A stretch of DNA of 64,000 bases from Nitrosopumilaceae archaeon (GCA_965214835.1 CBDCCK010000002.1:2368001-2432000), one strand, 5' to 3'. Positions 1 through 64,000 are shown, counted from the stretch's first letter. Numbers and translations are program-made. The notes: generated by a model from the sequence alone, not told the origin.

Positions 1-65
1 GAATGGATGGTTTACTACATGCGTGTCAAAGTGGAGGCTGCAGCAAGCCCGTCATGGTTGAGGCG

Positions 66-1073
66 TCAAGAACAATCCAAGGGGGGGCGGCCTAGCACAT
101 TTTGCCTGCCGCCTTTGACGATTAGTCCAGTCGTTAGCTTGACTCCATTCCAGCTTGAGCGTTCGGGATTCCATCCGATGGATCTTATCTTTTCTGTATC
201 GAGCATCATGTTTTTCACATCACCACTCCATCCCCTGCCGCCGTCAACTCCGCCCGTATAGTTGATCTTGGTCTTTTTTAGATTCATTTCGTCCAAGACC
301 AGGCTTGCAATGCTTTTTACCCTGATCCTGTCGTCTGATCCCACATTAAAGACCTCGACCTTTTTTCGGGCTTTCTTCAAAGCAAGATGCATTGCCGAGA
401 TGCAGTCATCCACATACAGATACGATTTGCTCTGTTCCCCGTCCCCCAGTACATCAAGGGAGGAGGGATCACTTTGTAATTTCCTGACAAAGTCAAATAT
501 TATCCCGTGCGTGCTGTTCGGCCCAATTATGTTTGCCAACCTGAAGATAACCGCTTTAAAACCAAACATGTGGGCATAGGAGCTTATCAATGCCTCACAG
601 GCCAATTTCGAGGATCCGTAGGTTGAGATTGGCTCCAGCGGGGAGTAGTTCTCAGGAGTTGGAATCTGGCTGGCTTCGCCGTAAACTGTGGAGGTGGATG
701 CAAAAGCCAGTATCTTGGGCTTTGCGTTTTTTAGCTTTTCAAGAAGATTAAAAGTTGCTGTAATGTTTTGGTTAAAATGATCTACTGGTCTTGATCTGGA
801 TGGGTTCACTTCTGGGTGTGCAGCCAAGTGGTAAACTGCATCATACCGTGGCAGCATCCCAAGCGACACTGCATCCAGCAGATCGGCCTTGAAAAATCTA
901 AATTCTCGGCTCCTGCCCCATACTTTCAAGAGGCCCCTGTCGGCAGTCTTGTCAAGTACATGGGTTTCTTTTCCCTCCGAGATTAATTTGTCAACTAGTG
1001 ACCTCCCAATGAATCCCATGCCGCCTGTAACTAGCACGGTTTTTATTCCATCCTGCATCATAGCCTCTGTCAT
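66..1073 (-). CDS. NAD-dependent epimerase/dehydratase (UDP-glucose 4-epimerase-like extended SDR)
   Basis: TGGMGFIG Rossmann motif, STSTVYG, YGSSK catalytic YxxxK. Likely start is ATG 1073 or 1061, not the ORF-track start at 1205. Confidence 0.92.
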   Translation of the reverse strand: MTEAMMQDGIKTVLVTGGMGFIGRSLVDKLISEGKETHVLDKTADRGLLKVWGRSREFRFFKADLLDAVSLGMLPRYDAVYHLAAHPEVNPSRSRPVDHFNQNITATFNLLEKLKNAKPKILAFASTSTVYGEASQIPTPENYSPLEPISTYGSSKLACEALISSYAHMFGFKAVIFRLANIIGPNSTHGIIFDFVRKLQSDPSSLDVLGDGEQSKSYLYVDDCISAMHLALKKARKKVEVFNVGSDDRIRVKSIASLVLDEMNLKKTKINYTGGVDGGRGWSGDVKNMMLDTEKIRSIGWNPERSSWNGVKLTTGLIVKGGRQNVLGRPPLDCS

Positions 1074-1133
1074 ATTCTGAACGCCCCGGGGGGGTGTGTA
1101 ACTAGCACGGTTTTTATTCCATCCTGCATCATA
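1026..1133. repeat. 37-bp perfect direct duplication flanking a unique 34-bp insert
   Basis: TGTAACTAGCACGGTTTTTATTCCATCCTGCATCATA at 1026-1062 and 1097-1133. Confidence 0.95.
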
Positions 1134-1184
1134 TGACTGCCTCCGTTTACACTCATTAAGTTTAGGATGCATGCAGTTCTGACT

Positions 1185-1313
1185 GGGGTTGTCGCCTAAT
1201 TCCACTTGTTTGACTCAACCTGCACGTTTTTCTGAATTTCCGCCCTTTTGCACGCCTGATCCACTGGCATCACAGCGGTTTTCAGGAATTCTGGCGAATT
1301 AGGCGACAACCCC
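1185..1313. mobile_element. MITE family M1 (129 bp), shares ends with the IS at 11551-14486
   Basis: TIR GGGGTTGTCGCCTAATTC...GAATTAGGCGACAACCCC; 9-bp TSD GTTCTGACT at 1176-1184 and 1314-1322. Confidence 0.92.
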
Positions 1314-1395
1314 GTTCTGACTGTGACCATGCAGCAAGCTTCAACCCGGATCGGAGGCTTTTTGATCCGTGTCATTATGGACTCCCTGTCAACCA

Positions 1396-1475
1396 TAGCT
1401 TGTTGCATAACCGTGTCTGAACGTGCAAAAACACCCAATCTTTTGTACTTAAAATCAGGGTTATGCAGCAAACTA
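1396..1475. mobile_element. MITE family M2 (~80 bp)
   Basis: Imperfect TIR TAGCTTGTTGCATAACC...GGTTATGCAGCAAACTA; related copies at 31030-31109, 55919-55997 and a half copy at 40266-40305. Confidence 0.75.
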
Positions 1476-1642
1476 GTCCGTCGGGATTGGTCTCTGCCTT
1501 ACGTGCGTCCTCGATGTCTCGCAGCAATTTACGCACGAATTCTTGGGTTGAACTTGTCTAGTCGCCGTAAGGCACGCAAGATGCGTCTGGTGAACCATCC
1601 TCCGGCGGTTCCTGCCGTCATGTAGGCCCCCTCGGACGTGTT

Positions 1643-1780
1643 GAGAGTTGATTCGAAATTAGCAAATTCTGACTATTTGAGAACGAGTCTGCATGAAACA
1701 GCTCAAAATATCAGCAGAATAAAGTTACCTGTGAAATCACTTGGGAAATTCGCACGGCTACCAATTTCGGCTCACCTCTC
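1643..1780. mobile_element. MITE family M3 (~138 bp), ends resemble the IS5-like element at 20575
   Basis: GAGAGTTGATTCGAAATT...AATTTCGGCTCACCTCTC imperfect TIR; homologous left part at 3167-3262. Confidence 0.65.
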
Positions 1781-2025
1781 TGGTGCCCGGCTCGTGTACT
1801 ATACCTTGCGGGCCATGTCCGGCTTCATACCTTGGAATCTTGGTTTTATCAATGACTATCATCTGGAATCTGCCTATCAGGACGCACCGAGTCCCTGACG
1901 TTCTACCGGATGTCTTGAAGTCTTTTGAAAGATACCCGGAGTTTGAGGAGATGTCCGTGCTCCCTTGGTGATCTCAGAGGATCTCCTGGTTGGATTTGCA
2001 CTGCGCACGGACACCGCCCCGCGCA

Positions 2026-3140
2026 TCAGTCCGGACGCCCTTTCCTACTGCATACGTCCCTTATGTATCGGCTCAGCTGCCTGCCCGACTGATCAACTGA
2101 CAGCTTTTCAAGATAGTGCCGCCGCCCCTGAATGGCCACGCGCCTCCGGAGGTCGTCGTCGTCCCTCAGCTGCAGGATGCACCGGGCCAGCTCCTCGGGT
2201 GAGTCTGACTGCACCAGCATGCAGTTTTTCTTGTCGACCAGGCCTGCCTCGCGCGTCGTGGGCGTGTCTATGGTGACCAGAGGCTTGGCCGATGACAGGG
2301 TCTGGTTGATCTTGTTGGCCATGGATCCCTTGCACTTGTCGCTTGTGCCAAACAGTCCCAGACACACGTCGCTGTCCTTTATCTGCTGTACGAGTGACAG
2401 AGTAGGAAGCATTCCACGAAATCTTACGTTGGAAAGGCCGGCCTCCTCGGCGTACCGCCTTACTTTGGGCTCGTCCTGGCCGCCGCCGCAGAAGACAAAC
2501 GTTATGTCCTTTTCGCCACGCAGGCGGCCGGCTGCCTCCACTATGACCTTGGTGCCGTACGTGGGAATGAACCCTCCAAAATACAGCACGACGAACTCGT
2601 CCGTCCTCTCCTTGAACGGAATCGGTTTAAAGAGCGGCTCGTATGCGGCAGGCCAGAACCGGCGGAACTTCTCCCTCGGCAGGCCGAACTCCCTGACAAA
2701 GTAGTCGATCTGAAAGGTACTCTCCGTTATTACCAGATCCGAGCACCTGTAGGCGGTTTTTTCTGCAAAGCGGAGGATCCTGGCTTTCAGTGAGTTTTTG
2801 GGAATCTCTTTCCGGACGGTCACAAACGTGTCGTAGATCGAAAAGGGAAAGAAACACACTATTGGCCCTTTGGAAATCAGTCTGGCAAAGGGAGAACTGA
2901 CTAGTCCCCCCCCCACTTCATCGGGATTATCATTACGTCATAATCGATCTTCCTGTGCCTTAGAAACAGCCGGATGTACACCTTGACAATCGAGGAGTTG
3001 AGTGGGACTTCATGGCACTCTACAGTTTCAAAACCCTGTGATTTGAGGATGTACTTTAGCAGATCTCCGGTACTGCCAGATGGAATGCCTCTGGTCGATT
3101 TGACGTAGGAGCCAAAGAGACACACCCTCATGAGTGGCAC
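2026..3140 (-). pseudogene. GT4-family glycosyltransferase, frameshifted at a G9 tract
   Basis: N-part 3140-2901 (MRVCLFGSY) and C-part 2916-2026 (YFGGFIPTYG, GT-B C-terminal motifs) meet at C9 2906-2914. Confidence 0.85.
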
Positions 3141-3166
3141 AACATCAGATCCTATTTAAACCTCCA

Positions 3167-3262
3167 GAGAGTTGATTCGAAGTTGGCAGATTCTGATTAT
3201 TTGTGAACGAATTTGCATGACAGCCCAAAAACATCAACAAAATACAAGTTATCTATGAAATT
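3167..3262. mobile_element. MITE family M3, left part, interrupted by IS630
   Basis: Similar to 1643-1740; ends at the TA of the IS630 insertion. Confidence 0.6.
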
Positions 3263-3336
3263 ATAGCAACGAGCAGAAGTCTTTGAGCCAAAACAGGGTT
3301 CATTCGAAAGGTATGACGATCGCGTAACCGGCAAGC

Positions 3337-4481
3337 ATGGCAAAAGAAACAGACGGCCTGTCAGAGGCCATGCGCAAAGAAAAGGATGTCAAAGTCTACA
3401 AAAAGATCATGGCGCTGGTGTTTGTGCCAGAGGACGACATAGGCGTGCCCGAGACCGCAAAAGGGGTCCGGTGCAGCGAGAATTCCGTGCGCAGCCGGCT
3501 GGCGAGGTTTTCGGAGGACGGCATGGACGGCCTCCGGGATCTTCCCCGTTCCGGATGCAGGCCAAAGGTGGACAGAAAAAGGATTGCCGCCATAATGAAC
3601 CTGTCCATTGAATACAGCAGTACCGACGTCATGACGGTGCGCGATGACACAAGGGATGCCGCCTAGACAGAATACAGCACAGGACATGTCCGAAGACTGA
3701 TGCGCCAGTACGGCCTGTCGCGCCGCAAGGTGCAAAACGTACATGCCAGCCATGCCACCCCAAGCTCGGTATACTCATGGCAGCGGTATCTTGAAAACGT
3801 GCGTATTCCGTGCCTGAAAAACGACGGTTTTACGCTGGTGTCATCTGATGAGGCATTTTTCGTGCAGGGTGCATACGACAGATACGTATGGGGTCCGGTC
3901 GGCACCAGAAGCGTGGCATCGTATTCGGGGGACCACACAAAGGTGGCCGTGTTTGGAAGCATCGCAGAAGACGGCAGAAGGCTGTTCAGGACGTTTACGG
4001 GATCGTTTAGGTCAGTGCAGTTCATACAATGTCTGGAGGCGTTGCGCGCCAAGTTTGGCAAGGTTGCCGTCTTTTGCGACAGGTGGAGTGTGCACAGATC
4101 TATTGACGTCGCAGAATATCTGGCAGGTCATCCCGACATCAGGCTGATAATGATCCCGAAAGGATCGCCGTACCTCAATATCGTGGAAGAATGCTGGAAC
4201 CTGGGCAAGCCTGTCGTTTTCAGGGGGATAGTGTACAGAAGGATCAGCAAGCTGCGGCATGCCATATCCGAATATTACAGGACGGTGTCGTTTGCCCACC
4301 TTTGCATGTCAGTCTTCCCAAAAGTAACCGATTTGTGGCGGTTCAGGAGGTGGCAAGCGGGTATGCAGGCAGTCCGTTTGAATTATTTCGAGCCCGGGAT
4401 AATTTGACGTGGTACTTCTGGGAAGACTGCATGTACAAGTACATTTACAGATCGCCGGTCAAGGCCCTCAATTACTTGTGA
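3337..4481 (+). pseudogene. IS630 transposase pseudogene
   Basis: HTH (DLPRSG) in 3337-3666; in-frame TAG at 3664-3666; DDE motifs SDE, CDRWSVH, PKGSPYLNIVE; C-terminus interrupted by the MITE at 4310-4429. Confidence 0.85.
4310..4429. mobile_element. MITE family M4 (ISH3-type ends, 120 bp)
   Basis: TIR CAGTCTTCCCAAAAGTA...TACTTCTGGGAAGACTG; 5-bp TSD CATGT; removal restores the frame FAHLCMYKYIYRSPVKALNYL*. Confidence 0.92.
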
Positions 4482-5872
4482 CCGTTGCTATACGAACAAA
4501 TTCATCTCATTCAGGTGGATTGCGCATAAAGTCTAATGAGCTAACTATGTGCCACCTACGCCCAAGGAGTCCGATAGGCCATCCTCAAACCCAAGGTGCA
4601 CTAGGAGTGCCCCGTCATAGTCTCCCATACAAGTATGTTCGACGGCGGTTTCTGTGTCTTCGTCGGCCAGTACAGCCATCTCCACATGGCACTCGTGAGC
4701 GGCCGACACGTAGCTGGCAGGCAGCAGTGCCGAATATATCATGACATCATCCAGTACGGTGTCCTGCGCAGGCCCGCCGCCGATGCTGTTGGCGTCTATC
4801 TTAAGCAGATACTCGTTTGCAGCGTATTCTGACAGTAACATGACATGCTTGCCCCGCCTGTCGATCTGTCCGTCCACGTACACGTCGAGTCCGCCGCTGC
4901 TCCCGGAGCCGTCATAGGTGAACACGACGTGGTGCCAGCGGCCGTCGGCCACGCTGGAGAACGTACTGGTGCCTATCTGATCCTGCGCGTTGTCAGTCAT
5001 CATGAGTGAGATCCCGCCGCCGGGGCGGTTCCACACGGTGATACCTTGATGCATGTCCGCATCGTCCTTTGATATGATCGACGAGTCCGGGTCTCCCAGA
5101 CCCGTATTTTTGATCCAGAACGCAATGCTGAACGGATCGTCCACGCCAAGATCGAGGACTGGCGCAGTGGCAAGTGTGATATGTGCAGTATCATCAAGAT
5201 CCAGTGCTCGGCCGGCCGGGCCATACGTGGATAAGGAGGCCCACCCGGGAGGGTTCCATTCCCTTACCTCCACACTGCGATCGACATGCGGGATGACTAC
5301 TGATGGTATCAGTATGTCCGGTTTGGGGGCGTTCTCAAACTCGGCCACCCTGTTGCCGCCGTTGTATATCTCCGAATACCGTCGTATCCAATCCGTTTCT
5401 AGAGACGCTGTCGCATTGTCGCCGCCGCGACTGGTCTCCATCTTGTTCATCTGCCTGTGGTTTCTGTCATTATAATCTACTATTACGATCTTTTTGGTTT
5501 TTTGCGGTTGTGCGGTATGTTTGCCAAAGAAGTCATATACAACCATGCCAGAATCGGTAAGATTGTAGGCCTGCGGCAGCCACGATTCGTGAAACTGTAA
5601 CATGATTATTCCCGCCTCAGAGTCCGCATAGTTTTGCAGCGTAAAGGATACTGCTTCAGAGTACACGGATGTCACGTCCCAGTGCACAAGCACGCCCGAC
5701 GTGGACAGGCCGAGTGCCGCGATCACAAGCACAGCAGCCAGCAGCAGTGTGCGCTGCCCGCTTGAACCCAACCGTCCCGCGGATGCCCTTTCGATTCCGC
5801 TGCCGATCAGTGCGGCGGCGGCAATGCACATCGCAGTCCACAGCATTCCTAGGTGGGAGTACGATACGTATC

Positions 5873-7628
5873 GTAATAGGTTAGCCCCTGCCTAGTTGAT
5901 TTTTTCTGACCACCTGATCTATAAACTATCATTACCCGGGAAATACATGCCTACAGCCTCGGAATTCAAGGAACTATGCAATGAGCTTGCCCGCGAAAAA
6001 GCGGAACTTCAGAAGGAGCAGAAGGAACATCAGAGGACGCAAGGCAAGCTTCAGAAGGAGCAGAAGGAACATCAGAGGACGCAAGGCAAGCTTCAGAAGG
6101 AGCAGAAGGAACATCAGAGGACGCAAGGCAAGCTTCAGAAGGAGCAGAAGGAACATCAGAGGACACGGGAGGAGCTTGCCGCTGAGAAGGCGGGACGCAA
6201 ATCTGACAATGCCGTCTCTGCCGCGCAAATCGCGACGCAGACAGCACAAATCAAGCAGTTCAAACAACGCATCACATATTATGAGAACCCGCACAGCCCC
6301 TCCTCGCAGAACTCGATTCCGACCAGGCAGAAAAAGGCAGCAGCCGCGGCAGGGGCATCTGGAAGGGCACCTACAAGGCCGGGCCGCAGGCCCGGACACG
6401 AGGGCATATCACACAGGAGAACACCGACCCGGGAAATGAACCACGTGCCTGACATGTGCGGCGCGTGCAACGGGCGCGACCTGACAGATCCGGTTCCCGC
6501 CGGAACTAGGATGGCTACTGACATTCCAGAGATCCCAGAGCCGGTCACGACACAGCACTACTTTACCCGCCGCAAGTGCCGCAAGTGCGGCGCCATCACC
6601 ACGACAAACGGGGGCGGGCTGGTCGTTCCGGGCACCGAGTTTGGACCCAACATTGCCTCCTATATCGGCACCCTGTACACCATGCCGGCATCCGTCGGCT
6701 CGATCAGGCGCATCGTAAAGGAGATCTTTAAAATTGATGTAAGCAAGGCGATGATACAGAACTGCCTCAAGACCGTTACAAAGAAGCTTGATCCGTGCGT
6801 GGAGGACATCAAAAAAGACATTGCAGGATGCGACCACGTCCACATGGACGAGACGGGGATGCCATACGACGGCAAGAGCGGCTACATGTGGGTGGCAGTG
6901 GGCGTCAAGGACGGCAATGCCGTCGGCGCGCACATGGTGGCAACTGACAGCAGGAGGGCATCCGTACTGGATGAGCACTTTTCATACGTGCCCAGAGTCG
7001 GGGTGACTGACGGATACCCCGGATACGACAAGTTCTTTGGCAGGAACAGGCAGCGGTGCTGGGCCCACATAATCCGGGAGGCAGACGCCCAAAGCGAGAA
7101 AACGGACTCCCCGGAGGTTCGCGCCGCAGGCGAGCGCCTCAAGTGGCAGATGCATTGCGCCAAGGGGCCGGGGCCGCCGGAGGAGGCTGCCAGGCAGCAC
7201 GACAGTCGGGTGGCAGAAACACGCGAGATTGCCGCCACATACAGGAAGGAAGGATGTGACAGCTGTGCCACAAAGATTGACAACGCCTCGGAGTTTCTCT
7301 ACACGTTTACGACGCGTCCTGGGATGGATCCCACCAACAACCTGGCAGAGCGCACGCTGAGGCCCGGCGTGATCGCGCGCAAGATACGGTTCGGACTGCG
7401 GACAAAAGACGGACAGAAGATGTTCGGTAACATGTTGACGTGCATCGAGACATGGCGCCTCCGGGGGTGCAACGTTACGGACATGATCAGGGACGCGCTG
7501 GTCAGAAACCCCGGGTACGTGGTCGTCTGCCCCTAGCAATCCTGCACTAATCTGCCTGCAGTTGTGATTTTCATGCCTGAAAAGACGGTGGGTGTGACTT
7601 TAACTCTAGGCAGGGGCTAACCTATTAC
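5873..7628 (+). mobile_element. IS66-family single-ORF (ISBst12-like) element, type A, copy 1
   Basis: Perfect TIR GTAATAGGTTAGCCCCTGCCTAG; 8-bp TSD TACGTATC. Confidence 0.95.
5896..7536 (+). CDS. IS66-family transposase (intact; probable ATG at 5947)
   Basis: Coiled coil, CxxC zinc motifs, HMDETG, TDGY, QRCWAH, PTNNLAERTLR. Confidence 0.93.
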   Translation: MIFSDHLIYKLSLPGKYMPTASEFKELCNELAREKAELQKEQKEHQRTQGKLQKEQKEHQRTQGKLQKEQKEHQRTQGKLQKEQKEHQRTREELAAEKAGRKSDNAVSAAQIATQTAQIKQFKQRITYYENPHSPSSQNSIPTRQKKAAAAAGASGRAPTRPGRRPGHEGISHRRTPTREMNHVPDMCGACNGRDLTDPVPAGTRMATDIPEIPEPVTTQHYFTRRKCRKCGAITTTNGGGLVVPGTEFGPNIASYIGTLYTMPASVGSIRRIVKEIFKIDVSKAMIQNCLKTVTKKLDPCVEDIKKDIAGCDHVHMDETGMPYDGKSGYMWVAVGVKDGNAVGAHMVATDSRRASVLDEHFSYVPRVGVTDGYPGYDKFFGRNRQRCWAHIIREADAQSEKTDSPEVRAAGERLKWQMHCAKGPGPPEEAARQHDSRVAETREIAATYRKEGCDSCATKIDNASEFLYTFTTRPGMDPTNNLAERTLRPGVIARKIRFGLRTKDGQKMFGNMLTCIETWRLRGCNVTDMIRDALVRNPGYVVVCP

Positions 7629-8751
7629 TACGTATCCTATTGATCCGAAGAACAATGAGACAGGTACAAACCACAGCACAAGAAATCTGTTGCGCACGGC
7701 CAGCGCAAAAGCGAGCCCTGCCGTACCCAGCGACACCATGACAGGATCTGTCGCGAACACCTGCACCACGGCCCACAGCATGATCGCAGGATGTGTCAAT
7801 ATGTCAGGATCCTGGTCTTGGTGCAGGGCCACCTGCGTGTGCATCTGCATCTCGTTCAGCATGCTTTGACCGTCCCTGTCGGCCTGCCACAGGACGCCGT
7901 TTACCCATCCATCAAAGTCACCTGTCAGCGCAGCAGCCGCGGGCCATGCTGCCGCAATAATGATTACAGACGCAAGCCACAACAGCAGCATCCGCCCCGG
8001 CCTCCTACCGATCGACCATACCAAGGCGAGGACTAGTGGGATCATGACAAGCGAGGGGATCTTGACAAGCATGGCACATCCCATGCAGGCGCCAGATAGA
8101 AGAACCATCAAGCGCGTCTTGTCTGGGGTCTGCGGTAGCAGCTCCCCCCCTCCCCTCCTCACTTGGAACGGGCCGCGTGCGTACATTGCAAGCAGAACGG
8201 AAGACAGGACAAACGGAAGGAAAATCGAGTCCAGCAGAACCAGCCTGAGCGTCAGCGATAAGGGCATTGTCGCAAACAGGACAGCTGCGATCGGCGCGGC
8301 CCTGCGCCCGAATCCCCTCTCGGCTATCTTGTATATCAAAAAGGTGTCCAGAACTGCAAGCAGGCCCATGAGGATGCGCGGTGCCCCATATAGCATCCCA
8401 AGCGAGGACGTATCCTCCGGTGTGACAAAGGAGTCTGGGTACCCTGTGGCATGAAAGAATCCTGCCAGTATCGTCCAGCCAAGGAAAGGGTGGTCGTGCT
8501 TGTCTACCAGCATCTTGTGATGATCCAGGACGTCCAGGGCCCGGTCTATGTAGACTCCCTCATCTATTTCCCACTGTGGAAATCCTGCAGGGTTCCACAG
8601 GTGCGTATACGCAGAAAGCGACAGTATGACTGCAAGCAGGAGGAGATGCTCGTGTCCTGACAGACAGCCTGTGCGAAAAATGGCATGTCTGAGGCCAAGC
8701 ATGGCTTGTCCTCTGCCATTTGACCAAATAACGGTTTGGTACGAGGTCACC

Positions 8752-10373
8752 GTAAGAGTTTACCCCTCATCCGTATAATTTAGATTGAGCACAAGGCCAA
8801 TTTTTGATCACCATCTGGATCCATATGCATCCAGATCACACCTGTATTCATTGCCTGATTCAGAGACCAAGATACTACGCGACGAGTTGGCCCGCACCAT
8901 AGCCGAATTAGGCAGGAAGGACAGGATCATCGCAGACAAGGATCAGACGATAACCATGCTTGTCGAACAGATGGCCGAGTCCTCGGTGACAATCGTGATG
9001 CAGGCATCACAGATCAGCTGGTACAGGCAAAAGGGACCAGAGGGGGTAGCAGCATCTGAGGCGCAGACTGCCGAACTGAAAGCAGAAAACCAGCAGCTCA
9101 GACAGCACATCAAATATTACGAAAACCCGCACACCCCATCCTCGCAGAACTCGATTCCGACCAAGCAGAAAAAGACTGCTGCTGCAAAGGCATCAGGCAA
9201 CGTACCGGCATCTGCAAAGGCAAAGCCGGGCCGCAGGCAGGGACACGAGGGGATATCACACAAGAGAATGCCGACCGAATTTGTAAAGCACTGCCCCAAA
9301 AAGTGCGGCAAGTGCGGCAGCACCAACATGAAGAAGCCGAAAAAGATCTTCTCCAAACTTGTGACCGATACCCCCAGGAGGCCCGAGCCGGTCACGACAC
9401 AGCACACCGCATACAGGCGCAAATGCGCCGACTGCGGCAACATGTGCATCGAAGACGACAGGTCATGGAACGTGCCGGGAACCGAGTTTGGACCAAACAT
9501 CACGGGGATGATGGCCGCAATACGCGTGGCACCTGCCTCCATACAGGCCACGGCCACACTGTGCTCAGAAATCCTGGGCATGGACGTCTCAGAGGCAGGC
9601 GTGCTGCAGTGCCTGAGGGCCGGTGCCAATGCGATAAAGCCCAGCGTAGAGGGCATCAAGCAGGCCATCAAGGATTCTGATTATCTGCATATTGACGAGA
9701 CTGCCATGCCATACAACGGCAGGACGGCCCGCATATGGGTAATAGTAGGCAGGAACAAGGACGGCACCACAACCGGCGTCCACACGCTGGCCGCACCCAG
9801 TAGAGGCAGGGCCGTAGTTGACATGAACTTTCCGTATTATGACAAACCGGTCACAGTCGACGGGTACGGCGTATACGCCGCATTCAAGACCAGGCAGTGG
9901 TGCTGGGCCCACATACTCCGGGAGGCCAGGGAGGCCTGCAAGGCTTCTAGGCAGGCCCACGCGCTGTATGTGGCCCTTAAGAAAAAGTTCATCCATGCCA
10001 AGGGGCTGGGGCCGCCGGAGGAGGGCGCCGCCCGGCACGACATGCTGGTGGCAGAAACGCGCGGGCTGGCCGAGGCATTCGGCATGGAGGCCGGATGCGA
10101 GAGCTTTGCCACAAAGCTTGGGAACGCCTCGGAATACTTGTACACGTTCACATTGCATCCTGGCATGGAGCCCACCAACAACCTGGCCGAGCGCATGCTG
10201 AGGCCGTCCGTAATTGCGCGCAAGGTATTCCAGGGACTCCGTACCATGGAAGGCATGGAGATGTTCACCGTATTGATGACGTGCGCGATGAACTGGCGCG
10301 CCCGGGGGTGCGGCGTGAGGGAAATGCTCGTCAAGACCATGACAGGAAACGTCGCCTGAGGGCAAACTCTTAC
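8752..10373 (+). mobile_element. IS66-family single-ORF element, type B
   Basis: TIR GTAAGAGTTT(A/G)CCC...; flanks AGGTCACC and AGCTGATA do not match (no TSD). Confidence 0.9.
8785..10359 (+). CDS. IS66-family transposase
   Basis: HIDET, VDGY, CWAH, PTNNLAERMLR; diverged paralogue of type A. Confidence 0.92.
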   Translation: MSTRPIFDHHLDPYASRSHLYSLPDSETKILRDELARTIAELGRKDRIIADKDQTITMLVEQMAESSVTIVMQASQISWYRQKGPEGVAASEAQTAELKAENQQLRQHIKYYENPHTPSSQNSIPTKQKKTAAAKASGNVPASAKAKPGRRQGHEGISHKRMPTEFVKHCPKKCGKCGSTNMKKPKKIFSKLVTDTPRRPEPVTTQHTAYRRKCADCGNMCIEDDRSWNVPGTEFGPNITGMMAAIRVAPASIQATATLCSEILGMDVSEAGVLQCLRAGANAIKPSVEGIKQAIKDSDYLHIDETAMPYNGRTARIWVIVGRNKDGTTTGVHTLAAPSRGRAVVDMNFPYYDKPVTVDGYGVYAAFKTRQWCWAHILREAREACKASRQAHALYVALKKKFIHAKGLGPPEEGAARHDMLVAETRGLAEAFGMEAGCESFATKLGNASEYLYTFTLHPGMEPTNNLAERMLRPSVIARKVFQGLRTMEGMEMFTVLMTCAMNWRARGCGVREMLVKTMTGNVA

Positions 10374-10398
10374 AGCTGATAACTCGCATACGTTTTTT

Positions 10399-11487
10399 AT
10401 GTGTGATAGCCGCCAAAATGTCGCGTTGAGACTGTTGTGCGTCTGCCAGGAATCAAAATTACTTCCTGAACGGGAGATCATCGAAAACCTAGGGGAATAC
10501 TCGATAGCGTGGAAGATCGTCGGCACGAGTCAGTTCCTTGAAAAGGGCGTCAGAAGACTGCCCATACTAAACAGAACAAAAAAGAAAAAATTCGAAAGGC
10601 TGCTAGATGAGTTCAACCCCGATTTTGTCATGCTGGACAGTCCAAGCGAGCTGGGGCCTATTGCAGCCGGCAAAAAAATACCGGTGCTGGTGTATTTCTG
10701 GGACAACTGGTCGTACCGGGAAATGGAAAGGGACAAGATGGTTTATCGCAGCATGTATCATGCCGTACGGGCCCGCGTGATGAATCCCTGCCTGAAAAGG
10801 GCCTCCGTCATACTTGCCGAGACTGACTCCGTAGCCGATACCATAAGGGAGCACCATCCCCGAAGCAGCGTGACGACGTTCCCCTATTCCAGCATAGATA
10901 CGGACTATTGGAGCGGCGACGGGCGCAATGGCAGGGGCATGGCGCTGAGACATCCGTGCGTGGGCCTGTTGCAGCATGCCAACGAGTGGTTCAAGGCAAA
11001 GGAGATGCTCATCCTGCCCCGGGTCGTCGAGGCGCTCCCACACGTAACATTCTACTGGGCCGGCGACGGGCGGTACCGCGACAGGATACTGGGGCCGCTG
11101 GCCGGATACGACAACTTTGAGTGGCTGGGGGCACTCGAATACCCCGACAGGGTCAGGGACTATCTCTCCTCGATCGACATATACGGCCTTGCCAGCGCCA
11201 TCGAAATGTCGCCGTACTCGCTAAAACAGGCCATGTCCATGGGCGTGCCGGCGATCGTCACAGATAGTGACTACATATCAGCAACGATGCTGGACGGTAA
11301 GACGGGGTTTCTGGTCAGACGGGGGGATCATGAGGGATGGATAGAAAGGATCTTGCTGCTGCTAGGTGACGCAGAGAGGGCGCAGGAGGTGGGGAGGCAG
11401 GGGCGCAGGTTTGTACGGGACAGCTGGGACAGCAGGCTGGCAGCAGAAAAGCTTGTCGCCATCCTCAAAAGCGTCAGGTCAAAATGA
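10399..11487 (+). CDS. GT4-family glycosyltransferase (5' end possibly truncated by the IS)
   Basis: FYWAGDG, EMSPYSLKQAMSMGVP, DGKTGFLV GT-B motifs. Confidence 0.85.
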   Translation: MCDSRQNVALRLLCVCQESKLLPEREIIENLGEYSIAWKIVGTSQFLEKGVRRLPILNRTKKKKFERLLDEFNPDFVMLDSPSELGPIAAGKKIPVLVYFWDNWSYREMERDKMVYRSMYHAVRARVMNPCLKRASVILAETDSVADTIREHHPRSSVTTFPYSSIDTDYWSGDGRNGRGMALRHPCVGLLQHANEWFKAKEMLILPRVVEALPHVTFYWAGDGRYRDRILGPLAGYDNFEWLGALEYPDRVRDYLSSIDIYGLASAIEMSPYSLKQAMSMGVPAIVTDSDYISATMLDGKTGFLVRRGDHEGWIERILLLLGDAERAQEVGRQGRRFVRDSWDSRLAAEKLVAILKSVRSK

Positions 11488-11550
11488 GCGAATCCGAAGG
11501 GAACCAGATCAGGGTGGCCTTTATCTACAAGCCGTCGTGGAGGTACTATG
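11484..11550 (+). pseudogene. 5' stub of a further gene (probably glycosyltransferase-associated), cut by an IS
   Basis: ATGA overlap with the upstream GT; MSESEGNQIRVAFIYKPSWRYY ends at the IS end. Confidence 0.5.
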
Positions 11551-11795
11551 GGGGTTGTCGCCTAATTCACCTCAGGCCGCCTCCACCGGCACGCCAATCT
11601 TTGCGGCACACTCCATCCTGTTTTGCACCTCGATGTTCCATCCTGTGGCCCTGCACAGGCCGCACCTCCGGCGGGTAGACGCCTTTCTAAACCAGCACGT
11701 CAGCCTGTGGCCCTCTCTCCTCTGCGCCGAAGACGCACTCGATCAGCGAGCGCATCTTGTAGGCCTCGCTATCAAGCATCTTGGCTGCCTTTTTC

Positions 11796-13633
11796 GTAAC
11801 AGGTCGGGCTCGGGAAGTTCAGGCGTGAATCTTGCCACCTTGGAGGCCCCCTTGAGCAGCACCCCGGGTTAGCAGGAAGATCTGGAGGAATCACAACACA
11901 TAAAGATCCCAGGATCTGCCTTCCGGGTATTGGTTGGGGATCCTGACATTACGGACGTGGACTGGAGAATTCCCGACGTGATCCGCCTGTTTGAACACAT
12001 GAGGTCAAGGGTGGAGAAGGTTGAAAACGAGAACCAGCAGCAGCAAGAGGAAATCGGACAGCTGCAGAAAGTGATCCAGCAGCAGCAAGAGGAAATCGAA
12101 CGGCTAAGGACACTGCTCGGCCAGCAGATACCGGCGTCCGGATCCGGGCCGGCAGACGGCTCGGTCCCAAAGGAGGCCCGCAAAGAGCCGAACTCGCGCG
12201 GCTATAACGTGCGCAAGTTCCACGACTTTCCGCATCCTGAAAAGGCGGCCCCGAAAAAGAAGCCAGAGACCAAGGCAGTCACCCGCACGTGCACGGCAGA
12301 CGCCGAGTTCTGCCCCGGATGCGGCGACAAGCTCTCTGACTGGTGCGAAAGGTACACAAGAAAGTCCAAGGATCTGGTCGACGGCAAGTGGACCGAGACG
12401 GAATGGGACGTCACCAAGCGCTACTGCAAGTCATGCAAGAAAAAGCGCGCCGCCCCCGTGCCCGGCGTGCTGCCGGACGAGCATTACGGCACGCGCATCA
12501 TCGGGATAATCGTGTTTCTTCGCTGCATGTGTATATCCTTTGAAAAGATCCAGATCATACTGCACACGCTTCACGACGCCTACATACCAAAGTCCACCCT
12601 GATCCACCTGTGTGATGTATCGACTACCAGGATGATGCCTGTATATGACGGCATTCTGGAGGGAATACGGCGCTCAGAGTCCGTCGGGGGTGATGAGACG
12701 GGCTGGTTTCTCAACGGGACGGGCCACTGGGTCTGGGTGCTTGTGACCCGGTTCTCGGTGTTCTACCACATAGCGCCGTCCCGCTCAGGCGACGTCATAG
12801 ATTCCCTGATGGCAGCCTTTGACGGCATCGTCTCATCAGACTCGTACTCGGTGTGGAACCGCATCGGCGGCAAGCACCAAAAGTGCCTCCTGCACTACTT
12901 TCGGGACATGTACCTGACGCTGGATAAAAACGGCAGCGCCGAGTACGGCACGCTGTTTTACAGGCTGCGCGGCATCCTAAAGGACGCAATAGAGATGGGC
13001 AAGGCCACGCCCGGGGAGGTGCAGTGCCTCAAGTACCGCATACACAAGCTTGCCTCGGCCGCGTACACGGACACGGACTGCATCCGATATACAAAGCGCC
13101 TCAAAAGGGAGGTCGACGACCTGTTTACGTTCCTGGAGCATGACGTCGAGTATCACAACAACGGCAGCGAGAGGGTACTGCGCATGATTGCCGTGATACG
13201 GAAGATCCTGTACGGAAACAGATCCGAGAAGGGAATGAAGATGACTGAGACCATGTGTACAGTATACGCCACGTGTGAGCTGCGCGGCGTCAACTTTTGC
13301 TCGTTCGTAACGGACTATCTTGACGGCAGGGTCACGGAGATCCCGATGCCTGCCCCGCAAGTCGGCGCGGCGGCAGCATAAACAAAGGCATGACAGGCCC
13401 TGCAGGCACGCCCTGAATCCGGATGCGCATGGCTGCTGCCATGGAATAGCAATACAATGATAGCGGTGGCTGCCGTAAATGGTGTGCGGTACACGAATTC
13501 GGTTCCGCTCATGTGCCACCGCAGTCCGGAGCCCGAAAAACATGGCAGATTGTGCCAAAATCCAGCTTCCGGAGCCCGATCAGACAGATTCGTGCCTGGA
13601 ATCAGGAACAGCTTCCGGAGCCCGACCTGTTAC
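11796..13633 (+). mobile_element. IS66-family single-ORF element, type C
   Basis: TIR GTAACAGGTCGGGCTC; 8-bp TSD CCTTTTTC. Confidence 0.95.
11930..13381 (+). CDS. IS66-family transposase
   Basis: GGDETGW, SDSY, QKCLLH, NNGSERVLR, CxxC motifs. Confidence 0.92.
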   Translation: MVGDPDITDVDWRIPDVIRLFEHMRSRVEKVENENQQQQEEIGQLQKVIQQQQEEIERLRTLLGQQIPASGSGPADGSVPKEARKEPNSRGYNVRKFHDFPHPEKAAPKKKPETKAVTRTCTADAEFCPGCGDKLSDWCERYTRKSKDLVDGKWTETEWDVTKRYCKSCKKKRAAPVPGVLPDEHYGTRIIGIIVFLRCMCISFEKIQIILHTLHDAYIPKSTLIHLCDVSTTRMMPVYDGILEGIRRSESVGGDETGWFLNGTGHWVWVLVTRFSVFYHIAPSRSGDVIDSLMAAFDGIVSSDSYSVWNRIGGKHQKCLLHYFRDMYLTLDKNGSAEYGTLFYRLRGILKDAIEMGKATPGEVQCLKYRIHKLASAAYTDTDCIRYTKRLKREVDDLFTFLEHDVEYHNNGSERVLRMIAVIRKILYGNRSEKGMKMTETMCTVYATCELRGVNFCSFVTDYLDGRVTEIPMPAPQVGAAAA

Positions 13634-14853
13634 CCTTTTTCCTGTACTTTGTTTTGGTGTTGACCGCGTTTGACCTCTGCTTGATGTTGGGTTTCATTCC
13701 GGCCTCTATGACGAGCCTTACGTTCCTGTCCGAGTCATACCACTTGTCGGCGTTGAAGATGCCGGAGAACCTGATGCCGGTCCTCTTGATCCCCCTGAGA
13801 AGATCTTCCAGGATGGTGGTGTCTGCCATCTTGTCTGACGTGATGCGGCAGGCCACGATAACCTGCAGGCCTGTGACGGCGGCCACGTGCCATTTGATGT
13901 ATTTCTTGTAGGATTTGGATTTTCTGATCCTTTCGGCCTTTTTGGCGGTCTTGGGCTTGAGATCTTTCTTCCTCCTCTTGTCGTTTCTGTCCGTAACGAC
14001 TCTGGTGCTGTTGGCTGCAAGCATGAGCGTCGACGGATCATGCCCGGCAAGGCACATTCGTGCAGTCTCGTCCACAATCGCCTCCAGCCACTTGTGGGGA
14101 ATCTTTTGCATGAGCTTGCCGATGGTGCTGTGGTCAGGTATAGGCTCGTCCCATGGCAGACTCGGGCTCCCAGCAAGGTCCTGCATGTCGCGGTACGTCT
14201 TGTTCCAGCATACCATCAGGATGCACAGGCAGGCAAGCTTGTCTCTGCCGTGGACCGTGGGTCATCCTAGCCCCGAATTGGTCTGGACAGGACACGGGTT
14301 CTCCTTGATCAAAGAAACTATGTTGGATATGAGGAACCCGGATTCTTTGGTGTGGGCAGCGTGGTAGTACATGTAGCACCCCTTGCGCCTTTTGTGCTTC
14401 TTCATTAACTACCCCACACCCGATCTGATCAATATGTGTGGGGATTGAGAAAATTAGGCCAAATTATCTAATTAGGCGACAACCCCGGCCCAAAGCGCGG
14501 ACTGTACATACACGTTTACTCGCGCCTAGATCTTGACGAGGTGTGCGAGGGTCTTGAGTATGTCGTTGCGCCCTGCGAGCAGGTGACCGGGCGGGACAGC
14601 CCAAATACTGGCACATGGTAACAGTGGGAGGCCGTACTCAGGAAGAGGTGGCATGAGGGTCGTTCCATGCAGAAAACATGTCCGGATTTGTGTGTAGGAA
14701 AAGGCCGTAGCGCGCACAGTTGACAGTGGGATGTTTTTTATCGCATGCACGATATGTCAAAATTATGTTCCAATTTTTGATGTGCGTACTATGCAAGCTT
14801 GCCGCCGAAGCTGTACCCCGTCTTGGTGTACTGAGCAATTATGGTCTTCACGT

Positions 14854-16270
14854 CAGTAGTTCCTCGATGTACTTTTGCAGGCACGATAATTACGCAATTT
14901 GCCGAGATTTTTTGACCATCATACTATAGATCAGGCGGTGTGCCAACCATCATCATGTCAGTAACACAAAACGACGTGTTTGCACACCAGTTTGACATAA
15001 CATCGAGACAGTTTAAAACATTGCGACGGCGGTTTCCCAAGCTCGGGCTGGCCGTCTCAAAGAGTCGCAACGCAGTGTATGACCACATCGACGCACTGCG
15101 CGTTCTATATTTCATGTCTGAGAGGAGGATGTTTGCAGAATCTGCCGTGACGCACCTTCGCAGGCGGGCCTCAAAATGCAGCAGGCAGCAGCATGACGAC
15201 GGGGCTGCCTCCAAGGGCGGCGCGTATAGTTGCCGTACGCCTAGTTCGGACTGGATCCTAAAGGCGATCCGGGGCGTCAGCCTGGATGATGCGCAAAAGT
15301 GGTGCAGCTCCATGCTGCAGCATACGGTAAGGTGCGCCCGCAGGTCAGGCATGCTGCACAACACGGACGTCGTGGCAGTGGACGTTACCGACGTGGAATA
15401 CTATGGCAAGGGTCTGGAGGATATCACCAGAAAGTCAAAGCCCAAGAACGGCACGTCGACGTTTCTCTCGCACATTACCATGCACGGAATAGGATCAGAT
15501 GACGGGTCTGACCTCGTGCTTTCCTCGCTACAGCTTCCAAAAGAGGCAAAACTGGCCGATTTCGTGCCCAAGATGATCCGCAAGGCGTCCAGATCAGGGA
15601 TGAGGATCAAGACGTTCCTGTATGACCGCGGGTTCTTTAACGTGGACTGCATGAGGGCTGCAGAAACAAGCACGGGCAGCTACATCATGCCTGCCGTCAA
15701 GAACAGGAGGATAGTGGCGGCAATAGAGGAGCATGACCGCGGAGAACGCGGTGCGGTATCAAAATATACAATGACCAACAAGGACGGCAAGAGCGCCACA
15801 TTCAGGCTGATCATTGTGGAAAAGGACGAGGTAGAAAAGGACGGCACGGCAGCAGCAAAGAAGGACAAGGCAGAGGGGACCATAGCCGACAGGTACCAGG
15901 GTCTTTGCCACCAACATGTCTGCTAAAAGTGCAGAGGCAGTCATTGAGCAGATGCCGGAGGAGTACCGCAGTCGGTGGGGAATCGAGACGGGGTTCAGGG
16001 TGATCAAGGGGATGATGGGCAAGACGTGCAGCAACTCCCCGGCAGTCAGGCTGCTGCTGTTCTATATGTCTGTCATACTGTACAACCTGTGGAGGACTGC
16101 CGTGTTCATAGACGTGGAATCCAAGTGGGACGGATTTGCAGGAGGGAAGGGGTTTACCATGATGCTGTTTGTCGCGTGCATTGTCGATGCGGCCGACTCG
16201 TTTGTAAACGATCGCGGAAAGTAGCGGAGGTGCCGTGTCGGGTCTGCAAAAGTACATCTAGGAAGTACTG
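14854..16270 (+). mobile_element. ISH3-family element, transposase frameshifted
   Basis: TIR CAGTA(G/C)TTCCT(C/A)GATGTACTTTTGCAG; TSD ACGT. Confidence 0.88.
14940..16224 (+). pseudogene. ISH3-family transposase (+1 G near 15900)
   Basis: AVDVTDVEYYG, YDRGFF, YRSRWGIETGFR; FATN junction is out of frame. Confidence 0.85.
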
Positions 16271-16548
16271 ACGTGCAATACCATCCGGGTGCAGTCGTGG
16301 TTGGGGAGTACATGCTTGGCCTCGTGGAGTACGAGCTGTAGCTGCTTGTATGGTGTGGAGCAAAAGTTCTTCAATACATATGGGCATGAACTACGCAGGG
16401 AGATGCTTTCCGTTGTTGAAGAAGTTATGTTTTTCGCTATACAGTGATTCCTCGGTGCATCCCTTGTGTACATGTGACTCGGCATTGCGCAGCATATGCA
16501 TCCAGTACCTCTGCGGACTCTCGTACCTGCGGTACGGCTTGTTGCTGT

Positions 16549-16680
16549 GGAGTTGTCGCATAATTCCACCTACCTGACTCAATCTGTATGCTTTTCTGAA
16601 TTTCCAACCACCTCTGCACGCCTCGATCCGGATAACATCGTACGGCCTTTATGGGTTCTGATGAATTAGACGACAACCCA
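16549..16680. mobile_element. MITE family M1, degenerate copy
   Basis: GGAGTTGTCGCATAATTC...GAATTAGACGACAACCC; interior similar to 1185-1313. Confidence 0.75.
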
Positions 16681-19600
16681 ATTTCTACATGAAAGGCATG
16701 GATGTGCCACATGCTGCAAGCTTTAGCAACGCTGATCCATTTATCTTATAAGGATTCAAACAAAGGTTAGAAACATGCGTAGCGCAACAGCACGAAAAAT
16801 AGCCGGTCTTGTGCTAATGGCATCCATGGCTGCATGTGTGGTGTCCATTGGCATCCCCGGCGTAATGCCGGCAGCAGCACAATACCTTGGAAACGTCGGC
16901 GACGTAGATCCACCGGAATACGGCATTGGGGGATTGATGATCGGTGGTGCTGGAGAGGCACCCGTTAACCTGCTTGTCTCCGCAGTAAACTCGCAGTCTA
17001 ACAGCTATGTTGCAGGACCTCAGGTAATAGAGGTAATAGTCGATGATCCGGGCATCTCAGATACAGACGAGGGAGAGGGCGAGCCGGACGTCGAGATAAA
17101 CGGCAGCGACCTGAGAATGGTTCAGGCCACCGACGGCAGGTGGTACGCCTACTTTGCAAGCCTTGAGCATGCGCGTACAGCTGACGGCACAACCCTGACA
17201 CCGGGAAAAGGATTGGACTATGGCTCGTTCTGTAGCTCTGACACTGCAATCCTGGGATCGGGGGTAGCCGGCTCTGACGGCATCGCAATACCGATAGCGG
17301 GGGGTGCCAATGGTGATGATGCCATGAATGACTGCTCCGGTCTTGCTGCTGATGGCAGCTCTGTGAGCATCAACAACGTAGTCAGGCGGGCAAAGGCAGT
17401 AAACGAGAATTCCGGCGCAAACGGAATCGGCCAGATCGGCTTGGCACATGAGAGCCTGTGGCCCTTCATCCAGCTCTACACATTCAGCCCGGCCGATAGC
17501 ATCATTATCGATTATAACCGAGTCCGATCAACGACACTTGTCTTTGATGCCGTTGAGGGATTTGCCGACATGGAGCTTGACAGGGCAGTCTATCCCCCGG
17601 GTTCGCACGTCCACGTAACGGTAACCGATGCGTGGCTAAACATCGACCCGACAGACGAGGACTCGTGGACTTGGGAGACCGCCGGTCCCAATGAGGGGGA
17701 TGCATACTATGACGTCTTTGGGGCAGGCAATGCTGGGGTACCCGACGGCATTGGTGCTGATGGCACCCTGCTTGTCAATCCAATAACCTCTGACGACGAC
17801 CTCATGCAGGGGGCTGCCGTCTTGCTGCTGGATGCTAGCACGCAGGGCAGCACGGTTATGGAACTTCGGGGAAACCGCAACGCCATGATGGCGGTTCCGG
17901 GACTTGAGCGGCCGGTAACCCTTACAGAGCAGGGCCAAAACAGCGGCACGTTCGGGACATATGACGAGTCAGATGACTCACTTCTTGTGGTTGCCGACGA
18001 TGCACGCAGGGGTGACTCTGCCACCATCCGCTACAGCGACGACCCGCGCACGGTTCTTGTAGGGTTTGGGTCTGCAACGCTTGACATCTTGCCAGTAGAC
18101 GGGGGCCGGGGTTCCGGCAGGGAGGTTGAAGTGGTACTGGTCGACGGCGATGCAAACAAGAACAGCAGGGTAGTGGAGAATCTGCTTCTGTCCGATCCGA
18201 GCACTGCACTGATACCAAGCCTTGTGACCGGAGACCCGTTCACACTGGGCGAGGGTGATGACCCCGGGGCATTCCTGATCCGGGATTCTCTTGCAAGCGA
18301 TGCAGGCATGGCCGGTCTTGAGGTTCAGCCGCTCAGCGAGAGGGCAATTGTCTCAATTGTCTCGGCGATGGATGGCTCCATGGTAAATGCCTCTGGACTG
18401 CTAATTGACCTGGATACTACCATGGCAGAGCTACGCGAGACAATCCAGTACTCAGACACAACAGGCTGGAGTACTGACTTTAAGGGATACAACCTGCTCA
18501 ACTATGACGTTGATTCGCTTACTGACTATAATGCTGTAGACAACATTGAGATAAAATTGGTCAAAGTTGGCGACTCTTCACCCGGATACGCCAGTCCTGT
18601 CACGCTGGCCACAGGCAGCCATGGCCTGGTAAACCTGAGTCTTGACTCTGTCAATGACCATCTGTTCAACGCAACATTCGATGACTCTGACAGCATAGGA
18701 ATACTGTACACCTGGAGTCCGACCCAAATAAGCGAGGGAGACTATCCGATAGTCACCGACTTTTTCTCATTTGGATTCAACGATGACGGAGACCGGGCAT
18801 CCGAACGGGTCGCCAACCAGATAATCCGATTCGAGATGCAGGAACATGATCACAACTCTGATGCCTTCGTGGCTGATCTAGGGCATGTAGTGGTCAACCA
18901 GCTCAACATCCTTGACGAATCAACGTACGAGACGTACCCGATCTCCGATGACCCGAGCTTCGTCGTAGTCGAGGATCTCACCGGCGAGGACTCGCCGAGG
19001 ATAGACTATCTTGACCTAGGAGCCGACGGCGTCTCCACGCAAATCGCCGAACGGCGGGCGGTACCATCCCATTCGGGAGTCGTGTCATTTGACTCGGACA
19101 CCTACAAGGTTGCAGACACGGTCACAGTCAGGCTTGACGATGCCGACATGAACGCAGATGGTAGTGTCATCGACATCTTTACGGTGGTCAAAGTAGAGGA
19201 TGATCCGGCATTTGACATGGTAGGCGTACCGGGTCTCCCAGAGCTTGCATTCGGTCCGCTTGGAGGGCTGCTGGAGATCACGTTTGATGACCAGCGGTGG
19301 CTTGACTCCCAAGCTGGTGCTGTCAGATGTAACGACAGCTTTGACGGTGATGACGGCTTGGGCGCAACGGGAATTCGCATGATTGAGACAGGAGCAGACT
19401 CCGGCACCTTCGTCGGCTACTTTCAGATCCCGACCGAATACTGTGCAAGATCAGACAGCACTGCAGAATGGGCATCCGTAGTCGGCACCGACATTGAGGT
19501 CAACTATGTCGACTTTATGGACGCATCTGGCAAAACCATCGAGGTCGGTGATTCGGCAAGCATCAGAGCATACACCGGCACCGTAAGCCTTGACAGGACG

Positions 19601-20574
19601 GTCTATCCGATCCCGTGGGGGCTTCAGTTCGACGACGGCTCGATATTCCCACTGCACGCAACGGCCATCGACGGCAGCGTAGATCGGGAGGATGAGACGC
19701 TGGGTGAAGGCGTTCTTACGATATACGCAAGAGTATCCGACCAGGATTTTAATGTCTCGGCCTCATATGAGGACGTAATCGAAACCGATGTTTCCACTGT
19801 TGGCGGAACCGGTGTCGGTCCTGTAAGGATCACGGTCTCAAGAGGCGGTGAGAGTGCGGTAATCGCATATGCGGGAGGCAAAACGCCTGGCAATGACTTT
19901 GAGCTCAACGGCCGCATGGTCCAAGACCTTGGGCCGATCTCGGAGATCTCACCCGATGCGGGAGTCTTCGAGCTTGACTTTACCATGAGATTTGACGACG
20001 GCCCGGAAGACAGCGACTGTCCGACGACGGCCACCGGCGGATGCATCCTGCGGGGGGATATCCTTACCGTAGAGTATGTCGATCCGACCGATGTGGCAGG
20101 TGATCCGGGTATTGCTGCCGACTCGGCGATATTTGATCTCAGAGACGGCGCGCTCCGGTCAGACAAGCTAGTCTACATCATAGGCAGCAACATGATCCTG
20201 ACTGTCATCGAGCCGGATTGGAACCTTGACGGTGACGCAGCAGAGACATATGATCTGGACGTCCTGGGATGGGACTCTGGTGCGACAACTACTACCATGG
20301 GGGACAGAGGCATTGATGCGGCAGCATTTGATCCTGAGCCGGCCTACCTGTGGGAGACCGGTGATGGCACTGGAATATTCCAGGTCATAGTCAAGATTCC
20401 TGCCATTCTAGCCGGTGACCGTCTAGGAAGGGGCGAGCAGGTTGTCTTGGAATACATCGACTGGGGCCCGTCCAGAGCAGGTTATGTCGGAGAGGATGGC
20501 GAGGCCATTGGCCTAGACTTGTTCACGTCCATCTTTGGCGCCACCGTAGAGCTTGACCAGAAGGTCTATACCTG

Positions 20575-21659
20575 AGAAGCGATTCTTAATTAGCAGATTT
20601 TGACCCACTTGGGCACTAATCTATGCCTGACGGATCAAAATACCTGTAAAACCATGTACAAATCATGTGTTTGATCGATAGACTGACAAAAAACCCACGG
20701 ACGTTCCGGATGCTTGTAGGAATGACCGAGGCAGAGTTTGACCAGCTGTGTACCGAGGTGCAAAAGAAATTTCCAGATACCGAGAAGAAGAGGCTCTCAA
20801 GGCCCGACCGTGTGCGGGATATAGGCGCAGGCAGGCCCTTTGCCCTGGATCTGAGGAACCGCGTACTGCTGGTCTTGTTCTACTACAGGACGTACGTCTC
20901 CCAGGACGTGGCTGGCGCCATGTTCGGTATAGGACAGGCGTCGGTCTCGCGCTCCATAAGCCTGACTGAGCCCCTGCTAAAACAATGCCTGCCGATCCCC
21001 GAGAAGATTTACAAGGACTCCAAGAGGATCTCCTCAGTCGAGGAGCTGGCCGAGATCTTCCCGGGGATGGTGTGCCTGACTGACGCCTCCGAGCAGCCCA
21101 CAAACAGGCCCAAGAGAAAGGACATGGAAAAGTCGCACTATTCGGGCAAGGCAGGCACGCACACGGCCAAGGTCCAGTATACGGTCAACATACACGGTGC
21201 CATAGTGCACAAGACCCCGCACTCGCCGGGGCGCGTAAACGACGTCAAGATATACCAGATGAAGCATCCCACGTTCTGGAGCGGTGAGGAGGACGGCGAG
21301 GAGCTGCGGCACTATATGGATCGCGGATACCAGGGTGCGCAGCACATCGATGCAGGGACGAAGGTTATACTTCCAATCAAGAAGAGTCCTGGCGGCAAGC
21401 TGACCGACGATGAAAAAGAGTACAACAGAACACACTCAAAGATACGGGTGTACGTGGAGAATGGCATACGCAGGGTCAAGACATTCAAGATAATGAGCTA
21501 CAAGTACAGAAACAGGCTCAGAAAGTACGATCTGGCCAACAGTATCGTGTGCGGGCTGGTCAACCTGAGGATACTGGAACGGATAGCCGCTGTGGCCTGA
21601 AAAACACGGCAGAAAACAACTGCAACCTGCCACTCGTAATTTAATTACGGATTGCTTCT
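20575..21659 (+). mobile_element. IS5-family (ISL2-like, HTH_Tnp_4/DDE_Tnp_4) element
   Basis: Imperfect TIR AGAAGC(G/A)AT(T/C)C(T/G)TAATTA; 3-bp TSD CTG. Confidence 0.9.
20665..21600 (+). CDS. IS5-family transposase
   Basis: TDASEQ, YSGK, MDRGYQG, RVYVENGIRRVK. Confidence 0.92.
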   Translation: MCLIDRLTKNPRTFRMLVGMTEAEFDQLCTEVQKKFPDTEKKRLSRPDRVRDIGAGRPFALDLRNRVLLVLFYYRTYVSQDVAGAMFGIGQASVSRSISLTEPLLKQCLPIPEKIYKDSKRISSVEELAEIFPGMVCLTDASEQPTNRPKRKDMEKSHYSGKAGTHTAKVQYTVNIHGAIVHKTPHSPGRVNDVKIYQMKHPTFWSGEEDGEELRHYMDRGYQGAQHIDAGTKVILPIKKSPGGKLTDDEKEYNRTHSKIRVYVENGIRRVKTFKIMSYKYRNRLRKYDLANSIVCGLVNLRILERIAAVA

Positions 21660-23094
21660 CTGGACCGACAAGGTTCACATTACCGTATTTGCACCCGAGC
21701 ACAACAGCGACGGCTACCTCATTGATGAGATAGGCAGGGACGCACTCGATCCAGTCAGGGTCGCCACCAGGGGACATGAGCTTGGCCAATACAGGCTGGT
21801 CGAGACCGGCACTGATACCGGCGTATTTTCAGGCGCGGTAACCCTTACCGGGTTCGCATACGATGCAGACAGCAACGAGCAGACCGGAGACGAGAACGGC
21901 CATGACGCCAACCCGAGAACCGGCGACTTTGCAGGAGGCGGAAGGGACGGCCTGGGCCCGACCGACGGATTCCTGCAATCCGGTGATGACGACGTCATTA
22001 CGGTCTCCTTTGAATCGTCAGGGGACAAACCCGTGTTCAGCTCTGCATTGATCCAGTGGAACATCGGCGAGGTAACTTGGCTGGATGCAGGCCATCTGAC
22101 AGGCGGAAAAGGCGTGTTGCAGGTGGTAGACCCGGACATGAACCTGAACCCAGAGTCAGTCGACAGCTTTGGCGTCGACGTCTGGTCGGATTCAGACTCT
22201 GGCGGCATTGACCTGATCGTAACTGAAACCGGCGAGGCAACCGGCATCTTCGAAGGTACGGTATTCTTTACTGCCGTTGACAAGTCATACGGCCACGTAC
22301 TCAGGGTTTCAGAGGGCGATGCGGTCACCGGGGAGTACGAGGACAATACCCTGCCCGGCCCATACACGGCTGCAGATGGGCTAAGCATTTTTGCAACCAT
22401 GACCGGAGCGATCGTGCCATCCCTGGAAGGAGCACGTCTCTTTGAGCCCTTTGACAGCCTTGAGGCGTGGATTGAGGAGGGCGAGGTAGACTGGCGCGTG
22501 GGGCCCCCAAAGGAGGGCGGCCACCCGCCGGGCCACTCTGCGGCAGCAAACACGGTGGCAAAGGCAGACAACTGTGACTCCGAATGCAGGTTGGTCCTCT
22601 CAGACGGGCTGGATCTGACCGGGTACGACTCGGCTGTCATGACGCTCTACAGGTACGTCGATGACGACCTTGACGGCGGGGAGTACCTCAGGGTGGACGT
22701 CTCAGACGATGGTGGGGCAAGCTGGACTAGTGCATACGACTGGCAGGGGGGCCGGGACGACGATGACACGTGGATCCGGCACACGCTGGATCTGGCAGAT
22801 CATCTGGCATCAAGTGACTTTAAGGTGAGGCTGGCAGCAAAGGCGTCCCTATCGTCGGAGGATATGATGATCGATACCCTGATCATAGATGGTGTGGTGT
22901 CGGGCAGAACAGCTGCAGCCAGCGTCGGATTCGGAGAAGGTTCCGGATCATCACAGGCCTGTGCAGAAACAAACGATTGCTTTGTGCCAGAAACTGTCAC
23001 CATTGATGCCGGCAGAAAGGTCGTATGGGTTAACAGTGATACTACACACCATACAGTATATTCGGGCACGTTTAAGGATTTGAGACCTGGCACT

Positions 23095-24809
23095 GTAATA
23101 GGTTAGCCCCTGCCTAGTTGATTTTTTCTGACCACCTGATCTATAAACTATCATTACCCGGGAAATACATGCCTACAGCCTCGGAATTCAAGGAACTATG
23201 CAATGAGCTTGCCCGCGAAAAAGCGGAACTTCAGAAGGAGCAGAAGGAACATCAGAGGACGCAAGGCAAGCTTCAGAAGGAGCAGAAGGAACATCAGAGG
23301 ACGCAAGGCAAGCTTCAGAAGGAGCAGAAGGAACATCAGAGGACACGGGAGGAGCTTGCCGCTGAGAAGGCGGGACGCAAATCTGACAATGCCGTCTCTG
23401 CCGCGCAAATCGCGACGCAGACAGCACAAATCAAGCAGTTCAAACAACGCATCACATATTATGAGAACCCGCACAGCCCCTCCTCGCAGAACTCGATTCC
23501 GACCAGGCAGAAAAAGGCAGCAGCCGCGGCAGGGGCATCTGGAAGGGCACCTACAAGGCCGGGCCGCAGGCCCGGACACGAGGGCATATCACACAGGAGA
23601 ACACCGACCCGGGAAATGAACCACGTGCCTGACATGTGCGGCGCGTGCAACGGGCGCGACCTGACAGATCCGGTTCCCGCCGGAACTAGGATGGCTACTG
23701 ACATTCCAGAGATCCCAGAGCCGGTCACGACACAGCACTACTTTACCCGCCGCAAGTGCCGCAAGTGCGGCGCCATCACCACGACAAACGGGGGGCGGGC
23801 TGGTCGTTCCGGGCACCGAGTTTGGACCCAACATTGCCTCCTATATCGGCACCCTGTACACCATGCCGGCATCCGTCGGCTCGATCAGGCGCATCGTAAA
23901 GGAGATCTTTAAAATTGATGTAAGCAAGGCGATGATACAGAACTGCCTCAAGACCGTTACAAAGAAGCTTGATCCGTGCGTGGAGGACATCAAAAAAGAC
24001 ATTGCAGGATGCGACCACGTCCACATGGACGAGACGGGGATGCCATACGACGGCAAGAGCGGCTACATGTGGGTGGCAGTGGGAGTCAAGGACGGCAATG
24101 CCGTCGGCGCGCACATGGTGGCAACTGACAGCAGGAGGGCATCCGTACTGGATGAGCACTTTTCATACGTGCCCAGAGTCGGGGTGACTGACGGATACCC
24201 CGGATACGACAAGTTCTTTGGCAGGAACAGGCAGCGGTGCTGGGCCCACATAATCCGGGAGGCAGATGCCCAAAGCGAGAAAACGGACTCCCCGGAGGTT
24301 CGCGCCGCAGGCGAGCGCCTCAAGTGGCAGATGCATTGCGCCAAGGGGCCGGGGCCGCCGGAGGAGGCTGCCAGGCAGCACGACAGTCGGGTGGCAGAAA
24401 CACGCGAGATTGCCGCCACATACAGGAAGGAAGGATGTGACAGCTGTGCCACAAAGATTGACAACGCCTCGGAGTTTCTCTACACGTTTACGACGCGTCC
24501 TAGGATGGATCCCACCAACAACCTGGCAGAGCGCACGCTGAGGCCCGGCGTGATCGCGCGCAAGATACGGTTCGGACTGCGGACAAAAGACGGACAGAAG
24601 ATGTTCGGTAACATGTTGACGTGCATCGAGACATGGCGCCTCCGGGGGTGCAACGTTACGGACATGATCAGGGACGCGCTGGTCAGAAACCCCGGGTACG
24701 TGGTCGTCTGCCCCTAGCAATCCTGCACTAATCTGCCTGCAGTTGTGATTTTCATGCCTGAAAAGACGGTGGGTGTGACTTTAACTCTAGGCAGGGGCTA
24801 ACCTATTAC
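23095..24809 (+). mobile_element. IS66 type A, copy 2 (transposase frameshifted)
   Basis: Same TIR as copy 1; 8-bp TSD CTGGCACT; G6 instead of G5 at ~23790 splits the gene into 23118-23912 and 23863-24717. Confidence 0.95.
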
Positions 24810-25023
24810 CTGGCACTTTTGGTACTAGCTGGCCAGATGGTGCAGGTGCTGTTGGAAGCATAGGATTCCAAAGCTCGTTTATGGATACGGGAGATGTGTT
24901 CAGACACACGTTTGATGCTCCCGGAGAATATCCGTATTTCTGCATCCTTCATCCTTGGATGGCAGGCACTGTCATTGTAGAAGGCAAATAAACCCATGAC
25001 GAAGACGGACATGTGGATCTGGT

Positions 25024-25310
25024 GTAATGGGATGGCCCCTGCCTAGGTGGCAATCAGGCATACATTTGCCTGCAGTTGTGATTTTCATGCTTGGTCGGCA
25101 AGGGACATGACACCAACTCTGCCTAGACCCACTGTTACATCCTTTACAACTCCCCTCAAATTGGTGCGACCTAATTTTCGTACAATACATTTCATGTGTG
25201 GCTGGCCAAAGACGTCCCGTTCTGCGTCTGAAACTGCCCACATTTAGGGGGCAGACGGGCAGTCTGTGGGAAAAATTGGGCAGCCACACCTTTGGGGCAA
25301 GTCTTATTAC
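25024..25310. mobile_element. Degenerate internally deleted derivative of IS66 type A
   Basis: GTAATGGGATGGCCCCTGCCTAG ... TGCCTGCAGTTGTGATTTTCATGC ... GGGGCAAGTCTTATTAC. Confidence 0.6.
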
Positions 25311-25331
25311 TTTCAAGAGGTGGCTGTTGTC

Positions 25332-25718
25332 ATGGTTAAAACCCCTTCTGACAAATGGCAGGCCAACATCGTAAAGCTCAGGAAAGACTGCCAGAGCGTC
25401 TCAAAGCTGTCTAAAAAAATACGCTATGTTGGGGTCATCAACAAGTATGGTAGAACACTGACCGGGATTCTGCGCCCGGGTACAAAGCCACTGCTAAGCT
25501 CCGAGCACACCAAAAACGAGTTCTTTCTGATCTCCAGCCTGCTCCACATGAGAAACGAGTCTGTACGGCCCATTGGAAGGCTTGATCACATCACACTCCA
25601 GCATGAAAAGGTGTACATCGTGCTGTTGCAAAAAAAGAGCCATGTCTATTATATCTCAATTGACGTGGACGTTAGGAACATATCCAAACTGATCCTGAAA
25701 ATAAAAAAGAAGATATGA
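25332..25718 (+). CDS. Conserved thaumarchaeal roadblock/profilin-like hypothetical protein (DUF6659-like)
   Basis: IRYVGVINKYG motif. Confidence 0.65.
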   Translation: MVKTPSDKWQANIVKLRKDCQSVSKLSKKIRYVGVINKYGRTLTGILRPGTKPLLSSEHTKNEFFLISSLLHMRNESVRPIGRLDHITLQHEKVYIVLLQKKSHVYYISIDVDVRNISKLILKIKKKI

Positions 25719-26080
25719 AAAGTGTGGATTGGGGGGTCCTGTATGACAAATACAAGGATGCTCAGCTGGGCACCGATAAGATTGAGGGGGAGATACAGAA
25801 ATTGATTCTGGATGATGATGTGACCAAGAAGAGTGGGGTTTGCCCGTATATCCTCACGTGAGATGAAAAACATCTCTCAATCCGTGTATTTACGGAAGAT
25901 ATGAAGCAGAAATCCTACACATTACAGAATGGCAAATGCAGGAATTGTGATGAATGTTTTGACAGATCTGATATGGAGGCAGACCACATCATACCTTGCC
26001 AAAGGCAGAAGAGCAACCGTAGAAAACTGTCAGATGCTTTGTAAAGCATCTTGAACAGGCGCGCAAAAAGTGGGGAGAGG
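25715..26080 (+). pseudogene. C-terminal remnant of a DUF262/HNH (GmrSD-like) endonuclease
   Basis: Hand translation: MKSVDWGVLYDKYK...DDDVTKKSG...(stop)...CRNC...EADHIIP...(frameshift)ENCQMLCK. Confidence 0.7.
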
Positions 26081-26348
26081 TTCTGATGGTGATGGACAAC
26101 GCAATACAGCACAAGACCGGCAAAGTTTGCAGATACCTAAAGAAAAATCCCAGCGTTGTCTTGCTGTACCTGCAGGTGGCAGACCGGAGCTGAGCGCCAT
26201 AGAGACAGTCTGGAAGGATGCCAAGTACAGGCTGGTCACATCTGTCTTTTACGACACGCTAGAGCACCTCAAAGAGGCCGTTTTGGAATACTTTAGGACG
26301 CGTTCCATCGAGGTTGACATCTACAAATATCTTGAGCGCAGCGTGTGA
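26070..26348 (+). pseudogene. IS630 transposase C-terminal fragment
   Basis: GRPELSAIETVWK...DIYKYL. Confidence 0.75.
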
Positions 26349-26424
26349 GGAAGGCGAAATTTTCAATGATCATCAGCATAGGCTAATGTGCCTGCTGCTA
26401 GATGAGGAATTAACAAAAAAGTCT

Positions 26425-26531
26425 GTAACAGGCTGGGCTCTGGAAGTTCAGGCATGAATTTTACTGCCAGAGACCCTCGCAGATGTAATTCGTGTCTAAA
26501 ATCGTAAATCACTTCGAGTCCGAGCTGTTAC
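26425..26531. mobile_element. MITE derived from IS66 type C (107 bp)
   Basis: GTAACAGGCTGGGCTC...GAGTCCGAGCTGTTAC; near-perfect 8-bp TSD AAAAGTCT/AAAAATCT. Confidence 0.8.
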
Positions 26532-26558
26532 AAAAATCTTAACTTCATATGCAGTCTT

Positions 26559-27664
26559 TGTTTCATGTGAAAATTAGTTCCGCCCCTCATTAGTATCCTT
26601 TTCCATCCATTTGGGGTCGCTTTTCCTGATCGCTTCTGTGGCCTCCCGGCTCCGGAACGCCATCCTAGGCGTCTTGGCACGCCCCATATCCGGCGACCAG
26701 TGCGTCCTGCGCTCGTTGTAGAACTCGATGAACTCGTCGATGCTCTAAGTGCGTCAGCTCCCTCTCAAGCGTCCCAAACTACCTCTCCAGCTTGCCGTTG
26801 GTCTGGGGGTGATGCGGACGCGAGTTGAGCAGGACGATGTTGTGCTCCAGTAGTTCGTTCTCAAACAGCGTGGGCGTCCAGCTGCCCCGGGGGGTGCCGC
26901 GCCTGGTAGACGTAAAGCAGCTGTCGTTGTCAGAGAGTATCTGGGCCGTCGTCCCGAATTGCCTGATGGCATTGCGCAGCACTAGGCCCGGTGCAATTTC
27001 CCCGCTGTCCAGTCTGCCGGCGTCCCGAATTGCCTGATGGCATTGCGCAGCACCAGGACTGCGTTCTCCGAGGTCGCGTGCTCAAAGACGCCGAATCCGG
27101 TTATGCACCGCGAGGAGTCGTCAAGATATGCCTGCCAGGTTGAGCTTTTCTAGGCGTGGATCCTTCATTTCGTGTCAGTATGTGTGCCACATTGCGTTTG
27201 AGTACCTGCGCTCGTAGCGCAGCCATTTGAGCTGCCTGGATCTTCCGGGCGAGCTGTCCGTGATTCCCTCGGCCTTCATGATCCTGTATACTGCATGATA
27301 GCTTGTCTGCCTGCCTGCGGCCCTCATGCGCAATGCCAGCCGCTCTGCACCCGACGGCATCTGTGTATATGCATCAAGGACCGCCTTCACATCCCCGGGA
27401 TCCGTGTCCACGCCGGGCCTTCCTGCCCCGCTCCGTGGCAGGATCGTGCCGGAGCTGCGGAACCTGGCCCATATCTTCCTGACGTACCTGTCGCTGATGC
27501 CCAGCTCCCGGGCTATCTGCCTTGCAGACACGCCCTTTTTCCTCTGCCTTTCTATGTACCTGAGCGACTTTTCCTCCAGTCTTTTCCTCGCATTTTTTGA
27601 TCGGTACAGCCTGAAATAATCCCAAGTACGCCTGATTAGGCGGAACTAATTTTCGTATGATAGA
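26559..27664 (-). mobile_element. IS481-family element, transposase decayed
   Basis: TIR core GAAAATTAGTTCCGCC; 15-bp TSD TTCATATGCAGTCTT; motifs YERRYSNAMWH, LSDND, HPQTNGKLER. Confidence 0.88.
26950..27057. repeat. 37-bp direct duplication (1 mismatch) flanking a unique 34-bp insert inside the IS481 transposase
   Basis: CGTCCCGAATTGCCTGATGGCATTGCGCAGCAC(T/C)AGG at 26950-26986 and 27021-27057. Confidence 0.93.
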
Positions 27665-27672
27665 TTCATATG

Positions 27673-27794
27673 CAGTCTTCCAAGAAGTAACCAGACTCGT
27701 GGCGATGCAGGTGGTTACATGCGGATCTGTAGGCGATCCATCTTGAGTTGTTTCAAGTTTGGAACCACCCTCTGGGGAACTTCTGGGAAGACTG
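27673..27794. mobile_element. MITE family M4 copy
   Basis: CAGTCTTCCAAGAAGT...ACTTCTGGGAAGACTG; a further partial copy lies at ~49760-49839. Confidence 0.8.
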
Positions 27795-28000
27795 AGGGAC
27801 GAGATATGCCAAAATAGGGGAGTGCAGGGCCAAGACCCGGACTACCGATCTGGCAGCCAAGATGCTGTGCTTTTACTATTCGATGGTGGTGCTGTTTAAT
27901 GAGTGGATGATTGCCAGGACGCTGCCCTGCGATAGTTCCGGGATGCAGAACGTCATGGTAATGCTGGCATTCTAGGAATACATGACGGTTTATCTCAGGG
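27795..28000 (+). pseudogene. Probable ISH3-type transposase C-terminal remnant
   Basis: RAKTRTTDLAAKMLCFYYSMVVLFNEW resembles the KTCSNSPAVRLLLFYMSVILYNLW end of the 14940 transposase. Confidence 0.45.
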
Positions 28001-28643
28001 AGCCCAAACCCCCTCCATGACGCCAGATCTGTTGCACCTTTCATTTGTATGAGATCAGTAAAAAACAATTAAGACTCTGCGGTGCAGCAGCTCCTGTGTA
28101 TGAGGTACAGTCCCGATATGAGAAATGGGAGACTGTACAGGGTCAAAAAAATTACGTTATCATAAAATGCCGGTGGTGGGACTATCAGATCTCCGGAGGG
28201 ATCTCGTATCATGCCGCCGCCAAATATAGTTATGAAGGCCGCTACAGTTCTAGTGTGAAATATCCCCGATGGAAAGATCAGCACTATGCCGACGATTGTT
28301 TTTTTATTCATGAAAAAAGATGTCTCCGTCCTGGATTTCTCCAGCACCCCGTCGCCGACTGCGACACTGAACATGTCGTTGACCAGGCTGCTCTGGGGCT
28401 GCTCACAGATGCCACCTCTGAACTCGTCGCGGTACATGTCGCAGTATTCCACCGGCAGGATCTCCATTCCGAGTGTCAAACTTTGAGAGCATCCTGTCTA
28501 GGTGCTCGGAATGATCATGCCTGTCGCGGACCTCCTGGAATGGGACGACCACCCGGTAATACGATTTTATGCTGCCTACCATGACATGTCTACGCATCAA
28601 CATCATTAATTAATAGCGCGTTAAGTGAAAATAAAAAAGGCGA

Positions 28644-29057
28644 TTAGGCCGGAGTGAATCCCTGGTATCCTCCCGTTTGCTGATCCTTGTCTGAGAAATC
28701 CGGCTCAAACAGCGATACCAGATAGTCGTCCGGATCCAGGATTATTGCGTTTTTTCCCGCATCCCTTTTGACCACGTCCCGGTGAATCCTGACGCCCTTT
28801 TCCTTCAGTTCAGCGACTGCCGAGTCTACGTCTCCCACCAGAAACCCTATCGTGATTCCGTTGTCTATGGAACCCCCCACGTGTTCTGCGGTAAGCGAGG
28901 CGGGATGGAGGCTTAACAGTGCGCCACCGGTTCCCAGGTCAATCCATGAACGTCTTTGGTTTTTTATTGGCAGTCCGATGATCCCGTGATAAAACGCCAG
29001 TGACCGGTCAAGATCCTGCACTGCCAGAATAACGTTGCCAACTTTTTTGATATTCAC
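28644..29057 (-). CDS. VOC family (glyoxalase/bleomycin-resistance) protein
   Basis: V.DLDRSLAFY, VGDVD, DPDDY motifs. Confidence 0.88.
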   Translation of the reverse strand: MNIKKVGNVILAVQDLDRSLAFYHGIIGLPIKNQRRSWIDLGTGGALLSLHPASLTAEHVGGSIDNGITIGFLVGDVDSAVAELKEKGVRIHRDVVKRDAGKNAIILDPDDYLVSLFEPDFSDKDQQTGGYQGFTPA

Positions 29058-29117
29058 TCTATAGTGTATGCGGGAGTAGCATAAAAACAAGATGTTTGTT
29101 TTTTTGGCCTTTGGAGT

Positions 29118-29336
29118 CTATTGAACCTCGACCATGGTCTCGGTCCTGTCCACGCCGCTTATTTTTTGAATTTCGGTTGTAACATCTTTGATCATGGCCA
29201 GCTCATCGACCTCTATGATTGCCACTGCATCAAACTGGCCACTGGTCGGAAAAGAGTCATAGACTGCCTTGACTTTTCTCAGCCTTGCGGCAATCAGTTT
29301 TTTTGGGGATTTTACCAGAACGATTGCCCTTACCAT
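29118..29336 (-). CDS. Lrp/AsnC ligand-binding (RAM) domain protein
   Basis: SGQFD, ISGVDRTET. Confidence 0.85.
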   Translation of the reverse strand: MVRAIVLVKSPKKLIAARLRKVKAVYDSFPTSGQFDAVAIIEVDELAMIKDVTTEIQKISGVDRTETMVEVQ

Positions 29337-29569
29337 CCCATGTTCACCTCCACCTCGATCATGGTCTCAGTAGTCTCTATCTCCTTGACCTTCTTAAACT
29401 CAATTACGATGTTGTTGATCTCATCTATGGAGCCACTCAGCAGGACGCAGATGTCGGCCCTTCCGGTGACCACCATGATTTCCTTGGAGATCTTGCGCTT
29501 CTTTTTTAGAACGCCTACCACCGCATCCACCTTTCCGGGCTTGACGGTAATCATGCAAAGTGCACGCAT
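29330..29569 (-). CDS. Lrp/AsnC ligand-binding (RAM) domain protein
   Basis: VKPGK, VTGRADI, TET. Confidence 0.85.
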   Translation of the reverse strand: MRALCMITVKPGKVDAVVGVLKKKRKISKEIMVVTGRADICVLLSGSIDEINNIVIEFKKVKEIETTETMIEVEVNMGW

Positions 29570-29604
29570 GGTAATACTAGGATATTGACAATGATAAGGG
29601 TTAC

Positions 29605-30249
29605 TTAATCAAATGCTTCCTGAGATCTGGCCTCTTCGAGGTATGCGCGCCTTTCCTCGTTGATCTTGTCCTGATCAATTGCCAGATCATCCTCAACGAT
29701 CACAATCCCCATGTCGCCAATTGGCTCGTCTTTTGCCTTTTTCTTGGATTTGTTAGCCTTGGCCTTTGCCTTGGCAGTTGCAGGCTTTACCTCCTTGGGT
29801 TTTGCTTCCTTGGTTACAGTAGGCTTGGTGGTCTTGGCCTTTGCCTTGGCAGTTGCAGGCTTTACCTCCTTGGGTTTTGCTTCCTTGGTTACAGTAGGCT
29901 TGGTGGTCTTGGCCTTTGCCTTGGCAGTTGCAGGCTTTACCTCCTTGGGTTTTGCTTCCTTGGTTACAGTAGGCTTGGTGGTCTTGGCCTTTGCCTTGGC
30001 AGTTGCAGGCTTTACCTCCTTGGGTTTTGCTTCCTTGGTTACAGTAGGCTTGGTGGTCTTGGCCTTTGCCTTGGCAGTTGCAGGCTTTACCTCCTTGGGT
30101 TTTGCTTCCTTGGTTACAGTAGGCTTGGTGGTCTTGGCCTTTGCCTTGGCAGTTGCAGGCTTTACCTCCTTGGGTTTTGCTTCCTTGGTTACAGTAGGCT
30201 TGGTGGTCTTGGCCTTTGCCTTTGCTTTCTTTGCAGTCTTTTCTGCCAT
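29605..30249 (-). CDS. Lys/Ala/Thr/Pro-rich repeat protein (histone-H1-like composition) with acidic C-terminal tail
   Basis: 6 x AKAKAKTTKPTVTKEAKPKEVKPAT; tail EERRAYLEEARSQE. Confidence 0.8.
   Translation of the reverse strand: MAEKTAKKAKAKAKTTKPTVTKEAKPKEVKPATAKAKAKTTKPTVTKEAKPKEVKPATAKAKAKTTKPTVTKEAKPKEVKPATAKAKAKTTKPTVTKEAKPKEVKPATAKAKAKTTKPTVTKEAKPKEVKPATAKAKAKTTKPTVTKEAKPKEVKPATAKAKAKANKSKKKAKDEPIGDMGIVIVEDDLAIDQDKINEERRAYLEEARSQEAFD
29761..30210. repeat. Perfect 75-bp tandem repeat x6
   Basis: Unit GGCCTTTGCCTTGGCAGTTGCAGG...GTGGTCTT. Confidence 0.97.
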
Positions 30250-30336
30250 AAATTGCATGAAAGGATAAACTGCATGTTAATAAAACTTGTGCAGAATTGG
30301 ATTTTTGTTTTGGGATCGTTCGATCAGGAATCAAGG

Positions 30337-30413
30337 TGGTGCCAGGGGCGGGATTTGAACGCGCGACAGCTCGGTCTTCAGCCGAGTGCTCTCCCGGGCT
30401 GAGCTACCCTGGC
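30337..30413 (-). tRNA. tRNA-Phe(GAA), CCA encoded
   Basis: GCCAGGG acceptor stem, CTCGG/CCGAG anticodon stem with CTGAAGA loop, TTCAAAT T-loop. Confidence 0.95.
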
Positions 30414-30450
30414 ACAACCTAAATCCGCCGTGTGGAAATAAAAACTGTTC

Positions 30451-30993
30451 CTATTTCTGAGACTTCCAGACGGTATCTGGAATACCATTTCTTTGATTTA
30501 CCACCCGTGCAGCTACGAAAAGAAGATCTGACAGCCTGTTCAGATACTGTACGCAGCACGGGTTGATTTTTTCTACCTGCTGCAGCTTTACGGCGTTTAT
30601 CTCTGCCCTGCGCGTAATCGTCCTTGACAGGTGTATTCCAGATGCTAGTCTTGTGCCACCCGGCAGGATGAAGTTTGTCAACGGTTCTAGTTCGCTCTCA
30701 AAGGCATCGATTTCAGACTCTAGTCTAGTTACCATGTCTTCGGTCATTCTGTTGGAGCCGTCCTCAAGATTTGGGTTGGACAGATCCGCCCCAAGCGTGA
30801 ACAGCTCATTTTGTATCCTTGTCAGTGTGGATTTGATGTCTGCGTCTGCCTTTTCTGTCAGCGCAACTCCCACCGATGCGTTAATCTCATCCACAGATCC
30901 ATAGGCGACAATCCTATAGTCTGATTTGGACGTCCTGATGTTTCCCTGAATCCCCGTAGTTCCATCATCACCTGTTTTTGTGTATATCTTCAC
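30451..30993 (-). CDS. pduO: ATP:cob(I)alamin adenosyltransferase, PduO type
   Basis: MKIYTKTGDDG, FILPGG, RRAE, YLNRLSD. Confidence 0.95.
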   Translation of the reverse strand: MKIYTKTGDDGTTGIQGNIRTSKSDYRIVAYGSVDEINASVGVALTEKADADIKSTLTRIQNELFTLGADLSNPNLEDGSNRMTEDMVTRLESEIDAFESELEPLTNFILPGGTRLASGIHLSRTITRRAEINAVKLQQVEKINPCCVQYLNRLSDLLFVAARVVNQRNGIPDTVWKSQK

Positions 30994-31029
30994 ATTTTAT
31001 CGTGGCCAGCGAGTCCTATTATTGTGTTC

Positions 31030-31109
31030 TATCCTGTTGCACAACCCCGGCTTTAGGCACAAAAGATCAGTTGCTTTTACGCTTTCAGGCACGGCTGCAC
31101 AACAAGCTA
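31030..31109. mobile_element. MITE family M2, inverted copy
   Basis: Reverse complement resembles 1396-1475. Confidence 0.7.
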
Positions 31110-31152
31110 TTGCGTTCGAATTGTTTAATAGTAAAATCCAGGGCCCTTGGTT

Positions 31153-31680
31153 ATGATCATTGATTTTTTCAACACTGCAGCTGGGCTCAAATCCGTGTCC
31201 CGGCAAGGCTGGATATCAAAGCTAGGCATGGAAAACCCGGAATCCGTAGCCGATCACAGCTATATGATGAGCCTGATGTCCGCAACCCTCTCAGACCTCG
31301 TTGGGCTTGATACCCTAAAGGTCGTGAAAATGTCGCTGCTTCACGACGTCGCAGAGTCAAGAATCGGGGATTTGATGCATGGTGAGGTTTCCAAGTCCGA
31401 GAAAGAAAGGATGGAGGACTCTGCAATGGATGAAATCCTTCAGGATCTGCCGGACGGCATCAGGAATGATTACAAAGGCATCTGGAGGGAGTTCCAGGAT
31501 TCCTCCACCCCAGAATCTGAGTTCGTCCACGAGGTCGACAAGCTGGAGATGGCCCTTCAGGCAAAAATCTACTCAAAAAACGCATCCGATGAAAAAATCA
31601 GGGCGTTCTTTGAGTCCGCCCAGGAGTCAATACATAACAGGCACCTGCAAAGCATATTAGATGAAATTCTATCAAGGTAG
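31153..31680 (+). CDS. HD-domain hydrolase (YfbR/HDDC2-like 5'-deoxynucleotidase)
   Basis: RQGW, ESVADHS, LLHD, DKLEM. Confidence 0.92.
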   Translation: MIIDFFNTAAGLKSVSRQGWISKLGMENPESVADHSYMMSLMSATLSDLVGLDTLKVVKMSLLHDVAESRIGDLMHGEVSKSEKERMEDSAMDEILQDLPDGIRNDYKGIWREFQDSSTPESEFVHEVDKLEMALQAKIYSKNASDEKIRAFFESAQESIHNRHLQSILDEILSR

Positions 31681-31682
31681 CC

Positions 31683-31913
31683 ATGTCAGAACAACAAAAG
31701 GACGAGCTAATCGAGGCACAGAAGCAGGTAATCGGGATCTTGTTTGAGGCAGTAAAGAGACTGCAGGCCAACAACAACCTTGACTCCGAATATCTTCAGA
31801 TCATCTCCTCGGGAAAATCCGAGGACGGCAAAGCCCGCCTGGGCCAGATTCTGTCTGAAAGGCAGGAAAATGCAAGGATTGTAGGCAGGCTGCTAGAACA
31901 GCTGGAGGTCTAG
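31683..31913 (+). CDS. Small conserved hypothetical protein
   Basis: Operonic spacing, coiled-coil composition. Confidence 0.7.
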   Translation: MSEQQKDELIEAQKQVIGILFEAVKRLQANNNLDSEYLQIISSGKSEDGKARLGQILSERQENARIVGRLLEQLEV

Positions 31914-32230
31914 TGGCCGCAGCTGCATGACTCATCAGAACACGAATCACGGCCGTCATCTACCACCCTTAGCCGGGATTCCTGCTCGTGCCTGATTTGG
32001 ACATAGTGGGCCAGGTTCTGGATTCTGACCCTTACGTCCCTGCTCTTCCAGCTTCCCTCGTTCTCAAACCACGATTCTATCTCCTCCACGTCATAAAATC
32101 CGCCATTCCTCAGGATATCTTCGAATACTCCCTTTATCAGCGCGGCCTCGCCCTCATCTAACCTGTCCTTGTTTGAGACCATCATGGTTATTTCGTTGAG
32201 CCTGGTTATGACGTCGTTGGCAAGCGGCAA
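31910..32230 (-). CDS. Conserved hypothetical protein with C/H-rich tail
   Basis: YDVEEIESWF; tail CSDESCSCGH; start uncertain. Confidence 0.7.
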   Translation of the reverse strand: MPLANDVITRLNEITMMVSNKDRLDEGEAALIKGVFEDILRNGGFYDVEEIESWFENEGSWKSRDVRVRIQNLAHYVQIRHEQESRLRVVDDGRDSCSDESCSCGH

Positions 32231-32299
32231 TATTCGTGCTCGGAGAGTTTGATATAACAACTTTGTGAGCTTTTTATTATTCCAAAGACATGCCAGATC

Positions 32300-32647
32300 A
32301 TGCAGTATTTTGCCGCCCTGAGAAAGGGACAAAAGCGGGTGGAATCGGCACGCCAGTACCTGAACAAATACATGGATGGGAGGGCGATGCCTGCGCTTGC
32401 CTTAAAGTCTGCCAAGGGCAACATATGGACACCCGTGGGCGAGGAAAACCTTTATGCGTTCGTTGACGAGTCAGCAGGGTTTGTTCTGACCGATGACAGC
32501 GGATACATTCTGGCCCTGGTGGATGACGAGGGGTACTCAAAGAGCATAGTCCAGGGCGTTACCGGGCAGCAAAAAGAGTTTTTGCTGCAAAGGTTTGCTC
32601 TAGATGGCATCCCAGAGTACAAGGGGAAGGTTACGCTTCCCGTATGA
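32300..32647 (+). CDS. Conserved thaumarchaeal hypothetical protein
   Basis: Clean ORF with AT-rich upstream region. Confidence 0.75.
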   Translation: MQYFAALRKGQKRVESARQYLNKYMDGRAMPALALKSAKGNIWTPVGEENLYAFVDESAGFVLTDDSGYILALVDDEGYSKSIVQGVTGQQKEFLLQRFALDGIPEYKGKVTLPV

Positions 32648-32689
32648 TCCCGAGGCAATGCTTTAGTATGCAGTATTTTTACGATCACC

Positions 32690-33916
32690 ATGGCTAGATT
32701 CACCGAGGAAATCGAGGTAAGGGGCCACCTCATCGACTCGTCAATCCTTACCAAAATCTTTGACGCAATCATGGATCTTGGCGGCGAGTTTGACATACTG
32801 GATATCAGCGTGGGCAAAAAGAAGCTTGATCCATCATTTGCAAGACTGTCGATTCATGCAGGGAGCCAAAAACAGCTAGACAGGATAATGGATGCGGCAT
32901 ACAGGCAGGGTGCAGTATCGCCGAGGCAAATGGAGGCCAAGCTGCAGGCCGCCCTAAAGGACATGGTCATGCCGGAGAACTTTTACAGCACAACAAACAA
33001 TCGCACCCATGTATTTTACAGGAATAGATGGATCGAGGTTGACAACATGATGATGGACAAGTGCATAGTAGTCCGGGGGGGCCACGCCTCGTGCGTCCCG
33101 ATTCGCGACATAAAAAAGGGTGACAAGATCGTCGTAGGTGATGCCGGCATCAAGGTCACCCCTCCTGAAAGACCACGCGAGGGCGTCAACGTCTTTGAGT
33201 TCATGGGCAGCAGCAGCTCAAGCGAGAGGCCGACCCAGCACATTGCAAAGCAGGTGGCGCTGGACATAGTCAAAACCAAAAAGGAGGGCGGCAAGATCGT
33301 GCTGGTCGGGGGCCCCGCAATCGTTCATACCGGTGCGGCCCCTGCAGTTGCAGAGCTGGTCAGGAAGGGATACATCCACGGAGTCCTGGCAGGCAACGCA
33401 CTGGCGGTGCACGATATCGAATATGCCACACTGGGCACCTCGCTGGGGATGAACGTACATGACGGCACCCTGGCCATTCGCGGCCACAGGAACCACATGG
33501 ACGCGGTAAACTCTGTGTTTCGCGCAGGCTCCATCCCGAAGATGGTAAAATCAGGCAGGCTCAGGAGCGGGATAATGTACGAATGTGTGAAAAACAAGGT
33601 TCCGTTTGTCCTGGCCGCATCCATCCGGGACGACGGCCCGCTTCCAGACGTGATTACCGACATTACAAAGGCCCAGAGGGACTACAAAAAGATCCTCAAG
33701 GGCGCAAAGATGGTTATAATGATATCCACGATGCTGCACTCCATTGCGACCGGAAACATGCTGCCTGCAGACGTCAAGGTGATTGTCGTGGATATCAACC
33801 AGCCGACTGTCACCAAGCTTATGGATAGGGGTACCTGGCAGGCACTGGGAATAGTCTCTGACGTCGGGGCCTTTTTGCCCCTAGTTGTCGAGCAGATCAA
33901 AAAGTCCAAGGGCTAG
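32690..33916 (+). CDS. TIGR00300-type LOR/SDH-domain protein (ornithine cyclodeaminase-like)
   Basis: GHLIDS, FYSTTN, GNALAVHD, SIRDDGPLP, LHSIATGN. Confidence 0.9.
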   Translation: MARFTEEIEVRGHLIDSSILTKIFDAIMDLGGEFDILDISVGKKKLDPSFARLSIHAGSQKQLDRIMDAAYRQGAVSPRQMEAKLQAALKDMVMPENFYSTTNNRTHVFYRNRWIEVDNMMMDKCIVVRGGHASCVPIRDIKKGDKIVVGDAGIKVTPPERPREGVNVFEFMGSSSSSERPTQHIAKQVALDIVKTKKEGGKIVLVGGPAIVHTGAAPAVAELVRKGYIHGVLAGNALAVHDIEYATLGTSLGMNVHDGTLAIRGHRNHMDAVNSVFRAGSIPKMVKSGRLRSGIMYECVKNKVPFVLAASIRDDGPLPDVITDITKAQRDYKKILKGAKMVIMISTMLHSIATGNMLPADVKVIVVDINQPTVTKLMDRGTWQALGIVSDVGAFLPLVVEQIKKSKG

Positions 33917-35506
33917 GTAACAGGATAGCCCCTGCCTAGAGTTGAAGTCACGACCCCCCCCCGCCGTCTAGGCATGAAAATCACGCCTGCATGCAGATCC
34001 GTACATGATTGCTAGGGGCAGATGACCACGTATCCGGGGTTTTTGGCCAGCGCGTCCATGATCATGTCCGTAACGCTACACCCCCGGAGGCGCCATGTCA
34101 GGATGCACGTCGATATGTTGCCGAACATCTTCTGCCCGCCTGCAGTCCGAACCGTATCTTGCGCGCGATCACGCCGGGCCTCAGCGTGCGCTCTGCCGGG
34201 TTGTTGGTGGGATCCATCCCAGGATGCGTCGTAAACGTGTAGAGAAACTTCGAGGCATTGTCAATCTTTGTGGCACAGCTGTCACATCCTTCCTTCCTGT
34301 ATATGGCGGCAATCTCGCGCGTCCCTGCCACCAGCCTGTTGCGCTGCCGGGCTCCCTCCGGGGGGGCCAGTCCCTTGGCGTGGTGCAACTGCTCCCTGAG
34401 GCGCCTGCCTGCGTCGCAGACCTCCGGGGAGTCCGTTTTCTCGCTTTGGGTATCTGCCTCCCGGATTATGTGGGTCCAGCACCGCTGCCTGTTCCTGCCG
34501 AAGAACTTTTCGTACCCGGGGTATCCGTCGGTCACCCCGACTCTGGGCACGTATGAAAAGTGCTGATCGAGTACGGATGCCCTCCTGCTGTCAGTTGCCA
34601 CCATGTGCGCGCCGACGGCATTGCTGTCCTTGACGCCCACTGCCACCCACATGTAGCCGCTCCTGCCGTCGTATGGCATCCCCGTCTCGTCCATGTGGAC
34701 GTGGTCGCATCCTGCAATGTCTTTTTTGATGTCCTCCACGCACGGATCAAGCTTCTTTGCAACGGTCTTGAGGCAGTTCTGTATCATCGCCTTGCTTACA
34801 TCAATTTCAAAGATCTCCTTTACGATGCGCCTGATCGAGTCGACGGATGCAGGCATGGCGTGCAGGGTGCCGATATAGGAGGCAATGTTGGGTCCAAACT
34901 CGGTGCCCGGAACGACCAGCCCGCCCCCGTTTGTCGTGGTGATGGCGCCGCACTTGCGGCGGGTAAAGTAGTGCTGTGTCGTGACCGGCTCTGGGATCTC
35001 TGGAATGTCAGTAGCCATCCTGGTTCCGGTGGGAACCGGATCTGTCAGGTCTAGCCTGCTGCACGCGCCGCACCTGTCAGGCACGTGGCTCATTTCCCGG
35101 GTCTGATGCCTCTTGTGTGATACGCCCCCGTGTCCGAGTTTTTGGCCCGGCCTTGCCGGCGCCTTGCCCGGTTCCATTGATGCGGCCGTCTTTTTCTGCC
35201 TGGTTGGTATCGAGTTCTGTGATGACAGGCTGTGCGGGTTCTCATAGTATTTGATGCGCTGCTCGAGCTGCCTATTTTGTGCCGTCAGTGTGGCGATCTG
35301 TGCGGTATCATCGGCCTGTTTTATGGCAGATGCTATCCTTTCTGTGTCAAGCTTCTCCTGCGTCTTCTGAAGCCCCGCCCTGACGCAGACCATCTTCTTG
35401 CTCAATGCCTTGAATTCCGAGGCTGTAGACATGTGTTTCCCGGGTAATGATAGTTTATAGATCAGGTGGTCATAAAAAATCAACTAGGCAGGGGCTAACC
35501 TATTAC
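33917..35506 (-). mobile_element. IS66 type A, diverged copy 3 (transposase 35483-34098, 3' frameshift)
   Basis: TIRs present; different coiled-coil N-terminus; small deletions; no TSD. Confidence 0.92.
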
Positions 35507-35565
35507 GACTCATCCGTAGAGGCTCATTATTCTTCAAGGATTTATGATCGGCAGTAAGGCAAGCA

Positions 35566-35799
35566 TCATCCAGACGGATCTGTCTTTTTTCTGTAAATCA
35601 TCCATAGTGTGACCAGTGTAGTAGCCACTATGAATACAATAACGGCAAGAACTATCGCAAGCCCATAGAAGGTATTCCATTGTACCATGCAGGTCTCCCA
35701 GTCTGCACTCCACTTCAGAAAGAACGGGCAGTCAATCTTAAACTGTGGCTCCTTGCTGGCAAACGCAAGATCTAAAAAAATAAAAAAAAGAGTGATCAT
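35566..35799 (-). CDS. Small membrane protein (77 aa)
   Basis: ATGA overlap with the stop of the upstream reconstructed gene; hydrophobic N-terminus, two Cys, C-terminal TM helix followed by RKK. Confidence 0.6.
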   Translation of the reverse strand: MITLFFIFLDLAFASKEPQFKIDCPFFLKWSADWETCMVQWNTFYGLAIVLAVIVFIVATTLVTLWMIYRKKTDPSG

Positions 35800-35929
35800 C
35801 CTGCCTCCATGTAGATGGTTCCTGGAAGTATCATTATGGCTTGTGCGTGTGCAGTGCTTCTGCCTCTCCATGCTACTTCAGTCTGGTAGCAGTAGAAAGA
35901 GAAAGGTCCCCACTCGTAACATTTGTATT

Positions 35930-37647
35930 AGACCTTATGCGTAAACGAAATTAGCGGCGATGCCCCCGGCGCACGGGCTACAAATGAGGCAAGTCAGGGC
36001 CGGCGCACGCGCGACTGTACCTTACAACGTTGAAAATATTTGATCAAAACCACAACTATTTTCAGACGATTGATTTAGATCCGGGATCCATTCTCGCATA
36101 AGAGTAATGGCAAAGTCCGAGACCGAGCAGATACGACTGCTGAAGAAGAGAATCGAGCAGTACGAGAAGGAGAAGGTACAGGACAGGAAGGAGAAGGCGC
36201 GGGACAAAAAGAAGATCAAGAAGTATGAGAAGAGGATCAAGAGGCACGAGAAGAAGAGCAGGCAGGACAGGAAGGAGAAGGCGCGGGACAGGACGGAGAG
36301 GATGCAGTACAGGAAGGAGATCAGAGAGTACGAGAAGAAGAGCAGGCAGGACGGCAGGAGGCAGGAGCGGGATCAGGAGAGGATAGGGCAGCTGGAACAG
36401 CAGCTGGACGCCGAGCGCCGGATGTGGCCCGCAACCTGGGATGACGACAGGCGCTCCGCGGACAACGCCGCCCTCATGTACAGGCTCGAGGTGCTCGATG
36501 ACATAATCGGTGGCGGGTCCCTGCAGCCCACCACGTCGATGAACCTCCGCCAGTTTGACTACATATATGACCGGTTTACGAAGCTTGCCAAAAAGCACAC
36601 AGAAGGCCCCCTGTTCTCAGAAGACGAGGACAACTTGCCCGGAAACCGGTGCAAGCTGTCCTACCGCCACGCCCTGCTGATGTCGCTGATGCGCAAGTAC
36701 GGAAACCCGACACAGGAGCAGCTTGCGGCATTCTTTGGCATAGACCAGAGCACCGTATGCAGGTACCTCAGGTATTGCGACATGATATTCACCAAGATAC
36801 TGCCCACGCCGGACGCCGTATCGCGAAAGATACGAAACGCCCGCACGATCAAGGAAGTCAAGAAGATCGTCCCGGATCTGACCGTGATTGTAGACGGCAC
36901 GCACATCGACATACAGCGCCCCACAGACAAGGAGCCAAGAAAGGAGGCATACTCTGGCAAGAAGAAGAGCTTTACGCGCAACACCCAGGTGATTGCCGAC
37001 AAGAAGGGACTGGCGATGTATGCAAGCAAGTCGGCGCCCGGAAGCACGCACGACCTCACCATGATAAAGAACAACCCACCGGATCTGGGAATCCTGACTG
37101 CCAGGATGCGCAGCAACAGAAAGCACCCCGAGGACGAGAAGGTAAAGATGTTCTCTGACCTGGGATACATGGGAATCGAGGAGGTGTATCCCGGGGCCAC
37201 ATCCGTGCAGCCCGACAAGAAGCCAAGGAAAGGCAAGCTTACAAAGAAACAGAAAGCGCAGAACAGGAGGATAAGCAGCAAGAGGGTGACAGTAGAGCAC
37301 GCCATAGGACGGATAAAGCAGTACAAGCGGATGCGTGATCCGTACGACGGGACCGCCGAGGAGTTCGACAGGGAGTTCCAGGTGACGGCCGGGCTTGCCA
37401 ACTTTAGGCTGCTGTGGGACAAGCGGAACAAGAAGCTCATGCATGGGTTCTGATACCACGATACGGAGCGCATTGCGGCGCCACACGATGCCGCACTATA
37501 CTGTAGTTTTTACCAGCTGTAATGGCTCGTAGCTGCACTATATACGGACTCTGCCGCCCTCATACACGTCATGTGATGCCGTCAGCCTTGCATGTATGGC
37601 CGGCCACCGTCGGAATATTTCGATCCGGTCGATTACGCATAAGGTCT
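35930..37647 (+). mobile_element. IS5-family (ISL2-like) element
   Basis: TIR AGACCTTATGCGTAA; 3-bp TSD ATT. Confidence 0.9.
36107..37453 (+). CDS. IS5-family transposase with charged coiled-coil N-terminal extension
   Basis: VDGT, YSGKKK, DLGYMG, RVTVEHAIGRIK. Confidence 0.92.
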   Translation: MAKSETEQIRLLKKRIEQYEKEKVQDRKEKARDKKKIKKYEKRIKRHEKKSRQDRKEKARDRTERMQYRKEIREYEKKSRQDGRRQERDQERIGQLEQQLDAERRMWPATWDDDRRSADNAALMYRLEVLDDIIGGGSLQPTTSMNLRQFDYIYDRFTKLAKKHTEGPLFSEDEDNLPGNRCKLSYRHALLMSLMRKYGNPTQEQLAAFFGIDQSTVCRYLRYCDMIFTKILPTPDAVSRKIRNARTIKEVKKIVPDLTVIVDGTHIDIQRPTDKEPRKEAYSGKKKSFTRNTQVIADKKGLAMYASKSAPGSTHDLTMIKNNPPDLGILTARMRSNRKHPEDEKVKMFSDLGYMGIEEVYPGATSVQPDKKPRKGKLTKKQKAQNRRISSKRVTVEHAIGRIKQYKRMRDPYDGTAEEFDREFQVTAGLANFRLLWDKRNKKLMHGF

Positions 37648-38299
37648 ATTCTATCTCTGCCTGGACCTTGAGACTTACATCATCAGTGTGAACCTGCACT
37701 ATGTCGTTATTTGCAGGTCGGTATGAGGCGCTTTGGGTCTCACCGTCCCGTAGCCTCTTGATGGCCTCCTGTGCCTTGTTCTGCCAGTACTCCTTGTTTT
37801 GGAGCAGTCTTTCTTCCGTTACGACACCATATTCTCCTAACTCGAAAACGATCGCCCATGCATCCTGTGTCAGCTTGGTAGTATCCTCGCCATTTTTCTC
37901 GGCGGCGGCTATCTGGGCCTTAATTTCGCTAAACTTGTTGAGAATCTCATAAACCTTTATGTTATATGGATCTTGCTTCATCTGTGCCCTTACGCCTTCA
38001 ATGAGCTCCTGCTGTTTTTCGTCATCCATCTGACCGTATGCTTCTTGTGCTTTTATCTCCCTGACGTATGCATTTTCCCCGGTACTGTCACTGTCTGTTT
38101 GTGCTACGGCCGGAGCCCTGCTTGAAAAAGGCACGGCCATTGCCGCAATCAGGAATGCAAACAGTATTGTCTTTGCGTTTTTTGTAGTCACTGCCTGCCC
38201 TATCATTCTTCATTATATAAGCAGGTATATCCTGATCTGGAGTGCCTTTTCTGAACGGCCTGCGCATGCGATGGCAGTGCCAGCATCTCCGGCTTGGCA

Positions 38300-39814
38300 G
38301 CAGTAACGGCAGTTGGATCCGGGTCGGAGGACTCTTCCAAAGGAGGACCGCAAAAAGCCGAATTCGCGCGGCTATAACGTGCGCAAATTCCATGACTTTC
38401 CACACCCTGAAAAGGCGGCCCAAAGGAAAGGCCAGAGACCAAGGCCGTCACCCGCATGTGCACGGCAGACGCCGAGTTCTGCCCCGACTGTGGCAGCGAG
38501 CTCTCCGACTGGTGTGAAAGGTACACAAGGAAATCCAAGGATCTGGTCGGCGACAGGTGGACCGAGACGGAATGGAGTGCCATCAGGCGCTATTGCAGGC
38601 CATGCAAGAAAAAGCGCACTGCCGACGTGCCCGGGGTGCTGCCCGGGAAGGCACTACGGCACGCGCATCATTGGAATAATTGTGTTTCTTTGCTGCATGT
38701 GCCTATCCTTTGAGAGGATCCAGACCATGTTGCACACGCTTCACGGCGCCTACATACCAAGGTCCACCCTGATCCACCTGTGCGATGTGTCAACTACCAG
38801 GATGATGCCTGTATATGACGGCATTCTGGAGGAAATACGGCGCTCGGGATCCGTCGGGGGTGATGAGACGGGCTGGTTTCTCAACGGGACGGGCCACTAG
38901 GTCTGGGTGCTTGTGACCCGATTCTCGGCATTCTACCACATGGCGCCGTCCCGCTCGGGCGACGTCATAGGCTCGCTCATGGCATCCTTTGGAGGAATCG
39001 CGACCTCTGACTCGTACTCGCCGTGGAACCGCATCGGCTGCATGCACCAAAAGTGCCTCCTGCACTACTTTCGGGACATGTACCTGACGCTGGAGAACCC
39101 CGGCGCCAAGTTTGGTACGATGTTTTGCAGGCTACGCGATATCCTAAAGGACGCAATAGAGATGGGCAGGGCCACGCCCGGGGAGGTGCAGTGCCTCAAG
39201 TATTGCATACATGAGCTTGCCTCGGCCGCGTACACGGACGGGGACTGCATCCAATATGCAAAGCGCCTCAGGAGGGAGGGAGGCCACCCGTTTACGTTCC
39301 TAGAGCATCGCGACGTCGAGTATCACAACAACGGCAGCGAGAGGGCGCTGCGCATGATAGCCGTGATACGAAAGATCCTGTACGGAAACAGGTCAGAGAG
39401 GGGGATGAGGATGACTGAGACCATGTGTACCGTATACGCCACCTGCGAGATGCGCGGCGTCAACTTTTGCTCGTTCGTAACGGACTATCTTGACGGCAGG
39501 GTCACGGAGATCCCGATGCCTGCTCAGTGCGTCGGTGCAGTGGCAGCAGCATAACGGGTAGATACATGGCAGGCCATATTGCCGGCACGCCATGAAATCG
39601 ATCCGGATGCATGGGACTGCCGCCATGTGATGGTGATGACATGATGGTGACGGCCGTAAACGGTGTGCGATACACGGATTCGGTTCCAGTCCGGTGCCGC
39701 TGCAATCCGGATCCCCGAAAACATGGTAGATTGTGTCAAAATTCAGCTTCTAGAGCCCGATCAAACAGATTCGTGTCTGGAATCAGGAACAGCTTCCAGA
39801 GCCCGAGCTGTTAC
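38300..39814 (+). mobile_element. IS66 type C, decayed copy lacking its left end
   Basis: Similar to 12130-13633, with frameshifts and a TAG; right TIR GAGCCCGAGCTGTTAC; left boundary approximate. Confidence 0.88.
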
Positions 39815-40265
39815 GCGCGAATTCGGCTTTTTGCGGTTCTCCTTTGGAACGGAACCCCCAGCCAGCCCGGATCCGGCCGGCGCCGCCGTCGGCGGCTGCC
39901 CGAGTAATGCCCTTAGCTGCTCGTTTTCTTTTTGCAGCTGCTGGTATTTGCCTTGCAGCTGCTCGTTTTCTTTTTGCAGCTGCTGGTATTTGCCTTGCAG
40001 CTGCTCGTTTTCTTTTTGCAGCTGCTGGTTGTCTTTTTCAACATTATCCATCCTTGTTTTCATGTGTTCAAACAGGCGGATCACGTCGGGAATTCTCCAG
40101 TTCACGTCCGTAATGTCAGGATCCCCAACCAATACCCGGAAGGCAGATCCTGGGATCTTTATGTGTTGTGATTTTTCCAGATCTTCCTGCTAGCCGGGGT
40201 GCTGCCCAAAGGGGACTCTAAGGTGGCAAGTCTCACGCCTGAACTTCCCGAGCCCGAGCTGTTAC
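39815..40265 (-). mobile_element. IS66 type C left-end fragment, inverted
   Basis: Left TIR at 40265; MVGDPDITDVNWRIPD N-terminus with 42-bp repeats; truncated at KPNSR. Confidence 0.88.
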
Positions 40266-40453
40266 CAATTTTTTTGCGCCTAAAATCAGGGCTATGCAGC
40301 AGCTAGTCGGTAAGAGAGTTTACGCCTTCCAGAAAATGCGGCGTGGCAGGCATGGTGGTCGAGGGTTTGGCCGGCAGTGTCATCTAGGGGGTAAACTCAC
40401 GCTCGGGAGGGGCAGAAGAAGCCAAATATACCGCTGGATAAGAAAGAGGTCTC

Positions 40454-41659
40454 ATGAATCCGACGCTGCAGGAGGTGGAGAAGGCAGATCAAATGCGGGG
40501 AAAGGAGATCAGAAAGACCCCGCTGGCGTATTCTCCAATCTTTAGCAAGCTGACGGGATCCGAGGTTTATTTCAAGTCAGAGTTTCAGCAAAAGACGGGC
40601 TCGTTTAAGATTCGTGGGGCTCACCACAAGATTCAGACGCTGACTGACGAGGAAAAGAGAAAGGGGGTGGTGGCAGCATCCGCAGGAAACCACGCGCAGG
40701 GGGTAGCATATGCTGCGTCCACAGAAAACATTCCGTGTACCATCGTCATGCCAAAGACGGCATCCCCTGCCAAGGTGGCGGCCACCCGGGGGTATGGGGC
40801 AACGGTAATCCTGGAGGGCACAAACTACGACGAATCATCTGCAAAGGCCCACCTGATTTCAAAGGATACGGGCGCAGTAATGATACATGCGTTTGATGAT
40901 CCACACGTGATCGCAGCACAGGGAGTAATCGGCTTGGAGATCCTAGAGGAGATGCCGGACGTGGAGGAGATCTACGTTCCAATAGGCGGGGGCGGCCTTG
41001 CAGCAGGGGTCCTCACCGCAGTCAAGACCGGCCACCCGGAGATCAGGGTTGTCGGCGTCCAGTCCTCGTCGTTTCCCGCAATGAAGACGTCAGTTGAGAA
41101 AGGGGAACTCGTCACCGACGGTGGAGAAAAAACAATTGCAGACGGCATCTCGGTTCAGACCCCGGGCCGGGACACATTTGGCGTAATCAGGGAGCTGATT
41201 GACGAGATAGTGCTAGTCGACGACGACGAGATCATCAAGACGATGTTTTTGTTGATGGAGAGAAGCAAGATAGTAGTTGAGCCGGCAGGGGCAGTATGCC
41301 TGGCATACCTGCAGGCAAAAAAGCCGGCTCCCGGAAAAAAAATTGCAGTGGTAATGGGGGGCGGAAATGTCGACATGTATCTGCTCGGACAGATAGTGGA
41401 CAAGGGCCTCGTGGCCATGGGACGGCTGCTAAAGATTGAAATCATGCTCAGAGACAAGCCCGGGGCGCTAAAGCAGGTGGTCGATGAAATCACAGAGGTC
41501 AATGCAAACATCGTGGAGGTCATACATGACAGGGTTAGCCATGACGTGGATGCGGGGTCAGTCAGCGTCACCCTGGGCCTGGAGACGGAGGGGGCAGAAC
41601 ACGCAGACAGGCTAATCCGGCACCTTAAGGACAAAAACATAGAGTTCAAGCTGAAATAA
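40454..41659 (+). CDS. ilvA: Threonine ammonia-lyase with C-terminal ACT domain
   Basis: TGSFKIRG, SAGNHAQG, PIGGGGL, DKPGAL. Confidence 0.95.
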   Translation: MNPTLQEVEKADQMRGKEIRKTPLAYSPIFSKLTGSEVYFKSEFQQKTGSFKIRGAHHKIQTLTDEEKRKGVVAASAGNHAQGVAYAASTENIPCTIVMPKTASPAKVAATRGYGATVILEGTNYDESSAKAHLISKDTGAVMIHAFDDPHVIAAQGVIGLEILEEMPDVEEIYVPIGGGGLAAGVLTAVKTGHPEIRVVGVQSSSFPAMKTSVEKGELVTDGGEKTIADGISVQTPGRDTFGVIRELIDEIVLVDDDEIIKTMFLLMERSKIVVEPAGAVCLAYLQAKKPAPGKKIAVVMGGGNVDMYLLGQIVDKGLVAMGRLLKIEIMLRDKPGALKQVVDEITEVNANIVEVIHDRVSHDVDAGSVSVTLGLETEGAEHADRLIRHLKDKNIEFKLK

Positions 41660-42229
41660 TCAGGCGAACCTCTTTTTGTGGAACTTTACCAAGCCGTGCC
41701 TTTTCATCTCCGCAGACTCTCTTACCACGCCCTCGTGCTGGCACTGCTTGTGGGTTCTGAGCCTTTTTTTCAGACGGGGTGACTCGTTTGCAAGAATCTT
41801 CAGCGCGTAGATTCCGGCATTGCCTGCCTTGTTGATTCCTACCGCGGCCACCGGGGAGCCGCTTGGCATCTCCGAAATTGAAAGCAGCGAGTCCATCCCC
41901 CCAAATGCCGAAAAGTTTGTCTTGGATTTTTTATGCTCCTTGTCATTGTAGACTAGTATCGGTACCCCGATGACCGGAATGGTTGTAAACGAGGCAATCA
42001 TCCCCGGCAGGTGCGCCGCACCTCCCGCGCCTGCGATTATGGCCTTGAGGCCAGCCTTTTCGGCGTGTTCTGCGTATTCCTGCAGCCTGGACGGGGTGCG
42101 GTGGGCAGATACAATCTGATCCTCGTGGGCTACGCCGAACTCGTCAAGAATCTCTGCGGCGCCCTTCATTATCCTGCTGTCGGAGCTGGATCCCATGATG
42201 ATGCCGATCAGGGGACTCTTGGATGCCAT
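41660..42229 (-). CDS. purE: N5-CAIR mutase
   Basis: [23 protein letters not shown]. Confidence 0.97.
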
Positions 42230-42310
42230 GATTAGACAGAGTCCGCGATGCTTTTATCTATAACGAAATTGGAAAGCATGATAAATCCGAGATTCGGAGG
42301 GTAAAACGGA

Positions 42311-43456
42311 ATGGGAAAGGTTCTGGGAATCATAGGCGGGGGGCAGCTTGGAATGATGCTCACCGAGGCCGCACGGCGCCTGCCCGACGAGATATCAGAG
42401 ACAATAGTGCTGGATCCGACGGAAAACTGCCCTGCCTCGCAGGCCGGCGCAAAGCAGATTGTGGCGGATTTCAAGGATCAGGGGGCAATCGAGGAGCTAG
42501 CCGAACGCTCGGACATAATCACGTACGAGATAGAATCAGGAAACAGCGACGTCCTGGGAAATCTGGAAAAAAGTACAACAATCAGCCCCTCGCCGGAGAC
42601 GCTCAGGATCATACAGGACAAGCTTTTGCAAAAGACAGAACTCTCAAGGAATGGCATCGGCGTGGCAGAGTTCCACGCAGTAGAGTCAGTTGGGGGCCTG
42701 AAAAAATCAATAGGCGAGTTTGGCTATCCCGTACTACTAAAGGCCCGCCGCGACGCATATGACGGCAGGGGAAACTACAAGATAGACTCGGAGGGGCAAA
42801 TCCAAGCCGCCTATGACTATTTCAAGGGCCAAAAACTAATGGTAGAAAGGTTCGTCCCGTTCAAAATGGAGGTCTCCGTGATTGCCGCAAGAAGCACAAA
42901 CGGGGAGATTGCGACGTACCCGCTAGTCGAAAACATGCACGAGCAAAACATCCTCAGGATGACCATTGCGCCTGCAAGGGTGGGTGGGGCAGTTGCAGAA
43001 GATGCCCAGAGGCTGGCAGAAAAGACAATGGAGGTGCTGCACGGCGCCGGGGTGTTTGGAATAGAGATGTTCGTCACGCAAGACGACGGGCTGCTGATCA
43101 ACGAGATAGCCCCCCGGGTGCACAATTCCGGACACCACTCGCTGCAGTCAAGCAGGACATCGCAGTTTGAGCAGCACCTGAGGGCAATAATGGGCATGCC
43201 GCTGGGCAGCACCGAGCTGGTCCGCCCCACAGTCATGTACAACATCCTGGGAGAGGCTGGGTTTGAGGGAAGATACGTGGTGGATGACCCGCACGTAGAT
43301 AACACATTCCTGAAGATGTACGGCAAAGAGTCAGCAAGGCCGAAAAGAAAGCTGGGCCACATCAACATAGTGGCAAGGCATGGGGAGGGCCTAGATGAAG
43401 TACTTGAGAGGCTTGAGACGGTAAAGGGTCACCAGATACTGCGCCCCGCAGGCTAG
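42311..43456 (+). CDS. purK: N5-CAIR synthetase
   Basis: GGGQLG, YDGRG, NEIAPRVHNSGH, RKLGH. Confidence 0.97.
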   Translation: MGKVLGIIGGGQLGMMLTEAARRLPDEISETIVLDPTENCPASQAGAKQIVADFKDQGAIEELAERSDIITYEIESGNSDVLGNLEKSTTISPSPETLRIIQDKLLQKTELSRNGIGVAEFHAVESVGGLKKSIGEFGYPVLLKARRDAYDGRGNYKIDSEGQIQAAYDYFKGQKLMVERFVPFKMEVSVIAARSTNGEIATYPLVENMHEQNILRMTIAPARVGGAVAEDAQRLAEKTMEVLHGAGVFGIEMFVTQDDGLLINEIAPRVHNSGHHSLQSSRTSQFEQHLRAIMGMPLGSTELVRPTVMYNILGEAGFEGRYVVDDPHVDNTFLKMYGKESARPKRKLGHINIVARHGEGLDEVLERLETVKGHQILRPAG

Positions 43457-43980
43457 AGGATGTCAAGGGTCGCCACCCCGAAATAGTATCCTGCCGCAGT
43501 CAGCCCCATGCTCCAGGCACAGGAGCCGATGAACGTATAGACTGCAAATTTGGCAAGCCTCATGTTGAGCAGGCCCGCAGGTATGGATACCAGGGAGCGA
43601 ATCCCCGGAATCAGCCTTCCAAACAGCACGGACTTGTCGCCGTATTTTTCAAACCACTCCTGTGCGCGGGTTATCCTTTCCTCCTTTATCCGGATCTTGC
43701 GGGAGTACCTGACGATTGCCTCGCGTCCCAGCTTTAGCGCTATAAAGTATATGATAAACGCCCCCGCCGTGGAGCCGGCGCCGCCTGCCATTCCCGCACC
43801 GGCTATGTGAAGGACGCCCATGTCGTTTTGGAGTATCGTGTATCCTGCCAGCGGAAAGACGGCCTCGCTGGGAATCGGCGGAAAGACGGTCTCGATCAGC
43901 GCTGCCAGAAACACGCCCGGATAGAGGTTGCCTGCCACAAGATCAACGACCCACTGTACAAAGGCATGAATCTCGCTCAA
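43453..43980 (-). CDS. DedA family membrane protein
   Basis: PPIPSE, FEKYG, GRLIPGIRS; TTG start. Confidence 0.93.
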   Translation of the reverse strand: MSEIHAFVQWVVDLVAGNLYPGVFLAALIETVFPPIPSEAVFPLAGYTILQNDMGVLHIAGAGMAGGAGSTAGAFIIYFIALKLGREAIVRYSRKIRIKEERITRAQEWFEKYGDKSVLFGRLIPGIRSLVSIPAGLLNMRLAKFAVYTFIGSCAWSMGLTAAGYYFGVATLDIL

Positions 43981-44108
43981 CCTCCACCGGGCTCCGTAAG
44001 GTAGTAGTGAAGCTCGGCATAGCACTCTGCACAGTACTCCCGTTCATCGGTATGCTCGCAGTCATACACCTTCCTGACATCCCTGAGGCATTTCTTGCAG
44101 ACCGGCAT
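43977..44108 (-). CDS. Small zinc-finger-like protein (43 aa, below the ORF-track cutoff)
   Basis: MPVCKKCLRDVRKVYDCEHTDEREYCAECYAELHYYLTEPGGG*; stop overlaps the DedA start. Confidence 0.75.
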   Translation of the reverse strand: MPVCKKCLRDVRKVYDCEHTDEREYCAECYAELHYYLTEPGGG

Positions 44109-44120
44109 TTGCTCTCACAG

Positions 44121-44510
44121 TCAGGATTTTGCTATTTTGATGCCGCCCAGGGCAAGCTGGATTGCCGCAGGTGCAAACAGCATTGCAGTGGACGCTGCCG
44201 GATCCCTTTCGGGGGCATCGACTGCAGGCGCGGGACTTGCCAGTACGACCATCCCCCCTATGATGATCAGGATGCCCGAGATTACAATTAGGACTCCCAG
44301 TCCCCTTGAGGGCTCTTTACGTGAAATGAAGAATGCGATAATCGGCAGGATCAGCGCCGGGCCCCCCAGTCCCATGCCCCTTTGCATGTGATCAAGCGGC
44401 AGGAACCCGTGATCGCCGCCTGAGGACATTGCAGTTGCCACGTCGGCAGCATAGATCAGCAGCAGTCCTATCGCAATGCCGGTGATGATCAGGGAGGCAG
44501 TCAGGGCCAT
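44121..44510 (-). CDS. Hypothetical membrane protein (4 TM)
   Basis: Hydrophobic helices; LLIYAAD, GFLP motifs. Confidence 0.75.
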   Translation of the reverse strand: MALTASLIITGIAIGLLLIYAADVATAMSSGGDHGFLPLDHMQRGMGLGGPALILPIIAFFISRKEPSRGLGVLIVISGILIIIGGMVVLASPAPAVDAPERDPAASTAMLFAPAAIQLALGGIKIAKS

Positions 44511-44610
44511 GTTTCGGGTCACAGGAGGCCGTTAATAAATTTGATGAGGACGATCGAGGGCCCGGCACCTGACCGATAAGTTTGAATGAGCAGGCAGGCA
44601 GAATCCATCC

Positions 44611-45282
44611 ATGCATGCCGTGGTTCTGGCAGGTGGGTTCGGGAAAAGGCTCAAGCCGATCACAGACTATGTCCCAAAGCCGCTGGTTCCGATTGACAAC
44701 GTCCCAATCATAGAGTGGCAGGTAAGATACCTAAAGGGGTTCGGCGTAAAGGACGTCACAGTTTGCACGGGATACAAGACAGATCAGATTGAAAAATTCC
44801 TCAAATCCAAGTCCGACTTTGGCATAAGGATCAGTGTATCCGTGGAGAAGACGCCGCTGGGGACGGGGGGCGCCATAAGGCGTGCGCGCGATTACATCAA
44901 GGGGAGGAGCTTTCTCGTGCTAAACGGGGACACCATAACGGACATCAGCCTAAAGGCGATGCAAAAGAAGGTCAATACGGTGGCAGGCATAGAGCTGAGA
45001 ACGCAGTTTGGCACGCTGGGCATATCGGGCAGCAGAGTCACGGCGTTTGAGGAGAAAAAGCCAGTAAGCGGCGTCTGGATGAACGCGGGGATTTACCACC
45101 TGTCTGCAGACGTGCTTGGGCAGCTCCCAAGAAGGGGCGACATTGAAAAGACGACGCTTCCCGAGATGTCGAGGCAGGGGAGGCTGTCCGTTACAAAGTT
45201 TTATGATGCAATGTGGCACTCGATTGACTCCCACAAGGACATAGAGGAGTGCTCAAGGGTCGTAGGCTCCATCATAAAATAG
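44611..45282 (+). CDS. Sugar-phosphate nucleotidyltransferase
   Basis: LAGGFGKRL, PKPL, LGTGG, NGD. Confidence 0.93.
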   Translation: MHAVVLAGGFGKRLKPITDYVPKPLVPIDNVPIIEWQVRYLKGFGVKDVTVCTGYKTDQIEKFLKSKSDFGIRISVSVEKTPLGTGGAIRRARDYIKGRSFLVLNGDTITDISLKAMQKKVNTVAGIELRTQFGTLGISGSRVTAFEEKKPVSGVWMNAGIYHLSADVLGQLPRRGDIEKTTLPEMSRQGRLSVTKFYDAMWHSIDSHKDIEECSRVVGSIIK

Positions 45283-45750
45283 GATCGGGCGCCGGTGGAC
45301 GGAGTGTCCGGGGTCATGTCACCCTTGCCGGACATGCGCAAGAACCACAACCGCATGCAGGCCTGTGCACATGGCGCGTACAGCTGAAAGTGGATCTTTT
45401 TTTACCGGTGTATGATGTGTCGATCATGATCCGTTTTTTGGCGTGCGCGCCAGCTGCTTGGGGGCGTTGCCCCGTATGACGGAATCATCGATCCGTTCGG
45501 CAGCCACCACGCGGAGTCCACAATAAAATGGGATCAGGCACCCGCGCGGTGCAGGGTAACCATCATGTATGCCATCTCGCTGACAAAGGCGTCGTCGCAG
45601 GTACTTGAGGCATATTGGTTAGCTCGTTTCCAGAAACCGGCATCCTGCCCGGATTCCGTCTTGACTGCGGCCATGGATGTTACTTGCAGAATCGAGGATA
45701 ACACCGAGCCTCAACGATTTTTAACAAAGTGCTAAAAGTGTGGGTGTGGG

Positions 45751-46560
45751 CTAGATCCGTCTCTTGATCCAGTCGGCCACAATCTTCTTTGCCAGCTCGT
45801 CAGATTCCATGCCCTTGCGCTCTGACTGCTTTTCTAAAAAGCCGGACTGGCGCTTGGATAAGACGATCGGTATCTTTTGCCTTGTCTTGAGCTTTTTTGC
45901 CCTTCTCAGGATTGCGTCATGCCTCATTTTTGGGTTTGCGGCAAGAATCTTGATGTACTGCCTTCGTATCGGAGGGTCGTACCTTCCAATCCTGTTTGCC
46001 ACCAGGACGGCCTTTTTGGTGTTGGGCATTGCGACGTGAAGCCTGGTCGCCTCGTCCCTAGATATTGTCTTTGGAACCAACTCCTTGAGTCTTTCTGGCA
46101 CTCCGGCAAACCCGTGGAGTTTTTTAAACGTCGGCAGGGACATTCCGAGGGTCTTGGCGGCCTTGGACTGGGATTTTAGCTGCTCGGCCAAAAAGACGCA
46201 GGAGCTGGCCAGCTCCCGCTGGCTCATGTTCTTTCTGTGGATGTTCTCGATCACCGATGCGGCCTTTGCATCCTCCAGATCGTACTGCGTTTTCTTTGTG
46301 ATCACCAAGACCGGGACCTTTTTTGCGCGTAGGCGCTTGAGTGCGGCAAGTCTCCTCTGGCCTGCCATCAGCATGTATTGCTTGCCCTCCTTTTGAACAA
46401 GGGGGGGGTTTTGGAGCCCTTCTGCCCTGATCGACTTTGCCAGCTCGGCAATGCCCTCTCGGTCCAGCCTTCGTGCCTGGGCATCCTTCCAGATTTTGAT
46501 CTGTTTTACTGGGATCTCTCTGAGCTTGTAGTCTATTCTGGACTTGAATCTTTTTGCCAA
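45751..46560 (-). CDS. ParB/RepB/Spo0J family protein
   Basis: LAKSI..EGLQNP, AGQRRL, ENIHR, HTH. Confidence 0.88.
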   Translation of the reverse strand: MAKRFKSRIDYKLREIPVKQIKIWKDAQARRLDREGIAELAKSIRAEGLQNPPLVQKEGKQYMLMAGQRRLAALKRLRAKKVPVLVITKKTQYDLEDAKAASVIENIHRKNMSQRELASSCVFLAEQLKSQSKAAKTLGMSLPTFKKLHGFAGVPERLKELVPKTISRDEATRLHVAMPNTKKAVLVANRIGRYDPPIRRQYIKILAANPKMRHDAILRRAKKLKTRQKIPIVLSKRQSGFLEKQSERKGMESDELAKKIVADWIKRRI

Positions 46561-46681
46561 GTGTATTGTATGAAGCTTTAATTCTGTTAAACCATGGTGG
46601 TTTGTTTTGTTTAACTAGTGGATATGATATTTTTGCAGGATTTTTGACAAAAGATAAAGTATAGATCGGTTTTAGATCAGC

Positions 46682-47650
46682 ATGAGGCTGTCATTTAGCC
46701 TGGGATCGCTGCTCAGCATACAGGACATCCGGGATTGTCTTAAATACCTGTCAAAAAGCGAGCCTGATGCGATCTGGATTCCAGAAACCTGGGGGATGGA
46801 GGGCTTTTCTATGCTGTCAGCAGTAGCTGCAAGGACGGAATCGGCAAAGATCGGCTCGTCTATCATCAACATATACTCTAGGAGCCCGTCGCTGATCGGG
46901 ATGGGTGCAGTAACGGTTGATACGCTGTCTGGGGGCAGGCTGATTCTGGGGCTGGGCACAAGCAGCCTGCCCATCGTCGAGGACTTTCACGGGAGCCCGT
47001 TTGAGAGGCCGCTGTCCAGGATGAGGGAATACGTGGAAATCCTCCGGCTGGTCACGTCTGGCAAGACGGTCGACTTTGAGGGCCAGTTTTTCAAGCTGAG
47101 GAACTTTGCACTGCTGATCAAGCCGTACAGGGACAAAATCCCGGTCTACCTTGCAGCGGTAAACCGTGGAATGGTGGGACTGGCCCGGGAGCTGGCAGAC
47201 GGGGTGATTTTTTACCTGCGGCCAAAGTCAGAAATGAGGCAGACCATCCGGGCAATGCAGGCAGGCAGGAAGATCGACGTTACCTGCCAGATAATCACGT
47301 CGGTGTCCGAAGACCCGGAGAGCGCCATCGAGCGTGCAAAAAGGACGCTGTCGTTTTATGTGGCAGTCGGAAAGGTTTATCGGGATTTTTTGGCAAGAAA
47401 CGGGTACCTGGAGGAGACCGAGTCGGTGCTAGAGGAGTACAAAAAATCAGGCCTGCAGAACACACACAACTATATCACCGAAAAGATGCTGCGGGACTTG
47501 ACAATCTGCGGGACCCCAGAGGAGTCAAGAAGGCAGCTAGATGAGTTCAGGGCGACGGGCATAGACCTGCCCATCATACAGTTCAACCCGGCAGGGGATG
47601 CAAGGGACTCCTTTGGACTGCTGCAAAAGACGTTTTCTGATGCGCAATGA
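46682..47650 (+). CDS. LLM-class (probably F420-dependent) oxidoreductase
   Basis: WIPE, SGGRLILGLG, ADG. Confidence 0.92.
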   Translation: MRLSFSLGSLLSIQDIRDCLKYLSKSEPDAIWIPETWGMEGFSMLSAVAARTESAKIGSSIINIYSRSPSLIGMGAVTVDTLSGGRLILGLGTSSLPIVEDFHGSPFERPLSRMREYVEILRLVTSGKTVDFEGQFFKLRNFALLIKPYRDKIPVYLAAVNRGMVGLARELADGVIFYLRPKSEMRQTIRAMQAGRKIDVTCQIITSVSEDPESAIERAKRTLSFYVAVGKVYRDFLARNGYLEETESVLEEYKKSGLQNTHNYITEKMLRDLTICGTPEESRRQLDEFRATGIDLPIIQFNPAGDARDSFGLLQKTFSDAQ

Positions 47651-48756
47651 GCAAGGTGGGAGTATCTGCATTTGGAGGCACGAGCTTTACAACGGAGGGC
47701 CGGCCGATAGGCGAGATCATGTTTGATGCGGCAAGGTCGCTACTTCAAAGCAATGACAACATAGACAGAAAGGACATCGACACGGTACTGGTATCTACCA
47801 ACGACAACACAAAGTATCTTGGCGCAATAGTCTCCGAGTCCGTCGGCATACGGCCAAGAATCAGCCACAGCGTTGAGAGCATGTGCAGCTCGGGGGCAAA
47901 TGCCATAGTCTCTGCATACTCTTACATCGCATCGGGGCTGGGCAGTGCCGCGCTGGTCGTGGGGGCAGACAGGTTTGACGGGCCCGGACAGATCCTGGAA
48001 TGGGACGAGTCGCGAGGGGAGTTTAGGCATCCGATATTTTGGGCGTCCCTGTTTTCAAAGTCATACAAGAGCCGCCTTGGCGCAGACCCGGAGGATCTGG
48101 CGTCAATACCTGCAAAGAACCACCGCAACGCGCAGGATAACCCAAATGCCATCTCGAGGAAGGCATACAGCATAGAGGAGGTGCTTGGCTCAAGGAAACT
48201 GACGGAGGATCTGAGGCTACTAGAGTGCTCTAGGCCGTCGACGGGGGGATCTGCAGTCCTGCTGACGTCTGAGGTGCTCACAGCGGAGATTACCGACGAA
48301 CCGGTTTGGATTTCAGGCATAGGCCAGAGGACGACATCTGCTGGATTTACGAGAACCGAGGATCTTGCCGGGATGCGCTCGACGCAGGATGCTGCCAGGC
48401 AGGCGTTTGACATGGCAGGGATCGGGCCCGGATGCGTAGATGTCGCAGAGGTCCATGACGCGTTTGCGGTATGCGAGGCCCTGGCAGTCGAGGATACGGG
48501 CATGGCCAAAAAGGGACTCGGCGCGAGGTTCTCAAGGGAGCTGTTTGAGACAGGGAGCAGGATGGTCAATCCAAGGGGCGGGCTGATAGGCTCCGGACAC
48601 CCCCCGGGGGCCACAGGAGTCGCCCAGACAGCTGAGATCGTGCAGCAGCTGCAGGGCAAGGCAGAGAGGAGGCAGGCAGACTCCCCGCAAGTGGGGCTGG
48701 TACACAACATGTCTGCAGCTGCCACCTCGTCTACGGTTCTGGTGATGACCAGATGA
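47647..48756 (+). CDS. Thiolase family protein (acetyl-CoA C-acyltransferase-like)
   Basis: ESMCSSG, EVHDAF, GHPPGATG. Confidence 0.92.
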   Translation: MSKVGVSAFGGTSFTTEGRPIGEIMFDAARSLLQSNDNIDRKDIDTVLVSTNDNTKYLGAIVSESVGIRPRISHSVESMCSSGANAIVSAYSYIASGLGSAALVVGADRFDGPGQILEWDESRGEFRHPIFWASLFSKSYKSRLGADPEDLASIPAKNHRNAQDNPNAISRKAYSIEEVLGSRKLTEDLRLLECSRPSTGGSAVLLTSEVLTAEITDEPVWISGIGQRTTSAGFTRTEDLAGMRSTQDAARQAFDMAGIGPGCVDVAEVHDAFAVCEALAVEDTGMAKKGLGARFSRELFETGSRMVNPRGGLIGSGHPPGATGVAQTAEIVQQLQGKAERRQADSPQVGLVHNMSAAATSSTVLVMTR

Positions 48757-49046
48757 GTCCGTTGAGGATCTCAAAGTGCACAGAATGCAGCACGACGGCG
48801 TGGCCTGTTCGGCCCCACTGCAGCAGATGTCTTGGGCAGATGCGGGAGGCAGATGCCTCCGATGAGGGCAGGATCATCGAATGCTCCCAAAAGGACGGGA
48901 GTTACTTTTGCATGGCAGAGTTTGACGGTGTCAGGCTATTGTGCAGGCTGGACTCCAAATCCCCCCCAAGGGCTGGCCAAAAGGCCAGGTTTCTGGGCCA
49001 TGAAAAAGCCGGACAGGCGCATAGCTTTATCATTGAGCCAGTCTAG
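48753..49046 (+). CDS. DUF35-type Zn-ribbon/OB-fold thiolase partner
   Basis: CTEC...CSRC; ATGA overlap with the thiolase. Confidence 0.85.
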   Translation: MSPLRISKCTECSTTAWPVRPHCSRCLGQMREADASDEGRIIECSQKDGSYFCMAEFDGVRLLCRLDSKSPPRAGQKARFLGHEKAGQAHSFIIEPV

Positions 49047-49137
49047 GTTATTGCGGTATAACCAGCTATACTAAATGTGGGGATTTTTTTACAAGAACAT
49101 GGTTAAGGGATCCTTTGGAACGGTCACCGTGGAGAAA

Positions 49138-49647
49138 ATGGGGGCAAAATCAACGCAGAACAAAAAAATCGCAAGAACAAGGCGCCAGAGGGGGTATGCG
49201 TGGGAGGATACGCTGGTCAAGCGGTTTAACGGGACGGAGGCCTGGCAGGGATTTCGTCTGGGCTCGCCTAGCGTGGCGCTGCCGGACATTCTGGCGATCA
49301 GCAACAAAAAGAGCATAATTTACACGATTGAGGCAAAATCCGGAACCGGCACCACGCTGCAGGTGCCCCTTGATCAAATTGTGAGATGCCTCAAATGGGC
49401 CAACACGTTTAAGGTATACAAGACAAGAAGGGTGGTTCTGGCGTTCAAGTTTTTGTCCAAAAAGAGGATAGGGGTGGGCAAGTACGAGAATCGGCAACTG
49501 CGGGAGTTTTTCAAGATGTGGAGTGCAAAAGCCAAGCCGGTTGATTGCGTGTGCACGTATGATGGGGAGACGTATGCGATCAGAGACGGCATGCGTGAAA
49601 AGCTCACACTGAAAGAGTATCAGATGCCCTTCCAAAGACAGCACTAG
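49138..49647 (+). CDS. hjc: Archaeal Holliday junction resolvase-like PD-(D/E)xK nuclease
   Basis: RG..WE, LPDILA, IEAKS; start uncertain (49075-49138). Confidence 0.8.
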   Translation: MGAKSTQNKKIARTRRQRGYAWEDTLVKRFNGTEAWQGFRLGSPSVALPDILAISNKKSIIYTIEAKSGTGTTLQVPLDQIVRCLKWANTFKVYKTRRVVLAFKFLSKKRIGVGKYENRQLREFFKMWSAKAKPVDCVCTYDGETYAIRDGMREKLTLKEYQMPFQRQH

Positions 49648-50259
49648 GATTTCTAGCTTGTTGCATGGCCGGTAGACAGAAATGGTAGCAGTTCGGGTTC
49701 TGAAGGCCGTTCCTGATTTCGGGCACGAGCATGCGGCCATATCTTCATAGTACACACGGACATGTGCGGATCTGCAGGCAGCTTTGCTTGAGCTGTTTCG
49801 AGTTTGAAGCCGTCTTGTGGGGAACTTTTGGGAAAACTGTGATTGCAGAAAAAAATTTAAGCATGCAGGTCATTTTCATGTATGGCAAAAAACATGATCA
49901 AAACAATTCCCATCTCTAAGCTTTTAATCAACCCCAAGAACCCTCGTTTTAGTCCCGTATCAAACCAGGATGAAGCAGTTCAATTAATGCTTGATCGAGA
50001 GGGTTTGGGAATAAAAAACCTGGCAAAAGACATAGCACATCATGGAATTAACCCAACAAAGATTCCTGCGGTTCTATCTAAAAACGGAAAATTTCTCACA
50101 CTTGAAGGAAACAGACGTATGCTCGTGTTAAAACTTCTAGACGATCCAAAAAAGACAAACGACCAAGCAATGAGGGAGTTCTTTTACAACCTGAAAGCAA
50201 AAAATCCCGGGCACATTGTTGATAAGATACCGTGTAGGGTTTTTGAGGATGAGGACGAC

Positions 50260-51931
50260 GTAATAGGTTAGCCCCTGCCTAGAGTTAAAGTCACACCCAC
50301 CGTCTTTTCAGGCATGAAAATCACAACTGCAGGCAGATTAGTGCAGGATTGCTAGGGGCAGACGACCACGTACCCGGGGTTTCTGACCAGCGCGTCCCTG
50401 ATCATGTCCGTAACGTTGCACCCCCGGAGGCGCCATGTCTCGATGCACGTCAACATGTTACCGAACATCTTCTGTCCGTCTTTTGTCCGCAGTCCGAACC
50501 GTATCTTGCGCGCGATCACGCCGGGCCTCAGCGTGCGCTCTGCCAGGTTGTTGGTGGGATCCATCCCAGGACGCGTCGTAAACGTGTAGAGGAACTCCGA
50601 GGCGTTGTCAATCTTTGTGGCACAGCTGTCACATCCTTCCTTCCTGTATATGGCGGCAATCTCGCGTGTTTCTGCCACCCGACTGTCGTGCTGCCTGGCA
50701 GCCTCCTCCGGCGGCCCCGGCCCCTTGGCGCAATGCATCTGCCACTTGAGGCGCTCGCCTGCGGCGCGAACCTCCGGGGAGTCCGTTTTCTCGCTTTGGG
50801 CATCTGCCTCCCGGATTATGTGGGCCCAGCACCGCTGCCTGTTCCTGCCAAAGAACTTGTCGTATCCGGGGTATCCGTCAGTCACCCCGACTCTGGGCAC
50901 GTATGAAAAGTGCTCATCCAGTACGGATGCCCTCCTGCTGTCAGTTGCCACCATGTGCGCACCGACTGCCCTGCCGTCCTTGACTCCCACTGCCACCCAC
51001 ATGTAGCCGCTCTTGCCGTCGTATGGCATCCCCGTCTCGTCCATGTGGACGTGGTCGCATCCTGCAATGTCTTTTTTGATGTCCTCCACGCACGGATCAA
51101 GCTTCTTTGCAACGGCCTTGAGGCAGTTCTGTATCATCGCCTTGCTTACATCAATTTCAAAGATCTCCTTTACGATGCGCCTGATCGAGTCGACGGATGC
51201 CGGCATGGTGTACAGGGTGCCGATATAGGAGGCAATGTTGGGTCCAAACTCGGTGCCCGGAACGACCAGCCCGCCCCCGTTTGTCGTGGTGATGGCGCCG
51301 CACTTGCGGCACTTGCGGCGGGTAAAGTAGTGCTGTGTCGTGACCGGCTCTGGGATCTCTGGAATGTCAGTAGCCATCCTAGTTCCGGCGGGAACCGGAT
51401 CTGTCAGGTCGCGCCCGTTGCACGCGCCGCACATGTCAGGCACGTGGTTCATTTCCCGGGTCGGTGTTCTCCTGTGTGATATGCCCTCGTGTCCGGGCCT
51501 GCGGCCCGGCCTTGTAGGTGCCCTTCCAGATGCCCCTGCCGCGGCTGCTGCCTTTTTCTGCCTGGTCGGAATCGAGTTCTGCGAGGAGGGGCTGTGCGGG
51601 TTCTCATAATATGTGATGCGTTGTTTGAACTGCTTGATTTGTGCTGTCTGCGTCGCGATTTGCGCGGCAGAGACGGCATTGTCAGATTTGCGTCCCGCCT
51701 TCTCAGCGGCAAGCTCCTCCCGTGTCCTCTGATGTTCCTTCTGCTCCTTCTGAAGCTTGCCTTGCGTCCTCTGATGTTCCTTCTGCTCCTTCTGAAGTTC
51801 CGCTTTTTCGCGGGCAAGCTCATTGCATAGTTCCTTGAATTCCGAGGCTGTAGGCATGTATTTCCCGGGTAATGATAGTTTATAGATCAGGTGGTCAGAA
51901 AAAATCAACTAGGCAGGGGCTAACCTATTAC
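50260..51931 (-). mobile_element. IS66 type A, copy 4
   Basis: Perfect TIR; 8-bp TSD AGGACGAC. Confidence 0.95.
50352..51908 (-). CDS. IS66-family transposase (intact)
   Basis: Near-identical to 5896-7536 with two fewer 14-aa repeats. Confidence 0.93.
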   Translation of the reverse strand: MIFSDHLIYKLSLPGKYMPTASEFKELCNELAREKAELQKEQKEHQRTQGKLQKEQKEHQRTREELAAEKAGRKSDNAVSAAQIATQTAQIKQFKQRITYYENPHSPSSQNSIPTRQKKAAAAAGASGRAPTRPGRRPGHEGISHRRTPTREMNHVPDMCGACNGRDLTDPVPAGTRMATDIPEIPEPVTTQHYFTRRKCRKCGAITTTNGGGLVVPGTEFGPNIASYIGTLYTMPASVDSIRRIVKEIFEIDVSKAMIQNCLKAVAKKLDPCVEDIKKDIAGCDHVHMDETGMPYDGKSGYMWVAVGVKDGRAVGAHMVATDSRRASVLDEHFSYVPRVGVTDGYPGYDKFFGRNRQRCWAHIIREADAQSEKTDSPEVRAAGERLKWQMHCAKGPGPPEEAARQHDSRVAETREIAAIYRKEGCDSCATKIDNASEFLYTFTTRPGMDPTNNLAERTLRPGVIARKIRFGLRTKDGQKMFGNMLTCIETWRLRGCNVTDMIRDALVRNPGYVVVCP

Positions 51932-52860
51932 AGGACGACGCATATCACTGGATAGAGTTAGAACACACAGGACAGAACAAGGGAGTCGGGGTAAAGCCGT
52001 GGAGTCCAGAGCAAAAAGACAGGTTTTTGAGAAAGTCATCAAAAAAAATCCAGGTTTTTGAATTTGCCGATTCTCACGGTATTGACAGGGCCAACGTGGA
52101 TCCAAGCAGCCTCGATCGACTGATAAACGATCCGCATGTCAACAACACAATAGGAGTATCGTTTCCAGATGGCAAATTAGAGCTTAAAAAACCCACTCAA
52201 GCGGTTATAAGAAACCTGTCCAAGACGTTGGCCAAAATGTCAAAAAGTGAATTCAGGGTGGGTGACATATACACCAAGGATAGCAGGGCAAAGTGGATTG
52301 ATGACATCATAAAAACCCAAGGTGCAAAAAAAAATCCCACAGAAAAACTGGGTGCCGATGGCGGACAAAAAGGAAAGAAAGCCTTGCCAAAATCCACCAA
52401 CAGAAAGCGACTCATTCCGGACGGCCTTGCCTTGGTAATTAAACAGGCGAAAATCAACAATATTTTCAGGGAACTCAGGGATGATCTGGTATTGGATGGG
52501 AGAAAGGCAACACCTAACGCCGTTGCCGTATTATTCAGGGTGTTTCTGGAATCTAGCCTGCACCACTATCTTGACAGAAACGGCATACCGTCTGCCAAAA
52601 CCACAACGATAACCCAAATGATTGCAAAAGTAACGCAGCACATGAAAGAAAACGGCATAGCCAATGAAAACCAGCTCAAGGCAATCAGAATAACATCCAG
52701 CAAGACCAGCGATATTCTTCACGTAGACAGACTACACGAGTACGTGCATGACGAGCGCATTATGCCAGATTCGGACGGCTTGAAGTCAAGATGGGACAAC
52801 CTGCAGGAATTCTTTGAAATACTGTGGAATGCCCTTGGCAAAAAGAACGGGTAAATCGAC

Positions 52861-53718
52861 GTGATAAACTCCCCTCTCAGATATCCCGGAGGAAAAGGCA
52901 AGCTGGCAAGATTCATCGCAACGCTGTGCGAAAAGAACAATGCAGGTGGTCATTATGTGGAGCCATATGCAGGGGGCGCAGGTGTTGCACTATACCTGCT
53001 GTTCAACGAGTATGTGGGGAAGGCAACCATAAACGACATTGACAGATCCATCTATGCATTCTGGCATTCCATACTCAACAACACCGAAAAGTTCTGCGAT
53101 CGAATCGAGAGAACCGAGATAACCATGGAAAACTGGGATCGGTTCAGAAAAATCCAGGACAACAAGGAAAAATGCCCACTCTTCGATCTTGGATTCTCGA
53201 CGTTTTTCCTCAACAGGACCAACCGCTCTGGCATAATCGACGGCGGAATGATCGGCGGAAGGGCGCAAAAGGGGGAGTATCGCATGGACTGCCGCTTCAA
53301 CAAGGAGGAGTTGATTTGGAGGATAAGACGAATCGCAGGGTACCGTGGCAGGATCCGTCTTTACAACATCGATGCCATGGATCTGGTTCAAAAAATCAAG
53401 CACGAGCAGATCACAGAAGACACGATTTTTTACTTTGATCCGCCATATTATACAAAGGGGCCATCCCTGTACATGAATCACTACCAAAAAGACGACCACA
53501 AAAGGGTTGCAAAGGAGATAGGGAGGATCAAACGGTCCAGATGGATAGTCTCATACGACGACGTCCCGGAGATAAGAGATCTATACCGTGGCTATGATAG
53601 AAAAAAATACCCGCTGGTTCATACTGCATACAACAGACGCAGCTCCGGGGAGGTGCTTTTTTTCAGCCATGGCCTGAAAAACACAAAAGCCGCACCGGTA
53701 TGCGGCAGGCAGTCCTAG
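52861..53718 (+). CDS. DNA adenine methyltransferase, Dam/D12 class
   Basis: SPLRYPGGK, EPYAGG, DPPY. Confidence 0.95.
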   Translation: MINSPLRYPGGKGKLARFIATLCEKNNAGGHYVEPYAGGAGVALYLLFNEYVGKATINDIDRSIYAFWHSILNNTEKFCDRIERTEITMENWDRFRKIQDNKEKCPLFDLGFSTFFLNRTNRSGIIDGGMIGGRAQKGEYRMDCRFNKEELIWRIRRIAGYRGRIRLYNIDAMDLVQKIKHEQITEDTIFYFDPPYYTKGPSLYMNHYQKDDHKRVAKEIGRIKRSRWIVSYDDVPEIRDLYRGYDRKKYPLVHTAYNRRSSGEVLFFSHGLKNTKAAPVCGRQS

Positions 53719-53914
53719 CACACACCGGTGATCGGGTCTCCCCAGTGCATCCGGTCCCACGCCTGTCATGCGTTTGTTGCGCGGGTCGGCAACAGACCTT
53801 GCGTATAATCTGCATAGATCAAAAAAATCAGGCAGCTTTTACGCGGTTTTTGGCAAATACGCACAAGGCCTACATATGGTTAGCCCGCATGTTAGATGCA
53901 TGCATTGGCCAAGC

Positions 53915-54024
53915 CAGCTAAGTGAAACGTAAGCGAGATTTGCTGTTTTGCCTTGCTGCTGAGGAGTTGCGCCTCATGCCAGTTTTTGTTTTTGCGCGAT
54001 TTCAGGGTACTTTTCACTTAGCTG
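53915..54024. mobile_element. MITE family M5 (ISH3-type ends, 110 bp)
   Basis: TIR CAGCTAAGTGAAA; 5-bp TSD CAAGC. Confidence 0.9.
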
Positions 54025-54029
54025 CAAGC

Positions 54030-54222
54030 TTGCCGGAATGCGTTCTACAGGAGGCGTCTTTCCGTTTGTCATCTTTACGGCCTCTAGGCATACCTTGTAG
54101 AAATCCTTGCCCAATGCGACGATCTTCCTGCCCACAATCGCAATCCACTTTTCCATGCATGGCTCGATGTCCTTCAGACTCAGAGACTCTAAAAACCCAC
54201 ATTCCACACTTGGCATTACCAC
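54030..54222 (-). pseudogene. DUF5678-like small protein, 3' end hit by a MITE
   Basis: KWIAIVGRKIVA.GKD...EA motif. Confidence 0.55.
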
Positions 54223-54354
54223 CGGTTCTCACTGCATGCAGCATGCAAGTCTGCTATTAAAGACAGTATGGCTGCGGTAAGAGTTTTGCACCCCCAGGCG
54301 GGCATTACCTATCCCGGAGGCACGGCCATAAGGATCCATGCCATATCTTCTGAC

Positions 54355-54466
54355 CAGCCAAGTGAAATGTGCCAAAAAACCGAGTAAAAGCAAAAACCGG
54401 ACAAGAGGTGCAACACCTCGATAGCAAGACAAAAACAACAAATCTCACTTACATTTCACTTGCCTG
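54355..54466. mobile_element. MITE family M5, inverted copy
   Basis: CAGCCAAGTGAAATGT...ACATTTCACTTGCCTG. Confidence 0.8.
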
Positions 54467-54510
54467 AGGATTTCCAATCATTTTTTAATGAACGGCTACC
54501 AGAATAATGC

Positions 54511-55308
54511 ATGGGGGACGGAGAGAGGAAGGCGCTGGGATTTGTCAATCCCGAAAAAGGCGCCAGGCATTACATCCGCAGGTACCTAAACGAGCCAAAA
54601 TACAGGGACTGGTTCCATAGAAACTATCCCGACTATACAATCCACCAGGGAATCGGAATCTCAGAGGAGGAGTTCAAAAAGATCTCTAATGAGTTGGCGG
54701 GGCACGAGGCTCCTGCAGAGCACGCCGCCAAAGCCCGTGAGACGGCCGTACAAGGCAGTGCGAATGTGGATCAAAATGGGGACGATGGACTGACCCGGCT
54801 AAAGCAGTTGGCCGAGCAAATCAAGCAGGAAGACTCGGACTCGTTTTCAGAGGAGGATGAAAAGAAAATACAGCCCAAGGGGGAGGATCTTGCAAAGACG
54901 GTTTTTGACTCATACTCAGACGAGGGCGGAGGCTATGACAGGCGCACGTTTGAGGAGTTTGTAGACGAGAGAGTCCTGGTAAGCAGGGATCTGTTTGGCA
55001 AAAAAGAGATGAAGATCAAGATTCTGGAGGTCTCCGACGAGATCCAGGAGTCAAAGATCAGGTGGAAGTTCGGGGACCGGGTAAAGGTCAACAAGATTTT
55101 GGTTACAGTAAAGCACCTGGACAGCATGGAGGTGGAGGAAGGCGAGTTTGACATCGAGGCAATCGAGAAGGAGCTCGCCGAGAAGAGGCACTATTCATCG
55201 ACGAACCGCTGGATACCCTCGGGGGACATCAAAAACGGATACGTGGTCAACTCAAAACATACTGCACTGATCAGCGATGCAGTAGCCCTGGACTATATCG
55301 TGTTCTAG
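54511..55308 (+). CDS. Conserved thaumarchaeal hypothetical protein
   Basis: FVNP...HYI.RY..EP.Y.DWF..NYP N-terminal motif; acidic C-terminal domain. Confidence 0.8.
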   Translation: MGDGERKALGFVNPEKGARHYIRRYLNEPKYRDWFHRNYPDYTIHQGIGISEEEFKKISNELAGHEAPAEHAAKARETAVQGSANVDQNGDDGLTRLKQLAEQIKQEDSDSFSEEDEKKIQPKGEDLAKTVFDSYSDEGGGYDRRTFEEFVDERVLVSRDLFGKKEMKIKILEVSDEIQESKIRWKFGDRVKVNKILVTVKHLDSMEVEEGEFDIEAIEKELAEKRHYSSTNRWIPSGDIKNGYVVNSKHTALISDAVALDYIVF

Positions 55309-55557
55309 ACACGTCAAAAACCTTGAATTCTTTTCGCCCAACATGTATCAATGACTATAGCACGCACGTCAAAAACTGCAGCATAATTTTGACGCATCGT
55401 GCATATTTCGATGAGAAAAGAGCCTTTTCAACCGTGCGCATTATGTCAACCCGATTTTCCGGCTCATTCCAAGGTGCCCGGAACATGTTATCGACAGTTT
55501 GGCACTTGCAGTTGGGATTTGAAATGCAGGCCCTGCCACGGAACTAGGGAGCAAGTC

Positions 55558-55665
55558 CAGCCAAGTGAAATGTAAACGGGATTATTGCTTTTGTCCTGTT
55601 GAGGCATCGTGCCTCCTGTCCAGATTCTGTTTTTACTCGATTTCTTGGTACTTTTCACTTGGCTG
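55558..55665. mobile_element. MITE family M5 (108 bp)
   Basis: TIR CAGCCAAGTGAAA; 5-bp TSD AAGTC. Confidence 0.9.
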
Positions 55666-55918
55666 AAGTCAGCACAACTTTCATGTGTGCGCCTTGTAGA
55701 TGCCTCGGTGTCCCAAAAACTTTCCAAGGCGTTCTATCTGCCTGTCTCTTTTTACTTTCCTGATCCATGCAAACGCGGCCTCTGCTATTATCACGACCAT
55801 GCCTCCTGTTTGTCATGGGACTGGGAGACGGTAGGTGAAAGGCCATCACCTAAAGGCACCTGCAGTAGACACGAAGGATCTGAGCCAAGGCCGGGGCAAT
55901 TTGACAGGACCTGAAAAT

Positions 55919-55997
55919 TAGCTTGTCGCATAACCGTGCCTGAACGTGTAAAAACAGGCGGTCTCTTGTGTCAAGTCAGGGCTTGTGTAACAGACTA
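55919..55997. mobile_element. MITE family M2 copy
   Basis: TAGCTTGTCGCATAACCGTGCCTGAACGTG, similar to 1396-1475. Confidence 0.7.
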
Positions 55998-56222
55998 TGG
56001 AAATGGCGCGCTTATTGGATGGCTTTTGTGCATGCAAAACGTGACGGGCAAAGAGAAAAAGAAGGAGAATCAAAGAGGTGGCAGAACGATGCATAAATGA
56101 CAACAAGCTGATCTTCAATGCACTGTCCAAAATACGACGGTACATCTTACCGCCGATGACGTGCCGGGCCTGCACCACGTTGCCAAGAAAACCTTTAAAG
56201 ACCAATATCTAGAAGCTCACTT

Positions 56223-56528
56223 GTGATTACAAAGACGGTTGAGGCAAACGGTGCAAAGTTTAGGATTACGCTCACTGATCAGGTCATAAGCCAGGTAAAC
56301 AGCCTAAAGGATCTGTACAATACGGCGTATGAGGATCCGGAAAGCTTTGAGCAGGTAAGCTCGGAGATATCCTCAACCATACAGGACATTTCCACGGCAG
56401 TAGATCCAGAGCCCTCCGGCAGTGATCTAGACGACCTGATTCAGGAGATAATCAAGGTCGTGGACAACAAGGCCGCAGAAATGCAAAAAGAACTGGAGGA
56501 AAGGCCCGCAAAAAGATCCAAAAAATAA
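56223..56528 (+). CDS. Conserved hypothetical protein
   Basis: Clean ORF with TTTAAA TATA-like box upstream. Confidence 0.75.
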   Translation: MITKTVEANGAKFRITLTDQVISQVNSLKDLYNTAYEDPESFEQVSSEISSTIQDISTAVDPEPSGSDLDDLIQEIIKVVDNKAAEMQKELEERPAKRSKK

Positions 56529-56576
56529 CCTAAATATAGAAAAATTCAAGAACTAGGCCGAGGCAATACAAGGGGG

Positions 56577-56711
56577 ATGAAAATGGTCAATAGCTGCGAG
56601 TGCGGGATATGTGGGCATCACGAGGAGGCAGAATGCCTGAAAAGCGAGTGTCGGTGCTGTCTGAACTTTCACGAGAGATCCGGCCCCCGCATCAGGAATC
56701 AGTCCGCGTAG
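56577..56711 (+). CDS. Small Cys/His-rich protein (44 aa, below the ORF-track cutoff)
   Basis: MKMVNSCECGICGHHEEAECLKSECRCCLNFHERSGPRIRNQSA*. Confidence 0.6.
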   Translation: MKMVNSCECGICGHHEEAECLKSECRCCLNFHERSGPRIRNQSA

Positions 56712-56796
56712 CAGCTGCACCTTTTTGCGGCGTGCCTGCCGCAGCCAACCAGCCTGTGATCCCGGCACCCGCACAAGACGCATCTTTTTTCGGCCA

Positions 56797-57171
56797 TCAC
56801 AAGTCCTCCATGATGTGGCGTATTTTGTTAACCAGCCTTCTGTCAACAAAGGACTCTAGGATCTTGAGGCGGATGTTGTGAATCCTGTTTGCATCCTCAG
56901 AGTACAGGGGCGACATCATCCTGATTTCATGCTCAAAGGAGTACGTGTTGATATAGTCTTCGGCAGCAGCTGCCAGCTCCTTGTGGCTGGCCCGGGGGGA
57001 TTTTGAGTCCTCCACCCTGTTGACGATTGCCTGAAACAGTGCCGTGATCCTGGCAATTTCCTTGTTGATTATGGGGAGATCCCCGGGCCTGTCCTCTAGC
57101 TCAGACAGCCTCTGGTGGGAGTCCAAAACCCGGCCCAAGACATCCCTAAAGTACTCGTCATACGTGACCAT
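56797..57171 (-). CDS. Conserved hypothetical protein
   Basis: Helical ORF; YSFEHEI, RLKILES. Confidence 0.75.
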   Translation of the reverse strand: MVTYDEYFRDVLGRVLDSHQRLSELEDRPGDLPIINKEIARITALFQAIVNRVEDSKSPRASHKELAAAAEDYINTYSFEHEIRMMSPLYSEDANRIHNIRLKILESFVDRRLVNKIRHIMEDL

Positions 57172-57235
57172 GTCTGGTATAGAAAATCCAATAATCTTAA
57201 AGCTTCGTAGCCTCTGGCAGTCTAGTATCTTTAAA

Positions 57236-58594
57236 TTGGAACGCCCACAGTCAGAAGCGTTGCAGTCTGCTTACCTGAAATGCATCGAGCCGGCATGCGG
57301 GCTGGAGTATCCGATAGGGGAGGTCAGGGTCGAGTGCGACAAGGGACACCTCCTGGATGTCATGTACGGGCAAAGGCCAAGCCCGTCCCTGAAGGATGCG
57401 TTTTTGCAGAGGAGAAACCCGGGCGGGAGCATCTTCAACGAAAGCGGGGTATGGCGGTTCAGGGAGCTGCTCAACTTTTGCCAGATCGATACCGAGAACC
57501 TAGACGAGTGCGCAGAAAAACTGGTCTCTCTAGACGGGGCAGAGGGAAGGCAGTCAAAGCCGTACCAGATGTCAAAGCCTGCAGAGTTCACAGGACTGCC
57601 CACAGAAGGCCTGTGGCTGCAGCCAGAGGGGTACAACCCGAGCGGCTCCTTTAAGGACAACGGGATGGCGACCGCGGTGACGCATGCAAAGATGGCAGGG
57701 GCAGAGAAAATCGTATGCGCATCCACGGGAAACACCTCGGCATCTGCAGGGATGTTTGCCGCAAACGAGGGGATCAGCTGTGACGTCTACATCCCTGCAG
57801 GCCAGATTGCGCCGGGCAAGCTGAGCCAGGCATACCAGTTTGGGGCGCAGATAGTCCAGGTCGATGGAAACTTTGATGATGCACTGAGGCAGTCGCTGGA
57901 CGAGGCAAAGAACCACGGCGGATACACGGTCAACTCGATCAATCCGTTCAGGATAGAGGGACAAAAGACGATCCCCTTTAGGGCCCTGGAGTATCTGGAC
58001 TGGGAGGCCCCCGACTGGATCGTCTACCCCGGCGGGGCACTTGGAAACACGTCTAGCTGCGGAAAGGCGCTGATGGAGCTGTACGAGTGGGGCTGGATAA
58101 AAAAAATCCCAAGAATTGCGGTAATCAATGCAGAGGGCGCAAGCACGCTTTCGGACCTGTACAACGGGGGGTTCGAGGGCGAGAGGCTGCGCTGGAACCG
58201 GGGGAGGCCAAACACGGGGTTGATTGCAAGATACTATGATCACCTTGACAGGGAGGGCATACGCCCCAAAACAAAGGCAACTGCAATCCAGATCGGCAGG
58301 CCCGCAAACATCCTCAAGGGCCTGCGCGCACTGGAGTTTACCGACGGCGTTGTGACTACGGTAACCGATGCGGAAATGCTTGACGGCATGTCCGTAGTGG
58401 GGCTGAACGGGTTTGACTGCGAGATGGCATCAGGCGCATCGCCTGCAGGGATCAGAAAGCTGATCGGCGAGGAGATCATCAAAAGAGACGATGTCGTGGT
58501 GGGAATCCTGACGGGGAGGCAAAAAGACGCGATGCTACCCGTGGACTATCACAACAACCCGCAAAACAGGTTTGCAGTACCCCCGAGAAACTAG
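57236..58594 (+). CDS. thrC: Threonine synthase
   Basis: N-terminal Zn motif, NPSGSFKD, CASTGNTS, EGQKT; likely TTG start at 57236. Confidence 0.95.
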   Translation: MERPQSEALQSAYLKCIEPACGLEYPIGEVRVECDKGHLLDVMYGQRPSPSLKDAFLQRRNPGGSIFNESGVWRFRELLNFCQIDTENLDECAEKLVSLDGAEGRQSKPYQMSKPAEFTGLPTEGLWLQPEGYNPSGSFKDNGMATAVTHAKMAGAEKIVCASTGNTSASAGMFAANEGISCDVYIPAGQIAPGKLSQAYQFGAQIVQVDGNFDDALRQSLDEAKNHGGYTVNSINPFRIEGQKTIPFRALEYLDWEAPDWIVYPGGALGNTSSCGKALMELYEWGWIKKIPRIAVINAEGASTLSDLYNGGFEGERLRWNRGRPNTGLIARYYDHLDREGIRPKTKATAIQIGRPANILKGLRALEFTDGVVTTVTDAEMLDGMSVVGLNGFDCEMASGASPAGIRKLIGEEIIKRDDVVVGILTGRQKDAMLPVDYHNNPQNRFAVPPRN

Positions 58595-58598
58595 GCCC

Positions 58599-58707
58599 CG
58601 CACCCGTGGGATGCAGACAGGCCCGCATCATGAGCGAACCATGGAAGATGCGTTGAACGCAAAACAGAGGGCGCACCCGTGGGATGCAGACAGGCCCGCA
58701 TCATGAG
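58599..58707. repeat. 36-bp perfect direct duplication flanking a unique 37-bp insert
   Basis: CGCACCCGTGGGATGCAGACAGGCCCGCATCATGAG at 58599-58634 and 58672-58707. Confidence 0.95.
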
Positions 58708-58966
58708 GCTTCCACTGTCAGGCCCCCCATGCAGGGGCGCAACGGATCCGATCTTGGGGGCCTGGGTTGTGCGATTGCGTTCCCGTACCGGCCATGCACG
58801 AGAAGCCACGTGCATGTGTGGGGGCCGATCCGTCATGCTGGCTGCGACGGGGGCTTTAGCACAGTGAAAGCCTGTGCCTAATGGGTCGGGACAGGCTGCC
58901 GTGTGCCGGCCGTGCGGTCTAAAACTTAAAGCAGACCGTGTCCTACCGGTTTCATTGGAGAGGATC

Positions 58967-60703
58967 ATGATACTTGTGCTGGCGGCACTGGCGGCACTTG
59001 TCCCCGTATCCACGGCGCATGCAGATGCCGGCCAGGATCCGGCGCGGGCCCAGATCACGGCCGCCATGGAGCTGTACGGCGAGTCCGGGCTTGAGGCCAT
59101 AACAATGCACAGCGACAGGGAGCACTATCCGTTTGTGCTTGACAGGGGCGGCAATGTGCTGGCACACGGGGCAAACCCATCCCTTGTGGGGACGTACGCC
59201 ATGGACAGCATACGTCCTGACAAGACGCTGGAGCAGATAAACGCAGAGCTTGACGCCGACGGGGAGGCTAGGATATACTATGAGTTCCTGAATCCTGCTA
59301 GTGGCCGAGACGAGCTCAAGCACACGCTGCTGGTTCTGCATGACGGGTACATCTTTGGCAGTGGAACATATGCTGTCAGGCATGACCCGCCTGCAATGCA
59401 GTACCGGGACGGGGTATTTCTCTCTGCCATAAAGTGCAACGCGCCAAGGGAGCCGTTTCTGATGGACTCTGAGACGCCAGTATGCCTGAGGCCCACCTCG
59501 TACGAAAGGCTCTCAGAGCGCGGACATGATCTGATCGCGTACGGATCCATACCGGACTCGGATTGGGCGATGCACACAGTTACGGTCGGTATACTTGCAC
59601 CCGTCAGCGGCGGTGCTGCCGGGTACGGCCAGGACATAGCGGAGGCGGCAAAGATGGCCGCAGGTGACTTTAACGCGGTGCTAGAGGAGGGCGGCCACCC
59701 GTGGCGCCTTGATGCCACAGTATATGATACGGGTACCGACGGCAGCAGGGAGCTGGAGGGCATAAAGGCGCTAAGGGAGCAAGGAGTCCGGCTGGTCGTC
59801 GGCCCCTCAATTGACATCTTTGAGAGGGATGTGATAGACTATGCCGATGACGGCGGCATGCTGCTTTTTAGCTGCTGCTCGGTCGTGACCGGCTATGCCA
59901 CTGCAGGAGACTCGCTGATGCGCATGATATCTGATCACCGCGGCCACGGCGAGGCGCTTGCCCGGCTTATTGCAGTCGAGGGAATAAAGGTCGTGGTTCC
60001 CGCAGGCAGGGACGGCATATGGGTAACCGATCTCATGGACAGCACGAATGAGGTGTTCATCGAGGCAGGCGGCTCACAACCAGAATCCGGCGAGGGCTAC
60101 GGGGCTGATGGATTTGAGGGGGGCCTGTTCTTGGAGCCAATACTATATGACGCATCCGGACGGTTTGAGCAGCGACACCTTGAGATGCTCTCAGAGGCCG
60201 TGTCCGGTCAGCTTGACACCTACGGTAAAGACAGGGTTGCAGTCATGTTCGTAGGCTTTGAGGAGACATATGACTTTTTAGAGGAGGCCTCAAAGTACGA
60301 GGTCTTGGCCGACGTCAGGTGGTTTGGCGCCGATGCCAACACGGTACCGGCTGGCAGCGCAGAGGCGCTAGGGTTTGCAGAGGCCGTCCAGTTTACCTCC
60401 GTCCAGCCCACTGTTCCGTACGGCGACGTGACCGAGGACGTGGATGCACGTATGGCCGAGATCCTCGGCAGGCAGCCAAGCGTGTATGCCTTCTTTGCGT
60501 ATGACGCCATGCGCCTGATCGGAGAGGCAGTCCTTGACGGTCAGACCAGCTCCGCCCCCGATGTCGCAGACGGGATCGTCCAGGCGGCCTCAGAGTACGA
60601 GGGCGCAAGCGGAGGCAGTATAGAGTTTAACGAGGCAGGAGACCGAATGGAGACTGCCTATGCCGTATGGCAGATCCAGGACGGCGCGTGGGTACGGCCC
60701 TGA
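58967..60703 (+). CDS. Secreted Cache-domain + LivJ-like substrate-binding domain fusion
   Basis: Signal peptide; YPFVLD...AHG...YEFLNP...GYIFGSG (single Cache); VGILAPVSG, YDT, VGP, AYDA, GASG..I.FNEAGDR (type 1 PBP). Confidence 0.85.
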   Translation: MILVLAALAALVPVSTAHADAGQDPARAQITAAMELYGESGLEAITMHSDREHYPFVLDRGGNVLAHGANPSLVGTYAMDSIRPDKTLEQINAELDADGEARIYYEFLNPASGRDELKHTLLVLHDGYIFGSGTYAVRHDPPAMQYRDGVFLSAIKCNAPREPFLMDSETPVCLRPTSYERLSERGHDLIAYGSIPDSDWAMHTVTVGILAPVSGGAAGYGQDIAEAAKMAAGDFNAVLEEGGHPWRLDATVYDTGTDGSRELEGIKALREQGVRLVVGPSIDIFERDVIDYADDGGMLLFSCCSVVTGYATAGDSLMRMISDHRGHGEALARLIAVEGIKVVVPAGRDGIWVTDLMDSTNEVFIEAGGSQPESGEGYGADGFEGGLFLEPILYDASGRFEQRHLEMLSEAVSGQLDTYGKDRVAVMFVGFEETYDFLEEASKYEVLADVRWFGADANTVPAGSAEALGFAEAVQFTSVQPTVPYGDVTEDVDARMAEILGRQPSVYAFFAYDAMRLIGEAVLDGQTSSAPDVADGIVQAASEYEGASGGSIEFNEAGDRMETAYAVWQIQDGAWVRP

Positions 60704-61008
60704 CAGGCGGCGAGTCTGGAACATGCGTCCCGGCACGAGCAGCGATACGGGTTCATCCCCAAACAACGGGGCACAGGTTTGCACCTGGGCGCACCGGAAC
60801 CGGGAGGCCTCAGGTGCGATCAGGAAAGGCGACCCAAAATGGACGTAGGATGCCGGCGATGGTGCGACATAATTTTCATATAATACACAAGACACAGAGC
60901 ATGTCAATCCTTAAAAGCGGGTTTTTCCAACCATCAATGCCAAACATGGTGGTATCAAAATCATAATGGGTAACCGTTGTAGTTATTCTAGCAGACTAGG
61001 GGGATCAG

Positions 61009-62259
61009 ATGGCTGATCTGTGGGTAGAGGCATCTGCGCTTGCCGTCTTGATCGGACTGTCCGGCTTTTTTAGCGGCCTGGAGGTGGCCTTGGTTGGAAC
61101 CAGGATCTCAAAGGTCACCCAGCTGGTAAACGAGGGCAGAAAGGGCGCCAAGGCGCTTCACAGGCTAAAGTCCAATCCGGGCTGGATGATGGCAAGCGTA
61201 AACCTTGGAAACAACCTGGTAAACGTGGGGGCATCGGCGCTGGCTACAAGCGTGGCAATCCGAATGTTTGGAGATGACGGCCTGGGAATCGCGGTGGGGA
61301 TCATGACGTTTCTGATCCTCGTGTTCGGGGAGATTACGCCAAAGACATACTGCAATGCCAACGCCACAAAGATTGCACTAAGGTTTGCCCCCGTCCTGCT
61401 GGCGTTCAGCTATGCACTATACCCAATAGTCAAGCTGTTTGAGTACATCACGCGGGGGGTGGTAAGGATGACTGGTAGCAGCTATGTTCCCCCCCCGATT
61501 ACCGAAGAGGAGATCAAGGGGGTAATTGATCAGGGCCTGGCCGAGAAGGCGCTGGAAAAGGACGAACGGGAGCTCGTACACGGGGCGCTGGAGTTTGACG
61601 ATACCGTAATCCGCAGCGTCATGACCCCTAGGATAAAGATGTTCACGCTCCATGCCAAGATGTTTCTGTTTGAGGCACTGCCACTGATAAACCAAAACGG
61701 CCACTCCAGGATTCCGATATACAAGGAAACAAGGGATGACATAATCGGCTTTATCCATGTCCGAGACGTGCTAAAGGAGATGGAAAGGGACAAGAAGATG
61801 GTAACGCTGGATCAGATTGCAAGGGAGCCGGTTTTCGTATCACAGGAAAAGCTTGTAAGCGGACTGCTAAAGGAGATGAAGGGGCGCAAGACGCACATTG
61901 CAATCGTAATTGACGAGCACGGGGGAGTCGAGGGCCTGGTCACACTAGAGGATCTGTTAGAGGAGATAGTCGGCGAGATCGAAGACGAGAGTGACAAGGC
62001 CAGACCCAAGGGATACAGGACAATTGATCAGGATACCATAATTGCAAACGGCGATATTGAGATTGACGAGATCAACAGGATCTTCAATACGAGCGTTCCG
62101 GAGGGGGACGACTATGCAACGCTGAACGGGCTGCTGCACGAGAGGCTGCAGGACATCCCCCAGGAGGGCGACAAGGTGGAGATAGACTCGCTTCGGATCA
62201 TAGTAGAGAAGGTATCAAAAAACAGGCCCGAGGAGGTCAGGATAGAGAAGACCGGCTAG
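61009..62259 (+). CDS. CNNM/CorB (hemolysin-family) DUF21-CBS-CorC transporter
   Basis: FFSGLE, GNNLVN, FGEITPK, HSRIP, DEHGG, TLEDLLEEIVGEI. Confidence 0.95.
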   Translation: MADLWVEASALAVLIGLSGFFSGLEVALVGTRISKVTQLVNEGRKGAKALHRLKSNPGWMMASVNLGNNLVNVGASALATSVAIRMFGDDGLGIAVGIMTFLILVFGEITPKTYCNANATKIALRFAPVLLAFSYALYPIVKLFEYITRGVVRMTGSSYVPPPITEEEIKGVIDQGLAEKALEKDERELVHGALEFDDTVIRSVMTPRIKMFTLHAKMFLFEALPLINQNGHSRIPIYKETRDDIIGFIHVRDVLKEMERDKKMVTLDQIAREPVFVSQEKLVSGLLKEMKGRKTHIAIVIDEHGGVEGLVTLEDLLEEIVGEIEDESDKARPKGYRTIDQDTIIANGDIEIDEINRIFNTSVPEGDDYATLNGLLHERLQDIPQEGDKVEIDSLRIIVEKVSKNRPEEVRIEKTG

Positions 62260-63304
62260 GTCTTGCAAAGTGCTCCTGAAGCCTCTGCTTTTTTTCCTTC
62301 ATGTGAAACACCGACTCGGTGTGCGCAAACGCATCCTCGTACGGGCGGCCAAAGAGCATGGCCTGCATCAGCATGTGGTTCTCGGGGATCACAATCCCCG
62401 TCTGATCATCGGAGTACATCATCTGTACCGTGTCGCCCACTGCGGCCGTCATGTTTGCGTGTATGTGAACCATGTTCGTATCCCTGAAGCTAAACCCCAT
62501 GGCGTCTGCATAGTCGCGCACGTCCCTTGTCCCCCTCGCAGTCCACAGGATTGCCACGCCGAACTCGTCCCGAAAGACCTCGTGAATCTCAGAGGGCCTC
62601 GGCGCCGTGTCGCCGAACCTGATATCCAGGATGTGCAGGTGCATCTGCCTTGTCGGCACCTTGACGGCCCTGACAAACAGCGGCGAGTCCTCCCCGAGGT
62701 AGGTCCTGACGTCATCGCCGTGGTGGGGGCTCTGGGTCATCTCGATTGTGTCGGTCAGCTCCTTGTCGGTCTGTTCGATGTCTGCCCAGCGGCGGATCAG
62801 GGTGACGTCAAAGCGGGCCAGCCGGTCGCCGAATCTGTCCCTGAGGGGCTTGAGAATCCTGCCCATTCCGGTGACGTTGCAGCTGCCCTGCATGACGTGA
62901 CTCCTGCCTGAGGCCTTGTCATAGTTTGCACGTGAGTTAAACAGCAGGTCAGATACGGCCTCATCCCCGGAGACGGACTCTCCCCCCTGGTAGATTGCCT
63001 TGAGGCCTCGGGGCTCATACAGGCTCTTCTTGTTGGCATGTCCCCGGCCTCCGGGGGAGGCGTCAATTACCAGGTCACAGCCGTCCAGCGCAGACTCGAT
63101 TGTGCCTGCAATCTGGAAGTCTGCAAACCTGCCAAGACTCTTTTCTGGGACGTATACTGCCAGGCCCCGGGAGATGGCATCAGAGACCCCCCCGTCGGGG
63201 GAGTACTTGCCTACTCCGATGATCTCGATCTCCGGATCATCGCAGATAAAGGATGCAATCCTGCTTCCGATGGAGCCATAGCCGTTGACAAAGACCTTTT
63301 TCAT
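62237..63304 (-). CDS. gap: Archaeal type II glyceraldehyde-3-phosphate dehydrogenase
   Basis: NGYGSIG, YQGGE, SCNVTG, IVIPEN. Confidence 0.93.
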   Translation of the reverse strand: MKKVFVNGYGSIGSRIASFICDDPEIEIIGVGKYSPDGGVSDAISRGLAVYVPEKSLGRFADFQIAGTIESALDGCDLVIDASPGGRGHANKKSLYEPRGLKAIYQGGESVSGDEAVSDLLFNSRANYDKASGRSHVMQGSCNVTGMGRILKPLRDRFGDRLARFDVTLIRRWADIEQTDKELTDTIEMTQSPHHGDDVRTYLGEDSPLFVRAVKVPTRQMHLHILDIRFGDTAPRPSEIHEVFRDEFGVAILWTARGTRDVRDYADAMGFSFRDTNMVHIHANMTAAVGDTVQMMYSDDQTGIVIPENHMLMQAMLFGRPYEDAFAHTESVFHMKEKKQRLQEHFARPSRSSLS

Positions 63305-64000
63305 GCCAAGTCAGCCAAGCCGCCTTGGGAATATTAACCAACCCTGGCAGGATCCGGCCGGTCTTAATTGACGGCCCGTGGGGCATGCGGTTCGTCCCGG
63401 GAATCCCGCAATGCGTCAAGGGGCATCTGATGCCTACAGGTGCGGGGTGGTTTTTGCATCCCCCGCGCCAGGAAGCACCTTGCCGCAGCCGTCATGCAGG
63501 CTCCCGGCATCGACGAGTTTTGGATTCTGCCAAGATCATTTTTGAACATGGTGCCAAGTACGAGTGATGCAGGTACCTGCAGCCGTTGTTTTTTGCCGTG
63601 TGTACAGCATGCCTTTGATCGAAGCGTGCCCTGCGACTGTCCGACAGAGAATCCTGCATGCGTACAGGAGGAAAGAACCGGGGGAGGTGCGCCAGTGCAT
63701 CCGTGTCCGATGCCGCCTACGGCGACCTTGTCCCTGCCGCCCCGTCACGGTTCACCAAAAAGCTCTTGAGACCCCAGGCGATCAGCTGGAATACGGCGGG
63801 CGGCAGGTGCGGATTCCCTTCATAGGCATCATAGTTGAAGTCGACTAGGGCAGCCTCCAGTATTTCGCGGTTTTTTGCGATTACAAAGTCCTCGCGTTCT
63901 GATCGCGAGGCCCCCTCGGCCTCCATTTTTTTCAGTCCGGCCCGAATCTCATCTGCCAAGGCAAGAATCCTGCGGCGGGTTGGGTCAAGATGTCCTTTCG

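Follow-up and report, generated by a model that had tools for sequence, protein, structure and literature searches.

Off-target spacer integration outside CRISPR arrays has reportedly been produced with the type I-E system of Escherichia coli, where Nivala, Shipman and Church are said in 2018 (Nat Microbiol 3:310) to have recovered "neo-CRISPR" loci. The E. coli events, as described in the consulted portion of one report (PMC7054753), were rare, arose under overproduction of Cas1-Cas2 and were detected by deep sequencing. Papers citing that work indicate, in the passages concerned, that the off-target sites weakly resemble native integration sites. For natural genomes, excerpts of a preprint (bioRxiv 10.1101/148544) speak only of "circumstantial evidence" in two other species.

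Several other systems bear on the subject. Purified Pyrococcus furiosus Cas1-Cas2 selects off-target sites in vitro that keep repeat-length spacing and resemble the borders of the repeat, according to the sections consulted of PMC6698737; that record comes from a plasmid assay with 30-bp spacing, whereas the one described here is chromosomal, with 36-bp spacing. The type I-G (formerly I-U) module of Geobacter sulfurreducens has, in the excerpted text of PMC6547450, a fused Cas4-Cas1, a predominant spacer length of 36 bp and a TTN PAM, all of which recur here. Ectopic acquisition in Streptococcus thermophilus and Streptococcus mutans likewise inserts spacers away from the leader-proximal repeat, but the events described in the available parts of PMC7999890 and PMC8265633 use a true CRISPR repeat within the array, whereas those reported here use non-CRISPR DNA.

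The chromosome of a Nitrosopumilaceae archaeon carries scars that share with the E. coli neo-CRISPR loci a spacer-sized fragment outside the array and a duplication of repeat-length native DNA. Unlike the E. coli events, they are a fixed part of an archaeal genome in nature (38 unique events and about 15 decayed), and they go with a type I-G Cas4/1 fusion and with PAM-bearing, host-derived inserts. Our reading, held at a probability of about 0.9, is that they are natural off-target (ectopic) spacer integrations by the host's type I-G Cas4/Cas1-Cas2. No earlier report at this scale in a natural genome was found in the literature.

Three scars in the window

The window, which is the whole 64,000-nt stretch of DNA analysed, contains three scars. 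A first-pass annotation had noticed their common geometry, and duplications of 36-37 nt around inserts of 34-37 nt are indeed present at all three, with one mismatch at locus 2. It had proposed that a Cas1-type integrase with relaxed targeting writes spacer-sized foreign DNA into the chromosome, and had named, among the things to look for, a genome-wide length peak, cas1/cas2/cas4, canonical repeat and spacer lengths, a shared PAM, and empty sites in relatives.

At locus 1, identical 37-nt target copies (1026..1062 and 1097..1133, given without strand) represent a 36-nt duplication plus one ambiguous base and flank a spacer-sized insert of 34 nt (1063..1096). On the minus strand, the target covers the start-codon region of an epimerase-like ORF (66..1205, minus), reading its start codon and its first 11 codons. 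The insert has no match of at least 20 nt elsewhere in the genome, and a 27-nt part of it has no exact match in viral_contigs.

Locus 2 lies inside a degraded transposase gene. Its 37-nt target copies (26950..26986 and 27021..27057) differ by one mismatch, and a repeat search lengthens both to 42 nt, with 95% identity. The 34-nt insert (26987..27020) derives from the host chromosome: it agrees with C2:904373-904405 at 32 of 33 nt, a TTC stands one base upstream of the match, and the source sits about 3 kb from orc1/cdc6. Locus 3 is intergenic, beginning 5 nt past the stop codon of an ORF at 57044-58594. Identical 36-nt copies (58599..58634 and 58672..58707) surround a spacer-sized 37-nt insert (58635..58671) that has no self match in the genome. 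In viral_contigs it has no exact counterpart, and a search of metagenome_contigs gave no hit to the junction.

The window also holds a protospacer on the minus strand (63964-63929; 63929..63967 with its PAM), with a TTC (63967-63965) immediately 5'. The insert that it fed lies outside the window, at C2:3161310-3161345; BLAST-aligned bases 5-36 are identical (32/32), and the full insert matches at 35 of 36 positions.

Genome-wide number and geometry

Across the chromosome, 38 unique events have the scar geometry, and about 15 more are decayed. The length peak is sharp. Isolated exact direct repeats of 33-42 nt number 47, and in 44 of them the copies stand 66-79 nt apart, the remaining three falling at 40-65 (two) and 80-130 (one). 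A mismatch-tolerant scan, which requires at least 31 of 36 matches and unlike flanks, returns 65 repeats at spacings of 66-80 versus 3 and 4 in the control intervals of 46-60 and 86-100. These 65 comprise 39 perfect and 26 imperfect pairs, the decayed copies carrying 1-5 mismatches, and this split shows that the scars span a range of ages.

Apparent duplication lengths among the 38 core events are 33 (1), 34 (2), 35 (3), 36 (16), 37 (11), 38 (3) and 39 nt (2). By simple arithmetic, a fixed duplication of 36 nt with chance one-base extensions at either end predicts about 18:9:3:1 for lengths 36-39, close to the observed 16:11:3:2. Insert length, taken as the period minus 36, has modes of 36 (14 events) and 37 (9), equivalent to a most common period of 72, followed by 73.

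Every unit consists of two copies of one native sequence that differs from unit to unit. A canonical CRISPR array would have a leader, polar growth and at least three copies of one conserved repeat; this reading was rejected, given two copies per unit and no second spacer in any. A transposon, insertion sequence or casposon with target-site duplication was also rejected: between the duplications there is no recurring element or integrase gene of its own, and no shared termini are seen by eye.

The host type I-G system

The host array starts 50 kb past the end of the window and contains 148 copies of a 36-nt repeat. The 147 periods of the array lie mostly at 71-76: 71 (7), 72 (45), 73 (54), 74 (18), 75 (16) and 76 (4), with 62, 77 and 87 once each. 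The genes sought by the annotation are found beside it, outside the window. The only Cas1 match in the genome is a Cas4g/Cas1g fusion (754.8 bits) in the CRISPR locus, accompanied by Cas2 (32.1 bits), and the locus order is Cas4g/Cas1g, Cas2, array, IS630 transposase gene, Cas3g (630.3 bits), Cas8g2, Csb1 and Csb2. Among the models, only Cas8g2, at 100.8 bits, falls short of its curated cut-off (125). With Cas4/Cas1, Cas2, Cas3g, Cas8g2, Csb1, Csb2 and the array, the system is type I-G. In an alignment of 17 Cas4/1 sequences including that of this genome (labelled G000), no nearly invariant column is deviant in the host protein, invariant columns being kept by construction. The adaptation machinery is complete and looks intact.

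The array and the scars agree in both dimensions. The 36-nt repeat equals the modal duplication length (16 of 38 events), lengths of 37-39 being those that chance extension predicts, and the array's period modes of 72 and 73 are those of the events, 72 and then 73. Repeat length and a period of 71-76 thus reproduce the scar geometry, a comparison that had been suggested. The host's own Cas4/1-Cas2 is probably the enzyme that made the events.

Sources of the inserts

For 11 of the 38 inserts, the chromosome has a matching stretch elsewhere, of 28 nt or more and no less than 96% identical. Among the array spacers, by comparison, none of 147 has a chromosomal match and one matches small contig C1 (1/147 vs 11/38, Fisher p = 8e-8). 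TTN lies exactly 5' in one orientation at six of the 11 sources, where chance predicts 11.8% (p = 7e-4), and is offset by one base at three more; the anticipated shared PAM therefore exists. Of 10 single-locus sources, three sit beside orc1/cdc6, within a 4.2-kb stretch and less than 5 kb from the gene. Going by these TTN-bearing sources among the 11 identifiable ones, the inserts were captured as prespacers next to a PAM. In G. sulfurreducens, by contrast, Cas4/1 selected non-chromosomal spacers, going by a section heading of PMC6547450, whose excerpted text does not mention integration outside the array.

The description of the inserts as foreign is only partly right because at least 11 of the 38, that of locus 2 included, derive from the host chromosome. 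No source was found for the remaining 27, which include those of loci 1 and 3.

Empty sites and polarity

Paralogous empty sites, with one target copy and no insert, occur in the same genome for 19 of the 38 core events, some of them 99.65% identical to the scarred copy. The paralogue of locus 1 (C2:1842503-1843318, 86-88% identical) has the 37-mer once and no insert, the two halves of the alignment overlapping by 37 nt. Locus 2 has six paralogous element copies with a single target and no insert, two printed examples being about 90-93% identical. Relatives, too, provide the empty sites that had been proposed as a check: a 23-amino-acid in-frame insertion in an HtrA-type protease is missing from the orthologues in congeners G001 and G004, and an event upstream of rpL13 is missing from congener G002. 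At locus 3, G002 has only one copy of the unit's conserved start, but the spacer region there has diverged. Taken together, the empty sites in paralogues (19/38) and in congeneric orthologues (two events) establish the scarred arrangement as the derived one. Identical filled copies also exist within duplicated segments at 1921439 and 1966990.

Target-site preference

The GCAYCA sequence seen near the right end of the units in the window is not a general motif, being absent from most of 44 events. The preference lies elsewhere. The 16 events with an unambiguous 36-nt duplication give 32 half-sites: 18 of these have G and 11 have C at position +1, and 19 have C at position +5. P. furiosus Cas1-Cas2 similarly prefers G, then C, at the attacked nucleotide, as stated in the consulted text of PMC6698737. 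Half-site identity to the spacer-side end of the repeat, GCTTCAAT, averages 2.94 of 8 versus 1.97 for random sites, and 0 of 5000 random sets score as high. No likeness to the leader-side end is seen (1.81 vs 2.00, p = 0.83), and whole targets resemble the repeat slightly (12.4 vs 11.4 identities of 36, p = 0.0015). The target preference is therefore a weak motif, approximately G-Y-N-N-C-A-A, right at the 5' terminus of each strand of the duplicated unit; it resembles the spacer-side end of the repeat. In PAM-oriented events, the PAM end lies at the better repeat-like half-site in five cases and at the opposite one in one, with three ties or ambiguous cases; this bias is not significant.

Genomic context and abundance

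Surviving events are in mobile elements, intergenic DNA or gene ends, or add 22-25 amino acids to a protein in frame; where an event breaks the frame, the gene is truncated. In-frame events (22 of 38) exceed the fraction of array periods that would be in frame (62 of 147), but the excess is not significant (p = 0.10). Ten of the 38 lie within 150 kb upstream of the cas locus.

Two congeneric type I-G genomes with 36-nt repeats have 0 scars in 760 kb sampled. At the density of this genome, about 9 events would be expected there (P(0) = 1.2e-4), and some lineage-specific factor is therefore needed. The excess could reflect a higher off-target rate, or more adaptation activity together with weaker selection. 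Relaxed targeting, as invoked by the annotation, is accordingly not shown: the absence from congeners is compatible with other causes of the excess.

The strongest competing account retains the same mechanism and attributes the number of scars to weak purifying selection, plentiful neutral DNA such as insertion sequences and pseudogenes, and very active adaptation, with ordinary specificity. It fits the 19 of 38 core events that fall in multicopy DNA, the transposase genes struck (five genes, four Pfam families), a Cas4/1 without deviation at conserved columns, and an array 3-4 times longer than those of the two congeners (148 repeats vs about 36 and about 52 exact repeat pairs printed). On the other hand, roughly half of the events hit single-copy DNA, with housekeeping contexts that include glmS, the region upstream of rpL13, an HtrA-type protease and cobA, and the intergenic DNA of the congeners should also have gathered neutral events in the 760 kb where none is seen. 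We place this account a little below even odds.

Other possible origins of the scars

Duplications of 36 bp might instead come from a different mobile element or from repair: a casposon-like integrase, an insertion sequence and templated repair patches are examples. An IS-borne repeat family does exist, with an off-peak geometry of 42+37+42 in four copies and with diverged homologues that are 25-27 nt long and spaced by 72-74; it was left out of the core count, and its geometry may be intrinsic to its insertion sequence. The inserts, however, are 30-40 nt long, too short for a gene, and mutually unrelated apart from copies made by later duplication; no shared termini or terminal repeats are seen by eye among those printed. 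Moreover, their sources are distant from the scars rather than local and bear PAMs, and the sole Cas1-family gene sits in the CRISPR locus. Such an origin is very improbable.

It is similarly hard to credit the units as functional one-spacer mini-arrays giving guide RNAs, with self-regulation as one conceivable role. Host genes are matched by eleven inserts, which could in principle self-target, but active self-matching spacers would be autoimmune, and in the true array no spacer matches the chromosome (0/147). Furthermore, no unit has grown beyond one spacer, and the flanking "repeats" are unrelated native sequences. The hairpin of the canonical repeat, CCGCAAC...GTTGCGG, is not visible in the printed units, which suggests that they would yield no crRNA.

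Assembly or sequencing artefacts, such as chimeric or mis-polished reads, have next to no chance of being the cause: public k=31 contigs do break inside the 36-37-nt duplications, which they cannot bridge, but artefacts would not mirror the repeat and spacer lengths of the host array, copy distant chromosomal sites adjoining TTN PAMs, give a target-end motif, recur as identical filled copies at 1921439 and 1966990, or appear decayed with 1-5 mismatches.

Proposed mechanism and implications

Ectopic integration by the host's adaptation complex rests on observed geometry, its agreement with the array, an integrase encoded in the genome, self-derived inserts with a PAM, empty-site polarity and the end motif. 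The first-pass proposal of a Cas1-type integrase writing spacer-sized DNA at non-CRISPR chromosomal sites is upheld by the geometry, the single Cas4/Cas1 with Cas2, TTN and the empty sites. The complex would capture prespacers of about 36 bp, mostly beside a TTN PAM and partly from the host chromosome, notably near the replication origin. Normally these would enter at the leader-proximal repeat. Occasionally, both active sites may instead attack ordinary DNA on opposite strands, 36 bp apart, and gap filling would then duplicate 36 bp around the insert, leaving one repeat-spacer-repeat unit whose "repeat" is native DNA. Site choice would depend weakly on sequence: the attacked nucleotide would preferably be G or C, and the target would tend to start with a GYNNCAA-like stretch similar to the spacer-side end of the repeat.

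It is conceivable, with the odds tilting slightly against it, that the adaptation module is a chronic endogenous mutagen in this lineage and the scars an uncensored record of the DNA taken up by its integrase. Autoimmune spacers would be removed by selection, whereas the scars would escape it; on this reading they would show that the host chromosome itself is sampled heavily, with a hotspot beside the origin. Recent scars accumulate upstream of the cas locus (10 of 38 lie in those 150 kb), which suggests preferential action of the integrase close to its site of synthesis. If this reading of the units is true, they would be starting material for de novo CRISPR arrays.

Geometry of the Scars

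Three loci in the window carry a short direct duplication around an insert the size of a CRISPR spacer, with the coordinates and lengths assigned to them in the first-pass annotation. At locus 1, identical 37-mers (window positions 1026-1062 and 1097-1133) enclose 34 nt; at locus 2, the copies at 26950-26986 and 27021-27057, also around 34 nt, differ at one base; and at locus 3, identical 36-mers (58599-58634 and 58672-58707) surround 37 nt. At locus 1, the duplicated sequence is the beginning of a minus-strand epimerase-like ORF (its start codon plus the first 11 codons), and with the downstream copy in place the ORF remains intact. At locus 2, the target is a degraded transposase gene, and locus 3 begins 5 nt past the stop codon of the ORF at 57044-58594. 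Adjoining locus 1 is a multicopy element of ∼130 nt (1185-1315) that looks like a miniature mobile element; one search found more than 10 copies in the host genome at 87-95% identity and 11 matches in a congener (G002). The window also holds a 42-nt tandem repeat in two copies 17 kb apart (5965-6216 and 23187-23396) and a 75-nt tandem repeat (29675-30274) with seven overlapping 150-nt register copies, most at 98% identity.

The same geometry recurs across the 3.22-Mb host assembly, which consists of two contigs, the chromosome (C2) and the 13-kb C1. Exact direct repeats at least 24 nt long and spaced 40-130 apart numbered 501 on the chromosome, of which 90 were isolated and non-tandem. Lengths of the isolated repeats peak at 36 (16 cases) and 37 (12 cases), and their spacings at 72 (22), 73 (9), 74 (5), and 75 (8); a separate spacing peak at 84 (15) comes from a multicopy element. 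Among isolated repeats of 33-42 nt, 44/47 have spacings of 66-79, two fall at 40-65, and one at 80-130. A mismatch-tolerant scan (at least 31/36 matches, unlike flanks) gave 65 matches at spacings of 66-80, versus 3 at 46-60 and 4 at 86-100, so the genome-wide peak is sharp. These 65 comprise 39 perfect and 26 imperfect matches; about 15 of the latter are additional, decayed candidates, and the scars are therefore of different ages.

Selection by length and insert size yielded 44 events, or 40 unique events once later duplications were removed. An insertion sequence (IS)-borne 42+37+42 family (42-nt repeat, spacing 79; four copies), together with the related event at C2:1736693, was set aside because the structure, which diverged copies share, may be intrinsic to the element, leaving 38 core events. 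The four identical copies lie at C2:1308256, 1624026, 2343414, and 2692095, and diverged homologues with 25-27-nt versions at spacings of 72-74 lie at C2:608098, 1995606, and 2707231. The repeat could have arisen as an old off-target event that transposition then spread, or it could belong to the element itself. The duplicated stretch at C2:1736693 contains GTTGCGG, as does the stem of the CRISPR repeat. Apparent duplication lengths in the core set are 33 (1), 34 (2), 35 (3), 36 (16), 37 (11), 38 (3), and 39 (2); a fixed 36-nt duplication with chance identical neighbors would be expected to give ∼18:9:3:1 for lengths 36-39.

The Host Type I-G System

The only Cas1 match in the host genome lies inside a complete type I-G locus that begins 48 kb past the end of the window. 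An archaeal ribosomal-protein operon is followed by a 566-aa Cas4g/Cas1g fusion (NF049935, 754.8 bits), Cas2, a leader of 171 nt, a 148-repeat array with 36-nt repeats (C2:2482178-2492954), an IS630 transposase gene between the array and cas3g, and then Cas3g (630.3 bits), Cas8g2 (100.8 bits, not reaching the cut-off of 125), Csb1/Cas7g, and Csb2. The scars have the geometry of this array, in both the 36-nt repeat and the period, and the genome thus holds the adaptation genes, with matching repeat and spacer lengths, that the first-pass annotation had proposed looking for. Array periods are 71 (7), 72 (45), 73 (54), 74 (18), 75 (16), and 76 (4), with 62, 77, and 87 once each. The period of 62 belongs to the first spacer, which is just 26 nt long, and the unit with period 87 carries a 50-nt exact repeat (C2:2487864). 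The nearest homologues of the fusion protein, at 72% identity, are from Nitrosopumilus or Nitrosopumilaceae, which places the host in that family as an archaeon of ammonia-oxidizing type; columns invariant among 17 aligned Cas4/1 sequences are kept in the host protein by construction, as it is one of the 17.

Other repeats occur elsewhere on the chromosome. The opposite strand carries a small orphan array (C2:135893-136330) with at least six copies, seen as exact pairs, of 36-nt I-G repeat variants with periods of 73-74. Palindromic repeats of 25-32 nt (core AAAATGTGGCAATATTGCCACATT) form a cluster at C2:34440-36040 with irregular spacing of 64-126 nt, unlike the I-G array. A 402-aa ribosomal protein L24-type ORF (KOW and Ribosomal_L26; C2:2475820-2477028) includes tandem repeats (C2:2476210-2476800) whose periods are 66-75 nt, and its extension is unusually long and repetitive for this protein.

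Direction of the Events

Empty sites polarize many of the events. Paralogous DNA with a single target copy and no insert exists in the host genome for 19/38 core events, in some cases at 99.65% identity (C2:717492 versus 2636701-2637237; C2:2201735 versus 669011-669547). Locus 1 has an empty paralogue at C2:1842503-1843318, and locus 2 has six. Two further events have orthologous empty sites. In an HtrA-type protease, the host sequence reads VAVDEEIIKAG-NETVAKINTTEQ-VAVDEEIIKAG, a place at which two relatives, G001 and G004, each carry just one homologous stretch. G002 lacks the event upstream of rpL13 and has one diverged target copy there. For locus 1, no orthologue was found in the relatives, the sole match being the ∼130-nt element. 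At locus 3, the conserved first part of the unit occurs only once in G002, but divergence of the intergenic region leaves this comparison ambiguous.

Four public sequencing runs from three studies were also examined as contigs assembled at k=31; none of the datasets listed as containing the region is recorded as RNA. At locus positions 9055 and 6703, exact contigs end 30 nt inside the duplicated 37-mers; such breaks fit a graph branch, compatible with the insert being present or absent. A 385-to-471 joint near C2:2360350 resembles an empty site in 4/4 runs, with a short side of 21-32 nt that could belong to a paralogue, and was left out of the empty-site evidence. Across C2:2360001-2370000, the four runs gave exact contigs together with many-difference variants at differing depths, which suggests coexisting related strains.

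Origin of the Inserts

The host genome was searched by BLAST with all 40 unique inserts and with the 147 spacers of the array. Another chromosomal place was matched by 11/38 core inserts (29%; at least 28 nt, at least 96% identity), and one more matched at 87%. None of the 147 array spacers matched the chromosome (Fisher p = 8e-8 for the difference between inserts and spacers). The shared protospacer-adjacent motif sought at insert sources was recovered as TTN: TTC or TTG lies directly 5′ of 6/11 sources, against a chance expectation of 11.8% in either orientation (p = 7e-4). The motif is offset by one base in three further sources and absent in two, both of which are partial matches. A Geobacter I-G (I-U) module is described as having 36-bp spacers and a TTN PAM (PMC6547450).

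The locus 2 insert derives from C2:904373-904405. One protospacer lies in the window on the minus strand (63964-63929, with TTC at 63967-63965) and is the source of the insert at C2:3161310. No source in the genome was found by BLAST for the inserts of loci 1 and 3, parts of which had no exact match in viral_contigs; the locus 3 junction and a nearby coding 23-mer had no match in metagenome_contigs.

Just past orc1/cdc6 (C2:900127-901338) and the gene for the DNA polymerase D small subunit are three of the sources, at 902.2, 904.4, and 906.4 kb; cumulative GC skew peaks at 890 kb. From these markers, we infer that the source cluster at 902-906 kb sits beside a replication origin. With ten single-locus sources, at least three would land by chance in a fixed 10-kb window with a probability of 4e-6; this value is indicative, as the window was picked after the data had been seen.

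A single array spacer, S41 (C2:2485136), matches the assembly, at C1:6366-6401 (36/36 nt, with TTC nearby) in a large family-2 glycosyltransferase gene. The idea that C1 is a plasmid or virus targeted by S41 is without support because its genes encode a glycosyltransferase, IS66, IS110, and laminin-G-domain proteins. S41 could be a self-targeting spacer or directed at another strain.

Target Choice

One part of the earlier proposal did not hold. GCAYCA near the right end of the duplicated unit, noted at the window loci as a common motif, is missing in the majority of the 44 events when counted event by event, which removes it as a general target signal. An EM motif search that included 15-nt flanks of the targets yielded weak information, no more than 0.5 bit at any position. 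A preference emerges when both ends of the 16 unambiguous 36-nt duplications are read 5′ to 3′ from the attacked position. Of these 32 half-sites, 18 carry G and 11 carry C at position +1, 29 carry G or C at −2, and 19 carry C at +5. Their mean identity to GCTTCAAT, the spacer-side end of the repeat on the bottom strand, is 2.94/8 versus 1.97 ± 0.22 for random sites, a likeness reached by 0/5000 random sets. No such increase is seen for the leader-side end, ATTTCCGC (1.81 versus 2.00). A G-then-C preference and likeness to the repeat border are likewise described for off-target sites of the Pyrococcus furiosus integrase in vitro (PMC6698737). The comparison of PAM end with better half-site came out at 5 to 1, with three ties or ambiguous cases, and is not significant.

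Genes Hit and Genomic Distribution

Events lie in transposase genes (DDE_Tnp_1, DDE_3, two rve genes, and IS110) and host genes, including glmS, two family-2 glycosyltransferases, a sulfotransferase, the HtrA-type protease, a DNA methylase, cobA, and a PMT/laminin-G protein present in two copies. Long ORFs run through in-frame events, which in some genes, such as that of the HtrA-type protease, insert 22-25 amino acids. Frame-shifting events shorten ORFs from 390 to 317, 294 to 251, and 379 to 316 aa. The excess of in-frame events (22/38) over array periods (62/147) is not significant (p = 0.10).

Within 150 kb of the cas locus, 10/38 events lie upstream and one downstream (scan statistic p = 0.0014). 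This cluster is also near the GC-skew minimum at 2.35 Mb, so it may track either the cas locus or the presumed terminus. Decayed candidates do not share this location and lie chiefly at 1.18-1.31 Mb and 2.04-2.26 Mb.

Two congeneric genomes encode Cas4g/Cas1g (724.6 and 686.6 bits) and have arrays with 36-nt repeats. No scar outside arrays was found in 760 kb of congeneric sequence (400 kb of G004, including its array, and 360 kb of contig C1 in G003), where ∼9 events would be expected at the host density (P(0) = 1.2e-4). The host excess could come from a higher off-target rate, more adaptation activity, or weaker selection. The host array has 148 repeats versus roughly 36 and 52 in the two congeners, and the host genome is rich in insertion sequences.

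Probable Off-target Integration in Nature

Off-target spacer integration has until now been a laboratory phenomenon of overexpressed Escherichia coli Cas1-Cas2. As summarized by citing papers, Nivala et al. (2018) observed it in E. coli overproducing Cas1-Cas2 (PMC7054753) and for natural cases had only "circumstantial evidence", in two other species (bioRxiv 10.1101/148544). No description of off-target spacer integrations fixed throughout a natural genome came up in full-text searches that covered the main texts of papers mostly outside subscription journals. The proposal that a Cas1-type integrase is writing spacer-sized DNA across this chromosome is supported, with corrections, by the array geometry of the scars and the TTN PAM at 6/11 sources. 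Judged from the genome sequence, the scars are best read as a natural, large-scale instance of the process known from the laboratory.

The scars bear on the natural rate of off-target integration, its cost to the host, and the seeding of new arrays, and a single genome supplies a natural data set of dozens of dated, polarized events. They display the intrinsic 36-bp ruler and weak end preference of a type I-G integrase, free of leader effects, and they record the DNA that is captured when no autoimmunity filter operates, 29% of it self-derived and with a hotspot beside the origin. The genetic cost is visible as truncated genes and in-frame insertions. Isolated duplications that match the length and spacing of a genome's own array offer a general screen for such events in any genome.

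Follow-up and report, generated by a model that had tools for sequence, protein, structure and literature searches.

Architecture of the interrupted gene

The window, by which we mean the whole 64,000-nucleotide stretch of DNA that was analyzed, derives from an IS-rich, 54% GC ammonia-oxidizing archaeon (AOA) of the Nitrosopumilus group. A sponge-symbiont lifestyle may be suggested solely from the GC content and the IS load (PMC7848895), and AOA of sponges have been reported to carry expanded sets of S-layer families and of transposases (PMC6790972). On the plus strand, which also carries the two insertions and the flanking features of the locus, positions 16775 to 24991 hold a gene related to S-layer protein genes (slaA) that is broken by two IS elements.

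The upstream element is a 1,085-bp IS5-family (DDE_Tnp_4) insertion (20575..21659). Its transposase ORF (20665-21600) matches the Pfam families PF13359 and PF13613, a combination that we take to denote the IS5 family. The element is present as a single copy within the window, has imperfect inverted ends, and is flanked by a CTG target duplication (20572-74 and 21660-62). The boundary could just as well be placed 1 bp farther outward, the duplication then being 1 bp long, and the product would be unchanged. The downstream element is a 1,715-bp IS66 insertion (23095..24809) with perfect 23-bp inverted ends that start with GTAA, flanked by the 8-bp target duplication CTGGCACT (23087-94 and 24810-17). 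Two ORFs in different frames (23118-23912 and 23863-24717) share its transposase between them, and they match PF03050 and PF13005. Near-identical IS66 copies at 5873-7628 and 50260-51931 are each flanked by their own 8-bp duplications, and a fourth copy (88% identity) lies at 33917-35506. Because all three near-identical copies carry 8-bp duplications, the duplication reflects the behavior of the element and not chance. A short IS66-related remnant (25024..25138, its far end set by eye) begins 33 nt after the stop codon of the gene, and positions 25024-25093 match the left end of IS66 together with a portion of its right end.

When both elements are removed in silico, a single frame of 1,801 codons results, free of frameshifts and of any stop besides the terminal TAA (24989-91). 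The preliminary description had reconstructed this same ORF, and all of its coordinates proved correct. The encoded protein starts with a predicted signal peptide and Ig domains 1-9 of the Nitrosopumilus S-layer protein, which are followed by a MAM/reelin-like jelly roll and then by a type-1 cupredoxin.

Both joins are backed by evidence other than the open frame. At the IS5 site, the alignment of the first segment to the S-layer protein NmSLP (PDB 8C8K) ends at residue 1377, and that of the second begins at residue 1378; the continuous numbering thus supports this join independently. At the IS66 site, the N-terminal side matches positions 13-39 of the PF00127 profile below the cut-off (E 0.015, 16.1 bits), and the C-terminal side matches positions 61-99 above it (E 1.9e-4, 22.2 bits versus a gathering cut-off of 21.2). 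When aligned to intact archaeal cupredoxins, the two sides are colinear with them and 39-44% identical across roughly 100 residues, and they have similarly low GC3 values (0.40 and 0.39). This join is therefore supported by complementary profile matches, by colinearity, and by shared base composition. Furthermore, a database protein (P0121) that differs at one residue contains the same stretch from domains 8-9 through the jelly roll to the N-terminal half of the cupredoxin, with both IS ends present.

A TATA-box-like TTATAA (16746..16751) lies 24-29 nt upstream of the ATG and is a putative promoter on the archaeal pattern, in which case the leader would be short or absent. A promoter and terminator scan, whose model is bacterial and whose subject here is archaeal, performed at chance level. 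Residues 1 to about 35 (16775..16879) are predicted to form a Sec signal peptide, given their hydropathy and an IPGVMP motif that is also found in NmSLP. Hydrophobicity along the chain is highest in this region (19-residue hydropathy of 2.36 at residue 9).

The S-layer body and its two passenger domains

The body begins with a segment (16880..20574) that spans about Ig domains 1-7 and the first residues of domain 8 and that matches residues 27-1377 of 8C8K (E 3e-277). Read alone, the segment before the IS5-family element gives 1,266 amino acids and is terminated by a stop created by the IS5 end. We infer that domain 8 starts before this element from a cassette that is repeated in other proteins. 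Domains 8-9 follow (21663..22437) and match residues 1378-1625 (E 3.6e-90), which bears out the earlier recognition of an SlaA-like body. Relative to the canonical SlaA proteins P0066 and P0076, the body has 60% identity (1,571 columns for P0066), with 6% gaps versus P0066 and all nine lattice domains present in order. Its composition (11.9% Asp, 1.1% Lys) is close to the canonical medians (11.4% and 1.4%), and the Asp/Glu pair of the central pore is kept (D73/E74 of NmSLP, D98/E99 here). Net charge per residue, taken in 150-residue blocks, ranges from -0.09 to -0.15 and has no steady trend from the N to the C terminus.

Homology to SlaA stops at the linker between domains 9 and 10 (about NmSLP residue 1625), whereas canonical genes go on into domain 10. 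No match to the tenth Ig domain was found anywhere in the window, and no canonical slaA lies within these 64 kb. Domain 10 is present in 84 of 86 near-full SlaA homologues; likewise, 9 of 10 GTDB loci run on into it, and the remaining one is cut by a contig end. The two passenger domains replace exactly the tenth Ig domain.

The first passenger (22438..22908) is a 157-residue MAM/reelin-like beta-jelly-roll module, as assigned with AlphaFold2, Foldseek, and VIA-align. The AlphaFold2 model has a pLDDT of 96, and its top structural match is reelin 2E26 (Z 14.8, rmsd 2.5, 137 residues aligned), tied with MAM 8YT7 (Z 14.2, rmsd 2.9, 145 aligned). The preliminary description of this module as jelly-roll-like therefore holds. 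The window jelly roll does not match the Pfam MAM family PF00629 (best Pfam match PF21471, E 0.1), and a profile search against PDB sequences returned no matches; PF00629 is listed for 6 of 28 scanned homologues. The module is thus MAM-like without belonging to the Pfam MAM family by sequence. A query spanning the jelly roll had 1,133 database matches, and the module is found elsewhere with S8, HYR, and PKD domains. Relatives have it, with 71-78% identity, in secreted proteins that include S8 proteases. Its GC3 is 0.73.

The second passenger is the cupredoxin, which is divided by IS66. The N-terminal half (22909..23094; plastocyanin match, E 0.0046) contains a Cys pair (C1700/C1706) and the ligand H1730 (codon 23050-52), and the C-terminal half (24818..24991; matches to PF00127, 9CCK, 5FC9, and amicyanin) contains C1786, H1789, and M1792. 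All four ligands align with the ligand positions of homologues, so the full type-1 copper set noted earlier is complete, with the refinement that the second His of HHTV is the ligand, aligned to the plastocyanin His. Judging by sequence homology, the domain probably adopts a Greek-key cupredoxin fold. A single-sequence prediction made with no alignment, which covered the jelly roll and the N-terminal half of the cupredoxin, had a mean pLDDT of 42. One loop is about 16 residues longer than in five aligned homologous domains. The cupredoxin has no signal peptide of its own, and the chain ends directly after the last cupredoxin strand without a membrane anchor (top hydropathy after residue 1500 of 1.25). 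Type-1 sites that are buried and single serve electron transfer and not chelation, which argues against the copper-capture device that had been suggested.

The GC3 of the cupredoxin (47/119, 0.40) is lower than that of the rest of the gene (1046/1682, 0.62; p 1.5e-6), and a value this low occurs in only 1 of 29 hand-picked window genes. By this measure, the cupredoxin looks like a recent graft.

Relatives and erosion of the gene

We found no intact orthologue of the three-part fusion among the matches listed, and the gene is a singleton. No cupredoxin occurs in any of 86 near-full S-layer bodies. Neither the copper motif nor a jelly roll or cupredoxin match was found in 120 proteins of 838-2,390 residues (the best 120 of 1,350 matches, with 8,000 candidates scored). 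A word-based search for the cupredoxin N-terminal half in long proteins, which is weak evidence, had no hits among 75 candidates. Among proteins retrieved with the query spanning the jelly roll (the best 150 of 1,133 matches), two have an SlaA match: the near-identical P0121 and P0187, whose match is weak (29%). The jelly roll is absent at all 10 GTDB slaA loci examined; at one of them, a cupredoxin is encoded by a gene of its own some 7.8 kb downstream. The literature searched, mostly papers outside subscription journals, describes no SlaA-cupredoxin fusion, nor does one appear in passages of PMC12153357, PMC3750248, PMC4535781, PMC12175726, and bioRxiv 10.64898/2026.08.31.748207.

The preliminary description had named relatives that keep these modules only as separate genes as grounds for refutation, and this is borne out in part: the closest relatives do keep them apart (P0066 and P0076; S8 proteases), and no intact full-length fusion occurs among the matches listed. 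P0319, found among the best 120 of 226 matches, is an unrelated mosaic in which a cupredoxin is joined to S-layer domains 9-10. As wider by-products that may be worth more, SlaA domains 8-9 behave as a mobile module, and one SlaA has an ice-binding insert.

In a tree of 64 sequences and 848 columns, the body groups as sister with four canonical SlaAs (support 1.0) on a long branch (0.49). Of 588 conserved S-layer positions, 469 (80%) are retained in it, whereas every one of 79 canonical homologues retains 91% or more, where leave-one-out scores for three canonical proteins were 89-94%. The lost positions (20%) are spread across all nine domains. Between the body and its sisters, 21% of the conserved sites differ, compared with at most 5.3% in 89 canonical pairs, the subset of like divergence among 400 random pairs. 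In simulations of neutral decay, none of 100 runs remained free of stops at 10% or 15% amino acid change. The observed substitutions are also more conservative than neutral ones (mean BLOSUM -0.05 versus -0.62 +/- 0.17), a value reached in none of 500 runs. The erosion is therefore not neutral decay, as judged by selection tests that took in the SlaA body only.

The gene looks like a relaxed slaA paralogue that is now disrupted. To judge from its reading frame, it is a pseudogene today, from which at most the 1,266-residue fragment without the passengers could be made. Because it is both doubly interrupted and eroded at conserved sites, it is unlikely to encode a working device in this genome.

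Interpretation and comparison with known systems

In the cryo-EM lattice of NmSLP, the ninth Ig domain is membrane-proximal and modelled to residue 1616, and the tenth lies past it, in the pseudoperiplasm; domain 10 is flexible or disordered and is not part of the rigid lattice, whose pores are about 5 A (PMC11153153). Since the passengers take the place of this domain, the copper site would face the membrane and not the outside. We therefore favor, with about even confidence, a lineage-specific duplicate of slaA, reshaped by domain shuffling, whose domain 10 was swapped for a MAM-like module and a blue-copper shuttle under the lattice, and which is now a pseudogene. The gene would have stayed intact for a time while its body evolved under relaxed constraint; the low-GC3 cupredoxin would have joined late, and the IS insertions would have come last. 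The intact protein may have been exported by Sec and entered the lattice as a minor subunit, holding the blue-copper domain on a two-domain tether in the pseudoperiplasm. There the cupredoxin could have passed single electrons between membrane copper enzymes, with the S-layer as a retention device in place of the usual membrane anchor. AOA plastocyanins are hypothesized to be electron carriers (PMC7785015), and an S-layer protein cross-links to AMO subunits (PMC10030591). Several observations count against this explanation. The loss of conserved positions across nine domains could mean that co-assembly was lost, and in the absence of any intact orthologue among the matches listed nothing shows that the full three-part fusion was ever selected. 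The cupredoxin, with its unusually long loop, may have been acquired only a short time before the gene was disabled, the window has no canonical slaA, and a MAM-like module fits adhesion better than electron transfer.

A substantial but less probable alternative is a secreted mosaic, in which SlaA Ig domains form a stalk for a MAM-like adhesion or glycan-binding unit directed at host matrix and the cupredoxin, brought in by frequent domain shuffling, is incidental and was never strongly selected. In other proteins, the cassette of domains 8-9 occurs in up to four repeats and is coupled to many passengers, among them RTX, Big_9, SdrD, FG-GAP, and propeller domains, the jelly roll is promiscuous, cupredoxin-HYR/Ig mosaics occur as Atlas clusters (with scores of 0.77-0.88, although leads only), and this gene is an eroded singleton with two insertions. 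However, nine lattice domains persist in order with few gaps, the pore pair and the Asp-rich, Lys-poor composition are kept, and the swap takes away only a disordered domain outside the rigid lattice. We consider improbable the view of the preliminary description that a redox or copper-capture domain was displayed outward on the S-layer. The fusion and its ligand set are real, and S-layer/redox fusions for electron export are proposed for ANME archaea (PMC9012536), but the membrane-proximal C terminus of NmSLP, the pseudoperiplasmic domain 10, and the narrow pores oppose it. One type-1 site cannot make a wire, and the homologue P0093 has its passenger at a different, internal site near domain 4, which is inferred to face outward.

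Phase variation by IS excision is known in bacteria, and with both duplications intact and the frame otherwise undamaged, precise excision could restore the gene in part of a population. Such a reversible switch is very unlikely: it would require two independent precise excisions, P0121 as the sole database variant also has both IS ends, and random insertion is explanation enough in a window saturated with IS copies. We give still less credence to an assembly chimera across multicopy IS elements. It could be argued from IS66 copies that are 99% identical over long stretches, from the apparent chimera P0380 (a SurA N terminus on a canonical SlaA end), and from the long cupredoxin loop at the IS66 site. 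Against it stand the matching duplications around both elements, the continuous NmSLP numbering, the complementary cupredoxin halves with equal GC3, and the fact that both domain fusions lie in IS-free sequence and recur in P0121.

How electrons move in AOA, which are without c-type cytochromes, is an open question, and blue-copper proteins are the presumed carriers (PMC7785015). If the swapped-domain explanation is true, suspension from the S-layer would be a novel means of retaining such a carrier in the pseudoperiplasm. Domain 10 would also be exchangeable, which bears on its proposed role as lattice anchor (PMC11153153) and on the engineering of inward-facing S-layer fusions. What restricts the value of the finding is that the gene is known from a single copy, and this copy is broken and eroded. 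More tentatively, and rather doubtfully, the inner face of the AOA S-layer might serve as an electron-transport scaffold, with minor SlaA subunits carrying tethered blue-copper shuttles and the 9/10 linker as a natural plug-in site; sister strains should then have IS-free, expressed alleles.

Compared with NmSLP (Nmar_1547 of Nitrosopumilus maritimus; PDB 8C8K; PMC11153153), the protein shares the signal peptide, the order of Ig domains 1-9, the Asp-rich and Lys-poor composition, and the pore pair. It differs in its replaced domain 10, its two interruptions, and its loss of 20% of conserved sites. It also has a 25-residue insert after the signal peptide (versus P0066) and 6 sequons, compared with a canonical SlaA median of 11. 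With the AOA type-1 blue copper proteins and with amicyanin/plastocyanin (PF00127; 5FC9, the C-terminal region of 9CCK, and 1ID2), it shares the His and the C-x2-H-x2-M loop, and a Cys pair near the cupredoxin N terminus is also found in P0221 and P0319. Unlike these proteins, it is tethered to an S-layer body, has no signal peptide or anchor of its own, and has the longer loop; the axial Met present here is missing in 5FC9.

The ANME proteins MHC-A/B (PMC9012536) likewise fuse an archaeal redox cofactor domain to an S-layer domain. They are conserved and membrane-anchored by a C-terminal helix, and their many hemes are proposed to cross the layer outward, whereas here a single broken gene of another S-layer family has one copper site, which would sit at the inner face, and lacks a hydrophobic helix at the C terminus. 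The AOA of sponges (Ca. Nitrosospongia ianthellae and Cenarchaeum symbiosum) similarly have many S-layer paralogues and transposase-rich genomes, and the main text of PMC6790972 does not mention a cupredoxin fusion for these families. The 658-residue P0319, a single record, resembles the present protein in that a type-1 cupredoxin, there intact, shares its chain with SlaA domain 9. Its order is opposite (cupredoxin, Ig-like stretch, domain 9, domain 10, HYR), it has no domains 1-8 and so no lattice body, and we read its fusion as independent of the one in the window.

Reconstruction of the interrupted gene

The preliminary description held that removing an IS5 and an IS66 element from this S-layer/blue-copper fusion gene yields a single 1801-aa open reading frame (ORF), and this proved correct. 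Two transposase-bearing blocks separate a 1266-aa ORF (16775-20575), a 484-aa ORF (21652-23106), and a short frame (24818-24991) that, as had been noticed, is absent from the ORF listing. The first block (20575-21659) encodes a PF13359/PF13613 transposase and has CTG on both sides. The second (23095-24809; PF03050/PF13005) is an IS66 element with perfect 23-bp inverted ends and flanks of CTGGCACT, and 8-bp duplications also occur at two other near-identical IS66 copies within the window. Taking out both blocks and one copy of each duplication leaves one frame of 1801 codons, which the short terminal frame completes at 24991.

Evidence other than the duplications confirms both joins. At the first, the numbering of the Nitrosopumilus maritimus S-layer protein (NmSLP; PDB 8C8K) runs on, since segment 1 matches through residue 1377 and segment 2 starts at 1378. 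At the second, the cupredoxin halves hit complementary parts of PF00127, are colinear with intact archaeal cupredoxins, and have equally low GC at third codon positions (GC3). A second record has both insertions, because a database protein (P0121) one residue apart from the 484-aa ORF, in a cluster of two members, has IS5-end sequence at its start and IS66-end sequence at its finish.

The IS66 insertion is recent, given that the copies in the window are 99% identical across long stretches. The four copies (5873-7628, 23095-24809, 33917-35506, and 50260-51931) vary in length, apparently because the first ORF contains different numbers of 21-bp repeat units, and in the copy that interrupts the fusion gene the transposase is divided between two frames. 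A short IS66-related remnant (25024-25138), where no target duplication was seen, lies right behind the cupredoxin stop codon. Upstream of the slaA paralogue lies a glycosylation cluster (66-11487; NAD-dependent epimerase and GT4 glycosyltransferases, with many IS elements inside), which marks a variable cell-surface island. The minus strand at 29605-30258 encodes a Lys/Ala-rich protein of histone-H1-like composition that contains six repeats of 75 bp (25 aa) and matches nothing in Pfam. The 54% GC and IS load fit a sponge-associated ammonia-oxidizing archaeon (AOA) (PMC7848895, PMC6790972).

Domain architecture and distribution

Residues 1-35 resemble a signal peptide, and the SlaA-like body described earlier comprises Ig domains 1-9 of NmSLP type (residues 36-1525). 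Similarity stops at NmSLP residue ~1625. In NmSLP, domain 9 is modeled up to residue 1616 and described as the layer's membrane-proximal base; the tenth domain, unresolved in the structure, is located in the pseudoperiplasm (PMC11153153). Therefore, precisely domain 10 was swapped out. A 25-residue insert behind the signal peptide (16880-16960), missing in the sister protein P0066, would lie close to the central pore. Domain 9 (22102-22350) has a weak hit (E 4.9e-9), far below the cutoff, to NF052345, the S-layer family of anammox Kustd1514, which suggests a common Ig module.

Structure prediction agrees with the jelly-roll-like module proposed previously: residues 1526-1682 are confidently modeled as this fold (pLDDT 96, alignment of 58 sequences), closest to reelin repeats (Z 14.8) and MAM domains (Z 14.2), which are tied. 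Foldseek concurs, and Atlas labels indicate cleaved-adhesin-like clusters (0.93-0.94). The module is promiscuous (1133 matches to a query spanning it), and the nearest copies among the matches listed, 71-78% identical, are hosted by secreted proteins, S8 proteases among them. This MAM-like module (22438-22908) forms a large family without its own model in the Pfam copy searched; one Cys pair and three Trp are invariant across the 58 sequences of the alignment. The last domain (residues 1683-1801) passes sequence tests for a type-1 cupredoxin, with the predicted full ligand set at H1730, C1786, H1789, and M1792 and a conserved Cys pair. One of its loops has ~16 more residues than the counterparts in the five homologous domains aligned with it, and no C-terminal hydrophobic anchor was found in the reconstructed protein.

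No intact orthologue of the fusion was found in database protein searches (386 proteins fetched) or at 10 GTDB loci. A close orthologue would top the SlaA-body search ranking, where none appears; distant ones may lie among 1230 lower-ranked matches. Near-complete SlaA bodies occur in 86 of the 386 proteins, with domain 10 kept in 84 and C-terminal in 82; other C-terminal extensions occur in four, and a type-1 copper motif in none. Of the GTDB loci, nine run on into domain 10; the remaining one is truncated. The SlaA body-jelly roll-cupredoxin architecture is unique so far.

Module shuffling is common in the group, as judged from three observations: P0319, a single record that combines an intact cupredoxin with SlaA domains 9-10 and a HYR domain in a different order; Atlas clusters that include cupredoxin-HYR/Ig mosaics (lead level only); and a recurring domain 8-9 cassette, with up to four copies per chain and varied passengers. 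In P0001-P0027 and P0273-P0280, this cassette behaves as a mobile unit and is fused to RTX, Big_9/cadherin, SdrD, FG-GAP, or propeller domains. Another single record, P0093 (1929 aa), is an otherwise canonical SlaA with an ice-binding domain at residues 541-739 (PF11999, E 3e-35), inserted at the start of a hypervariable region (~519-552 of the canonical homologue P0086). We infer that this site is the outward-projecting domain 4, in which case the S-layer would bear an outward ice-binding passenger. P0380, a SurA N-terminal domain fused to a canonical SlaA C-terminus, is probably an assembly chimera and a caution on fusions known from single records.

History of the body and the cupredoxin

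A midpoint-rooted tree of 64 sequences was built from 848 columns covering residues 691-1525 of the reconstructed protein, with 21 of the 84 long homologues omitted for incomplete single-segment coverage. It places the body as sister to a set of four canonical SlaAs (P0043, P0051, P0066, and P0076), with support of 1.0 and a branch length of 0.49. Of 588 positions that 90% or more of 79 canonical SlaAs share (binned on P0086 rather than NmSLP numbering), the body retains 469, compared to 91% for the next-lowest protein. Body and sisters differ at 21% of conserved sites, versus at most 5.3% for canonical pairs of similar divergence (89 of 400 sampled pairs).

Post-mortem decay was rejected as the cause of this erosion on the basis of two simple null models. 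Neutral-mutation runs gain stops (stop-free in 0/100 at 10% or 15% amino-acid change and 10/100 at 5%), and the changes in the body are too conservative (mean BLOSUM62 of -0.05 versus -0.62 +/- 0.17; none of 500 runs reaches it). Hydrophobic-to-hydrophobic exchange (19/26) and Gly/Pro loss are inside the neutral range. The stop-free frame and conservative changes thus indicate that the paralogue evolved intact, under relaxed constraint. With domain 10 absent and conservation low, the protein is an NmSLP-type SlaA derivative and not a canonical member. There are hints of one relative with canonical SlaA (P0066) and a jelly-roll S8 protease (P0272) as separate genes.

GC3 is 0.40 in the cupredoxin part versus 0.62 elsewhere in the gene (p 1.5e-6). 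No upstream 119-codon stretch falls below 0.53, and among 29 hand-picked genes of the window just one has a GC3 this low. From this low GC3, we infer that the cupredoxin was grafted late, from a donor lower in GC.

Proposed role and known systems

The analysis directly shows the domain architecture with its ligands, the point of the swap, the erosion, and the two insertions. As for function, we give about an even chance to a lattice-retained copper domain under the S-layer, near membrane copper enzymes. Had the intact protein been built into the lattice, its copper domain would, by the known topology, sit beneath that layer at a distance of two domains from the layer's base and close to those enzymes, and the lattice would retain a cupredoxin with no anchor of its own. 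Plastocyanins of AOA have been hypothesized to be electron carriers (PMC7785015), and cross-links between the S-layer protein and AMO subunits have been reported (PMC10030591). The outward display or copper capture envisaged in the preliminary description is unlikely.

The main rival to the lattice-retained domain, for which we reserve a smaller but appreciable probability, treats the protein as a secreted, adhesin-like mosaic in which the cupredoxin is incidental. It is favored by the eroded conserved sites of the body, by the MAM-like module, and by the fact that the fusion is a singleton. In the present genome the fusion gene is broken twice, and a TATA-like box upstream might still drive the 1266-aa fragment without its passengers.

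No description of an SlaA-cupredoxin fusion was found in the literature searched, including main-text passages on the S-layer proteins of a sponge AOA (PMC6790972). The multiheme cytochromes of ANME are a precedent for a redox/S-layer fusion, but their cofactor, direction, and conservation all differ from those of the fusion described here (PMC9012536).
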